NCBI GenBank assembly: GCA_043797265.1
Contig: JAZDPV010000002.1
Location: forward strand, 8,203 to 40,202
Reading direction: 5' to 3'
DNA length: 32,000 nt
Source: an archaeon
GTDB taxonomy: Archaea; Nanobdellota; Nanobdellia; Pacearchaeales; GW2011-AR1
Each line of letters begins with the position of its first letter. Position 1 is the stretch's first letter. The position numbers and the translations under genes are program-made. Below are positions 1 through 32,000 of the stretch, one piece after another. Under the pieces are notes generated by a model. The model did no database searches. It saw only the letters and a list, made by a program, of their open reading frames with translations, and was not told the DNA's origin.

Positions 1-1265
1 CTCAAAATCGCCTCCCCGTTTTCATTCTTCGTCCCCCCAATCTCGCAAACATCATCCAGGCACCTGAACCGCACCCTCGCCTCGACCGGATTCAAATCAA
101 CATCATAACTATAAACATCAACATCCTGATTCCTAAACTCACAAACTCTCGATTCAATCGAAGCCCCAGTCGTCGTCGGCAACGCAGCCCTCGCCCGATT
201 CTTCGAAATCACAACCGCAACCGGGAACTGGAAAATTTCCTTCTCATCGTAAAACTGAACCAGCACCGGGAAATTAATATCATAAACAAAATGATAAGGC
301 ACATAACAAAAACCCATCATCCCCATCCCTTCCTGCAACCCAACCGGCTTCGCAACCATGTCCCCATAAATCTCAATCGACGTCGGCCAGCCCAGCGAAT
401 AAACAAAATTAACATTCTCATCGATTCTTTCGCCAATATCCGTAACAAAATAACTCTCCTCCTCCGACGACAAATCATAATAACTCCCATCCAACTTCAG
501 CATCGGGATATTCGCCCCAAGCCCACCAATAATATCTTTCTTAATATTCTCTTCGACAAAAATCTTCGGCGCGCAACCAATCTCCGTCCCCGTCACCGGC
601 GCATACAGCCTCATCACATCCAGCGCATAATTCTCTAAAAACATCGAACTCTTCTCATAATCATAAACATCAATCGCCATCCCATAAAATTTCCCCAACT
701 TGCTTCCGACCGAAAACTTGTGCTCATCAACGACAACCGCACTCTCACCCTTGAAAATCGTAACCTTATTATTAACCTCCAAATCAACACTCAAACTATT
801 TATCCTCGATGAAACACTCCCCTCATCAACATAAACATCATAACCCGCCTTTTCAAAATCCGAAAAATCACAATCACCAACTCTCTCCGCAACATAACTC
901 GCCAACTCATTCTCCATTCCCGTCCTGCTCGGAACACTTTCCCTCAAAAAATTATTCCCCGAAACATACATCCAATACGGAACCGCCTGCCCCAAAAAAT
1001 TCAACTGCGACGAAAACGGCATATAAGCAGAACCCGACTCAAACTCAGGAATCTCAATCCGCCCCCCCTGCTCCCCCAAAAGATTAATTCCCTCGCGCGC
1101 ACTCGCCTCCAAACACGAAATATAACAATCATAAACCGGCCTCAACTCCTCCGGCACACTCTCACCTAAATTATCCCTCAAAAGAAAATACATCGCAACC
1201 CCGACGACAATCACAACTGCAACAATAATAAAAATCGTAACCTGTGCCCTTCTATCGCCTACCAT
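1..1265 (-). CDS. Partial (3' end beyond window start) pilin-like/secreted hypothetical protein, at least 421 aa; N-terminus MVGDRRAQVTIFIIVAVVIVVGVAMYFLL
   Basis: Absent from the ORF track because it has no stop in the window. Hand translation of the reverse strand from the ATG (complement of 1263-1265) stays open to position 1. Basic residues, then A-Q, then about 20 hydrophobic residues resemble an archaeal class III signal peptide. Confidence 0.6.
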   Translation of the reverse strand, partial: MVGDRRAQVTIFIIVAVVIVVGVAMYFLLRDNLGESVPEELRPVYDCYISCLEASAREGINLLGEQGGRIEIPEFESGSAYMPFSSQLNFLGQAVPYWMYVSGNNFLRESVPSRTGMENELASYVAERVGDCDFSDFEKAGYDVYVDEGSVSSRINSLSVDLEVNNKVTIFKGESAVVVDEHKFSVGSKLGKFYGMAIDVYDYEKSSMFLENYALDVMRLYAPVTGTEIGCAPKIFVEENIKKDIIGGLGANIPMLKLDGSYYDLSSEEESYFVTDIGERIDENVNFVYSLGWPTSIEIYGDMVAKPVGLQEGMGMMGFCYVPYHFVYDINFPVLVQFYDEKEIFQFPVAVVISKNRARAALPTTTGASIESRVCEFRNQDVDVYSYDVDLNPVEARVRFRCLDDVCEIGGTKNENGEAIL

Positions 1266-1287
1266 TTATCCCCACCTCTCAAAACAA

Positions 1288-1364
1288 AATCCGTGTTAGT
1301 TAGCATGCCCCAACCCATTTGAACTATTAATTTGTGAGGGTACCGCGTTAGTCCGTGTGCTAAT
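1288..1364. repeat. Interrupted copy of the triple-decamer repeat family (aatccgtgttagt ... ccgcgttagtccgtgtgctaat)
   Basis: Matches the copies at 2621-2654, 8792-8826 and 25801-25833. Here it is split by a ~42 nt insert containing agcatgccccaaccc. Confidence 0.6.
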
Positions 1365-1506
1365 TTTTCCCCCATACAAAGTCGCCCCCATACACCTGCC
1401 CACGACGAAGTCGTAGCCCCAATCACGAAGCAATTATCCCCTCGACGCGAAGCGTCGTATCCCCATTTTTGCAAAGCAAAAATATCGCCAAACGAAATCT
1501 CTGATT

Positions 1507-1626
1507 TCATTTTTTTACTTTCTCCTTAATTAATTCCATAATCTCGCTATTAATATCTTTCTCAATTTTCGCCTTAAACTTCTCCCACAACTCCTCATCC
1601 TCGACCAACAACAAATACTTTTTCAT
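1507..1626 (-). CDS. 39-aa small protein MKKYLLLVEDEELWEKFKAKIEKDINSEIMELIKEKVKK; possibly ribbon-helix-helix/antitoxin-like
   Basis: Hand translation; below the track size cutoff. Its stop overlaps (ATGA) the start of reverse ORF 1259..1510. The functional guess rests on size and charge pattern only. Confidence 0.3.
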   Translation of the reverse strand: MKKYLLLVEDEELWEKFKAKIEKDINSEIMELIKEKVKK

Positions 1627-1823
1627 TTTTTATTCCCACAAAAATGAAACATGAAACATCTTCGATGTTACTTTTTCACCAAAACCCAAACAAACCCAAA
1701 CTTATAAACTTTCCTAAATAAATTATTAACTAACTTACTTAGTAAGTTCATCCAACACTCTTAAATCCAATAACTTTTCAAACCCGCCCATAAAAACCCC
1801 AAAAATAAAAAGTGCCACCAAAA

Positions 1824-2285
1824 CTATTCCACAACTTTTCTTTTTAACCCCAAATACTCCATAACCCTCTCAGTATCTCTCATTAAAACTTTTGGTACCA
1901 TACAATGACTTTCTCTATATTCTCCATCCCAACCAACCGAAAAAGTTCTTTCCCTTAAATTTATTGTGCCTATCTTTTTTTGAACATACCCCCATTTCTT
2001 CCTATATCTCTCTGCCGGAGCATATTCAATATTTACATTTCCGGGTCCTTGCCTATTGTTGAATCTGGATAAGCCCACAATCCCGACAAGAGAATCCTTC
2101 CCGCCATAATTAACTTGCCCCCTCGGCCGCACCCTATAAAGCCATCGCACTACATTATTCAAAATATCTTCAAGATCATAAGAATCCTCAACATCTGCCA
2201 TCATGCCCCCAAGTACTCTATTTAATCCATCTGTATCCACAAGTGCTCTATCCCCAACTTCTATATGCACAACCCTTTTCCCCAT
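1824..2285 (-). CDS. Hypothetical protein, 153 aa, no family recognised
   Basis: ORF track; ATG start confirmed; balanced non-repetitive composition; lies 3' of tRNA-Val. Confidence 0.5.
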   Translation of the reverse strand: MGKRVVHIEVGDRALVDTDGLNRVLGGMMADVEDSYDLEDILNNVVRWLYRVRPRGQVNYGGKDSLVGIVGLSRFNNRQGPGNVNIEYAPAERYRKKWGYVQKKIGTINLRERTFSVGWDGEYRESHCMVPKVLMRDTERVMEYLGLKRKVVE

Positions 2286-2376
2286 ATACCCAAAATCATT
2301 TACACTATATTTAAATATTATTGCAGTTGAATTAAGTAACCCATTCTATAACAAATAATCACTCAACTATCTAAAA

Positions 2377-2447
2377 TGATCCCGCCAAGAATCGAACTTG
2401 GACCTATACCAAGTCAAGGTATCGTTCTACCACTAGACTACGGGATC
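2377..2447 (-). tRNA. tRNA-Val (anticodon GAC), 71 nt, no encoded CCA
   Basis: Hand fold: acceptor GATCCCG/CGGGATC, T arm CCAAG-TTCGATT-CTTGG, anticodon stem ATACC/GGTAT with loop TTGACTT. Oddities: one mismatch in the D stem and a U at position 37. Confidence 0.7.
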
Positions 2448-2488
2448 GCAGAGCCCGTAGGATTCATGATGCATCTTCGATGCAACTT

Positions 2489-2554
2489 TAGACTACGGGA
2501 TCCTTCCCGTCGTCTCCATGAAACATCTCCGATGTTACTTTAGACTACGGGATC
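2489..2554 (-). repeat. Two extra copies of the tRNA-Val 5' end (GATCCCGTAGTCTAAAGT), each followed by a triloop hairpin
   Basis: tagactacgggatc occurs at 2434-2447 (in the tRNA), 2489-2502 and 2541-2554. Hairpins gcatc-ttc-gatgc (2471-2483) and aacatc-tcc-gatgtt (2522-2536) lie between them. Confidence 0.8.
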
Positions 2555-2620
2555 TAATAAACATATAATTCAATCACTTTTAACTTTTCCGCTTCCAAAC
2601 ATTTCATAACACCCAATCAG

Positions 2621-2654
2621 AATCCGTGTTAGTCCTGCGTTAGTCCGCGTGCTA
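2621..2654. repeat. Triple-decamer repeat element (aatccgtgttagtcctgcgttagtccgcgtgcta)
   Basis: Direct comparison with the copies at 1288-1364, 8792-8826 and 25801-25833. Confidence 0.7.
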
Positions 2655-2688
2655 TTTCTCTTCTCTAAAACTAAAAGCTAATAACAAG

Positions 2689-2697
2689 TTTTAAAAA
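2689..2697 (+). promoter_or_regulatory. TATA-like box TTTTAAAAA about 26 nt upstream of the rpl44e ATG (leaderless-type spacing)
   Basis: The same TTTAAA-type box at about -25 recurs upstream of rps27e (11447-11455), aIF2-alpha (11688-11695), recJ-like (about 10056-10066) and the giant gene. Confidence 0.45.
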
Positions 2698-2718
2698 CCA
2701 AAATCCAAACTTAATACT

Positions 2719-3021
2719 ATGAAAATCCCAAAGACAACAAACAGATACTGCCCCTATTGTAAAAAGAAAACTCCACAAAAAATTAAAGAACCAAGCAAAG
2801 GAAAAGCAAGTTCAATGAAACGCGGAAGCAAAATTAGAATGAAACTCCGAGGACTCTGGCGAGGCATAGGCAACCAGGGAAAATATTCCCGTATGAAAAA
2901 CCAAGCAAAACAAAAAAGAAAAACAACTAAGAAAACAAACCTCATGTACACCTGCTCCGTATGCGGAAAATCTAAATATCAAAAGAAAGGCAAACGAACC
3001 TCAAAAGTTATAATTGAATAA
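2719..3021 (+). CDS. rpl44e: Ribosomal protein eL42 (L44e)
   Basis: 100 aa, K/R-rich, two CxxC pairs (CPYC, CSVC) in the spacing typical of L44e. Confidence 0.9.
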   Translation: MKIPKTTNRYCPYCKKKTPQKIKEPSKGKASSMKRGSKIRMKLRGLWRGIGNQGKYSRMKNQAKQKRKTTKKTNLMYTCSVCGKSKYQKKGKRTSKVIIE

Positions 3022-3650
3022 TGGCAGAAAGAAAAAAATACATCGAAGTTCAAATCCCAATTCTAAATTCCGCGACAAATGTTTTAGGAACCCCGGAAAA
3101 TCTAAACAACAAAACAATAAAAATCGACCTGACACGACAACTCCGGGGCAAAGGACTAACAATCAAACTCAAAATAATAAACCAAAAAGGGACACTCATC
3201 GCCATCCCAAATAGCATGGAACTCTCGATATCCTACATAAGAAGAATCATGCGAAAAAGAATAAGCTACGTCGAAGACTCCTTCAAGACAAAATGCGCCG
3301 ACGTCCAAGTCACAATAAAACCATTCCTAATCACGCGAAAAAAAGTCTCAAGGGTAGTTCAAAAAAATCTAAGGAACACCACAAAAGAATTCCTGATAGA
3401 ATATGTAAAAGAAAAAGACTACAACCAAATCTGCCACGAAATCCTCGACAGCACACTTCAAAAAACCATGCTCCCAAAACTAAAAAAAATATATCCCCTC
3501 TCCTTTTGCGAAATCAGAAAATTCGAAACAAAAGAACTGGGAAAAATAAACATAGAAAAAGCGTCCAAAATAATCGCCGACCAAGAAAACCAAATTGAAG
3601 AAACACTAAAAGAAGAAACCATCGAAAACAAAGAACCAGAAAAAGAATGA
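3021..3650 (+). CDS. rps3ae: Ribosomal protein eS1 (S3Ae)
   Basis: 209 aa. Its start overlaps the rpl44e stop by 1 nt. KKIYPLSFCEIRK near the C-terminus and the overall pattern match archaeal S3Ae. Confidence 0.85.
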   Translation: MAERKKYIEVQIPILNSATNVLGTPENLNNKTIKIDLTRQLRGKGLTIKLKIINQKGTLIAIPNSMELSISYIRRIMRKRISYVEDSFKTKCADVQVTIKPFLITRKKVSRVVQKNLRNTTKEFLIEYVKEKDYNQICHEILDSTLQKTMLPKLKKIYPLSFCEIRKFETKELGKINIEKASKIIADQENQIEETLKEETIENKEPEKE

Positions 3651-4366
3651 AAAAAATATTTTTAGGGGCACCAGGCTCGGGCAAAGGAACCGCCGCTTCA
3701 AAAATCGCGCCAAAACGCAACGTCCCGCACATTTCAACAGGCGACCTATTCAGGGAAAATATAAACAAAAAAACGCCCATCGGAGCAAAAGCAAAAGAAT
3801 ACATAGAAAAAGGAGAACTTGCCCCGGACGAAATAGTAATTGAAATGTTAAAAAAAAGAATACAACAAGAAGATTGCCAAAACGGATTTATCCTCGACGG
3901 ATTCCCGCGAACAATTTCACAAGCAGAAAAATTATCAAAACTAACTAACATCGACCTCGTAATAAACATAAGCGTCCCAAAAGAAATAATCATCCAAAGA
4001 TTATCCTCAAGAATCACCTGCAAAGAATGCGGAAAAATCTTTAACGCAATCTACCATAAACCAAAAAACGAAAGCAAATGCGATCAATGCCATGGGGAAA
4101 TAATCAGAAGACCCGACGACAAACCAGAAATTATCCAAAACAGATTAAAAATCTACGAAGAACAAACCGCCCCACTCATCGAATTTTACAAAAGCAAAGG
4201 AATCCTGCAAAATATTTTATGCGACGACATCAACAAGCCAGCAGACGAAACAGCGCAATTAATTATAAACTCTATAAAAGAATTCTCAAACAAAATAAGT
4301 CAAATTATTCTACCTTCAAACCTTTCTTCTTTGGCCTCTTCTTCCTGCTCCTCGAAGTCCCACTAA
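3647..4366 (+). CDS. adk: Adenylate kinase, long bacterial type with zinc LID
   Basis: P-loop GAPGSGKGT; LID CKECG...CDQCHG; RRPDD. 4-nt overlap with rps3ae. About 29 aa of S/L-rich tail follow the conserved core. Confidence 0.92.
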   Translation: MKKIFLGAPGSGKGTAASKIAPKRNVPHISTGDLFRENINKKTPIGAKAKEYIEKGELAPDEIVIEMLKKRIQQEDCQNGFILDGFPRTISQAEKLSKLTNIDLVINISVPKEIIIQRLSSRITCKECGKIFNAIYHKPKNESKCDQCHGEIIRRPDDKPEIIQNRLKIYEEQTAPLIEFYKSKGILQNILCDDINKPADETAQLIINSIKEFSNKISQIILPSNLSSLASSSCSSKSH

Positions 4367-4498
4367 TTAACTCCCTCAATTTTTTCTTCCTCCGCGCAAC
4401 TCTCCAAGAACGATTCCTATCAAGTCGCTTCGGCTTATTTTTCCCCGGCATAATAACTAATCAAAAAATCACATTTTAAATCTTTTGTTTGACTCACA

Positions 4499-4570
4499 AG
4501 CCTGCGAAGGGAGTCAAACCCTCGACCCTCTGTTTACAAGACAGATGCTCTATCACTGAGCTACGCAGGC
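4499..4570 (-). tRNA. tRNA-Thr (anticodon UGU), 72 nt
   Basis: Hand fold: GCCTGCG/CGCAGGC acceptor, GCTC/GAGC D stem, TCTGT-CTTGTAA-ACAGA anticodon arm, GAGGG-TTTGACT-CCCTT T arm. Confidence 0.88.
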
Positions 4571-4618
4571 ACAATATACCATCAAGAAACCTTGTTTTAA
4601 ACTTTTTGGACTCACAAT

Positions 4619-4724
4619 TAATTTTAATTTTCGGTAGGGAATTTCGCAGCGTAAAAATTTCTGCAGTGTATTCAAATACATAAAGAAATTTTTACCAAGA
4701 AATTACCAGCGAAAATTAAAATTA
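4619..4724. repeat. 106-nt palindromic (MITE-like or structured-RNA) element, copy A
   Basis: About 90 percent identical to 31486-31591. 15-bp perfect terminal inverted repeat taattttaattttcg/cgaaaattaaaatta, inner inverted repeat gtaaaaatttct/agaaatttttac. The terminal tta is the stop codon of the GINS gene. Confidence 0.8.
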
Positions 4725-5279
4725 ATCCTCATCAATGACTTCAACCCGCTTATCCTTTTCAAGAATATCCACAATTTCAAATTCTAAATTTGCAACCTCT
4801 CCCTTCCCAAACGGCCCAACATCCCTCCCGCTAATCCCTAAAAACTCCGGCACATCCTCGAGAAATCTAACCAACCGATGTTTCCTCTCATCCCTCGCCG
4901 AACCAAACATATCAACCGCCTGATTTTTTTCCGCCCTCTCCAGCGCCTTCACCAACTCCTCAAACAAATCCTTCTCGAACCCCAGCAAATTCTCAAAATC
5001 CTTCTTCGAAATCCCAACCTGCGACGCCACAAACGCCAAATTTAAAATCTTCTTTTTCCGAATCCTCAGCAAATCCCTAAAACTCGAAACCGCATTATCC
5101 AACTTCTTCTTGTTTTTAATCGCAACATCCGAAAACAAATCGTCCTCCTTCCCAAGAAACTCCTTCTTCTCCCGAAAATACTCCGACACCTCAATCAAAA
5201 ACCTCTTCGGCAAAACCTGCAAATTCTCGCTATACTTCTCTTTCCTCATCGCTTCATAAATATCGCTAAACGTCAACAT
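4722..5279 (-). CDS. GINS subunit (Gins51/Gins15-like)
   Basis: 185 aa. The helical N-domain pattern (SDIYEAMRKEKYSENLQVLPKRFLIEV) and C-terminal VRFLEDVPEFLGISGRDVGPFGKGEVANLE resemble archaeal GINS51. Judged by pattern recognition only. Confidence 0.6.
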   Translation of the reverse strand: MLTFSDIYEAMRKEKYSENLQVLPKRFLIEVSEYFREKKEFLGKEDDLFSDVAIKNKKKLDNAVSSFRDLLRIRKKKILNLAFVASQVGISKKDFENLLGFEKDLFEELVKALERAEKNQAVDMFGSARDERKHRLVRFLEDVPEFLGISGRDVGPFGKGEVANLEFEIVDILEKDKRVEVIDED

Positions 5280-5354
5280 CCCAACAAAAAATCTACCCCA
5301 TTTAAAAGAATTGTTATACTAAACAAATTTAAACCAAAACCGCCTCGAAAAACC

Positions 5355-6404
5355 ATGTTCGACTCACTGAAATCAAAACTAAAAAACTGGCTAAACAAAA
5401 ATAAAGATGCCCCAGATACCAGGGGATACGCCGAGCGGCGACCCATAGCCGAAACCCCAAAAAAAGAAAAGAAAAAAATCAAGACCAAAAAACCAAAAAA
5501 CGAATTAGAATTATCTTTAAAAAAAACAATTGAAACACCAATTGAAAAAGAGAGCTTCTTCTCCAAATTCAAAAAACGACTGACTGAAGAAAAATTCGAA
5601 GAACTCTTCCAAGAACTCGAAATGATTCTCCTGCAAAACAACGTCGCATACGAGGCTGTCCAATCAATAAAAAACTCCCTCGCTGAAAAACTAATCGGCA
5701 AAATCCTAAACGAAGTCGACCTCTCAAAAGAACTCAAAGAATCAATCGAATCAATTCTAATCAACCCGCCAGACTTCCTAAAAGAAATCAAGAACTCGTT
5801 AGAAATAAAAAAACCATTCGTAATCCTCTTCGCCGGAATCAATGGCTCCGGCAAAACAACGACAATCGCGAAAGTCGCAAACTATCTCCAAAAAAATAAA
5901 CTAACTGTCTGCCTCGCCGCTGCCGACACTTTCCGAGCCGCCGCAATCCAGCAACTCGAAGAACACGCAACCAAACTAAAAGTTCCATTAACAAAAAAAG
6001 ATTATGGCTCAGACCCAGCATCCGTCGGATTCGAAGCAATCGCACGCGCAAAAAAAAATAAAATCGACGTCGTCCTAATCGACACCGCCGGCCGAATGCA
6101 AAACCGCGACTCGCTAATGAAAGAAATAGAAAAAATCTCACGAATCACAAAGCCAAACATGACAATCTTCATCGGCGAATCAATAACCGGCAACGACGCA
6201 ACCGAACAAGCCAAAACATTCAACGACGCAATCAACATAACCGGAATAATCCTATCTAAAGCCGACGTCGACGAAAAAGGCGGCACCGCAATCTCCGTCT
6301 CCCACATCACAAAAAAACCAATCCTATTCCTCGGAACCGGCCAATCCTACAACGATTTAGAAATTTTCGACAAAAAAAAGATTATTGAAAAACTAGAACT
6401 ATGA
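5355..6404 (+). CDS. ftsY: SRP receptor FtsY
   Basis: GINGSGKTTT, DTAGR and SKADVDEKGG motifs; K/E-rich N-terminal A-domain. Confidence 0.95.
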   Translation: MFDSLKSKLKNWLNKNKDAPDTRGYAERRPIAETPKKEKKKIKTKKPKNELELSLKKTIETPIEKESFFSKFKKRLTEEKFEELFQELEMILLQNNVAYEAVQSIKNSLAEKLIGKILNEVDLSKELKESIESILINPPDFLKEIKNSLEIKKPFVILFAGINGSGKTTTIAKVANYLQKNKLTVCLAAADTFRAAAIQQLEEHATKLKVPLTKKDYGSDPASVGFEAIARAKKNKIDVVLIDTAGRMQNRDSLMKEIEKISRITKPNMTIFIGESITGNDATEQAKTFNDAINITGIILSKADVDEKGGTAISVSHITKKPILFLGTGQSYNDLEIFDKKKIIEKLEL

Positions 6405-7000
6405 AATTAAACATCCCTTTTCGCAAATCAGAAATAGACACAGAATGCGCCCAAAGATGTCTCCAAATGGTTCTTGAATATTTCGAACAAAAACATTCAA
6501 TCAAAGAACTCTCAAAACTAACCAAACAACTCCCATCTGGAATGACATGGACAGCAGGAATAGCAAGAGCTTCAAAAATTCTCGGGTTCGAAACAAAAAT
6601 AATTTCCAAAACAAATTTTTCCCACGACGAAAACGAAATAAAATATTACAAAGAACACGCAAAAGAAATGAAAACACTTTACAATTTAATCAAAAAAAAT
6701 AAAAAACTAAAAATCTCGACAGAAGAAGAAAATCTCTCAATCAATCAACTAATAAAACTCCTAACAAAAAATTCAATCCCGATAATTCTTATTAATTGGA
6801 ATACATTAATCCAAAAAGAAAATTATCAAGGACATTTTGTAGTTCTTTCAGGATATGACAATAAAAATATATATATTCACAACCCTGGCATAGCAAAAGC
6901 CCAGCCATTTATGAAAATCAAAAAAGAATTATTCAAAAAAGCATGGGAATCAAAAGGCACCGACAAAGACATTGTATTAATTTCAAAACCCAAAATTTAA
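6401..7000 (+). CDS. Peptidase C39-like (papain-fold Cys peptidase) domain protein
   Basis: N-terminal Cys context (TECAQRCLQMVLEY) and downstream GHFVVLSGYD His motif, about 200 aa. ATGA overlap with ftsY. Confidence 0.5.
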   Translation: MKLNIPFRKSEIDTECAQRCLQMVLEYFEQKHSIKELSKLTKQLPSGMTWTAGIARASKILGFETKIISKTNFSHDENEIKYYKEHAKEMKTLYNLIKKNKKLKISTEEENLSINQLIKLLTKNSIPIILINWNTLIQKENYQGHFVVLSGYDNKNIYIHNPGIAKAQPFMKIKKELFKKAWESKGTDKDIVLISKPKI

Positions 7001-7025
7001 TAACTCCAATTAAACCCCTATTTCT

Positions 7026-8384
7026 ATGGTACTAGACAAACTCGGCTCAGCGATAAAAGGCGGAATAAACAAAATATCAAACGCGATATTCGTCGACAAG
7101 AAACTCATAGATGGAATCGTCAAAGAAATCCAAAAAGCCCTAATCGAAGCCGACGTCAACGTCGAACTAGTTTTACAACTATCTCAAAAAATAAAAAAAC
7201 TCGCTTACGACGAAAACATAAAAAACATCGACAAAAAAGAACAACTAATAAAACTAATCCACGACGAAATTCTAAATCTATTAGGCGAAAAATCCGAACT
7301 CAAACTCCAAAAACAAACCTCAATAATATTCCTCGGACTTTACGGCGCCGGAAAAACAACGACAATCGCGAAAGTTGGATTCTATTATGCAAAACGAGGA
7401 CGAAAAGTTGCTTTACTTGGATTAGACACTCAGCGACCAGCCGCGATGGACCAGCTCGAACAAATGGCAAAAAAAGCCAAACTCTCAGTCTTCGTCGACA
7501 AAAAAGAAAAAGACCCAATCAAAATAATTAACAATTTCGAAAAAGACCTCAAAAAATACGACCTCATCTTAATCGACACCGCCGGCCGCGACGGACTGAA
7601 CAAAGAATTAACAAAAGAAATCGAGAAACTAAACAAGAAACTAAAACCAACCTACCGAATTTTAGTAATGCCCGCCGACATCGGGCAAGCCGCGAAAACT
7701 CAAACTCAAGAATTCCAAAAAGCACTTTCCATCGACGGTGTAATAATCACGCGAATGGACGGAACTTCAAAAGCCGGAGGAGCCCTGACCGCTTGCGCCG
7801 AAACCAAAGCCCCAGTTTTCTTCATCGGAGTCGGCGAACAAATCCACGAAATCGAAACCTTCGACCCAGAATCTTTCATCTCAAGAATACTCGGGATGGG
7901 CGACCTCCAAGGCCTACTCGAACACGTCAAATCCGCGACATCCGAAAAACAAATAAAAAAAGCCGAAGCCAGATTAAAAGAAGGCAAATTCACTCTCCGC
8001 GATTTGCAAACTCAATTAGAACAAATGAACAAAATGGGAAGTATGGACAAACTAATCGGCATGATTCCTGGAATGTCGTCAGCAAAACTCCCAAAAGACG
8101 TCCTCGCAAAACAAGAACAAAAAATGTCCCACTGGAAAAACGCAATCTCCTCAATGACCGAACTCGAAATTGAAACCCCCGAAATCCTCGAAAAACAAAC
8201 CTCCCGAATCCAGCGAATCGCAAAAGGTTCCGGCACAACCACAACCGAAATCCGCGAACTCCTAAAACAATACAAACTCCTCAAAGAAATGATGAGCATG
8301 CAATCCGGACTCACCGACGGCAAAATCGACCAAAAGATGATGCAGAAAATGGCGAAAAAATTTAAAGGGAAAATTAAATTATGA
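7026..8384 (+). CDS. srp54: Signal recognition particle protein SRP54
   Basis: GLYGAGKTTT, DTAGR, ITRMDG; Met-rich M-domain. Confidence 0.97.
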   Translation: MVLDKLGSAIKGGINKISNAIFVDKKLIDGIVKEIQKALIEADVNVELVLQLSQKIKKLAYDENIKNIDKKEQLIKLIHDEILNLLGEKSELKLQKQTSIIFLGLYGAGKTTTIAKVGFYYAKRGRKVALLGLDTQRPAAMDQLEQMAKKAKLSVFVDKKEKDPIKIINNFEKDLKKYDLILIDTAGRDGLNKELTKEIEKLNKKLKPTYRILVMPADIGQAAKTQTQEFQKALSIDGVIITRMDGTSKAGGALTACAETKAPVFFIGVGEQIHEIETFDPESFISRILGMGDLQGLLEHVKSATSEKQIKKAEARLKEGKFTLRDLQTQLEQMNKMGSMDKLIGMIPGMSSAKLPKDVLAKQEQKMSHWKNAISSMTELEIETPEILEKQTSRIQRIAKGSGTTTTEIRELLKQYKLLKEMMSMQSGLTDGKIDQKMMQKMAKKFKGKIKL

Positions 8385-8684
8385 TTTTGTCCTGTACCCC
8401 GTTCCATATACCTCACAATAATATTCATCACAAGAATAAGCGCAATGTTCCTTTCGTAAAATTTTAAATCTTACTCCAAAAACACAAGAACATCCTTCCC
8501 TATCTGCCTTTCCTTTTAATAGTTCTATAGCCTTTCTAAACGCAGATTCTTTTCCACCATGATACTCCCCATTCCCTCGACACAAAAGCATTTCCCCCAT
8601 TTCTAACCCGGGAAACAACTCCAATCCACCCGCACCCCTAAAAGATTGATTAGTAACCAAAACCTGCTCCTTCCCTTTTGCCAT
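8379..8684 (-). CDS. Small hypothetical protein, weak resemblance to YbjQ/UPF0145 family
   Basis: 101 aa with ATG start. FRKAIELLKGKADREGCSCVFGVRF and the terminal YGTGY loosely resemble the UPF0145 pattern. Seven Cys. Confidence 0.4.
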   Translation of the reverse strand: MAKGKEQVLVTNQSFRGAGGLELFPGLEMGEMLLCRGNGEYHGGKESAFRKAIELLKGKADREGCSCVFGVRFKILRKEHCAYSCDEYYCEVYGTGYRTKS

Positions 8685-8737
8685 ACATAATTTACAATCC
8701 TAATACTTATAAAAACAACTATACTCCAAAATATATA

Positions 8738-9379
8738 ATGAAACCACAATTAATATCCCAAGGCGCCGAAGCAAAAATATACCTAATTGAAAATCCGCGC
8801 TCATCCTGCGAGAATCCGCGTGCTAAATTATCGTCCAACAAACACACCCTCAAATCCAGAACCCCAAAATCCTACCGCCACCCGCAACTCGACAACCAAA
8901 TCCGAACACGCCGAACAAAATCCGAAGCAAAAATCCTAACCAAAGCATTCTCCATCGGAGCCAACGTCCCAAAAGTTATAACTCAAAACAAATTCGACCT
9001 CGAAATACAATTCATCGACGGAGACCGCCTCTCCGAAACCCTAAACTCTTATCCCGAAAAAAAACAATTCCAAATCATGCAGCAACTCGGAACCCAAGTC
9101 GCCCTCCTCCACGCAAACAACATAATCCACGGCGACCTCACAACTTCAAACACAATCCTCTCAAGTAACCAAGTTTACCTAATCGACTTCGGTTTAAGCT
9201 TCATCTCAACAAAAACCGAAAACAAGGCCGTCGACATCCACCTGCTCAAACAAGCCCTCGAAGCAAAACATTTCCAAAACCACGAATCTCTTTTTAAAAA
9301 TTTCCTAAAAACCTACCGCAACAAAGAAATCATCGAACACCTAAAAACCGTCGAAAAACGCGGCCGCTACAAACATTAA
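8738..9379 (+). CDS. bud32: Bud32/PRPK-type KEOPS kinase
   Basis: GAEAKIY, HGDLTTSN, IDFGLS. Start moved from the track's TTG (8678) to the ATG at 8738, which has a TATA-like acttataaaaa about 30 nt upstream. Confidence 0.85.
   Translation: MKPQLISQGAEAKIYLIENPRSSCENPRAKLSSNKHTLKSRTPKSYRHPQLDNQIRTRRTKSEAKILTKAFSIGANVPKVITQNKFDLEIQFIDGDRLSETLNSYPEKKQFQIMQQLGTQVALLHANNIIHGDLTTSNTILSSNQVYLIDFGLSFISTKTENKAVDIHLLKQALEAKHFQNHESLFKNFLKTYRNKEIIEHLKTVEKRGRYKH
8792..8826. repeat. Triple-decamer repeat element inside the bud32 coding sequence, in frame
   Basis: aatccgcgctcatcctgcgagaatccgcgtgctaa encodes NPRSSCENPRAKL, in the loop between the GAEA..IY strand and the conserved YRHPxLD segment. Confidence 0.65.
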
Positions 9380-9406
9380 CCTTTAATTAATCTTCGATTA
9401 ATTTAT

Positions 9407-9425
9407 GCTCTTCTTATAGAAGAGC
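9407..9425 (+). terminator. Hairpin GCTCTTCT-TAT-AGAAGAGC downstream of bud32, preceded by AATTAATC-TTC-GATTAATT at 9385-9403
   Basis: Perfect 8-bp stems read directly. A terminator role is only inferred. Confidence 0.3.
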
Positions 9426-9456
9426 TTAAAAATTCCCAAACTCTATCTAAGCTACT

Positions 9457-9529
9457 AGCCTCGTAGTCTAGTGGTCAAGGATGCAGGGTTTTGGTCCCTG
9501 TGACCCAGGTTCGAATCCTGGCGAGGCTA
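9457..9529 (+). tRNA. tRNA-Gln (anticodon UUG), 73 nt
   Basis: AGCCTCG/CGAGGCT acceptor, CAGGG-TTTTGGT-CCCTG anticodon arm, CCAGG-TTCGAAT-CCTGG T arm. Confidence 0.9.
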
Positions 9530-9647
9530 TATGTTATTGAGCAAAGCGAAATAATATTATTCTATCCAGGATGAGAACCGATGGTTCGACGAGCAATTCG
9601 CTTTTACGAATTATTTCACTATCTTGAGTAAATGCAAATTGCGAGCA

Positions 9648-9661
9648 CTGGCGAGGCTATA
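9648..9661 (+). repeat. Second copy of the tRNA-Gln 3' end (ctggcgaggctata)
   Basis: 14/14 identity with 9518-9531, offset 130 nt. Confidence 0.85.
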
Positions 9662-9697
9662 CCTTAACTTTAAAAACCACTATTTATACAAACTATC

Positions 9698-10051
9698 ATG
9701 GAACAACTAACAAAACCCGCCTGGGTAAAAATGCAAGAACCCGAACTAAAAAAAATAATCTTAGAACTCTCAGAAAAAAACTCACCCTCCCAAATCGGCT
9801 TCATCCTCCGCGACCAATACGGAATACCGACGACAAAAATCTTCGGCAAAAAACTAAAAACCTATCTGGAAGAATTAAACATCAATAGAAACGAAGACCT
9901 CGAAAACGCCGAAAAAAAAGTCGACACGCTAAAACAACATGTGGGAAAAAACCTCACAGACAAAAAAGCAAAACACAAACTTCAACACGCACAGTCCCGA
10001 CTTAATATCACAAAAAAATATTTCAAAATTTCAACAAGAGACAAAAAATAA
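9698..10051 (+). CDS. rps15: Ribosomal protein uS15 (S15P/S13e)
   Basis: PSQIGFILRDQYGIPT and KKAKHKLQHAQSRL...KYF match the archaeal S15 pattern. Confidence 0.9.
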   Translation: MEQLTKPAWVKMQEPELKKIILELSEKNSPSQIGFILRDQYGIPTTKIFGKKLKTYLEELNINRNEDLENAEKKVDTLKQHVGKNLTDKKAKHKLQHAQSRLNITKKYFKISTRDKK

Positions 10052-10088
10052 TCCAAATCTTTTTAAGCAGACACAAACTGATTATCTA

Positions 10089-11438
10089 ATGTTAAAAGAG
10101 GTCAAAAAATTTACAGAAGAATTTCTAAAACTATCAGAAAACAAACCAATCAGAATCATAAGCCACTACGACACCGACGGCATCACGTCCGCCGCAATTC
10201 TCATAAAAACCCTCAAGCGCCTCGACAAAAAATTCACAATAAAAATAGTCAAAGGCCTCGAAGAAGAAACCATCAAGCAAGAACTTGCAAAACAGCCAGG
10301 GGAACTAATAATTTTCTCCGACCTCGCCTCCAGCAACCTTGACCATTTCCAAAACCTCAAAGAACCAATTTTTATAATCGACCACCACGAAATCAACGAA
10401 AAAAAACTAAACAACAAAATAAAAATCATAAATCCGCACCTCACAGAAAACCAGAAAGACAACGAATGCACCGGCGCCGGGCTATGTTACCTCTTCTCAA
10501 AAACTATTTCCCCAAACAATCAAGACCTTTCCAAACTCGCAATAATCGGGATGATAGGCGACCGCCACGAATCAAACCTTTCAAAAATAAACCAGCAAAT
10601 AATAAACGACACCCACGACCTAACCATCAAAAAAGGAATTGTTTTATACCCGGCAACAAGACCGCTACGACGAGCATTAGAATGGTCCACCTCTCCATAC
10701 ATCCCGGGAGTAACTGGCAACGGACCGGGCGCCATAGAACTACTGAGAGAAACCGGAATCTCGTACGAAAAAAGTCTCCTCGAACTCAGCGACAACGAAA
10801 TGTCAAAACTAATAACAGCAGTAATGGTCCGACGAGCCCGCCACAACAAAATCAACGACATCCTCGGCAACCTCTACATCCTGAAATTCTTCAACACAAA
10901 AGAGGACGTCCGGGAAATATCCGTCCTAATCAACGCCTGCTCCCGGCTCGGATACAGCGACATCGCAATTTCATACTGCCTCGAAAACGAAAAGGCAAAA
11001 TCCCGCGCGCTGGACATCTACACTGAATACAAACAAGAACTCGTCTCTGGATTAAGAGTCGCAGAAAAAATGGAAAAAATAAAAGGCAAAGGCTTCGTAA
11101 TTCTAAACGCAAAAGACCAAATCAAAGACGCTATCGTCGGGACAATCTGTTCAATGCTATCTTCCTCCCCAGCATACACCGAAGGAACAATCCTCATCGG
11201 AATGGCATACAACGAAGATAAAATAAAAGTTTCTGCAAGAATAGTCGGGCGCGAAGGCCGAAATCTAAAAGAAGTCCTAGAAAAAACATTAGCAATATTC
11301 AAAAATAAACATCCAAAATCAATCACAGAAGTCGGCGGCCATCACTTCGCCGCGGGCTGCCTAATCGAAAAAGACAAAGAAGATTACTTCATCGAAACAC
11401 TAAAAAAAGAACTCGAAATCGAAATAGTAAAAATCTAA
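10089..11438 (+). CDS. DHH/DHHA1 phosphoesterase, archaeal RecJ/Cdc45-like (GAN-type)
   Basis: HYDTDGITS, IIDHH, GDRH, GGHHFAAG. Start moved to the ATG at 10089, because the track ORF from 9939 overlaps rps15. Confidence 0.8.
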   Translation: MLKEVKKFTEEFLKLSENKPIRIISHYDTDGITSAAILIKTLKRLDKKFTIKIVKGLEEETIKQELAKQPGELIIFSDLASSNLDHFQNLKEPIFIIDHHEINEKKLNNKIKIINPHLTENQKDNECTGAGLCYLFSKTISPNNQDLSKLAIIGMIGDRHESNLSKINQQIINDTHDLTIKKGIVLYPATRPLRRALEWSTSPYIPGVTGNGPGAIELLRETGISYEKSLLELSDNEMSKLITAVMVRRARHNKINDILGNLYILKFFNTKEDVREISVLINACSRLGYSDIAISYCLENEKAKSRALDIYTEYKQELVSGLRVAEKMEKIKGKGFVILNAKDQIKDAIVGTICSMLSSSPAYTEGTILIGMAYNEDKIKVSARIVGREGRNLKEVLEKTLAIFKNKHPKSITEVGGHHFAAGCLIEKDKEDYFIETLKKELEIEIVKI

Positions 11439-11475
11439 TCAAAAACCTTAAAAACCAAATTCCTCATCCAAACTC

Positions 11476-11646
11476 ATGAAAACAAAAGGAAAATTCATTC
11501 GAGTAAATTGCTCCAAATGCAAAGCATCACAAATAATATTCGGAAAAGCGTCGACAAAAGTCAGATGCCTCGAATGCAACACAATTCTCGCACTCCCATC
11601 CAGCGGCAAAGCAAAAATACGTTCAAGAGTAGAAGAAGTTCTATGA
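11476..11646 (+). CDS. rps27e: Ribosomal protein eS27 (S27e), 56 aa
   Basis: Hand translation MKTKGKFIRVNCSKCKASQIIFGKASTKVRCLECNTILALPSSGKAKIRSRVEEVL; CxxC...CxxC zinc ribbon; below the track cutoff. Confidence 0.85.
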   Translation: MKTKGKFIRVNCSKCKASQIIFGKASTKVRCLECNTILALPSSGKAKIRSRVEEVL

Positions 11647-11716
11647 GCCCGCCCAAGCCAAACTTAATAAAATATGCGAGAGTGAAATTTAAATAAACGA
11701 AATTACTAAAATCAAA

Positions 11717-12422
11717 ATGGAAGAAGGCGACTTGGTATTATGCAAGGTTGAACAAGTAACAAATACAATTACATCCGTGAAAACGCCAGACGGCCACGAA
11801 GGAACAATAATCTCGTCGGAAATCGCCCCCGGTCGAATCAAACTAATGCGCCAGTACGTCGTCCCGAATAAACAAATCGTCTGCAAAATTCTAAAAATAG
11901 AAGGCAACCGAATCCACCTATCCCTAAGACGAGTAACCTCAAAAGAAAAAAAAGAAGTAATGCAAAAATACAAACAAGCCCAGGCAATCAACGTCGCATT
12001 CAAACAAATCCTCGGCGAGAAAGAAGAACAGACAAAAGAAAAAATTCTCAAAGACTTCAAAGACCTCTCCGAATTCATCAACAAAATCAAAGAAGACGAA
12101 AAAATATTATCAAAATACATCCCAAAAGAAAAACAAGAAGCAATCAAAAAAGTTTCAGAAAAAAAAAAGAAAAAACATAGAATTAAAACAAAACATCAAA
12201 ATCAAATGCCCAGAAGAAGATGGGGTAAAAAGAATAAAAAAAATCTTCGACCTCGACGACAAAAACATTTCAATCACTTACATCTCGGCCGGAAATTTCA
12301 AATTAAAATTAACAATCGAAGATTTTAAACAAGGCAAAAAAAAAATAACAGAAATTATAGAAGAATTAGAAAAACGCGCAAAAGAAAACAACTGCGAATT
12401 TTTCGCCACCGAAGAAAAATGA
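11717..12422 (+). CDS. aIF2-alpha, reading frame broken by a +1 shift in an A10 run (12159-12168)
   Basis: S1 domain at the N-terminus (GDLVLCKVEQV...LSLRRV). After the A-run the track frame turns to K/R/N junk. The +1 frame reads IELKQNIKIKCPEEDGVKRIKKIF...ISITYISAGNFKLKLT...FFATEEK, typical of the aIF2-alpha C-domain, and ends at 12422 overlapping nop10. Confidence 0.75.
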
Positions 12423-12565
12423 CCACGCTAAAAAAATGCCCCGCCTGCAACAAATATACATTAAAAGAAAAATGTCCGAACTGCAACAAAGAAACAAAAC
12501 AAGCAAGTTATAAATTTATAAAAATCAAAAACGCCCCGCCACGCTCAGTCCCATTTAAAAAATAA
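12419..12565 (+). CDS. nop10: H/ACA RNP protein Nop10, 48 aa
   Basis: Hand translation MTTLKKCPACNKYTLKEKCPNCNKETKQASYKFIKIKNAPPRSVPFKK. Zinc ribbon; the rps27e-aIF2alpha-nop10 order is conserved in archaea. Confidence 0.8.
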   Translation: MTTLKKCPACNKYTLKEKCPNCNKETKQASYKFIKIKNAPPRSVPFKK

Positions 12566-12584
12566 TCACACCTCACCGACGACA

Positions 12585-12777
12585 TTCTTCACAATCTCCA
12601 TAAAATTCGCAGCGACCGAAGGGCGACCGAATTTTTCGCGTGGCTTTGCCACAAGACTAATTAAAAATTTCTTTCTTCATAATCTCCATAAAATTCGCAG
12701 CGACCGAAGGGCGACCGAATTTTTCGCGTGGCTTTGCCACAAAACTAATTAAAAATTTCTTTCTTCACAATCTCCAT
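12585..12777. repeat. 88-bp tandem repeat, 2.2 copies; the last partial copy is the 3' end of udg
   Basis: Unit ttcttcacaatctccataaaattcgcagcgaccgaagggcgaccgaatttttcgcgtggctttgccacaagactaattaaaaatttct starts at 12585, 12673 and 12761. The two full copies differ at 2 positions. Confidence 0.85.
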
Positions 12778-13341
12778 ATCTTTCTCCCACGCACCAATCA
12801 ACGCCCTTTTGTAAATAATCGCCGCCGGATGAAACAGCGGAATTAACTTTACTTTCAATCCGTCAATCTCAATATCTCTAACCCCCCCATGAACCTGCGT
12901 AATCCCCAACTGCTCGTTCATCTTGTCAACATCGCCCCCAGCCAAAAAAAATTTCGTCGCATAATTCCCCAACGAACAAACAACCTTCGGCTTCATCTCC
13001 CGAATCTGCTTCAACAACCACGGCGTATGCGCCCTAATCTCATCTGGCAACGGGTCCCGATTCTCCGGCGGCCGACATTTCAAAATATTCGCAACATAAA
13101 CATCATCCAAACTCAACCCAACATTCGCCAGCAACTTATCCAAATTTTTCCCCGCCGCCCCGCAAAAAGGAATCCCCTGCTCATCCTCGCTCCGCCCCGG
13201 CGCCTCACCCACAAACAAAATCTTCGCATTCAAATTCCCTTTCCCGACGACAATATTCGCGCAGTTCCGAAACGGCTCCGTCTTCTTCACCAGCGCCGCC
13301 TCATAGAAAAAAAACTCCGACGAATTCTTATTTGATTCCAT
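12745..13341 (-). CDS. udg: Uracil-DNA glycosylase, family 4
   Basis: GEAPGRSEDEQGIPFCGAAG, CRPPENR and HPAA motifs. Confidence 0.9.
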   Translation of the reverse strand: MESNKNSSEFFFYEAALVKKTEPFRNCANIVVGKGNLNAKILFVGEAPGRSEDEQGIPFCGAAGKNLDKLLANVGLSLDDVYVANILKCRPPENRDPLPDEIRAHTPWLLKQIREMKPKVVCSLGNYATKFFLAGGDVDKMNEQLGITQVHGGVRDIEIDGLKVKLIPLFHPAAIIYKRALIGAWEKDMEIVKKEIFN

Positions 13342-13374
13342 AAAGAAAATAACTTAATATTATTAATAAATTTA

Positions 13375-13446
13375 CGCCCCCACGAAGAATTGAACTCCGA
13401 TTACACCGACCGCAACGATGTGTTCTATCCGTTAAACTATGGGAGC
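13375..13446 (-). tRNA. tRNA-Arg (anticodon GCG), 72 nt
   Basis: GCTCCCA/TGGGGGC acceptor, CATCG-TTGCGGT-CGGTG anticodon arm, CGGAG-TTCAATT-CTTCG T arm. Confidence 0.8.
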
Positions 13447-13533
13447 TTAAATAACCCAACAAAGATAATTTATAAAAATATCTAATCAACTAATCATATC
13501 ACAAAAAACAAAACCGACACGTATCCTAACCGA

Positions 13534-13926
13534 CTATCTCTTCGCTCTAATTTCAATAAACTTATTTCTCTTGCCTTTCAAAACATACCACGCAATCCCA
13601 CCAATAACACCGACGACAACAAGAACAACCGCAACAATATCCCAACCAAGCTTCTCAACCAGCTCCGTAATCTCTTCCGTCTCTTCGGAAACCGTCCCAC
13701 CGCCCAAACCTCCCCCGCCACCAGCACCTCCCACCTCTTCACTAATAGTAGTCTCATTAGCCGTCGCATTAACGGTTCCTCCACCTCCGCCACCGCCTCC
13801 ACTATCAGTCGAAGCAGCAGCGGGTGGCGTCACCACCGCAGTAGGAACCACAACATTATATCCTGCCCCCGCAACTAAACCCATCATCAAAAATCCAACC
13901 AACAAAATACACAATTTCATCTCCAT
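13534..13926 (-). CDS. Small secreted, C-terminally anchored Gly-rich protein, 130 aa
   Basis: Signal peptide MEMKLCILLVGFLMMGLVAGAG, poly-G/acidic linker, and a C-terminal TM helix followed by KGKRNK. Its start lies 1 nt after the giant gene stop. Confidence 0.7.
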   Translation of the reverse strand: MEMKLCILLVGFLMMGLVAGAGYNVVVPTAVVTPPAAASTDSGGGGGGGGTVNATANETTISEEVGGAGGGGGLGGGTVSEETEEITELVEKLGWDIVAVVLVVVGVIGGIAWYVLKGKRNKFIEIRAKR

Positions 13927-13927
13927 C

Positions 13928-16900
13928 TTAAAATCCTAACGACACAGGAATTTTACATGCTGTCGCAGTAGTCCCTGTACAATTTACATAAGCACTAACA
14001 TTCTTGGCATTAGCCCCGGTATCATCCACAAAATTAAACGTATTAGCCGAAGAATAAGCAACCGGCATATTCATCTGAATATAATCCCCGGCACCGCCAA
14101 GATGCATATCATCAATCAAATTATTCCACTTCTTCAAACTCGAATTCATTCCCATCATATCCGTCGTCGCATTACAAATAAACGCACTACCCATATCAAT
14201 CTTCACCGGCTCATAAATATTAATCCCATAAAACCCAATACTTAAACCATCTCCACAATTACTATGCACCGTCATATTCATACTCTTTGTAACCGAAGTA
14301 TTCGTCTTTATCCCAACATCAAATGCGGTAGGCACACCATTAATAGTAAATGTCTCACTAAAATTATAACCAGTCTTATTCAGGGCAGGAATATCGACGG
14401 TATAACCATCCGGCAAATCAAGCTTAAAAATAAATGACTTCGGAACAATACTCGCCTTCGTTGTAAAATTAGCACAGGCAGAAACCCCGCAATTACCCGA
14501 CGGGTCACAAGTTTTAATCTTGTAATAATAAGCCGTCCCATTACTCAACGCATATCCCAAACTCCCACTAACTAAATCAATGGAATGAAATGGCTTAAAA
14601 TTCGCATACTGCTGATAGACCTCACTCCCTACATCCTCCATAGTAATATTCAAAACTTTACAAGTCGAATCACTCAGATAAAACAACACGCTCATATTCG
14701 AAGGTTCATTCGTATCGACCTTCATAAACGCCCCATCCCATAACGTATCAACCTTGCTAAACATTACCGTCGGCGCAACTTTATCAGTATTATTAGCCAC
14801 AAACGAAAATGCGGCCCCACTCGCACACTTAGGAGTAAATGCGCATATAGGATCCGCGCAATCCGCCAATCCATCCTCGTTATCATCAACTCCATTCATG
14901 CACTCCTCAAAAACATTAAACCCAAACTTCTGTATATTCTTGCACTTCGGATCCTTCGTACTCGGATTAGAACAATCAACAAATCCAAAATCAATACTCC
15001 CGGGAGTATAATATCCGGGCCCGACATAATCCGAAGGACTAGTTCTACTATCGCTGGCATCGGCGCTCGCCATATAAATCCTCATATTCGCCGTCTTAAC
15101 ATATTCCGAAAAAGATTCCAAATCCTGAAGCGCCACCGCCACCATCACTCCCCCAATCTCCCCACAACTCATCTTCTTACTTGTCGTGACTAAAGCATTA
15201 GTCGCCGTCCATGTCCCATTACTACACCTCATCAACTGCTTAGTCTCAACAACTCCGGCAGTAGTATTCCTCGCCACATAACTAATCATGAAATCATAAC
15301 CCGAATAATTCGTATCGCCTATAGCATCGCAAGCACCACTATTAACTCCGTCGGTATCTAAATACCAATAAAAACTACCAGAAGCATTTCCGGTTCCAAC
15401 AATCCCCGAACTCACAGTCCCATTCATCTGCATCATTGCCATAACATTATAACCATTACAGACAATAGAACCACTAATATTAAAAATACCCGCACCAAAA
15501 TTAAATCCCTCGGCACTAACTCTCATTCCAGTCCCCATAATATCCACCTCGCCCCCCACTCCGGCTTCTGCACTTGGACCAGACGGTCCAAAACTATTCC
15601 CAGAATCCATTACTAACTGAATAACATCCCCCTCCATCGCTCCAAAATGCTGGAACTCCGCCTTGTCCATACACCACCCACTCGGCTCCGTCGCTGATAA
15701 ATTATTATTAGAATAACTATCATTCTTATACTGACAAGTAACACTACTCAAAGCACATCCAGTTTCATTTCCATTATACTGCCAACATCCAGTCTTCCCG
15801 CCACTTCCCATCCCCATCATCATAAACGTCGACGGCTGACAAGTAGCACTCATATTCTTCCATTGACATAATCCGCCAAAAGTTTCATTTTCACAACCCG
15901 TTTGATTAAAATTTTGATTCATACAAGCAATATCGCACCACCCGCCAGTCATAGAAAAATTATCCGCTCTCCAAGTACAATTTAAATTAGCACCGCAAGA
16001 ACTAGAATTTAATTCCATACAAGCAGACATCGGAGCATAATCACACCATCCACCAGAAGAAACTCCTCCCCAAGTATTATTCTTCCATGCACACCCGGAC
16101 AAACCAGCACAAGCACTCTCGTTTGAAACACTCCAGCAAGCAGCATCATTCATCTTCGTCATATTCATCTCGCACCAAGCATTCGAACCCATTGAACTTG
16201 ACTCGTTCGTACACCCCGCAGTCGCGTTGCAAGTTACCAAATCATCATTAAACTTCCAACAATTAGAACCAGGCATATCGCACCACCCCGTCGGATTCCA
16301 AGTATCATTTATCCACGTACAATTTGAACTCCCAAAAGCAAGGGTAGAATTACAATCTCCCTCCGTCATCTGCGCAAAACAACCTCCCCCAAAAGAACTC
16401 CCTCCACAAAAATTATCAAACCCACAATCAGGGTCAGAACAATCAACTAATAAATCCGAATCATCGTCGACACCATTAAAACAAACTTCCCCCGCGAAAC
16501 CATTAGGTTTGCATAAATTAAATGTCTGGTCCCATGTACAATCTAAAGTCGTAGTATTATCAATACACGAAGCAAAATCATAACACGAAAAACAATCAGT
16601 ATTACAAACCTTCTTCGTCTTATCAACACAATAACCCGCACCAACTCCCGTAGCAGTATCATTCACCCACTGACATCCAACCCCAGCATTCGCGACGCTG
16701 CCAACACAAGCCGCATAAGGAGCATTCATAAAATCACAATCCTGGCACTTAGTATTGCAATCACCCGAACCCGAATATTCCATTTCCGTCGGATAATCAC
16801 ACCATCCCAAGCCATTGAACGCAGAGCTCCCATTTATCCAACTGCAATATCCCAACGCCGAACCAACACAAGCTGCCTCCGCCTCGGTAACATTGGCCCA

Positions 16901-18598
16901 CACACTTCCATTATATCTAAACTCACAAGCCCAACAAGAACTATCGCAATTTGCTTTATTCGCTTTCTGCCCTCCGTCATCAACATTAAAAAATCCCGTC
17001 ATCTCGCACCACGAATCTTGTTTCAAAATAGCACCGTCGATATAATACTCCGTCTGCCAAGTCCCTCCCGAAGCAGTACACGCCGTATCACTACTAACCG
17101 AACCAAAATCATTATCTCCTCCAAATCCAAACACCGCCCCCGAATTAAACGTGCAATTCTTCACAACCGCAGAACTATTGTCCCACTTGCACGGCATCAT
17201 ATATTCTTCAATTAATTGCGTACACAAAGTATAATTATTCTTAGAATCGGGATGCTCGCAAAACCCAACAGGCGGCGCACTTTTAACTACAGAATTTTTT
17301 CCAGCCGCACAAAACGCGCCAGTTAAATTTACAGAAGAATTCCAAACACAATTCGGCAAAGGCCCATAATTACAAGCAGATTTAATTTGTATATCCACGC
17401 AAGCCAAATTAGCAGAATTATCAGCATTAGTATAACTCCCTTTATCTAAAGCATCATGCCCCTCGCAATATCCCACAACCTTCCCATAACAAATATTATC
17501 AGTAGCATTAGACACATCATTTGGAGCAGTAGCATTCCCACCAGTACAATAAGCACAACCAGTTATATTCCCACAAACTAACGGCTGATTATCCGCAAAC
17601 CAGCAATGCGCCTCTCCACCAAACATAAAACCTCCCCCGCCCATCCCGGAACCTCCACCCGACGGCATCACGCAACCACCAGTAGAATTATACCAACCCC
17701 CGACGCTGAAACACGAATCACTATCATTAAAAAACATAAATCCTCCTCCTTCCATCTCCCCGCAAACTCCCGAATCACTTTGATTAAAAACACAAGGCAT
17801 CATCATTTCCATCTTGAGAGTGTCGCAAAGAGTTTGATTATCACCCGCCTCAGAACAACTTTTCGTATAACAACACCCAACAGAATTTTGGCACCACGGG
17901 TCACTCGCTTTACTCACCCAAGTACACGCCCCCGCAAAACTTCCATTAACACACAATGTTTCATTTCCCTCATAACTCCAACAACCCTTTTGGTCACAGC
18001 AACCGATATCCGTCGTCGTCGCAAGAGAATTTTTATTCTGAGCGTCACCCAATGTTTTTATCCAGCACCACGGATTCTGATTCACATCATTCGCCTTCCA
18101 CTCACAAGTTTGATAATCACTCAAACACTGTTGCTTGTTTCCATCATTGTTCCAACAGCCACTAGCCGGACCACCAAAATCGCCACTACTACTCCAATCC
18201 ATCATGCAAGTTCCATTCATCATATAAGAAGAACCATTCGGAAGATAATTCGTCATCGGGAAACCATTCCAAGTGCAATTCAAAGTTCCATCATTTGTCT
18301 CACAAATCGTTTCATCCGTCTCATCCCACTGCCAACATTGTTTTTCAAGACAACAATATTGCATCGACGAACCACACCAAGGATCAATTTCAACACTCCC
18401 ATAGCCAACAACACTCCCCGTAAAAGAAGTCACAAGGCACCCGCTCGAATTACACAAAGATGGAGTCCCACCATTCATCGAACCATACTGCCAACAATCA
18501 ATCCACGCCACAACAATCCCCGAACTCAACAAGACGCCAACAACTAAAACCAAACAAAACAAAAAAATTCTCGACGATTTCACCACCATCTTTATCAT
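13928..18598 (-). CDS. Giant secreted Cys/Trp/Asn-rich surface protein, 1556 aa
   Basis: Sec-type signal peptide. My hand count is 27 Cys in the first ~285 aa. Many N-x-S/T sequons. Recurrent CxW-N-x-S/T...GWCD modules. Two C-x-NG-V-DD-x-[DE]-[DG]-L-x-DC-x-DP-x-C motifs. An FN3-like segment (VDTNEPS...AYYYKIKTCDPSGNCG...FTT). No C-terminal TM. Confidence 0.9.
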   Translation of the reverse strand: MIKMVVKSSRIFLFCLVLVVGVLLSSGIVVAWIDCWQYGSMNGGTPSLCNSSGCLVTSFTGSVVGYGSVEIDPWCGSSMQYCCLEKQCWQWDETDETICETNDGTLNCTWNGFPMTNYLPNGSSYMMNGTCMMDWSSSGDFGGPASGCWNNDGNKQQCLSDYQTCEWKANDVNQNPWCWIKTLGDAQNKNSLATTTDIGCCDQKGCWSYEGNETLCVNGSFAGACTWVSKASDPWCQNSVGCCYTKSCSEAGDNQTLCDTLKMEMMMPCVFNQSDSGVCGEMEGGGFMFFNDSDSCFSVGGWYNSTGGCVMPSGGGSGMGGGGFMFGGEAHCWFADNQPLVCGNITGCAYCTGGNATAPNDVSNATDNICYGKVVGYCEGHDALDKGSYTNADNSANLACVDIQIKSACNYGPLPNCVWNSSVNLTGAFCAAGKNSVVKSAPPVGFCEHPDSKNNYTLCTQLIEEYMMPCKWDNSSAVVKNCTFNSGAVFGFGGDNDFGSVSSDTACTASGGTWQTEYYIDGAILKQDSWCEMTGFFNVDDGGQKANKANCDSSCWACEFRYNGSVWANVTEAEAACVGSALGYCSWINGSSAFNGLGWCDYPTEMEYSGSGDCNTKCQDCDFMNAPYAACVGSVANAGVGCQWVNDTATGVGAGYCVDKTKKVCNTDCFSCYDFASCIDNTTTLDCTWDQTFNLCKPNGFAGEVCFNGVDDDSDLLVDCSDPDCGFDNFCGGSSFGGGCFAQMTEGDCNSTLAFGSSNCTWINDTWNPTGWCDMPGSNCWKFNDDLVTCNATAGCTNESSSMGSNAWCEMNMTKMNDAACWSVSNESACAGLSGCAWKNNTWGGVSSGGWCDYAPMSACMELNSSSCGANLNCTWRADNFSMTGGWCDIACMNQNFNQTGCENETFGGLCQWKNMSATCQPSTFMMMGMGSGGKTGCWQYNGNETGCALSSVTCQYKNDSYSNNNLSATEPSGWCMDKAEFQHFGAMEGDVIQLVMDSGNSFGPSGPSAEAGVGGEVDIMGTGMRVSAEGFNFGAGIFNISGSIVCNGYNVMAMMQMNGTVSSGIVGTGNASGSFYWYLDTDGVNSGACDAIGDTNYSGYDFMISYVARNTTAGVVETKQLMRCSNGTWTATNALVTTSKKMSCGEIGGVMVAVALQDLESFSEYVKTANMRIYMASADASDSRTSPSDYVGPGYYTPGSIDFGFVDCSNPSTKDPKCKNIQKFGFNVFEECMNGVDDNEDGLADCADPICAFTPKCASGAAFSFVANNTDKVAPTVMFSKVDTLWDGAFMKVDTNEPSNMSVLFYLSDSTCKVLNITMEDVGSEVYQQYANFKPFHSIDLVSGSLGYALSNGTAYYYKIKTCDPSGNCGVSACANFTTKASIVPKSFIFKLDLPDGYTVDIPALNKTGYNFSETFTINGVPTAFDVGIKTNTSVTKSMNMTVHSNCGDGLSIGFYGINIYEPVKIDMGSAFICNATTDMMGMNSSLKKWNNLIDDMHLGGAGDYIQMNMPVAYSSANTFNFVDDTGANAKNVSAYVNCTGTTATACKIPVSLGF

Positions 18599-18615
18599 TA
18601 AGTTATAATAATTCC

Positions 18616-18623
18616 TTTAAATA
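18616..18623 (-). promoter_or_regulatory. TATA-like TATTTAAA about 22 nt upstream of the giant-gene ATG
   Basis: Read on the reverse strand: GTATTTAAAGGAATTATTATAACTTAATG. Confidence 0.4.
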
Positions 18624-18643
18624 CTTTTCCAAAAAATAAACAC

Positions 18644-18865
18644 CGTCGACTCTCGACGAAATTTTTCCCAATCCCAACCCCGCATTCCAGCCCCGCGACC
18701 GCGCGGGGCGGCGAAGCCGCCGAAAATATGAGAGCGAAGCTCTCTAATTTCCCCCTCCCTATTCCCAATTTCCCCTCCCTATTCCCATCCCCGCAAATTA
18801 AAATTTTAGCGCCAGGTTGTCCGTTGCTTCGCAACGGACGGGCGCGTTAAAAAATTTTAATTTGC
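18644..18865 (-). other. Structured, locally GC-rich intergenic block: four short hairpins, a tandem 21-mer rich in G-tracts (reverse strand), and a 73-nt long hairpin
   Basis: Short hairpins at 18644-18658, 18691-18708, 18707-18721 and 18730-18744. Tandem 21-mer at 18748-18788. Long hairpin at 18793-18865 with inner stem GTCCGTTGC-TTC-GCAACGGAC (18819-18839). Confidence 0.6.
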
Positions 18866-18873
18866 ATAAAATC

Positions 18874-18888
18874 GTGAACGAAGTTCAC
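18874..18888 (-). terminator. Hairpin GTGAAC-GAA-GTTCAC 36 nt after the radA stop, followed by a T-rich run on the reverse strand
   Basis: Read directly. On the reverse strand GTGAACTTCGTTCAC is followed by GATTTTAT. Confidence 0.4.
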
Positions 18889-18923
18889 CCACCAGAAAAA
18901 GTTGGTAAGAAAACTTAGTGTTC

Positions 18924-19946
18924 TTACACCTCAACATCCTTCAACCCATCTGCCTCAATCATAAACGCCGTCGCATTATCCGGCAAATCCGGACTGTCAA
19001 TCAACTTCGCAATCCTCGAATCCTTCTTCCCTCGTCGAAGATAAATTCTGTAAGTGCAAGCATGTCCGACGATATTCCCCCCAATCGCTTTCGTCGGGTC
19101 CCCAAACAACTGCGCCGGGTCCGACATAACTTGATTCGTCACATACACCGCCAAATTATTTTGCTCGGCAACCCTCATCAAATCATGCAAATATCTATTC
19201 AGCCTCTGTTGCCTATCTGCCAACTGCCCCCGCCCAGTATACTCCGCCCGAAAATGCGCCGTCAACGAATCAACAATCACCAACCGAATCGGCTCTCCGT
19301 CCTTAATCATCTCCGCCACTTTCTCCAGCAACAACATCTGATGGTCCGAATTAAACGCCCTCGCAACCAAAATATTTTTCAGCACCTTGTCTGGATTCGC
19401 CCCAATTCCCGACGCAAACTGCCTGACTCTCTCCGGTCGAAATGTCCCCTCGGTATCAATGTAAACCGCCTTCCCATTTGCGCCCCCCTGCTCAATCGGC
19501 AACTGAACACTGACCGCCAACGACAAAGCAAGTTGAGTCTTCCCCGAACCAAAAGCCCCAAATGCCTCCGTTATCGCCTTCGTCTCAATCCCTTTCCCCC
19601 CAAGAAGCTCATCCAAATTCTTAGACCCCGTCGTAATATGAAACAACTCCTTCCTCTTCTGTTCATGCGCCAGCCCGTCGGAAAAACCCAAGTCCATCAT
19701 CTTCCTCGACGCCTGAATCGCCTTCCTCGCAACCGCCTCGCTCATCCCGGCCAACTCAGACAAACCCGCCGGAGTTAAAACCGCCAACCCCATCAAGTCA
19801 TAAATCCCCGCCGCCTCCAACTTCGCAACCGCCCCCGGTCCGACCCCCGGCAAGTCAATCAACTTCGCCTCTCCCTTCTTCCCGCCCTTCACCTCTTCAT
19901 CCCCAGAAACAACATCCTCGACATCACTACCTATCTTTTTTGCCAT
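18924..19946 (-). CDS. radA: Recombinase RadA
   Basis: HhH N-domain ([19 protein letters not shown]), Walker [22 protein letters not shown]. Confidence 0.97.
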
Positions 19947-20115
19947 CTCTCATTCCCTCAATTTCTTTTTTCATATTATAAACAACACACTCTCTGAAAT
20001 TATTTGAACCACAAACCCCATTCGTCACTTTGCATTCAAAACTCTCACCCTCACTGCGCATACTGAAATAAGGAGGCACCCTATCTCCTATATACTCGCA
20101 ACTTCCATCAGCCAT
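19927..20115 (-). CDS. Small Cys-rich protein, 62 aa, paralog of 20108..20293
   Basis: Shared pattern CEY...[ED]C[KR]...GVCxSxxxxxC. Overlaps the radA start by 20 nt and the upstream paralog by 8 nt. Confidence 0.55.
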
Positions 20116-20293
20116 CTACCACCCCCAACAACCCACGCGATTTCTTCTCCCACTCCTTAACCGCTAAATAAGTTTGACAACTCTCATAATCATCGGAATC
20201 ACAAACCCCATCTATCACAGCCCTACAATAATTCTTACAATCACCATTTCCCTCTCTTGCCATAAAAAAATACTCACATTCCTCATCCACCAT
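20108..20293 (-). CDS. Small Cys-rich protein, 61 aa, paralog of 19927..20115
   Basis: MVDEECEYFF...DCKNYCRAVIDGVCDSDDYESCQTY. ATG start confirmed. Confidence 0.55.
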   Translation of the reverse strand: MVDEECEYFFMAREGNGDCKNYCRAVIDGVCDSDDYESCQTYLAVKEWEKKSRGLLGVVDG

Positions 20294-20314
20294 TCCAACA
20301 AAAATCCCCTTCCC

Positions 20315-20773
20315 TTAATAAGCATTTATGTAATACAAAATAACTAATAAAATATCTCCCAACATCAACAAAACAAAAATCACATCCTCGACAATCCCAC
20401 CGCTTTTAACAAACCCCTTAACTTTCCATCTCAACGGCCAAAATAATTCAACCCCACTCCGCGTCCAGCAATCCAAAAACAAATGCGAAACATAACCAAC
20501 AAAAAATCCAAACCCAATCCAAAGATCAACACTACCTAATATAAGAGATAACAAACCCCCAAAAAATAAACTATGAAAAACCCCCCGATGTTTTACAATC
20601 CACTGCAACGGCCGAAAATACCAACGGTTCCCAAACGAACTATTCTTCACATCAACATCGACAAACACCGTCGCCAACAAAACAAAAGCCAAAACATACA
20701 AAGGCATCTCCAAAAAATAACTCAAAATAAACCAAACAAAAATCCCAAACACCACATGCGTCCTAAATAACAT
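20315..20773 (-). CDS. YdjM-family membrane-bound metal-dependent hydrolase (DUF457)
   Basis: HRGVFHS and GYVSHLFLDCWTRSGVELFWP motifs with about 4 TM helices. Confidence 0.75.
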   Translation of the reverse strand: MLFRTHVVFGIFVWFILSYFLEMPLYVLAFVLLATVFVDVDVKNSSFGNRWYFRPLQWIVKHRGVFHSLFFGGLLSLILGSVDLWIGFGFFVGYVSHLFLDCWTRSGVELFWPLRWKVKGFVKSGGIVEDVIFVLLMLGDILLVILYYINAY

Positions 20774-20797
20774 CCAAACAAAAACAAAAATGAATTC

Positions 20798-21742
20798 TTA
20801 ACCCTTGCTATTTAAATCGGTAATCAGTTTCTCAACATCAACTCTCTCAACCCCAGAAGCAACAACTTCTAAATTATCAAACAACTTATTCCTCTGCACC
20901 CGCCCCGACAAATAAATCTCACTCCCCATAAAATCATCCCTAAACGCCAACGCCTTCGCCTCATCCTTTAAATCACCCTCGGGAATCAACGCATTTATCT
21001 GGTCGCTAAACATCACAACTCTCATGCTTTCCGTCCCATCGTCCAAGACAAAATTCAAAATCGCTCTCTCCTTCGGCGCAACCTTCCCATGCTCCCCGCA
21101 CCTATATCCCCCACCCTCGCCAACAATTTTTTTATTACACTCCGGACAAACAAAATAAAATCTCGGCTGAAAAATCTGAACAACCGCCCCACGCACCCTG
21201 ACATTTTGCCCCTGCTTCGCCTCGCTCAAATTCCCTTCCTTCACAATCACGCCGGTCTTCACGTCCCCCATAATGACCCCGCTCTTCTTCAACTCGCTAA
21301 AACCCCCCAAATGAATCTCCCCGTCCCTCGTCGAACCATTCTTAATTTCAACAACATCTCCCACCTTTATCTCCCCGTTCTCAATCAACTCAATATGATT
21401 CACATCCCAAAGCACAACCCTCGTGCTCCCCGTCTCGTCTCCAAAAACAAAATTCACAACCTTCCCCTCTCTCCCATTCTTCGAAAACTCCCTCACTGGA
21501 AACAAATTCACAACTTTCCCCACGATATTAACCCGCCTCATTCCCGACATCAACTCCCCAACTTTTAAATCCTGATTCTCAAAACTAATCCCCAACTCCG
21601 CCGCGATAATCTGCGCCGCCCCCTCCTTCGAAATCAACCCCGACAACTTCGCCTTCTTCGCCTCAATTTTCCTTTCGACCTCATCCCGCTCAATCCCCGC
21701 CTCGCCGGCAATCCTGTCAACAAGCATCTCATAATTTTGCAT
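20798..21742 (-). CDS. rpa: Replication protein A (ssDNA-binding, OB fold plus zinc finger)
   Basis: OB-fold segment VNIVGKVVNLFPVREF...VVNFVFGDETGSTRVVLWD. Zn finger CPECNKK...YRCGEH. Confidence 0.85.
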   Translation of the reverse strand: MQNYEMLVDRIAGEAGIERDEVERKIEAKKAKLSGLISKEGAAQIIAAELGISFENQDLKVGELMSGMRRVNIVGKVVNLFPVREFSKNGREGKVVNFVFGDETGSTRVVLWDVNHIELIENGEIKVGDVVEIKNGSTRDGEIHLGGFSELKKSGVIMGDVKTGVIVKEGNLSEAKQGQNVRVRGAVVQIFQPRFYFVCPECNKKIVGEGGGYRCGEHGKVAPKERAILNFVLDDGTESMRVVMFSDQINALIPEGDLKDEAKALAFRDDFMGSEIYLSGRVQRNKLFDNLEVVASGVERVDVEKLITDLNSKG

Positions 21743-22001
21743 TAGAAAAAATCACAAGATTCTTGACCGCAAGAACTTCGTCACTGCATAATCTAAAACC
21801 ATCCGCCTCCGCAATTTTATTCACCATCCGAAAAAATCTTAGATTTTTGAGCAAGCTATCGCTTTAGCGCAAGCTTCACAATCTCTCAATCTACCTCCGC
21901 AATTTTATTCATCATAAACAAAATTCCCATCAAATCTATTTAAGTATTATTGTGATACACCCCATAACAAGTTTTATAAACCGAAACCAAGACAAATAAA
22001 T

Positions 22002-22154
22002 ATGGAAACAAAATGTATAAGCTGCGACAGAAAAACATCCAACAGCGTCAAGCTCCCCTGCCCAAAATGTTCAAAAGAAATCTTCAGATGCGACAAATGC
22101 CGAAACCTTTCAATAGAATACAAATGTAAAAAATGTGGACACGAAGGCCCATGA
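22002..22154 (+). CDS. Zn-ribbon protein, 50 aa (COG2888-like, the usual neighbour of aEF-1beta)
   Basis: Hand translation METKCISCDRKTSNSVKLPCPKCSKEIFRCDKCRNLSIEYKCKKCGHEGP with four CxxC pairs. TATA-like ttttataaa about 25 nt upstream. Confidence 0.65.
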   Translation: METKCISCDRKTSNSVKLPCPKCSKEIFRCDKCRNLSIEYKCKKCGHEGP

Positions 22155-22167
22155 AAAACCAACTAAA

Positions 22168-22200
22168 CTCTATTCTCTATTCTCTATTCTCTATTCTCTA
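22168..22200. repeat. Heptanucleotide tandem repeat (ctctatt) x 4.7
   Basis: Read directly. It ends 2 nt before the aEF-1beta ATG. Confidence 0.9.
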
Positions 22201-22202
22201 AA

Positions 22203-22478
22203 ATGGCAACCGCAGCAATCCAATTCAAAATAATGCCAGAAAATTTAGAAACTAATCTCAAAGACCTAAAAAATAAAATAAAATCAAAAATAGAATCCTT
22301 CAAATCCGGCGTCTTCAACGAAGCCAAAGAAGAACCAATCGCATTTGGACTCAAAGCACTAATCGTAACATTCGCTCTCTCCGAAGACGAAGAAGTCGAC
22401 TCTGTCGAAAACGCACTAAAAGAAATCGAGGGCGTCTCGTCCATCGAACTAACCGACTACCGAAGAGCAATCGGATAA
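22203..22478 (+). CDS. ef1b: Elongation factor aEF-1beta
   Basis: 91 aa; FKIMPE...EEPIAFGLKAL...IEGVSSIE pattern. Confidence 0.85.
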   Translation: MATAAIQFKIMPENLETNLKDLKNKIKSKIESFKSGVFNEAKEEPIAFGLKALIVTFALSEDEEVDSVENALKEIEGVSSIELTDYRRAIG

Positions 22479-22586
22479 ACTTCCATAAATTTATAACCAT
22501 ACTAATTCTATATCAATTATGAAACCAAATAAACCCCCACAAAACGAGCGCAACAAACATCTGTCAGCGAAGCGGTCTATTTAATC

Positions 22587-23213
22587 ATGCCAATCACAAA
22601 AGAAGAAGCAGACAAAATCAAAGAACATCTCCTCAAACAACTCGACAACTTTCCCGAAGATAGACGCGAACAAATCACAAACCAAATCAATTCTATGACA
22701 AAAGAACAGGTCGAAAACTTCATCCAGCAAAACAAACTAACTCATCTCGGCGGACAATGCATCTTCTGCTCAATCGTCGCAAACAAAACCCCATCTTACA
22801 AAATTGCCAAAAACGAAGACAACATCGCCATCCTCGAAATAAACCCACTAAGCAAAGGCCACTCCCTCGTCGTCCCAAAAGAACACCTTGAAGAACTCCC
22901 CCAATCAGCAAAAGACCTCGCCCAAGAAGTCGCCCAAAAACTTCAGGAAACTTTCTCCCCAAGCGAAATCCAAATCAAAGAACTAAAAATAATGAACCAC
23001 CCCTTAATTGAAGTCGTCCCAATTTACGGCAACGATACTCCAATGCGTCAAAATTCAGGATACACCGAACGACGCAAAAAACAACAAGCATCCGAAGAAG
23101 AATTAAAAGAACTCCAAAAAGAAATCACAAAACCAAAAAAAATCGAGATCAACAATCAACAATCAACAATCAGCGACGAAGTCATCCCAATCCTCCCGCC
23201 AAGAATACCCTAA
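22587..23213 (+). CDS. HIT-like protein with a degenerate histidine triad
   Basis: CIFCSIV...ILEINPLSKGHSLVVPKEH is HIT-like, but the HxHxHxx position reads NHPLIEVVP. About 55-aa N-terminal and about 60-aa K/E-rich C-terminal extensions. Confidence 0.65.
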   Translation: MPITKEEADKIKEHLLKQLDNFPEDRREQITNQINSMTKEQVENFIQQNKLTHLGGQCIFCSIVANKTPSYKIAKNEDNIAILEINPLSKGHSLVVPKEHLEELPQSAKDLAQEVAQKLQETFSPSEIQIKELKIMNHPLIEVVPIYGNDTPMRQNSGYTERRKKQQASEEELKELQKEITKPKKIEINNQQSTISDEVIPILPPRIP

Positions 23214-24028
23214 CCAAAACCAATCAAACCAATAACCCAGCCCTTCAAAAAAGCATATTCCAAAAACGCAATCAAAAACGCCGGCACGAAAGGCAGCCCA
23301 TCTCTAATTTTAATATTCCTCCGCCCCTTCAATAATTTAATATTCTCCAACGACAAACCATCCCAGTCCGCTTCGATAATTTTCTTTCCAACCTTAATAT
23401 CTTCAATCAGCCAATCGCCCTCCCTCAAATCCCCCCCAGAAACAACTCTAATCATGACAACTTTTTCCAGCCCCTTCGCAAAAACATAAAGCCCAAGCCC
23501 CAACAAAACAAAAATCCCAAAAACGAAAAATATCCAATATAAAAATCCGAAAAATATTACCAGCACACCACATCCCGCTACCCACCATCTGCCATCCACC
23601 ATCTTTTTTATTTCCTCATTTACCTTCTCAAAATTCCTAACATACAAAACAGAAGAATAAGCCAAACCATAAATCGAACCAGCAACCATCAAGAACAAAA
23701 CAAAAATCCCAACATTCATCAACGTCTCACTAAAATTCGCACCAACAAAAAAAACCGTCATCGCAAACAACAACTTCGCATCCCCACCCGCAAAAACCCG
23801 GCCATAATAAAAAACATTCATAATCCCGAACATCAAAACCAGGGCAAACCCCGCCTGAAAAATAATCGAGCCATCGCCCTCAAAAATCGCCCGATAAAAA
23901 ATAAACGAAAAACTCACAACCAACAAAAACAAATTCAGCCAATTATCAACCTCGCGCCTTTTCAAATCCTGCAAAACAGCGACGACAATCCCGGCAAAAA
24001 ACAACCAAAACAAAAATCCAAACTCCAT
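23210..24028 (-). CDS. A24-family prepilin/preflagellin peptidase (PibD/FlaK/EppA-like)
   Basis: First Asp context VLQDLKRREVDN, second FAGGDAKLL, polytopic, with a C-terminal extra domain. First ATG at 24028; the track starts at TTG 24031. Confidence 0.85.
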   Translation of the reverse strand: MEFGFLFWLFFAGIVVAVLQDLKRREVDNWLNLFLLVVSFSFIFYRAIFEGDGSIIFQAGFALVLMFGIMNVFYYGRVFAGGDAKLLFAMTVFFVGANFSETLMNVGIFVLFLMVAGSIYGLAYSSVLYVRNFEKVNEEIKKMVDGRWWVAGCGVLVIFFGFLYWIFFVFGIFVLLGLGLYVFAKGLEKVVMIRVVSGGDLREGDWLIEDIKVGKKIIEADWDGLSLENIKLLKGRRNIKIRDGLPFVPAFLIAFLEYAFLKGWVIGLIGFG

Positions 24029-24204
24029 CAATCCTCCAAAACAGAAACTATACTCGCAACCAATGATGAAAGCAGCCCAAATGCACTTATCAAAAGTCCT
24101 TGCATCCCAAGAATATTTAATTTTATCAAAGTTATGGCAAAATAAATAAAAATCGCAAAATTAATTATCTGTGAAAAAATTGTCAATCCACGACTAACCC
24201 TCAT
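24028..24204 (-). CDS. 58-aa two-TM micro-protein
   Basis: Hand translation MRVSRGLTIFSQIINFAIFIYFAITLIKLNILGMQGLLISAFGLLSSLVASIVSVLED. TGATG overlap with the peptidase start. Confidence 0.35.
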   Translation of the reverse strand: MRVSRGLTIFSQIINFAIFIYFAITLIKLNILGMQGLLISAFGLLSSLVASIVSVLED

Positions 24205-24205
24205 C

Positions 24206-24310
24206 CTAAATCAAAAGAGCTTTGATTATCCCAAAAACAAGCAGTCCCAAAGCAATAAATCCCATCACCCAAGCAACCACCTGCAAAATTTCCAACACTC
24301 TTTTCTCCAT
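24206..24310 (-). CDS. 34-aa single-TM micro-protein
   Basis: Hand translation MEKRVLEILQVVAWVMGFIALGLLVFGIIKALLI. Its stop lies 1 nt before the next ATG. Confidence 0.3.
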   Translation of the reverse strand: MEKRVLEILQVVAWVMGFIALGLLVFGIIKALLI

Positions 24311-24474
24311 ACAGTAAAAACAACACTAATTTATTTAAACCTTCCTCTTTCTTTTTCTCTCACCCTCTTCAACTTCCTGCACTCGAAACTTTCCCCCGCG
24401 CTTATACCCCCGCGCTAACCTCTTTCTCCTTAAATCCTTTTTCGTCCGACGCCGCTCACTCCCGCCATACTCCA

Positions 24475-25026
24475 TCACTCGCCCCCCGCCTCGCTCTCGC
24501 TCACCACATACTCCCTCGCAAAATCATATTCAAACCAAACCGGAAAATTAATTCTGCCACTCTCCGGCGCCCTCAAAAAAATCTTCTTCCCCATCGTGTT
24601 CCTCCTGAAAATCAAATCTCCATTTCTACTAATCACCTCCGAATAAAGATTTTTGTCCAAAAACTCCCGCCCCTCTCTTCGCGCATCGTCCTCAAAATCC
24701 CGCCCGCCAAAAACCAAATCCCTAAAAATAAAATCACTCATCTGCTCGTCGGCAATCACGTCGTCCAAAAATCTGTTTCTAAATTCCAAAATAAATTCAT
24801 CACTCCCAAATTTCCCCTCGACACTTTTAGCCGTAAATTCAACCAGCGCCTTTTCTCTCACCTCAAAAATCTCCAAATCATCCCTCATCTCCAAAACCGC
24901 CCTCGGCGACACAAGCGAACTATCCGCATTACTCTGCTCAACTCCATAAAGCACCCAAACCACCCCGCACATAAACAAAGTCACCAAAACCAAGACCGCC
25001 GCAAAAACCTGCCCCCGATTATTCAC
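24475..25026 (-). CDS. Pilin-like protein (class III signal peptide MNNRGQ-VFAAVLVLVTLFM)
   Basis: The track ORF starts at TTG 25059. GTG at 25026 overlaps the upstream stop (GTGA) and gives a canonical short signal peptide. Confidence 0.6.
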   Translation of the reverse strand: MNNRGQVFAAVLVLVTLFMCGVVWVLYGVEQSNADSSLVSPRAVLEMRDDLEIFEVREKALVEFTAKSVEGKFGSDEFILEFRNRFLDDVIADEQMSDFIFRDLVFGGRDFEDDARREGREFLDKNLYSEVISRNGDLIFRRNTMGKKIFLRAPESGRINFPVWFEYDFAREYVVSESEAGGE

Positions 25027-25301
25027 CTTCCCATCTCCTTCGACAACCAACCTTTCCAATCCCCATTTTTTTCAACCACAATCCTCAACTGCGTCATATT
25101 ATTAAATTGCTTGTCCGCATAATCAAAAACGTCATCCACTCCAATATCAACCTCACCCTGGACGCCAAAACTATCTTCCCTCTGAACAATCTTCTTCACA
25201 ATCCCCGAAGCAACAATCATCACCACTAAAATTATAACAATAACTATCGTCGCCACAAACAACGAAACAAAACTTCCAATAATCCCCTTGCTACTCTTCA
25301 T
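25023..25301 (-). CDS. Pilin-like protein, 92 aa (MKSSKG-IIGSFVSLFVATIVIVIIL)
   Basis: Class III-type N-terminus; overlaps its neighbours. Confidence 0.65.
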   Translation of the reverse strand: MKSSKGIIGSFVSLFVATIVIVIILVVMIVASGIVKKIVQREDSFGVQGEVDIGVDDVFDYADKQFNNMTQLRIVVEKNGDWKGWLSKEMGR

Positions 25302-25785
25302 TCACCAAAACCTCCACTTCGATTTTCCCATAACTCTCAACAAAATCATCTAGGACAATAACATCATAAATCCTGCTTGAATAACCCGGCTCATATTTCA
25401 AAATGTCAACCGAGGCCATCTTCTCGTCAAAAATTCTCCTAACCCACAACGCACCCGAATCTCCCTGTGAAAATTCAGCAACGCCTCTCCCATCGCTACT
25501 CACACTAACCTTGGCATAAAATCTCTCGACCTCATAGTCGCTAAACCCACAATAAGAAAAAATCTCTGCACCTTCGCCAAATAAATCCAAATCAACAACT
25601 CCCAACGGCGCAACGCAATCCACAATATTCCTCGTCATCAAAACCGCCTCCGCGTCCCTCACATCAATATAATGCGCATAAAAAACCGACGACACTCCCA
25701 AAACAATAAACGCAACAAGAGTAACCAACGCCAAACGATACATCATCAAAATCCCCTCGCCCAGAACCCCCTTTTTATTCAGCAT
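25291..25785 (-). CDS. Pilin-like protein, 164 aa (MLNKKG-VLGEGILMMYRLALVTLVAFIVL)
   Basis: Class III-type N-terminus. Shares the MLNKKG start with 27325..27792. Confidence 0.65.
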   Translation of the reverse strand: MLNKKGVLGEGILMMYRLALVTLVAFIVLGVSSVFYAHYIDVRDAEAVLMTRNIVDCVAPLGVVDLDLFGEGAEIFSYCGFSDYEVERFYAKVSVSSDGRGVAEFSQGDSGALWVRRIFDEKMASVDILKYEPGYSSRIYDVIVLDDFVESYGKIEVEVLVNEE

Positions 25786-25800
25786 GCCAACCCCCTAAAA

Positions 25801-25833
25801 AATCCGTGTTGGTCCGTGTTGGTCCGTGTGCCA
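25801..25833. repeat. Triple-decamer repeat element (aatccgtgttggtccgtgttggtccgtgtgcca)
   Basis: Lies between a TATA-like ttatttttaaaa (25834-25845) and the ATG at 25785 of a pilin-like gene. Confidence 0.75.
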
Positions 25834-25926
25834 TTATTTTTAAAATTACAAAGTCGTCCATTAAAAATCGCAAAAAATCCGCCGAACCTAATCCTTCAAT
25901 GCAACCCACATCCTTAACACAAAAAT

Positions 25927-26277
25927 TCATCTCACACTCACCACAAATTTATCATCTTCCTCAGCAACCCGAACATCGTACTTGCTAAAATACGGATACC
26001 CCTCAAACGCGCTCAACCCCGCAACCTCGACAAAAACTTTCCCATTTTCAATTCTAACATCCGAAACAAACCCGTCCAAATTATTTTTCTCAATCTCGAA
26101 ACTCATCCCCGGCACCGCCGCGTCAACCAACAACGCAATCTCTTTTTCCAAAACCTGTTGCTTCACCCCCCGCGCATTTATCTTTCCCGCCGTCACGAAC
26201 AAAAACAACGCCAAAATAATCCCAATCAAAATAAGATGAATAATCACCTGATGCAATAAACTCCCTTTCTTTTTCAT
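25927..26277 (-). CDS. Pilin-like protein, 116 aa (MKKKG-SLLHQVIIHLILIGIILALFLF)
   Basis: Class III-type N-terminus; TAATG overlap with the upstream gene. Confidence 0.65.
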   Translation of the reverse strand: MKKKGSLLHQVIIHLILIGIILALFLFVTAGKINARGVKQQVLEKEIALLVDAAVPGMSFEIEKNNLDGFVSDVRIENGKVFVEVAGLSAFEGYPYFSKYDVRVAEEDDKFVVSVR

Positions 26278-27134
26278 TATGCCGGTATTGTCAAAAATTT
26301 ACATCCAAGAGATTCTATATCATTAGAATAAGCCATAACAATGGATCTCTCCAGTCCATAGGCTTCTATAAAATATTCCTTAGCAGACTCTTTCATCTCT
26401 TTATTGCGAGACAAGTAACCAGCAATAAAAGTAGACCAACTAGCAACATCAATCCACTGCTTAGATGCCCATCCCGCAATACCTTGCTTTTTCTTATGTA
26501 TGGCATAAATAAGTATTTGGTCTTCTTTTTGTGGATACATCTTAACGCCCAAAGGAACAAAAGCAAACCCTGGGTTCTCCTCCAAAAACATCACTACTGG
26601 TAAATATTCATCATAAGTCAAAGACTCTTCGGCAATCTTTGTTTTTTTATAATAATCATAAAAACCCAAATTATATCTCCCTTTACTATCCTCTCCATCT
26701 CTCGTCATTTCATTAAATTCATTTAAGGCATTGTCTGTATAATGAATTCTCGCAAAAGCCATACATACAATATTTTTTTCCCAAAAACTAGGCCCTATAA
26801 AATTAAGCTTTCCCTCTCCAAACATATACCATCCCTCTGCAACAGCCTTAGATATTTTATCATAAACTTCATCTCGATTAGCACTATTAACATTCACAAC
26901 TTCAGTCTTACACTTCAATGGGAAAACACCACCCACATCAAGACCTATCTCTTCTAATTTTTCACTTGACAAACTCGCTCTCACCAAAATACTCTGCCTA
27001 CAAACCTGCCAATCCAACTCGTCCTGATTAAAATATTCATTAAAAATCCAATACAAACCTATCACCAAAACCATCAACCCCAATATCAAAGATGTAATAA
27101 TATAAAACTTCTCCGACCCCTTTCTACTTATCAT
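26277..27134 (-). CDS. Pilin-like protein, about 285 aa (MISRKG-SEKFYIITSLILGLMVLVIGL)
   Basis: The track start at 27143 is TTG; the first ATG is at 27134. Confidence 0.65.
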   Translation of the reverse strand: MISRKGSEKFYIITSLILGLMVLVIGLYWIFNEYFNQDELDWQVCRQSILVRASLSSEKLEEIGLDVGGVFPLKCKTEVVNVNSANRDEVYDKISKAVAEGWYMFGEGKLNFIGPSFWEKNIVCMAFARIHYTDNALNEFNEMTRDGEDSKGRYNLGFYDYYKKTKIAEESLTYDEYLPVVMFLEENPGFAFVPLGVKMYPQKEDQILIYAIHKKKQGIAGWASKQWIDVASWSTFIAGYLSRNKEMKESAKEYFIEAYGLERSIVMAYSNDIESLGCKFLTIPA

Positions 27135-27164
27135 CGAAAACAAAACAAAACAAACTTAATAAAA

Positions 27165-27350
27165 CTAACTCCCCGCCTTAATAATAATCGCTCTCACCGC
27201 AAACCCCACAGCGACGACAATCGCCAAATACAAAATCCATTTTATGACCTCATCCGAAACAATATGCCCACGCTTTCCTGAAATCTGATACCTGAAATCT
27301 GAAGCCTCACGAAGATGTCCTCTCTTAAATTTTATTAATCTCATAAACAT
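27165..27350 (-). CDS. Small pilin-like protein, 61 aa (…SGKRGH-IVSDEVIKWILYLAIVVAVGFAV)
   Basis: ORF track; overlaps the upstream gene by 26 nt; start uncertain. Confidence 0.45.
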   Translation of the reverse strand: MFMRLIKFKRGHLREASDFRYQISGKRGHIVSDEVIKWILYLAIVVAVGFAVRAIIIKAGS

Positions 27351-27792
27351 CTTCCTTTAATTTTATTTCAATCTTGTCAATCGGATTAAGAACCCACGAC
27401 GACGCCCCATCCATCAAAGCCGAACGCCCCAACTCTCCGCAACGCGAACACTCATACTTACCCTTCCGCCCGTAACAAATACAAAACTTATTCACATTAT
27501 TATCAAGACAAAAAAATCTACTTTCAACATTTTTCTTATCCCCAAAATAAACCAAATAAAAATCATTCTTCTCGCTAACTTGCCAAATTGAAAACTCCCC
27601 GACGCTACCAGAATCAGCGACGCCAACCTGCGCCAAAAAACTATCACGATAAGACTCCGCAGTTTTCTCACCGACGTCAAAACTCGGCGAAATCAACTTA
27701 TACAACAAAAACGCCAAAACCAAAACCACAGCCGCCGCCAGCACAATTTCCAAAATTTCTCCCGTCGTCAAATCGCCTTTTTTATTCAACAT
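27325..27792 (-). CDS. Pilin-like protein, 155 aa (MLNKKG-DLTTGEILEIVLAAAVVLVLAFLLY) with a Cys cluster
   Basis: Class III-type N-terminus; FFCLDNNVNKFCICYGRKGKYECSRCG. Confidence 0.65.
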   Translation of the reverse strand: MLNKKGDLTTGEILEIVLAAAVVLVLAFLLYKLISPSFDVGEKTAESYRDSFLAQVGVADSGSVGEFSIWQVSEKNDFYLVYFGDKKNVESRFFCLDNNVNKFCICYGRKGKYECSRCGELGRSALMDGASSWVLNPIDKIEIKLKEDVYEINKI

Positions 27793-28952
27793 TTGTCCTT
27801 TAAAAACTCATAAATTTTATTTAACCTAATCACATCATCAAGTTCCTTGTCAGACATTTTCTCCACTGCATAAAAAAAAGCATTACTCCCATCCGGAGCA
27901 ACAACATCAACACCAACATCATTCAGATAACCCGACATCTTTATCTGAACAATAGCTCTCTTGTTCCCAACCTCATCATTAACAACAACTATCGGAGAAT
28001 TAACCACGCCGACAACATCAACCGAAAACTTGCCCCCCTGCAAATCGTAATCTAATAATTCCTTAAACTCCAAATTCAAACCATCCTCATATTTCTCAAT
28101 CTCTTTCTCTCTTACCTCTTGCATTAAAATCAGCGTCGGATTTTTCTCCCATATCAAATTGGTAAAATCTGTACTATACCAAAAATCATTCCCACTCCTC
28201 CACCCAACCATCAACTTATCAAAATAATTAAACTCTTCCCCATAATCCTCAACCGACTCCCAACCGTCGCCAACGCGGATATCCCACCTCCCCTTCTCGT
28301 CCGAAAAACAATACTCTTCAATATTTTTATCGCCAACCCTGGAACTACATACCTCCCAAGATGCCAAGTCCTCCATCCATCTATACAAATTAGCCCCAAT
28401 TCTAATATAAATCTTAAACTCGGACCTCAACTCTAAAGACATATCCACCCGACTTCTCTTGTGAATATTAAAATATTTTTCATAAGCCCCCTTATACGAT
28501 TTATACAATTGCCCCACAATATTAATTTTATCAACATCTAACCCAACAAAACTCTGATCAAAAGAATGCCATTTCCCATCATCCTTCACCCCACCATCAT
28601 TCATGACGCCACTATCAATATTATATTTAAAACGATTCGAATTCAAATCAGCAAATTTAAAATCATTATCCATCCTAATTTCACAATACCCCTTGCAATA
28701 AATTATCTTACCATCCCCAACCCCCTCGATAAAAACATCACTCTCATCCAAGCATTCCACCCCATCTCCTCCATTATCACCGTCGCCAAACATCAACAAC
28801 ACCTCATTCACCATCCCCTCAACTCTATCCTTCAACGGAATCAACCCACCACTCGAAACTCCATAAACAATCAACACCAACAAAATCACCAACAAGACAA
28901 TCGACATCAACTTCCCAACACTCCACTCAACCGCACCACCCTTCCCTCTCAT
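27786..28952 (-). CDS. Pilin-like protein, 388 aa (MRGKGG-AVEWSVGKLMSIVLLVILLVLIVYG)
   Basis: Class III-type N-terminus; large D/G/W-rich body of no recognised family. Confidence 0.65.
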   Translation of the reverse strand: MRGKGGAVEWSVGKLMSIVLLVILLVLIVYGVSSGGLIPLKDRVEGMVNEVLLMFGDGDNGGDGVECLDESDVFIEGVGDGKIIYCKGYCEIRMDNDFKFADLNSNRFKYNIDSGVMNDGGVKDDGKWHSFDQSFVGLDVDKINIVGQLYKSYKGAYEKYFNIHKRSRVDMSLELRSEFKIYIRIGANLYRWMEDLASWEVCSSRVGDKNIEEYCFSDEKGRWDIRVGDGWESVEDYGEEFNYFDKLMVGWRSGNDFWYSTDFTNLIWEKNPTLILMQEVREKEIEKYEDGLNLEFKELLDYDLQGGKFSVDVVGVVNSPIVVVNDEVGNKRAIVQIKMSGYLNDVGVDVVAPDGSNAFFYAVEKMSDKELDDVIRLNKIYEFLKDKC

Positions 28953-29046
28953 CGCAAAAATAATATTCCAATCTTTATTAAACTTCCCAAAACATCTACT
29001 CTAAAATCTAATCTCTAACATCTAACATCTCGCAATCGCAAAGCGA

Positions 29047-29190
29047 TTAGCGTCCAAACCTCAAAACATTTCTAACAGAATCCAAAATCTGCCCACCCTT
29101 CCCGCTCAACAAAACAATCACCGCCCCGACCATTATCACTAAAACAACAATCACAATAATTATCTTGACAATCTCACTCTCTCCTTCCAT
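29047..29190 (-). CDS. 47-aa single-TM micro-protein
   Basis: Hand translation MEGESEIVKIIIVIVVLVIMVGAVIVLLSGKGGQILDSVRNVLRFGR. Hairpin AATCGC-AAA-GCGATT at its stop. Confidence 0.35.
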   Translation of the reverse strand: MEGESEIVKIIIVIVVLVIMVGAVIVLLSGKGGQILDSVRNVLRFGR

Positions 29191-29224
29191 AGAAATCAAA
29201 TCAAATCAAATTATATAAAACTTC

Positions 29225-29602
29225 CTAACACTTAATCGAAGCACAACTCTCAAACCCCATCCCCTTTATCTGCCCAGCGGAAACCTTTCCATCAACAACA
29301 AAACTATCGCTCGAAAAATTCACACACGTCCCGCTCACCTTCACAACTTTCCCAGCACTATCAAAAAATCTCAACTCTTTATTCTCAAAACAATAAGACG
29401 TCCTCTCTCCCAACGAACAATCCGTCTCACAATCTTTTATTTTATCCTCGACATTCGAACCCGAAACCGAACCCGTCACCTTGCTCCATAAATTACTCCA
29501 CCCCGTGCTAAACCCATAAATCAAAAATATAAGAACAACAATCCCGAGAACAATCGCAATAATCGTCGACAAAGTCATCTGCTGTCCCCTCTTATTTTCC
29601 AT
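29225..29602 (-). CDS. Cys-rich pilin-like protein, 125 aa (MENKRGQ-QMTLSTIIAIVLGIVVLIFLIYG)
   Basis: Class III-type N-terminus; 6 Cys; paralog of 29948..30283. Confidence 0.7.
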   Translation of the reverse strand: MENKRGQQMTLSTIIAIVLGIVVLIFLIYGFSTGWSNLWSKVTGSVSGSNVEDKIKDCETDCSLGERTSYCFENKELRFFDSAGKVVKVSGTCVNFSSDSFVVDGKVSAGQIKGMGFESCASIKC

Positions 29603-29746
29603 CTACGCAACTCCCGTCAGCAACAACATCGCAAGAAAAACTGAAATCGCGCCAGTCACCACCAATAATTTATACTTCCCAAACAAAATCGGCAACAAAT
29701 TTATAACAATAATCGCAATACCGATAATCAAACTTGCCTCTACCAT
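29603..29746 (-). CDS. 47-aa two-TM micro-protein
   Basis: Hand translation MVEASLIIGIAIIVINLLPILFGKYKLLVVTGAISVFLAMLLLTGVA. Its stop abuts the next ATG. Confidence 0.35.
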   Translation of the reverse strand: MVEASLIIGIAIIVINLLPILFGKYKLLVVTGAISVFLAMLLLTGVA

Positions 29747-29913
29747 ACCCCTTTCTCCACAATTAATTTAAATATTTCAAGCATCAATCCCACAGTTGCA
29801 ACAAAACTCCCCAAATTAACCATCCCAAAAGAAATAGCAACCCCGCCACAAATAACAATAAGCCCACAAATAATATTCAACAAATCCAACTGCCCCTTCT
29901 TACCAACTCTCAT
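29740..29913 (-). CDS. Mini pilin-like protein, 57 aa (MRVGKKGQ-LDLLNIICGLIVICGGVAISFG)
   Basis: Hand translation, below the track cutoff; 7-nt overlap with the next ORF. Confidence 0.45.
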   Translation of the reverse strand: MRVGKKGQLDLLNIICGLIVICGGVAISFGMVNLGSFVATVGLMLEIFKLIVEKGVW

Positions 29914-29947
29914 CTTATACTCACATCTCCTTTATTTATAAAACTTC

Positions 29948-30283
29948 CTAACAAACAATCCCGTCGCAACTCATCTCGTTTATTTTCCCCGACGACCAAC
30001 CCTCCACTCGCGCAGCGCCGCAAGTCAACTCCAATTTATCCTTCCCGTTAAGAACAACATCCCTCTCCTCGCAACAATAAGAATAAACCGACTCAGTCGC
30101 AACTAAATTATTACAAGCACTCACAACCACATCCACATTACTCTCACTCTCATAACCCCTGAACCACCTCGACAAAAATCCCGTCTGCGAATTCACAAAA
30201 ATTATCAAAATCGTCAAAACCGCAATCGACAAAATTATCATAATCACCGTCGTCACCGCCATCTCCAAACCTCTTTTATTCAT
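29948..30283 (-). CDS. Cys-rich pilin-like protein, 111 aa (MNKRG-LEMAVTTVIMIILSIAVLTILIIF)
   Basis: The track start at 30289 is TTG; the ATG is at 30283. 6 Cys; paralog of 29225..29602. Confidence 0.7.
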   Translation of the reverse strand: MNKRGLEMAVTTVIMIILSIAVLTILIIFVNSQTGFLSRWFRGYESESNVDVVVSACNNLVATESVYSYCCEERDVVLNGKDKLELTCGAARVEGWSSGKINEMSCDGIVC

Positions 30284-30317
30284 AATCAATTAATAAAACT
30301 AAACTATTTAAATTTCC

Positions 30318-31451
30318 CTATTTCTTCTGCACCTCATAAATCGCGACCACTTCATCCCCGCCCAAAATCCTATCAAACAACATAATATTATCAATCGAGC
30401 CATCCATAAAACTACCACCACTCCAGGAACCAATTAACATACTCTCAATATTCGTAGTGTCCCCAAGAATCGCAAGAGTAGCCTCCCCAGCTTTAACAGA
30501 ATCGACATAATAAACAAAAGCCCCGTTATTATAATCATATTCCAAAATTAAATGATGCCAATTAAAATCAGTTATAACATTAGCAGACGAAGAAGCACTC
30601 ACCGCAGCAGTCCCATCATTAAAATAACAATTAACTCTCTTAGTAGTATTATAAAAATAAAAATCAAAATTACTATCCCCGCTACAGCTACTAAAACACC
30701 TCTTAACAACTATTCTCTGAGACACATCAAGGGTATCAAATTTAACCCACGCAGAAATAGTCAACTTATTATTAAAATCCAAACTCCCATCATCCCCCAC
30801 ACTCACATAATCCCCCGCCCCATCCAAACTCAAAACCCCATCAACCAACTCATCCCCCTCACCATAAATAACCCCGTTATTATCTCCCCAACCATCATCA
30901 GCATCCCCGCTAAAAGTCCAAATCGAAACCAGCCCGTCCGTCGGCACCTCGTAAAAATAATCCCCGCCCAAATCGTAAACGCTCCCCTGAACTTCGCTAA
31001 TGCTTTTCGCCGGCAAATTCGCCGTCGACGTCACCGAGCCCTCTTTCTCCGCCCCATTCTTCCCGACAAAAATCGGCGAAGCAGCGACGCTGTCCGGCAC
31101 CCCGTAACTCGACAAGTCAAAAGCGTAAACTTTCGTCTGCCCCGAATTCGGCGCAACCACCGTCGACGAAACCGAATTCCCGTCGATAGAAAACGAAATC
31201 TTAATCCGCTCCATCACGCCCTCGTCAACTTCCCTCTTCACCTGCACCGTCGCAACCTCCCGCATCGGATCATAAACCGTGTATCCCCCCGACGACAAAA
31301 CGCTCACCCGCCCATCTAAATCCTGAAAATCAAAACTCTCCCGAACCATCGGCAAAATCCCGACCCAAATTATCGCAACCCCCGCGACCGTTATTAAAAT
31401 AATCAGAACAGTCGCGACAATCGCACTAATCCCCTTTTTCATAAAATCCAT
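30318..31451 (-). CDS. Archaeal pilin N-terminal domain fused to a LamG/concanavalin-A-like lectin domain
   Basis: MKKGISAIVATVLIILITVAGVAIIW resembles the archaeal Pilin_N (DUF1628) type. The C-terminus (LSLDGAGDYVSVG...LTISAWVKFD...WHHL...GSIDNIMLFDRIL) fits the LamG_3 pattern. First ATG at 31451, alternative at 31442; the track starts at TTG 31457. Confidence 0.75.
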   Translation of the reverse strand: MDFMKKGISAIVATVLIILITVAGVAIIWVGILPMVRESFDFQDLDGRVSVLSSGGYTVYDPMREVATVQVKREVDEGVMERIKISFSIDGNSVSSTVVAPNSGQTKVYAFDLSSYGVPDSVAASPIFVGKNGAEKEGSVTSTANLPAKSISEVQGSVYDLGGDYFYEVPTDGLVSIWTFSGDADDGWGDNNGVIYGEGDELVDGVLSLDGAGDYVSVGDDGSLDFNNKLTISAWVKFDTLDVSQRIVVKRCFSSCSGDSNFDFYFYNTTKRVNCYFNDGTAAVSASSSANVITDFNWHHLILEYDYNNGAFVYYVDSVKAGEATLAILGDTTNIESMLIGSWSGGSFMDGSIDNIMLFDRILGGDEVVAIYEVQKK

Positions 31452-31485
31452 TACCAATCAAACTATTTAAAATTACTCACAAAAC

Positions 31486-31591
31486 TAATTTTGATTTTCG
31501 ATAGGAAATTTCGCCGTGTAAAAATTTCTGCAGTGTATTCAAATACATAAAGAAATTTTTACCAAGAAATTACCAGCGAAAATTGAAATTA
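31486..31591. repeat. 106-nt palindromic element, copy B
   Basis: See copy A (4619-4724). Its terminal tta is again the stop codon of the upstream reverse-strand gene. Confidence 0.8.
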
Positions 31592-32000
31592 GGTCAAATT
31601 CGCCAACGCAACCGCCCCAATCACCGTCAACACAACAATCGAAACCACCGCAACAATCGTATACAAAACAATCGTCGTCCTCAAATTCCTCCCCGTCTGC
31701 GCCGTCGCCATCAACGGGTCCCGCCCCGCCTTAATCATCACCAGCGTCGAACTCAAAATAAAAACTATCTCGACCAAATAAATCCCGACGATAACCTGCA
31801 GCCAATAAGTCGGAATCATTTTCGTCACATCAAAAATAGAAAGTATCCCAACAATCCCCCCGCTCCCAATCTCAGCCGTATTTCCAAGTTCCCCGCCAGT
31901 CAACATCGCCGACAAGCTCCCAAGAATCGTCGTTATCATTCCCGCCAACCCGACAATAATTCCCGCCAGCAACGGCGCCAAAAAAGTCATGTTCGACTTC
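31589..32000 (-). CDS. Polytopic membrane protein (at least 133 aa, about 4 TM); possibly the C-terminal part of a FlaJ/PilC-type platform protein
   Basis: ORF track. The frame is still open for the 3 codons between the ATG (31990) and the window edge, so the true start may lie outside. The functional guess rests only on context and topology. Confidence 0.45.
   Translation of the reverse strand, partial: KSNMTFLAPLLAGIIVGLAGMITTILGSLSAMLTGGELGNTAEIGSGGIVGILSIFDVTKMIPTYWLQVIVGIYLVEIVFILSSTLVMIKAGRDPLMATAQTGRNLRTTIVLYTIVAVVSIVVLTVIGAVALANLT

Follow-up and report, generated by a model that had tools for sequence, protein, structure and literature searches.

Strong mutational asymmetry between the two strands of a Pacearchaeota chromosome, probably arising from replication

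Strand asymmetry in itself is textbook knowledge, and in bacteria an excess of G over C together with an excess of T over A on the same strand is the signature of the leading strand (PMC7143001). Strand-separated codon usage is known in Borrelia burgdorferi, Treponema, Chlamydia, Buchnera, Blochmannia, Bartonella, Tropheryma and Lawsonia (PMC2671203); in Lawsonia, one of ten bacteria with this property, third-position G+T is 0.571 versus 0.507. Whole-chromosome G/C disparity has been described in the CPR Microgenomates UBA1400, Ca. Chazhemtobacterium aquaticus Ch65, Collierbacteria and Beckwithbacteria (PMC7143001, PMC11514846). The mitochondria of Galdieria have an extreme GC skew (PMC4316638), and the composition of mitochondrial proteins follows the strand (PMC2779903), as it does in the DNA described here. 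The DPANN archaeon Ca. Forterrea has a bacterial-type cumulative GC skew with a single cdc6-adjacent origin and bidirectional replication (PMC5905446).

We describe here 32,000 nucleotides of chromosomal DNA ("the window") from a Pacearchaeota (DPANN) archaeon, lying on a contig of 57 kb, in which the asymmetry reaches a strength that is not textbook for a cellular chromosome. We found no published account of such a strand bias in archaea, the closest being that of the CPR bacterium Ch65. The two strands are under different, deamination-type mutational pressure, and we infer that chromosome replication is probably the source of the asymmetry.

Base composition, gene direction and coding consequences

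The top strand of the window contains 11512 A (36.0%), 9523 C (29.8%), 7257 T (22.7%) and 3708 G (11.6%), giving a GC skew of -0.44 and an AT skew of +0.23. Calculated from these counts, G and C depart from parity by about 50 SD and A and T by about 31 SD. GC skew is negative in all 64 500-base windows (range -0.11 to -0.78; 0/64 of reversed sign), and 62 of the 64 have a positive AT skew. The non-coding DNA is skewed likewise (GC -0.42, AT +0.16), and the G+T excess on the bottom strand is present in every site class. The original prediction of a top strand that is A+C-rich and G-poor throughout, made from five 60-nt hand counts that we reproduce exactly, is thus confirmed by the full counts and the 500-base windows; its further claim that the window lacks a skew switch is upheld by the latter and by gene-by-gene third positions. 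The window is organized as follows.

1..32000, both strands: entire window; top strand A+C-rich and bottom strand G+T-rich, with a single polarity end to end
3..1265, reverse: secreted-protein gene truncated by the left window end, with a 73% identical ortholog in one relative (L082); third-position top-strand A+C 0.88
2719..12328, forward: gene block (Pfam) on the A+C-rich strand encoding L44e, S3Ae, adenylate kinase, FtsY, a C39-like peptidase, SRP54, a Bud32/RIO-type kinase, S15, RecJ/GAN (DHH) and an S1-domain protein; third positions 83% A or C; proteins K/I/Q-rich
4722..5279, reverse: GINS-like gene, matching the Pfam families Gins51_C and Sld5 weakly and in both cases under the curated cut-offs
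12745..21742, reverse: genes (Pfam) on the G+T-rich strand encoding a family-4-type UDG, a small membrane protein, a 1556-aa secreted protein, RadA, YdjM and RPA; 81% of codons end in G or T; proteins G/V/F/W-rich
22203..23213, forward: putative EF-1beta-like gene (judged by eye from the sequence) and a HIT protein gene (Pfam)
23210..31990, reverse: prepilin peptidase (Peptidase_A24, Pfam), then a cluster of small proteins that have hydrophobic segments at the N terminus and look like pilins or secreted proteins; strand composition unchanged

The bias tracks the DNA strand, whatever the direction of the genes. On the top strand, the four-fold degenerate sites of forward genes have A.42, C.40, G.08, T.10 and those of reverse genes A.35, C.47, G.08, T.10, so that A+C is 82% in both sets; the AT skew at four-fold sites is +0.54. 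On the coding strand, third positions are opposite in the two sets, and the original prediction survives this check: forward genes have A.48, C.35, G.075, T.096, whereas reverse genes have A.12, C.07, G.39, T.42, or a third-position G+T of 0.17 versus 0.81. Across all 34 genes the top-strand third-position A+C is between 0.63 and 0.88, with means of 0.83 for forward and 0.80 for reverse genes (p = 0.23), and it is flat along the 32 kb (Spearman rho 0.00). The strand-linked component of skew at four-fold sites is 0.54-0.67 and the orientation-linked component only about 0.02-0.03. Genes that interrupt a block in the opposite direction have the composition of their neighbours: the GINS-like gene within the forward block has a top-strand A+C of 0.86, and the EF-1beta-like and HIT genes amid reverse genes have third-position values of 0.87-0.88.

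This strand pressure extends to codon choice, amino acid composition and long stop-free antisense frames. AAA usage is 95% in forward genes versus 37% in reverse genes, that of GAC 89% versus 17%, and that of TTG 1% versus 64%; codon counts thus agree with the predicted preference for A/C-ending codons in forward and G/T-ending codons in reverse genes, and with the gene starts quoted in its support. The predicted protein compositions are partly borne out: forward-gene proteins are rich in K, I and Q and reverse-gene proteins in G, V, F and W, but N content is alike on both strands (5.5% versus 5.4%) and L is slightly commoner in the forward-gene set, not the reverse. Spurious ORFs had been noted on the top strand antisense to reverse genes, and these are present; the bottom strand also has them, with nine of at least 100 aa opposite forward genes. 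Three on the top strand are antisense codon for codon:

17606..18547, forward: spurious 313-aa ORF antisense to the 1556-aa gene
18918..19778, forward: spurious 286-aa ORF antisense to radA
30552..31319, forward: spurious 255-aa ORF antisense to a 379-aa reverse gene

The 313-aa frame stays open because NNK codon usage yields MNN codons on the other strand, which are never stop codons. The practical effect is that codon-for-codon antisense frames are open over hundreds of codons, and in the public gene calls of one relative antisense ORFs are annotated in place of real genes. Strand-dependent amino acid composition within a single protein family can also mislead phylogenies and homology searches.

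Mutational origin of the bias

The same strand bias is found across 79 related species, where it is graded from absent to stronger than in the window, and in dozens of independent MAGs from unrelated projects and assemblers. One relative (L007) provides a natural experiment in that its conserved pilin-to-RadA block is inverted with respect to the flanking T2SSE-Hef block and has the opposite skew, the T2SSE-Hef block retaining the usual polarity. We count 223 derived third-position changes in the inverted block on this branch (T>C 153, G>A 45, T>A 19, G>C 4, T>G 2), of which 89% are T>C and G>A transitions, equal to A>G and C>T on the G+T-rich strand. Control lineages have few changes and the opposite bias (A>G 0.42-0.56 per site versus G>A 0.03-0.08). 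Amino acid classes of the orthologs in the inverted block have moved by about 7 percentage points. In a second relative (L087), a foreign island of restriction-modification and transposase genes is without skew: its A+C is 0.51-0.54, compared with 0.12-0.20 in the DNA on either side.

Mutation and not selection is the cause, because the skew is present at four-fold sites and in non-coding DNA, the inverted block has been recomposed by directional transitions, and the foreign island is unskewed. Per site, the fixation of C>T and A>G has been about 4-5 times as frequent on the bottom strand as on the top (equilibrium ratios from four-fold sites are A/G 4.7 and C/T 4.6), an excess that brings unconstrained sites to about 80% G+T on the bottom strand and 80% A+C on the top. 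Simple loss of the family-4-type UDG was considered as a cause and rejected, the enzyme occurring in high- and low-skew relatives alike.

Several other sources of asymmetry were weighed against this evidence. One is that skew is set by the non-template strand during transcription, through transcription-coupled repair or deamination or through purine loading. In its favour, bulk GC skew is milder in the forward block, at -0.22 to -0.35 compared with -0.42 to -0.67 for reverse genes, and AT skew is larger there. These differences reflect a small orientation component of total composition, mainly at codon positions 1 and 2, whereas at four-fold sites the strand component dwarfs it and the interleaved opposite-direction genes match the top-strand composition of their neighbours. 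The original prediction had named gene orientation as the alternative; since the skew keeps its sign when orientation changes, we reject transcription as the main cause and consider it extremely unlikely. A DNA deaminase with a preferred motif, or some other editing or defence enzyme directed at one strand, would account for both fixed changes being deamination-type transitions. The bias nevertheless holds for all four 5′ and all four 3′ neighbouring bases (0.63-0.93), which argues against a motif-specific enzyme; C and A are hit about equally, the trait is graded over a whole order-level clade, and no deaminase genes were seen in the examined loci, making this explanation very unlikely. Strand-specific G>A and T>C changes are also of the kind that results from chemical deamination, as might arise from strand-specific damage in library preparation or bisulfite-like conversion, and chimeric assembly is a related concern. 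We reject an artefact, to which we give virtually no credence: long ORFs with significant Pfam matches are unbroken on both strands, amino acid usage has co-evolved with the bias, the foreign island lies unbiased within a skewed contig, and the pattern recurs in the many independently assembled MAGs.

Replication and its possible geometry

The original prediction invoked a replication-linked or other strand-specific mutational process. Its strand-specific part is established by the data above, and the link to replication, which we infer and regard as probable, rests on the bottom strand's excess of both G over C and T over A, as in bacterial leading strands, and on the location of about 70% of coding sequence on the G+T-rich strand (68% of coding bases in the window, a mean of 69% over 12 high-skew loci in relatives, and 75% in one of them, L088). 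The G+T-rich bottom strand would then correspond to leading-strand sequence, its parental strand being exposed in single-stranded form as the lagging-strand template, where cytosine and adenine would deaminate; forks would traverse the region from high towards low coordinates. In a reduced genome, the unusual strength could stem from long or frequent single-strandedness, or from uracil and hypoxanthine being poorly repaired. Counting against replication are a magnitude far above the replication skews of cellular chromosomes, the location of the ribosomal-protein and SRP genes on the presumed lagging strand, and the lack of a sign switch or origin in the loci sampled. Multiple origins, which are common in archaea, would disfavour long tracts of single polarity.

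No sign switch was found in 80 RadA-centred loci (about 20 kb per locus), nor a switch, origin, orc1/cdc6 gene or terminus in about 1.6 Mb of related loci, all of one conserved neighbourhood. In four relatives the polarity persists 10 kb past the equivalent of the window's left end, and on a relative's 132 kb contig it is the same at 18-39 kb as at 64-86 kb, the two stretches sampled, which together span 68 kb. There is no skew gradient between these stretches, although their span is short against the likely chromosome size.

A more radical possibility is that the high-skew Pacearchaeota replicate with an unusual geometry (unidirectional, by strand displacement, or strongly asynchronous), in which, as in the mitochondria of vertebrates, one of the parental strands would long stay single-stranded. 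This predicts that one strand is G+T-rich round most or all of the chromosome, breaking Chargaff's second rule. The four-fold composition and two-transition spectrum are similar to those of mitochondrial L and H strands, the magnitude surpasses every bidirectionally replicated bacterium that we found, and no switch occurs in the two stretches of the relative's contig. There is also a precedent: in the ultra-small CPR bacteria Ch65, Collierbacteria and Beckwithbacteria the cumulative skew is monotonic across the closed genome, and unidirectional replication has been proposed as the reason (PMC7143001). Against this, 68 kb amounts to only some 10% of such a genome, such that a missing switch says little, and there is no skew gradient along the window or between the two sampled stretches of the relative's contig. 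The sole closed DPANN genome analysed for skew has an ordinary two-armed pattern (PMC5905446), and a set of 313 complete archaeal RefSeq genomes contained none flagged as an outlier over its whole length. We therefore think it unlikely, though not negligibly so, that these archaea replicate unidirectionally or by mitochondrion-like strand displacement. Were it so, they would be the first archaea, and the second cellular group after the Ch65-type CPR bacteria, in which a whole genome violates Chargaff's second parity rule, and their graded relatives would offer a route to the responsible replication or repair gene.

The graded relatives and natural inversions could allow comparative genomics to pinpoint the replication or repair function that sets the size of the asymmetry, and the pattern could inform the number of origins and the direction of forks in DPANN archaea.

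Comparison with known systems

Forterrea is also a DPANN archaeon and provides a precedent for replication-linked skew in the superphylum; it belongs to another phylum (Diapherotrites), and neither an unusual magnitude nor an effect on the proteome has been reported for it. The small bacterial genomes with strand-separated codon usage (PMC2671203) are alike in having G+T-rich and A+C-rich strands independent of gene direction, a bias that governs codon usage and reaches amino acid usage, an excess of genes on the G+T-rich strand, and a small, reduced genome. Their skew is documented to switch at oriC and ter, whereas the window and sampled loci show none; the host here is an archaeon, and its third-position G+T of 0.81 versus 0.17 is far stronger than the difference seen in Lawsonia.

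Ch65 is likewise an ultra-small uncultivated organism with about 29.8% C on one strand and genes on both, and in its group too the trait is common to a clade and missing in more distant relatives. Unlike the window (A 36.0%, T 22.7%, G 11.6%), Ch65 has no A/T disparity (A 27.87%, T 27.33%) and 15.0% G; it is bacterial, with a closed genome and proven monotonic skew, in contrast to a 32 kb window and to samples from a 68 kb span in a relative.

Vertebrate mitochondrial DNA likewise has one strand on which C>T and A>G are in excess, leaving a G-poor, A+C-rich partner, with a similar four-fold magnitude. The vertebrate and Galdieria mitochondria have 16-20 kb organelle genomes replicated by strand displacement, with a gradient that follows single-stranded time; here the DNA is a cellular chromosome and no gradient is detectable over 32-68 kb. 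With neutral sites divided about 80:20 between the strands, the window represents a new archaeal extreme, comparable to animal mitochondria.

Gene content and size of the strand bias

The window is archaeal chromosome, forming a slice of a 57,010-bp contig. A RadA-based scan with one genome per species recovered 80 loci, all from Pacearchaeota, Woesearchaeota or Nanoarchaeota MAGs, in which gene order is conserved across the whole window, and the closest relatives are only about 78% identical to it in DNA; a scan of IMG/VR found no relatives, and for three of the window's proteins no exact match is on record. Four tRNA genes are present together with the genes listed below, most of which are named from Pfam matches; the GINS assignment rests on a weak match, and EF-1beta, S1 and pilin are labels from our reading of the sequences.

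Genes and ORFs named in the window
Forward strand: L44e, S3Ae, adenylate kinase, FtsY, C39-like peptidase, SRP54, Bud32/RIO-type kinase, S15
Forward strand, further: RecJ/GAN DHH protein, S1-domain protein, EF-1beta-like gene, HIT protein
Reverse strand: GINS-like gene, family-4-type UDG, 1556-aa secreted protein, RadA, YdjM, RPA, prepilin peptidase
Reverse strand, further: a run of small pilin-looking proteins
1824-2285, reverse: ORF with no Pfam match
8379-8684, reverse: ORF with no Pfam match
12745-13341, reverse: the UDG gene
13928-18598, reverse: the 1556-aa protein
31589-32000, reverse: 133-aa ORF at the window's right edge

We note that the public call corresponding to the 133-aa ORF in the related locus L088 is 721 aa long with the same stop, and the ORF probably represents the C-terminal portion of a far longer gene starting outside the window. 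Between the S1-domain gene and RecJ five relatives (L003, L006, L010, L085 and L087) carry PyrG (CTP synthase), in some cases with thymidine kinase or IMP dehydrogenase close by; PyrG is missing at this position in the window and in L002 and L081-L083.

Base counts (A 11512, C 9523, T 7257, G 3708; 41.3% GC) give a whole-window GC skew of -0.44 and AT skew of +0.23, deviating from parity by about 50 standard deviations for G versus C and about 31 for A versus T. All 2-kb windows have a negative GC skew (-0.22 to -0.67), as do all 64 windows of 500 bases, 62 of which have a positive AT skew, and the non-coding DNA is likewise skewed. The hand counts of five 60-nt lines that accompanied the original prediction all match a recount exactly.

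Base composition at third codon positions and four-fold sites
Third positions, forward genes, coding strand: A.48, C.35, G.075, T.096
Third positions, reverse genes, coding strand: A.12, C.07, G.39, T.42
Four-fold sites, forward genes, top strand: A.42, C.40, G.08, T.10
Four-fold sites, reverse genes, top strand: A.35, C.47, G.08, T.10

That the bias follows the DNA strand and not gene direction, as had been proposed from the sequence, is borne out by partitioning the four-fold skew: the strand part is -0.67 for GC and +0.54 for AT, and the orientation part only +0.03 and +0.02 respectively. Because the orientation component is so small beside the strand component, we reject transcription-coupled skew as the main cause. 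Third-position top-strand A+C lies between 0.63 and 0.88 in 34 of 34 genes, with means of 0.83 for forward and 0.80 for reverse genes (p = 0.23), and no trend was found when we looked for one along the 32 kb. Base counts, windowed skew, and third-position and four-fold composition thus confirm the asymmetry as a whole. The ORFs at 1824-2285 and 8379-8684 have no homolog in any fetched locus and a clearly weaker skew (third-position top-strand A+C of 0.63-0.64, the non-coding level), and are either non-genes or recent arrivals.

Direction of the mutational pressure

Four-fold G+T on the strand carrying radA has a median of 0.60 among 79 species-representative loci; 11 species have 0.70 or more and three have 0.80 or more, so that the value for the window, 0.81, is near the extreme. 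The opposite sign of skew occurs in one locus only, L007, on a 396 kb contig. Here the block running from pilin through RPA to RadA is internally in the usual order and adjoins the T2SSE-Hef block, which in other genomes lies beyond the pilin end and in the other relative orientation; one inversion would be enough to give this arrangement. Polarity is as usual in T2SSE-Hef, and the inverted pilin-RadA block has the opposite composition.

Changes were polarized in seven orthologs, with as many as eight relatives for comparison. Among 223 derived third-position changes on the L007 branch there are 153 T>C, 45 G>A, 19 T>A, 4 G>C and 2 T>G, such that 89% are T>C or G>A, which read as A>G and C>T on the G+T-rich complement; these two transitions amount to about 0.47 per site that was G or T in the ancestor. 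The control branches have few changes and the reverse bias, with A>G at 0.42-0.56 per site versus 0.03-0.08 for G>A. The bias is therefore a mutational pressure whose direction can be read. Pooled four-fold frequencies in the window (A.37, C.45, G.08, T.10) correspond to A/G and C/T ratios of 4.7 and 4.6, implying, if a transition-dominated equilibrium is assumed, that C>T and A>G are roughly 4-5-fold commoner on the bottom strand than on the top. In L007, radA and RPA (8469-10939 of that locus) have moved only partway to the new composition, with third-position keto skews of -0.08 and -0.22; in the other genes of the block the values are -0.36 to -0.59. Slower synonymous change, or later recombination re-importing these genes, are both possible reasons for the lag.

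A restriction-modification island in another relative (L087, positions 2800-9000) contains type I genes (N6_Mtase, Methylase_S), a PDDEXK nuclease and a DDE transposase, and is unskewed, with third-position A+C of 0.51-0.54 versus 0.12-0.20 in the flanking genes; it looks like recently acquired DNA still to be recomposed. The bias is seen after every neighboring base (0.63-0.93), which argues against a motif-specific deaminase and, together with the unskewed island, fits a general pressure acting on resident DNA. Bisulfite-like conversion and DNA-damage artefacts were also considered and rejected. Because the UDG gene is found in high-skew and low-skew relatives alike, its presence alone does not explain the bias. 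By eye, the UDG of the window has the family-4 motifs GEAPG and HPAA, and seems to be without some of the usual cysteine ligands of the iron-sulfur cluster.

Consequences for codons, proteins and gene calls

Synonymous codon choice is nearly inverted between the strands, with forward versus reverse frequencies of 95% and 37% for AAA, 89% and 17% for GAC, 1% and 64% for TTG, and 69% and 1% for CTA plus CTC. The original prediction also had the encoded proteins differing in amino-acid composition; this holds for K, I, Q and T versus G, V, F and W, but not for N and L. Part of the difference could come from gene function, and the same orthologs in L007 therefore serve as a control: after the inversion K+I+N+T+Q+P+H rises from about 24% to 32% and G+V+F+W+C+D falls from about 35% to 28%, and the two oppositely oriented genes of the block shift in the other direction. 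The 1556-aa protein is rich in Cys, Gly and Trp, with a signal-like N-terminal segment, no Pfam domain, and orthologs in L011, L013 and L085 at 58-66% identity; its unusual composition is due in part to its strand.

Codons of reverse genes have the form NNK, so the frame that lies codon for codon antisense to them reads MNN, which is never TAA, TAG or TGA, and so yields long open frames whose translations are rich in P, H, T, N, R and Q. Of the nine antisense ORFs on the top strand that reach 100 aa, seven are in this exact register. Spurious ORFs of P/H/T/N/R-rich composition had been anticipated on the top strand and are present there, but they are not restricted to it, as nine bottom-strand antisense ORFs lie opposite forward genes in another register. 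In one relative an antisense ORF reaches 668 aa where the true gene runs past the contig end. The weakly skewed genes that L095 seemed to have at its end are likewise spurious, being ORFs antisense to a giant gene that leaves the contig.

Automatic gene finders are evidently misled by the strand bias. Public calls for the relatives L081 and L082 have only short reverse-strand antisense ORFs over FtsY, the Bud32-type kinase and RecJ/GAN; L081 has intact forward ORFs there, and in L083 (about 97% identical over aligned stretches) the real forward genes are called.

Miscalled positions in L081/L082
About 7800-9020
About 11900-12430
About 13820-14750

Replication and comparison with known systems

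The excess of G over C and of T over A together on one strand of the window is a signature of bacterial leading strands, and about 68-75% of coding sequence lies on the G+T-rich strand in the window and its relatives. Stretches at 18-39 kb and 64-86 kb of a relative's 132 kb contig (Hef pair) have the same polarity, bracketing the window equivalent and extending it by 22 kb, and a metagenome scan from the left-end gene identified four other relatives in which the sign is kept 10 kb past the window's left end. The loci retrieved, all from one conserved neighborhood, contain no sign switch, origin or terminus, and a search of the 80 loci for Orc1/Cdc6 (ORFs of 300-520 aa with an N-terminal Walker A) recovered only SRP54, RadA and RFC; SRP54 and PyrG matches in relatives always led to the same neighborhood. 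From the leading-strand signature and the share of coding sequence on the G+T-rich strand we infer that the asymmetry is most likely linked to replication. The hedged wording of the original prediction, a replication-linked or other strand-specific mutational process, is supported, with its strand-specific part established directly. A unidirectional or strand-displacement mode of chromosome replication could be envisaged, but we regard it as unlikely.

Named by eye, the genes past the giant surface-protein gene resemble those for TFB, S8e, a pilin-like protein and a MinD-like ATPase. Many independent assemblies of relatives (L006, L007, L011, L081, L082, L085 and L100) end at nearly one place, about 18-26 kb past the equivalent of the window's left-end gene and beside or within genes for giant secreted proteins (1,860-2,970 aa). 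Assembly probably breaks there because a surface-protein gene is repetitive or hypervariable.

In vertebrate mitochondria the strands differ by an asymmetry in the same two transitions, of similar strength. An effect of this kind, but far weaker than that of the window, is seen in bacteria whose codon usage is separated by strand, all with small genomes; third-position G+T in Lawsonia is 0.571 vs 0.507 (PMC2671203). G and C differ over the whole chromosome in the CPR bacterium Ch65 and its relatives (C 29.83%, G 14.97%), for which unidirectional replication has been proposed (PMC7143001), and in a set of 17,873 complete genomes, 313 of them archaeal, Ch65 stands out as the obvious outlier (PMC11514846); however, it has no A/T disparity (PMC7143001), whereas the window has both components. 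The DPANN archaeon Forterrea has an ordinary two-armed skew and a cdc6-adjacent origin (PMC5905446). A search of full-text literature, in which few subscription journals are covered, turned up no account of such a bias for Pacearchaeota, Woesearchaeota, Nanoarchaeota or DPANN. Strand-specific mutational asymmetry is a known kind of phenomenon. The window is an extreme case of it from an archaeon, apparently not described before; the bias is comparable in size to that of mitochondria, has a GC and an AT component, and clearly affects proteins and annotation.

What the first reader, a model, noticed from the sequence alone, without database searches (positions are those of the whole stretch)
13534..18598. 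1556-aa Cys/Trp/Asn-rich secreted giant protein co-transcribed with a small Gly-rich membrane-anchored partner
The giant ORF has these features:
- a Sec-type signal peptide and no C-terminal anchor
- about 1 Cys per 10 residues over the first ~1000 aa (27 in the first ~285 by hand count)
- dozens of N-x-S/T sequons
- a recurring module of the form C-x-W-x-N-x-[ST]...G-W-C-D, for example NCTWINDTWNPTGWCD, GCAWKNNTWGGVSSGGWCD, NCTWRADNFSMTGGWCD and YCSWINGSSAFNGLGWCD
- two Asp-rich motifs, CFNGVDDDSDLLVDCSDPDC and CMNGVDDNEDGLADCADPIC, which resemble known putative metal-binding repeats
- an FN3-like segment near the C-terminus

One nucleotide after its stop begins a 130-aa protein with a signal peptide, a poly-Gly/acidic linker and a C-terminal TM plus basic tail.

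Inference: a heavily disulfide-bonded, glycosylated adhesin or S-layer-like protein that may be tethered by the small partner. I do not recognise the repeat module from any described family.
Basis: partly seen in the sequence, partly recalled or inferred. Interest (0 to 1): 0.7.

Follow-up and report, generated by a model that had tools for sequence, protein, structure and literature searches.

The report
Split cysteine-rich archaeal surface glycoprotein
The giant cysteine-rich protein and the small protein after it are two halves of one conserved cell-surface glycoprotein of tiny DPANN archaea; in this lineage the gene split into a large outer part and its own detached membrane anchor.

Summary

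**What it is**
- The window comes from a Woesearchaeota-type DPANN archaeon.
- The 1556-aa ORF belongs to a conserved, unnamed family. I found 94 clusters at 90% identity, mostly full-length matches at 40-75% identity.

**The split**
- In most relatives (54 of 69 aligned proteins, 27 of 36 species loci) the protein does not stop at ...VSLGF. It runs on through S-x-Y-x-[IVL], a poly-Gly/acidic stalk, a TM helix and a basic tail.
- In one monophyletic subclade, which includes this window, the gene is cut exactly there: stop codon, 1 nt, ATG.
- The small ORF is that detached tail with a new signal peptide in front.
- The "partner" is therefore the giant's own former anchor. This is Rosetta-stone evidence that the two associate.

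**The ectodomain**
- It has at least 13 copies of a ~40-aa four-Cys helix-plus-hairpin module. Nothing in Pfam, NCBIfam or PDB (sequence or fold) matches it.
- It has two acidic double-disulfide motifs like the Ca2+-binding teneurin C-rich domain.
- It has FN3/β-sandwich domains.
- Cysteines are gained and lost in pairs, and sequons are 2.7-fold enriched.

**Reading and limits**
- Best reading: a disulfide- and Ca2+-stabilised surface glycoprotein that works in two parts, like SlaA/SlaB.
- Whether it is an S-layer or an adhesin is unresolved.

The parts
18603..18623 (-). Putative archaeal promoter of the giant gene. TATA-like TATTTAAAG lies at 18623-18615 and TATTATAA at 18610-18603.
   Evidence: Sequence read. 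The last 30 nt before the ATG are 90-93% identical in related loci L012 and L019, while the rest of the intergenic region is not conserved. Promoter function is inferred.
13928..18598 (-). Giant ectodomain gene, 1556 aa including the stop codon at 13928-13930. An alternative start lies at the second ATG, 18589.
   Evidence: P0001 is a 100% identical NCBI hypothetical protein.
18506..18598 (-). Signal peptide of the giant, aa 1-31: MIKMVVKSSRIFLFCLVLVVGVLLSSGIVVA.
   Evidence: It is the only hydrophobic segment of the protein. AF2 predicts a helix at aa 6-26. The cleavage site is predicted, not shown.
15659..18505 (-). Cys-rich region, aa 32-980. It holds at least 13 copies of a ~35-50 aa four-Cys module (short helix or helices plus a beta-hairpin, C..C..CxW..(G)WC) and other disulfide-rich segments.
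   Evidence: hhalign self-comparison gives pairwise probabilities up to 96% and P down to 3e-9. AF2 pLDDT is 78.8 with a repeating H-H-E-E pattern. Nearly all Cys are invariant.
16403..16489 (-). Acidic double-disulfide (Ca2+-binding-type) motif 1, aa 704-732.
   Evidence: NCBIfam NF033662 reports two stretches. The family profile matches the teneurin-4 C-rich domain 7plp at E = 0.0027. That domain binds three Ca2+ (PMC9058538).
14984..15631 (-). Beta-rich domain, aa 990-1205.
   Evidence: AF2 pLDDT is about 90 and the region is mostly strands. No specific PDB match was found.
14825..14908 (-). Acidic double-disulfide motif 2, aa 1231-1258.
   Evidence: NF033662 best stretch, E 6.2e-10 and 38.7 bits against a cut-off of 41.
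14444..14776 (-). FN3-like beta-sandwich, aa ~1275-1385.
   Evidence: AF2. Foldseek hits FN3 domains, including 2ee2 at probability 1.00 and E 3.6e-3. Pfam has no hit. The boundaries are my reading of the secondary-structure string.
13931..14443 (-). C-terminal beta-sandwich domain(s), aa 1386-1556, ending ...CKIPVSLGF. This is the proposed docking site for the anchor.
   Evidence: AF2. The ending C-x-[VI]-P-[VT]-S-[LM]-G-F is conserved in all homologs.
13924..13930 (-). Fission junction: stop TAA (13930-13928), 1-nt spacer (13927), ATG of the anchor gene (13926-13924).
   Evidence: The same TA[AG]-N-ATG junction occurs in all 10 split genomes.
13534..13926 (-). Anchor gene, 130 aa plus stop. 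It is the detached C-terminal stalk and TM of the ancestral protein.
   Evidence: phmmer aligns aa 21-129 to the extreme C-termini of fused homologs (P0030 E 5e-16, P0040 E 1e-12). Orthologs sit in the same position in 9 other species.
13864..13926 (-). Newly acquired signal peptide of the anchor, aa 1-21: MEMKLCILLVGFLMMGLVAGA.
   Evidence: It is absent from fused homologs and present in all split ones.
13837..13863 (-). Conserved mature N-terminus GYNVVVPTA. It is the counterpart of S-A-Y-T-[VI]-T-V-P, which directly follows ...GF in fused proteins, and is the proposed docking strand.
   Evidence: It is the only strongly conserved block of the small protein, with G, A, G, Y, V, P invariant in 10 of 10. 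In 54 fused homologs, +1 is S in 54 of 54, +3 is Y in 53 of 54, and +5 is I/V/L in 53 of 54.
13648..13836 (-). Poly-Gly / Thr / acidic low-complexity stalk, aa 31-93, with NAT and NET sequons.
   Evidence: The same kind of linker is present in fused tails.
13537..13647 (-). TM helix (aa 94-116) and basic cytoplasmic tail KGKRNKFIEIRAKR (aa 117-130).
   Evidence: Hydropathy. The tail motif W-Y-x-L-K...K-F-[VI]-[ED]-I-[KR] is shared with fused P0033, P0040 and P0022.
13503..13513 (-). Oligo-T tract TTTTGTTTTTT, 20 nt after the anchor's stop. Putative archaeal terminator of the bicistronic unit. tRNA-Arg follows at 13375-13446.
   Evidence: Sequence and tRNA. Terminator function is inferred.

Best explanation
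**What it is.** The two ORFs are the two halves of one ancestral type I membrane cell-surface glycoprotein of Woesearchaeota/Pacearchaeota-type DPANN archaea.

**Ancestral form.** It is still found in most relatives. It consists of a signal peptide, a ~1500-aa ectodomain, a poly-Gly/Thr/acidic stalk, a TM helix and a basic tail.

**The split.** In the subclade that contains this window, a short insertion right after the last ectodomain domain introduced a stop codon, a 1-nt spacer, a start codon and a new signal peptide. The ectodomain and its stalk/anchor are now made as two exported proteins from one, probably translationally coupled, bicistronic unit.

**Proposed mechanism (inferred).**
1. 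Both proteins are Sec-exported.
2. The ectodomain folds outside the cell into a rigid array. It contains at least 13 four-Cys modules (about 54 disulfides; co-loss of Cys pairs suggests 1-3 pairing in two modules), two Ca2+-binding acidic motifs and FN3/β-sandwich domains, and it is heavily N-glycosylated.
3. The anchor's signal peptide is cleaved after AGA, exposing GYNVVVP. This is the same β-strand-like segment that follows ...VSLGF in fused proteins.
4. That segment re-docks non-covalently onto the giant's last β-sandwich domain. The large glycoprotein is thereby held on a flexible stalk above the membrane, functionally like SlaA on SlaB.

**Role.** The protein most likely forms the main outer coat (S-layer-like) and/or contact surface of the cell.

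**Sub-confidences.**
- Fission of one ancestral surface protein: about 0.95.
- The halves still associate at the surface: about 0.6.
- Envelope or S-layer-type role rather than a dedicated adhesin: about 0.45.
For: **Fission**
- 54 of 69 aligned homologs continue past VSLGF with S-x-Y-x-[IVL]..P, poly-G, a linker, a TM and a basic tail. The other 15 stop there.
- Of 36 GTDB species loci, 27 are fused. Nine are split, and each of those has a 119-214-aa ORF starting 1 nt after the stop. The junction is always TA[AG]-N-ATG.
- Small ORF aa 21-129 aligns to the extreme C-termini of fused giants, with E down to 5e-16.
- An optional ~110-aa domain seen in some fused tails also occurs in the 209-214-aa small ORFs of L012, L019 and L027.
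- The split set is monophyletic and nested among fused lineages. Distant relatives also end in a TM plus basic tail.

**Continued partnership**
- The only conserved block of the small protein is LV[AS]GAGYN[VI]VVP, at the position homologous to the strand that follows the last domain in fused forms.
- The 1-nt stop/start spacing is conserved in 10 species.

**Surface glycoprotein**
- It has a signal peptide and is acidic (157 D+E against 66 K+R).
- It has 59 sequons against 21.9 expected.

**Disulfides**
- Ectodomain Cys counts are even in 59 of 69 homologs, P = 6.9e-10.
- Among the 27 variable Cys columns, I found eight two-column sets and three larger sets that are present or absent together, with at most one exception each. 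They include C148/C165 and C248/C269.
- There are no Cys in the stalks.

**Ca2+ motif**
- NF033662 at E 6e-10. Teneurin-4 C-rich domain at E 0.0027, which binds three Ca2+ (PMC9058538).

**Exposed, fast-evolving locus**
- In L007, RadA is 96% identical, UDG 90%, the giant 74% and the anchor 53%.
- In L049, RadA is 87% identical, but the gene in the same radA-UDG slot is only 29% identical in the ectodomain. Its signal peptide (72%) and stalk/TM (44%) are better kept.
Against: - No expression, proteomic or imaging data exist for this lineage. Abundance and lattice formation are untested.
- 7% Cys is atypical for S-layer proteins. The review says haloarchaeal ones lack Cys and that Cys is rare in bacterial ones (PMC5744192).
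- Docking of the anchor's N-terminal strand onto the giant is inferred from homology and conservation.
- The family has further members at other loci (P0090) and larger relatives of 2000-5600 aa. This is not necessarily the only major surface protein.
- How an anaerobic DPANN cell would oxidise about 54 disulfides is unknown. No oxidoreductase is visible in the window.
Confidence: 0.6

Rival explanations
1. This is a dedicated host- or partner-cell adhesin or receptor of an ectosymbiotic DPANN cell, not a lattice-forming envelope protein. The modular Cys-rich, Ca2+-binding, FN3-containing ectodomain works like eukaryotic adhesion receptors such as teneurins and tenascins. It sits at low copy number on its stalk.
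For: - The domain repertoire (Ca2+-binding C-rich motif, FN3, arrays of small disulfide modules) is that of adhesion proteins.
- The ectodomain is hypervariable or replaced at a conserved locus.
- High Cys content is atypical for S-layers.
- Related proteins occur in several architectures and lengths.
- A pilin-peptidase and Laminin_G cluster lies nearby.
Against: - In close and moderately close relatives the gene is conserved full-length in a housekeeping neighbourhood (RPA-YdjM-RadA-giant-UDG).
- No assembly contributed two loci in the pattern scan.
- The architecture (acidic, sequon-rich, stalk plus TM) equally fits archaeal S-layer glycoproteins.
- No ligand-binding domain was identified.
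Confidence: 0.3
2. After the fission the giant became a released, soluble secreted protein (an exoprotein, or a shed decoy). The small ORF is an independent mucin-like membrane protein or a decaying remnant with no interaction with the giant.
For: - The giant has no anchor of its own.
- Most of the small protein is low-complexity and poorly conserved, at 35-57% identity.
Against: - The small ORF is intact in all 10 split species. It always has a signal peptide, the same 1-nt coupling, and an invariant GAGY..VP block exactly at the position homologous to the segment adjoining the giant's last domain.
- A remnant would not have needed to acquire and keep a signal peptide.
Confidence: 0.1
3. The conserved cysteines bind metals or Fe-S clusters, for example for extracellular redox chemistry or metal sequestration, rather than forming disulfides.
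For: - Three consecutive segments start with C-x3-C-x2-C: CDSSCWAC, CNTKCQDC and CNTDCFSC.
- These archaea are thought to live in anoxic settings, where disulfide formation is not trivial (my own knowledge).
Against: - Cys counts are even and Cys are gained and lost in pairs.
- There is almost no His, only 7 residues.
- Spacing in most modules is C-x9-C-x6-8-C-x10-15-C rather than CxxC knuckles.
- No match to any metal-cluster family in Pfam, NCBIfam or PDB.
- The location is extracellular and glycosylated.
Confidence: 0.04
4. The split is an assembly or sequencing artefact, or a pseudogenising mutation, in an otherwise single gene.
For: Another gene in the window, eIF2alpha, does show an apparent frameshift in a homopolymer run.
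Against: - The same junction, plus a 20-30-codon signal-peptide insertion, is present in ten independent species-level assemblies and 15 protein clusters.
- The split set is monophyletic.
Confidence: 0.01

Closest known systems
Sulfolobales S-layer pair SlaA / SlaB
   Same: - A large glycosylated outer protein without an anchor is paired with a smaller stalk protein that has a C-terminal TM helix.
- The two genes are adjacent and bicistronic, and the proteins associate non-covalently (PMC5744192).
- The split form here has the same logic and gene order.
   Different: - There is no sequence or fold similarity. Neither the PDB sequence searches nor the Foldseek searches returned SlaA or SlaB.
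- SlaB has beta-sandwich domains and a trimeric coiled coil. The anchor here is a short strand plus a Gly/acidic low-complexity stalk.
- The pair here demonstrably arose by fission of one gene. No such origin is mentioned for SlaA/SlaB in the review I read.
Haloarchaeal S-layer glycoprotein (csg of Haloferax / Halobacterium)
   Same: - It is a single polypeptide with a signal peptide, a large acidic N-glycosylated ectodomain and a C-terminal TM anchor. That a Thr-rich stalk lies next to the membrane is my own knowledge.
- This matches the ancestral fused form of this family.
   Different: - Haloarchaeal proteins lack Cys, whereas this family has 100-114.
- csg is processed by archaeosortase ArtA and lipid-modified; that this acts at a PGF-CTERM signal is my own knowledge. 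No PGF-CTERM was detected here.
- There is no sequence homology.
NCBIfam NF033662 acidic double-disulfide repeat, and the teneurin C-rich Ca2+-binding domain (PDB 7PLP), related to thrombospondin type 3 repeats
   Same: - The two motifs C-x-N-G-x-D-D-x-x-D-x-x-x-D-C-x-D-P-x-C match NF033662 (E 6e-10) and the teneurin-4 C-rich domain (profile E 0.0027).
- The acidic residues that coordinate Ca2+ in teneurin line up with acidic residues here.
   Different: - There are only two isolated copies in a 1556-aa protein. Many NF033662-type proteins carry 10-36 tandem copies.
- The window protein scores just under the curated cut-off (38.7 against 41 bits).
- Ca2+ binding is not shown.
Candidate DPANN S-layer proteins (NEQ300 of Nanoarchaeum equitans, MJ1_0160 of Nanobdella aerobiophila, Micr_00292)
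   Same: They are large, sequon-rich, signal-peptide-bearing surface proteins of DPANN cells built from Ig-like folds. MJ1_0160 also lacks a C-terminal TM and was compared with SlaA (preprint 10.1101/2023.10.27.564410).
   Different: - The preprint's text holds no mention of cysteine (0 occurrences).
- I could not compare sequences directly.
- Those proteins come from other DPANN orders.
Giardia variant-specific surface proteins and other eukaryotic Cys-rich type I surface coats (analogy only)
   Same: They are Cys-rich ectodomains on a single C-terminal TM with a short basic tail. They form a protease-resistant coat and the gene is hypervariable (abstract of PMC6341118; the rest is my own knowledge).
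   Different: They are an unrelated lineage with unrelated CXXC-type repeats. I claim no homology.

Membership tests
Archaeal S-layer glycoprotein (generic class) | N-terminal Sec signal peptide and an extracellular location | tested here: met
   There is a single N-terminal hydrophobic segment, and AF2 predicts a helix at aa 6-26. This is a sequence-level prediction only.
Archaeal S-layer glycoprotein (generic class) | Acidic, heavily N-glycosylated large protein | tested here: met
   157 D+E against 66 K+R. 59 sequons against 21.9 +/- 4.1 expected. Homologs have 24-72 sequons. Glycosylation itself is not shown.
Archaeal S-layer glycoprotein (generic class) | Attachment to the membrane by a C-terminal TM, a lipid, or a partner stalk protein | tested here: met
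   A fused C-terminal TM is present in 54 of 69 homologs. A detached homologous anchor is present here.
Archaeal S-layer glycoprotein (generic class) | Forms a 2-D paracrystalline lattice and is among the most abundant cell proteins | not testable with these tools
   No culture, cryo-ET or proteome is available. A Woesearchaeota metatranscriptome paper lists unnamed 'S-layer protein genes' among top-expressed genes, but they cannot be mapped to this family.
Archaeal S-layer glycoprotein (generic class) | Few or no cysteines (typical, not absolute) | tested here: not met
   7.0% Cys, with 108 in the mature protein. The review notes that Cys is lacking or rare in S-layer proteins.
SlaA/SlaB two-component S-layer | Adjacent, co-oriented genes for an outer protein and a TM-anchored stalk protein | tested here: met
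   The genes are spaced 1 nt apart on the same strand, and this holds in 10 species.
SlaA/SlaB two-component S-layer | Sequence or fold homology to SlaA or SlaB | tested here: not met
   Neither appeared among the PDB sequence hits or the Foldseek hits listed.
SlaA/SlaB two-component S-layer | Stalk built from beta-sandwich domains plus a coiled coil | tested here: not met
   The anchor here is a 9-residue conserved strand, a Gly/acidic low-complexity linker and a TM. Some orthologs add one ~110-aa domain.
NF033662 acidic double-disulfide repeat | HMM score above the curated cut-off | tested here: inconclusive
   The window protein scores 38.7 bits against a cut-off of 41 (E 6.2e-10, two stretches). 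Of the four homologs tested, three pass the cut-off (P0092 45.1, P0090 54.0 and P0088 64.0 bits) and one does not (P0034, 38.5 bits).
Teneurin-type C-rich Ca2+-binding domain | Acidic residues plus Cys pattern, and binding of three Ca2+ | tested here: inconclusive
   Sequence similarity is E 0.15 for the single sequence and 0.0027 for the profile, over about 30 residues. Ca2+ binding is not testable here.
Fibronectin type III domain | FN3 beta-sandwich fold | tested here: inconclusive
   Foldseek gives probability 1.00 but E 3.6e-3 to 2ee2, and weak multi-FN3 hits. There is no Pfam FN3 hit.
PGF-CTERM / archaeosortase-anchored surface proteins | PGF-CTERM sorting signal or PGF-pre-PGF domain | tested here: not met
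   There is no such hit in the window proteins or in four tested tails. Among the proteins I scanned, only P0092 has TIGR04213; NCBI and JGI also give that name to two other distant relatives, P0112 and P0239.
Any described domain family for the C..C..CxW..GWC module | Significant match in Pfam-A, NCBIfam, PDB sequences or PDB folds | tested here: not met
   Pfam gives 0 families at E <= 0.1. NCBIfam hits only the acidic repeat. The PDB profile search hits only teneurin at the acidic motif. The best Foldseek PDB hit is E 4.3 and the best BFVD hit is E 0.13. Small disulfide-rich modules are hard targets for Foldseek.

The most novel reading that the evidence does not exclude
The four-Cys helix-plus-hairpin module is a previously undescribed extracellular fold. 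Arrays of it, locked by about 54 disulfides and Ca2+, build the principal S-layer or coat of Woesearchaeota/Pacearchaeota-type DPANN archaea. That would be the first Cys-rich archaeal S-layer.

The fission in this subclade is then a natural split-protein experiment. It would show that one short N-terminal β-strand of a stalk protein is enough to hold a ~160-kDa canopy protein, giving an evolutionary route from one-component to SlaA/SlaB-type two-component S-layers.

The radA-UDG slot would be a surface-variation hotspot where ectodomains are swapped between conserved signal-peptide and anchor ends.
Probability: 0.2. Interest if true: 0.75.

Novelty: new variant of a known kind. Interest (0 to 1): 0.55.

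Why it matters
**Why it matters**
- According to a 2023 preprint, no S-layer or major surface protein has been determined experimentally for any DPANN archaeon (10.1101/2023.10.27.564410).
- Woesearchaeota and Pacearchaeota are abundant and uncultured. Their cell surface is presumably where contact with hosts and viruses happens.
- This family is a concrete, conserved and easily recognised candidate for that surface.
- Its module is unmatched by anything in Pfam, NCBIfam or PDB. It is a good target for structure determination and for an HMM to annotate hundreds of "hypothetical proteins".
- The gene fission gives a clean prediction of a protein-protein interface and a worked example of how a two-component anchor system can evolve from a single chain.
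- An ectodomain with more than 100 conserved disulfide-type cysteines in organisms from largely anoxic habitats raises a testable question: how is extracellular disulfide formation achieved in archaea with tiny genomes?

Tried and rejected
- **Pfam-A and NCBIfam on the giant and the small ORF.** Nothing matched except the acidic repeat.
- **PDB sequence searches, single sequence and family profile.** Only the teneurin C-rich motif matched.
- **Foldseek of both AF2 models.** The C-terminal part gave only generic FN3 and β-sandwich hits. The N-terminal Cys-rich part gave nothing against PDB or BFVD.
- **The optional ~110-aa tail domain as a PGF-pre-PGF domain.** I tested two long small ORFs and two fused tails. 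None hit.
- **Cys/Trp/Gly richness as a by-product of the extreme G+T bias of the coding strand.** Rejected, because about 100 Cys columns are invariant or nearly so across homologs down to 40% identity, and the Asn richness runs against the bias.
- **Sequencing error, read-through or frameshift as the cause of the split.** Rejected by ten independent assemblies with the same junction and an inserted signal peptide.
- **The GC-rich, hairpin-rich intergenic element upstream of the giant (18640-18860) as a possible regulatory RNA.** There is no credible Rfam match. Fold z is only -2.8. It is not conserved in relatives.
- **Literature searches** (Woesearchaeota, Pacearchaeota, DPANN with S-layer, cysteine-rich, surface protein, disulfide). 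No description of this family turned up.
- **Modelling the giant-anchor interface.** I could not do it.

Full report
**1. Observation**

- The ORF at 13928..18598 (-) is 1556 aa. The next ORF, 13534..13926 (-), is 130 aa and starts 1 nt after the giant's TAA.
- The giant has 109 Cys (7.0%), 44 Trp, 133 Asn and 178 Gly, but only 8 Arg and 7 His. It has 27 Cys in the first 285 residues.
- It has 59 N-x-S/T sequons, against 21.9 +/- 4.1 in shuffles (maximum 37 in 2000).
- The four C-x-W...GWCD strings and the two Asp-rich motifs are at the stated places.
- The giant's only hydrophobic segment is the N-terminal signal peptide. The small protein has an N-terminal signal-like segment, a Gly/acidic linker, a TM at aa ~94-116 and the tail KGKRNKFIEIRAKR.

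**2. Organism and context**

- Neighbouring genes are archaeal housekeeping genes: RadA, an RPA-like OB-fold protein, YdjM, UDG, eIF2alpha, a DHH (RecJ/Cdc45-type) protein, GINS, FtsY, SRP54, ribosomal S3Ae and adenylate kinase.
- The identical protein is an NCBI "hypothetical protein [archaeon]". Relatives come from MAGs labelled Woesearchaeota, Pacearchaeota, Nanoarchaeota and Aenigmatarchaeota, so these are DPANN archaea.
- The order RPA-YdjM-RadA-giant-(anchor)-UDG/eIF2alpha recurs in relatives.

**3. The family**

- A search of 5.8 billion proteins gave 94 clusters. Most are full-length matches at 40-75% identity and none carries a functional name.
- In a 69-sequence alignment, about 100 Cys columns are invariant or nearly so.
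- A profile of the module region (aa 545-985) found 935 cluster representatives at E <= 1e-3 among 1.84 billion, and 90 at E <= 1e-30. Most of those 90 align across most of the region. The weaker hits are mostly unrelated proteins with 10-36 tandem copies of the acidic repeat only.
- The few named distant members are DPANN proteins: a "PGF-pre-PGF domain-containing protein" from an Aenigmatarchaeota MAG, a "MopE-related protein" from a Nanoarchaeota MAG, and a hypothetical protein from a Woesearchaeota MAG.

**4. Key result: the small ORF is the giant's detached anchor**

*Fused and split forms*
- In 54 of 69 aligned homologs the protein does not end at ...C-K-[IV]-P-[VT]-S-[LM]-G-F.
- It continues with S-A-Y-T-[VI]-T-V-P, an Ala/Ser/Thr stretch, poly-Gly, an acidic/Thr linker (sometimes with one extra ~110-aa domain), a TM helix and a basic tail.
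- The 15 closest homologs (62-69% identical to the window protein in the alignment) stop at GF, as the window protein does.

*Species loci*
- A scan of one genome per GTDB species returned 42 loci from 42 different assemblies. I could evaluate the junction in 36.
- 27 are fused, with tails of 98-277 aa containing a TM.
- 9 are split. In every split locus an ORF of 119-214 aa starts exactly 1 nt after the stop. The junction is always GG[AG]-[TC]TT-TA[AG]-N-ATG.

*Homology of the small ORF to the fused tails*
- These small ORFs all have a signal peptide ending LV[AS]GA, followed by GYN[VI]VVP, poly-Gly, a linker, a TM and a basic tail.
- phmmer aligns window small-ORF residues 21-129, which is the predicted mature protein, to the extreme C-termini of fused giants: P0030 at E 5e-16 and P0040 at E 1e-12.
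- The cytoplasmic tail motif is shared: WYVLKGKRNKFIEIRAKR here, WYFLADRRKKFVDIRVK in P0040.
- The optional tail domain of some fused proteins reappears in the 209-214-aa small ORFs.

*Direction of the change*
- In a neighbour-joining tree the 15 split sequences form one clade nested among fused lineages. The sister group is fused.
- Distant relatives also end in a TM plus basic tail.
- The fused type I membrane protein is therefore ancestral. A single insertion carrying a stop, a start and a signal peptide split it in this subclade.

**5. Anatomy of the ectodomain**

*Cys-rich region*
- The AF2 model of aa 1-1010 (74-sequence alignment, pLDDT 78.8) shows a string of small units, each with one or two short helices followed by a β-hairpin.
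- Profile-profile self-comparison shows these units are homologous repeats. They lie at aa 33-86, 85-135, 146-181, 204-247, 549-603, 612-657, 667-700, 738-776, 780-811, 819-855, 858-891, 892-922 and 936-979. Pairwise probabilities reach 96% and P values reach 3e-9.
- The consensus is C-W-x-Y-[DN]-G-N-x-T-x-C ... C-x-W-x-N-D-[ST] ... G-W-C-[DM].
- Nothing in Pfam-A, NCBIfam, PDB sequences or PDB/BFVD folds matches this region.

*Acidic motifs*
- The two Asp-rich motifs match NCBIfam NF033662 "acidic double-disulfide repeat" (E 6.2e-10, 38.7 bits, just under the 41-bit cut-off).
- As a family profile they match the teneurin-4 C-rich domain (PDB 7PLP) at E 0.0027.
- That domain coordinates three Ca2+ through its conserved acidic residues (PMC9058538).

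*C-terminal part*
- The model of aa 985-1556 is confident (pLDDT 88.3) and all-β.
- Foldseek finds only generic FN3 and β-sandwich similarity.

**6. Disulfides and glycans**

- Ectodomain Cys counts in the homologs run from 100 to 114 and are even in 59 of 69 (binomial P = 6.9e-10). The stalks contain essentially no Cys.
- Of the 27 variable Cys columns, most fall into sets whose members are present or absent together in the same sequences, with at most one exception each. Examples:
  - C148/C165: both present in 66 sequences, both absent in 3, never one alone.
  - C248/C269: 66/3/0.
  - Extra pairs inside hairpin loops: 29/40/0 and 18/51/0.
- In both canonical modules where this can be read, the first and third Cys are lost together. 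This suggests 1-3 (and so 2-4) pairing in those two modules.
- All of this fits disulfides and argues against metal clusters.
- Sequon enrichment (section 1) and counts of 24-72 sequons in homologs fit heavy N-glycosylation.

**7. How it most likely works**

*Shown*
- Gene structure, homology of the anchor to the fused tails, conservation patterns and domain predictions.

*Inferred*
- A TATA-like element lies 10-25 nt upstream of the first ATG. It sits in the only conserved part of the upstream spacer. It probably drives a bicistronic mRNA that ends at an oligo-T tract 20 nt after the anchor's stop.
- The 1-nt stop/start spacing suggests termination-reinitiation coupling.
- Both products are exported by Sec.
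- Signal-peptidase cleavage after AGA would expose GYNVVVP. This lines up with positions +2 to +8 of the segment that follows GF in fused proteins.
- In 54 fused proteins, position +1 is always Ser, +3 is Tyr in 53, and +5 is I/V/L in 53. That alternating pattern is typical of a β-strand packing against a domain.
- The same block is the only strongly conserved part of the small protein.
- I therefore propose that this strand docks onto the giant's last β-sandwich. The ectodomain is then held on a flexible Gly/acidic stalk, as SlaB holds SlaA.

**8. The locus is variable**

- In L007, RadA is 96% identical to the window's, UDG 90%, the giant 74% and the anchor 53%.
- In L049, RadA is 87% and YdjM 70% identical, which is as close as the split-clade members.
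- The gene in the same radA-UDG slot of L049 is a fused 1977-aa relative whose ectodomain is only 29% identical. Its signal peptide is 72% identical, and its stalk/TM is 44% identical to the small ORF of L009.
- This mosaic suggests either ectodomain replacement between conserved ends or very fast divergence. Both are expected for an exposed major surface protein.

**9. Comparison with known systems**

- Functionally, the fused form resembles haloarchaeal S-layer glycoproteins and the split form resembles SlaA/SlaB (PMC5744192).
- It is not a member of either family. There is no sequence or fold similarity, there is no PGF-CTERM, and its Cys content is the opposite of what is typical for S-layer proteins.
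- The acidic motifs belong, or nearly belong, to a described repeat.
- The four-Cys module belongs to nothing described that I could find.

**10. Verdict**

- The finding is real. Its interpretation is sharpened rather than overturned.
- It is a new variant of a known kind: an archaeal membrane-anchored surface glycoprotein with an undescribed Cys-rich module and a lineage-specific fission into ectodomain and anchor.
- The family exists in databases only as hypothetical proteins, and I found no paper describing it.

**11. Limits**

- There is no expression or imaging evidence.
- The docking interface was not modelled.
- Disulfide connectivity is inferred from co-loss patterns.
- The species scan used two exact peptide patterns, so prevalence is a lower bound.
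- The tree is a simple distance tree.

Noticed in passing
window 1-32000 (whole window): The window shows extreme strand compositional asymmetry that does not depend on gene orientation. Third codon positions of + strand genes are A 47%, C 36%, G 8%, T 10%. Those of - strand genes, on their own coding strand, are G 38%, T 44%, A 11%, C 8%. Per-kb GC skew runs from -0.14 to -0.71. It looks like a replication-type strand bias of unusual size. It also explains long spurious antisense ORFs such as 17606-18547 (+) and 18918-19778 (+).
   Followed up: partly
window 11717-12600 (+): The eIF2alpha gene appears frameshifted in an A-rich homopolymer run near 12165-12190. The S1 domain is in the frame of 11717. 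A plausible C-terminal domain continues in the +1 frame, to about 12420. This is either an assembly error or a real or programmed shift. A Nop10-like zinc-ribbon ORF follows, at about 12437-12583.
   Followed up: partly
window 18640-18860 (-), between radA and the giant gene: This is a GC-rich intergenic element in an AT-rich genome. It has several stable tetraloop hairpins (UUCG, GAAG) and a tandem GGGAATAGGGAGGGG(G)AAATT repeat. Fold z is -2.8. There is no credible Rfam match. It is not conserved in related loci. Its function is unknown.
   Followed up: partly
window 19927-20115 and 20108-20293 (-): Two overlapping tandem small ORFs of 62 and 61 aa, each with 4-5 Cys and a shared C-E-Y start motif, lie between radA and ydjM. 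A 67-72-aa ORF occupies the same position in L001, L002 and L003.
   Followed up: no
window 23210-31457 (-): A type IV prepilin peptidase (Peptidase_A24, 23210-24031) is followed by a run of unannotatable ORFs (24475-29602) and a 379-aa Laminin_G_3 / ConA-like lectin protein (30318-31457). This may be a pilus or adhesion gene cluster.
   Followed up: no
window 6401-7000 (+): A C39-like cysteine peptidase / 'Guanylate_cyc_2' family ORF sits between ftsY (5355-6404) and srp54 (7026-8384).
   Followed up: no
L049 3001-8934 (GCA_030605415.1): A 1977-aa fused relative (P0091) occupies the same radA-UDG slot in a genome whose RadA is 87% identical to the window's. Its ectodomain is only 29% identical, while its signal peptide (72%) and stalk/TM are much better kept. 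This suggests cassette-like ectodomain replacement at the locus.
   Followed up: partly
L001 9709-11004, L003 9495-10694, L005 8622-11135: In several genomes with the fused form, a protein carrying the MJ0043_C domain (PF27218) follows the giant gene closely. In L005 it contains an intein. It is absent from this position in the window.
   Followed up: no
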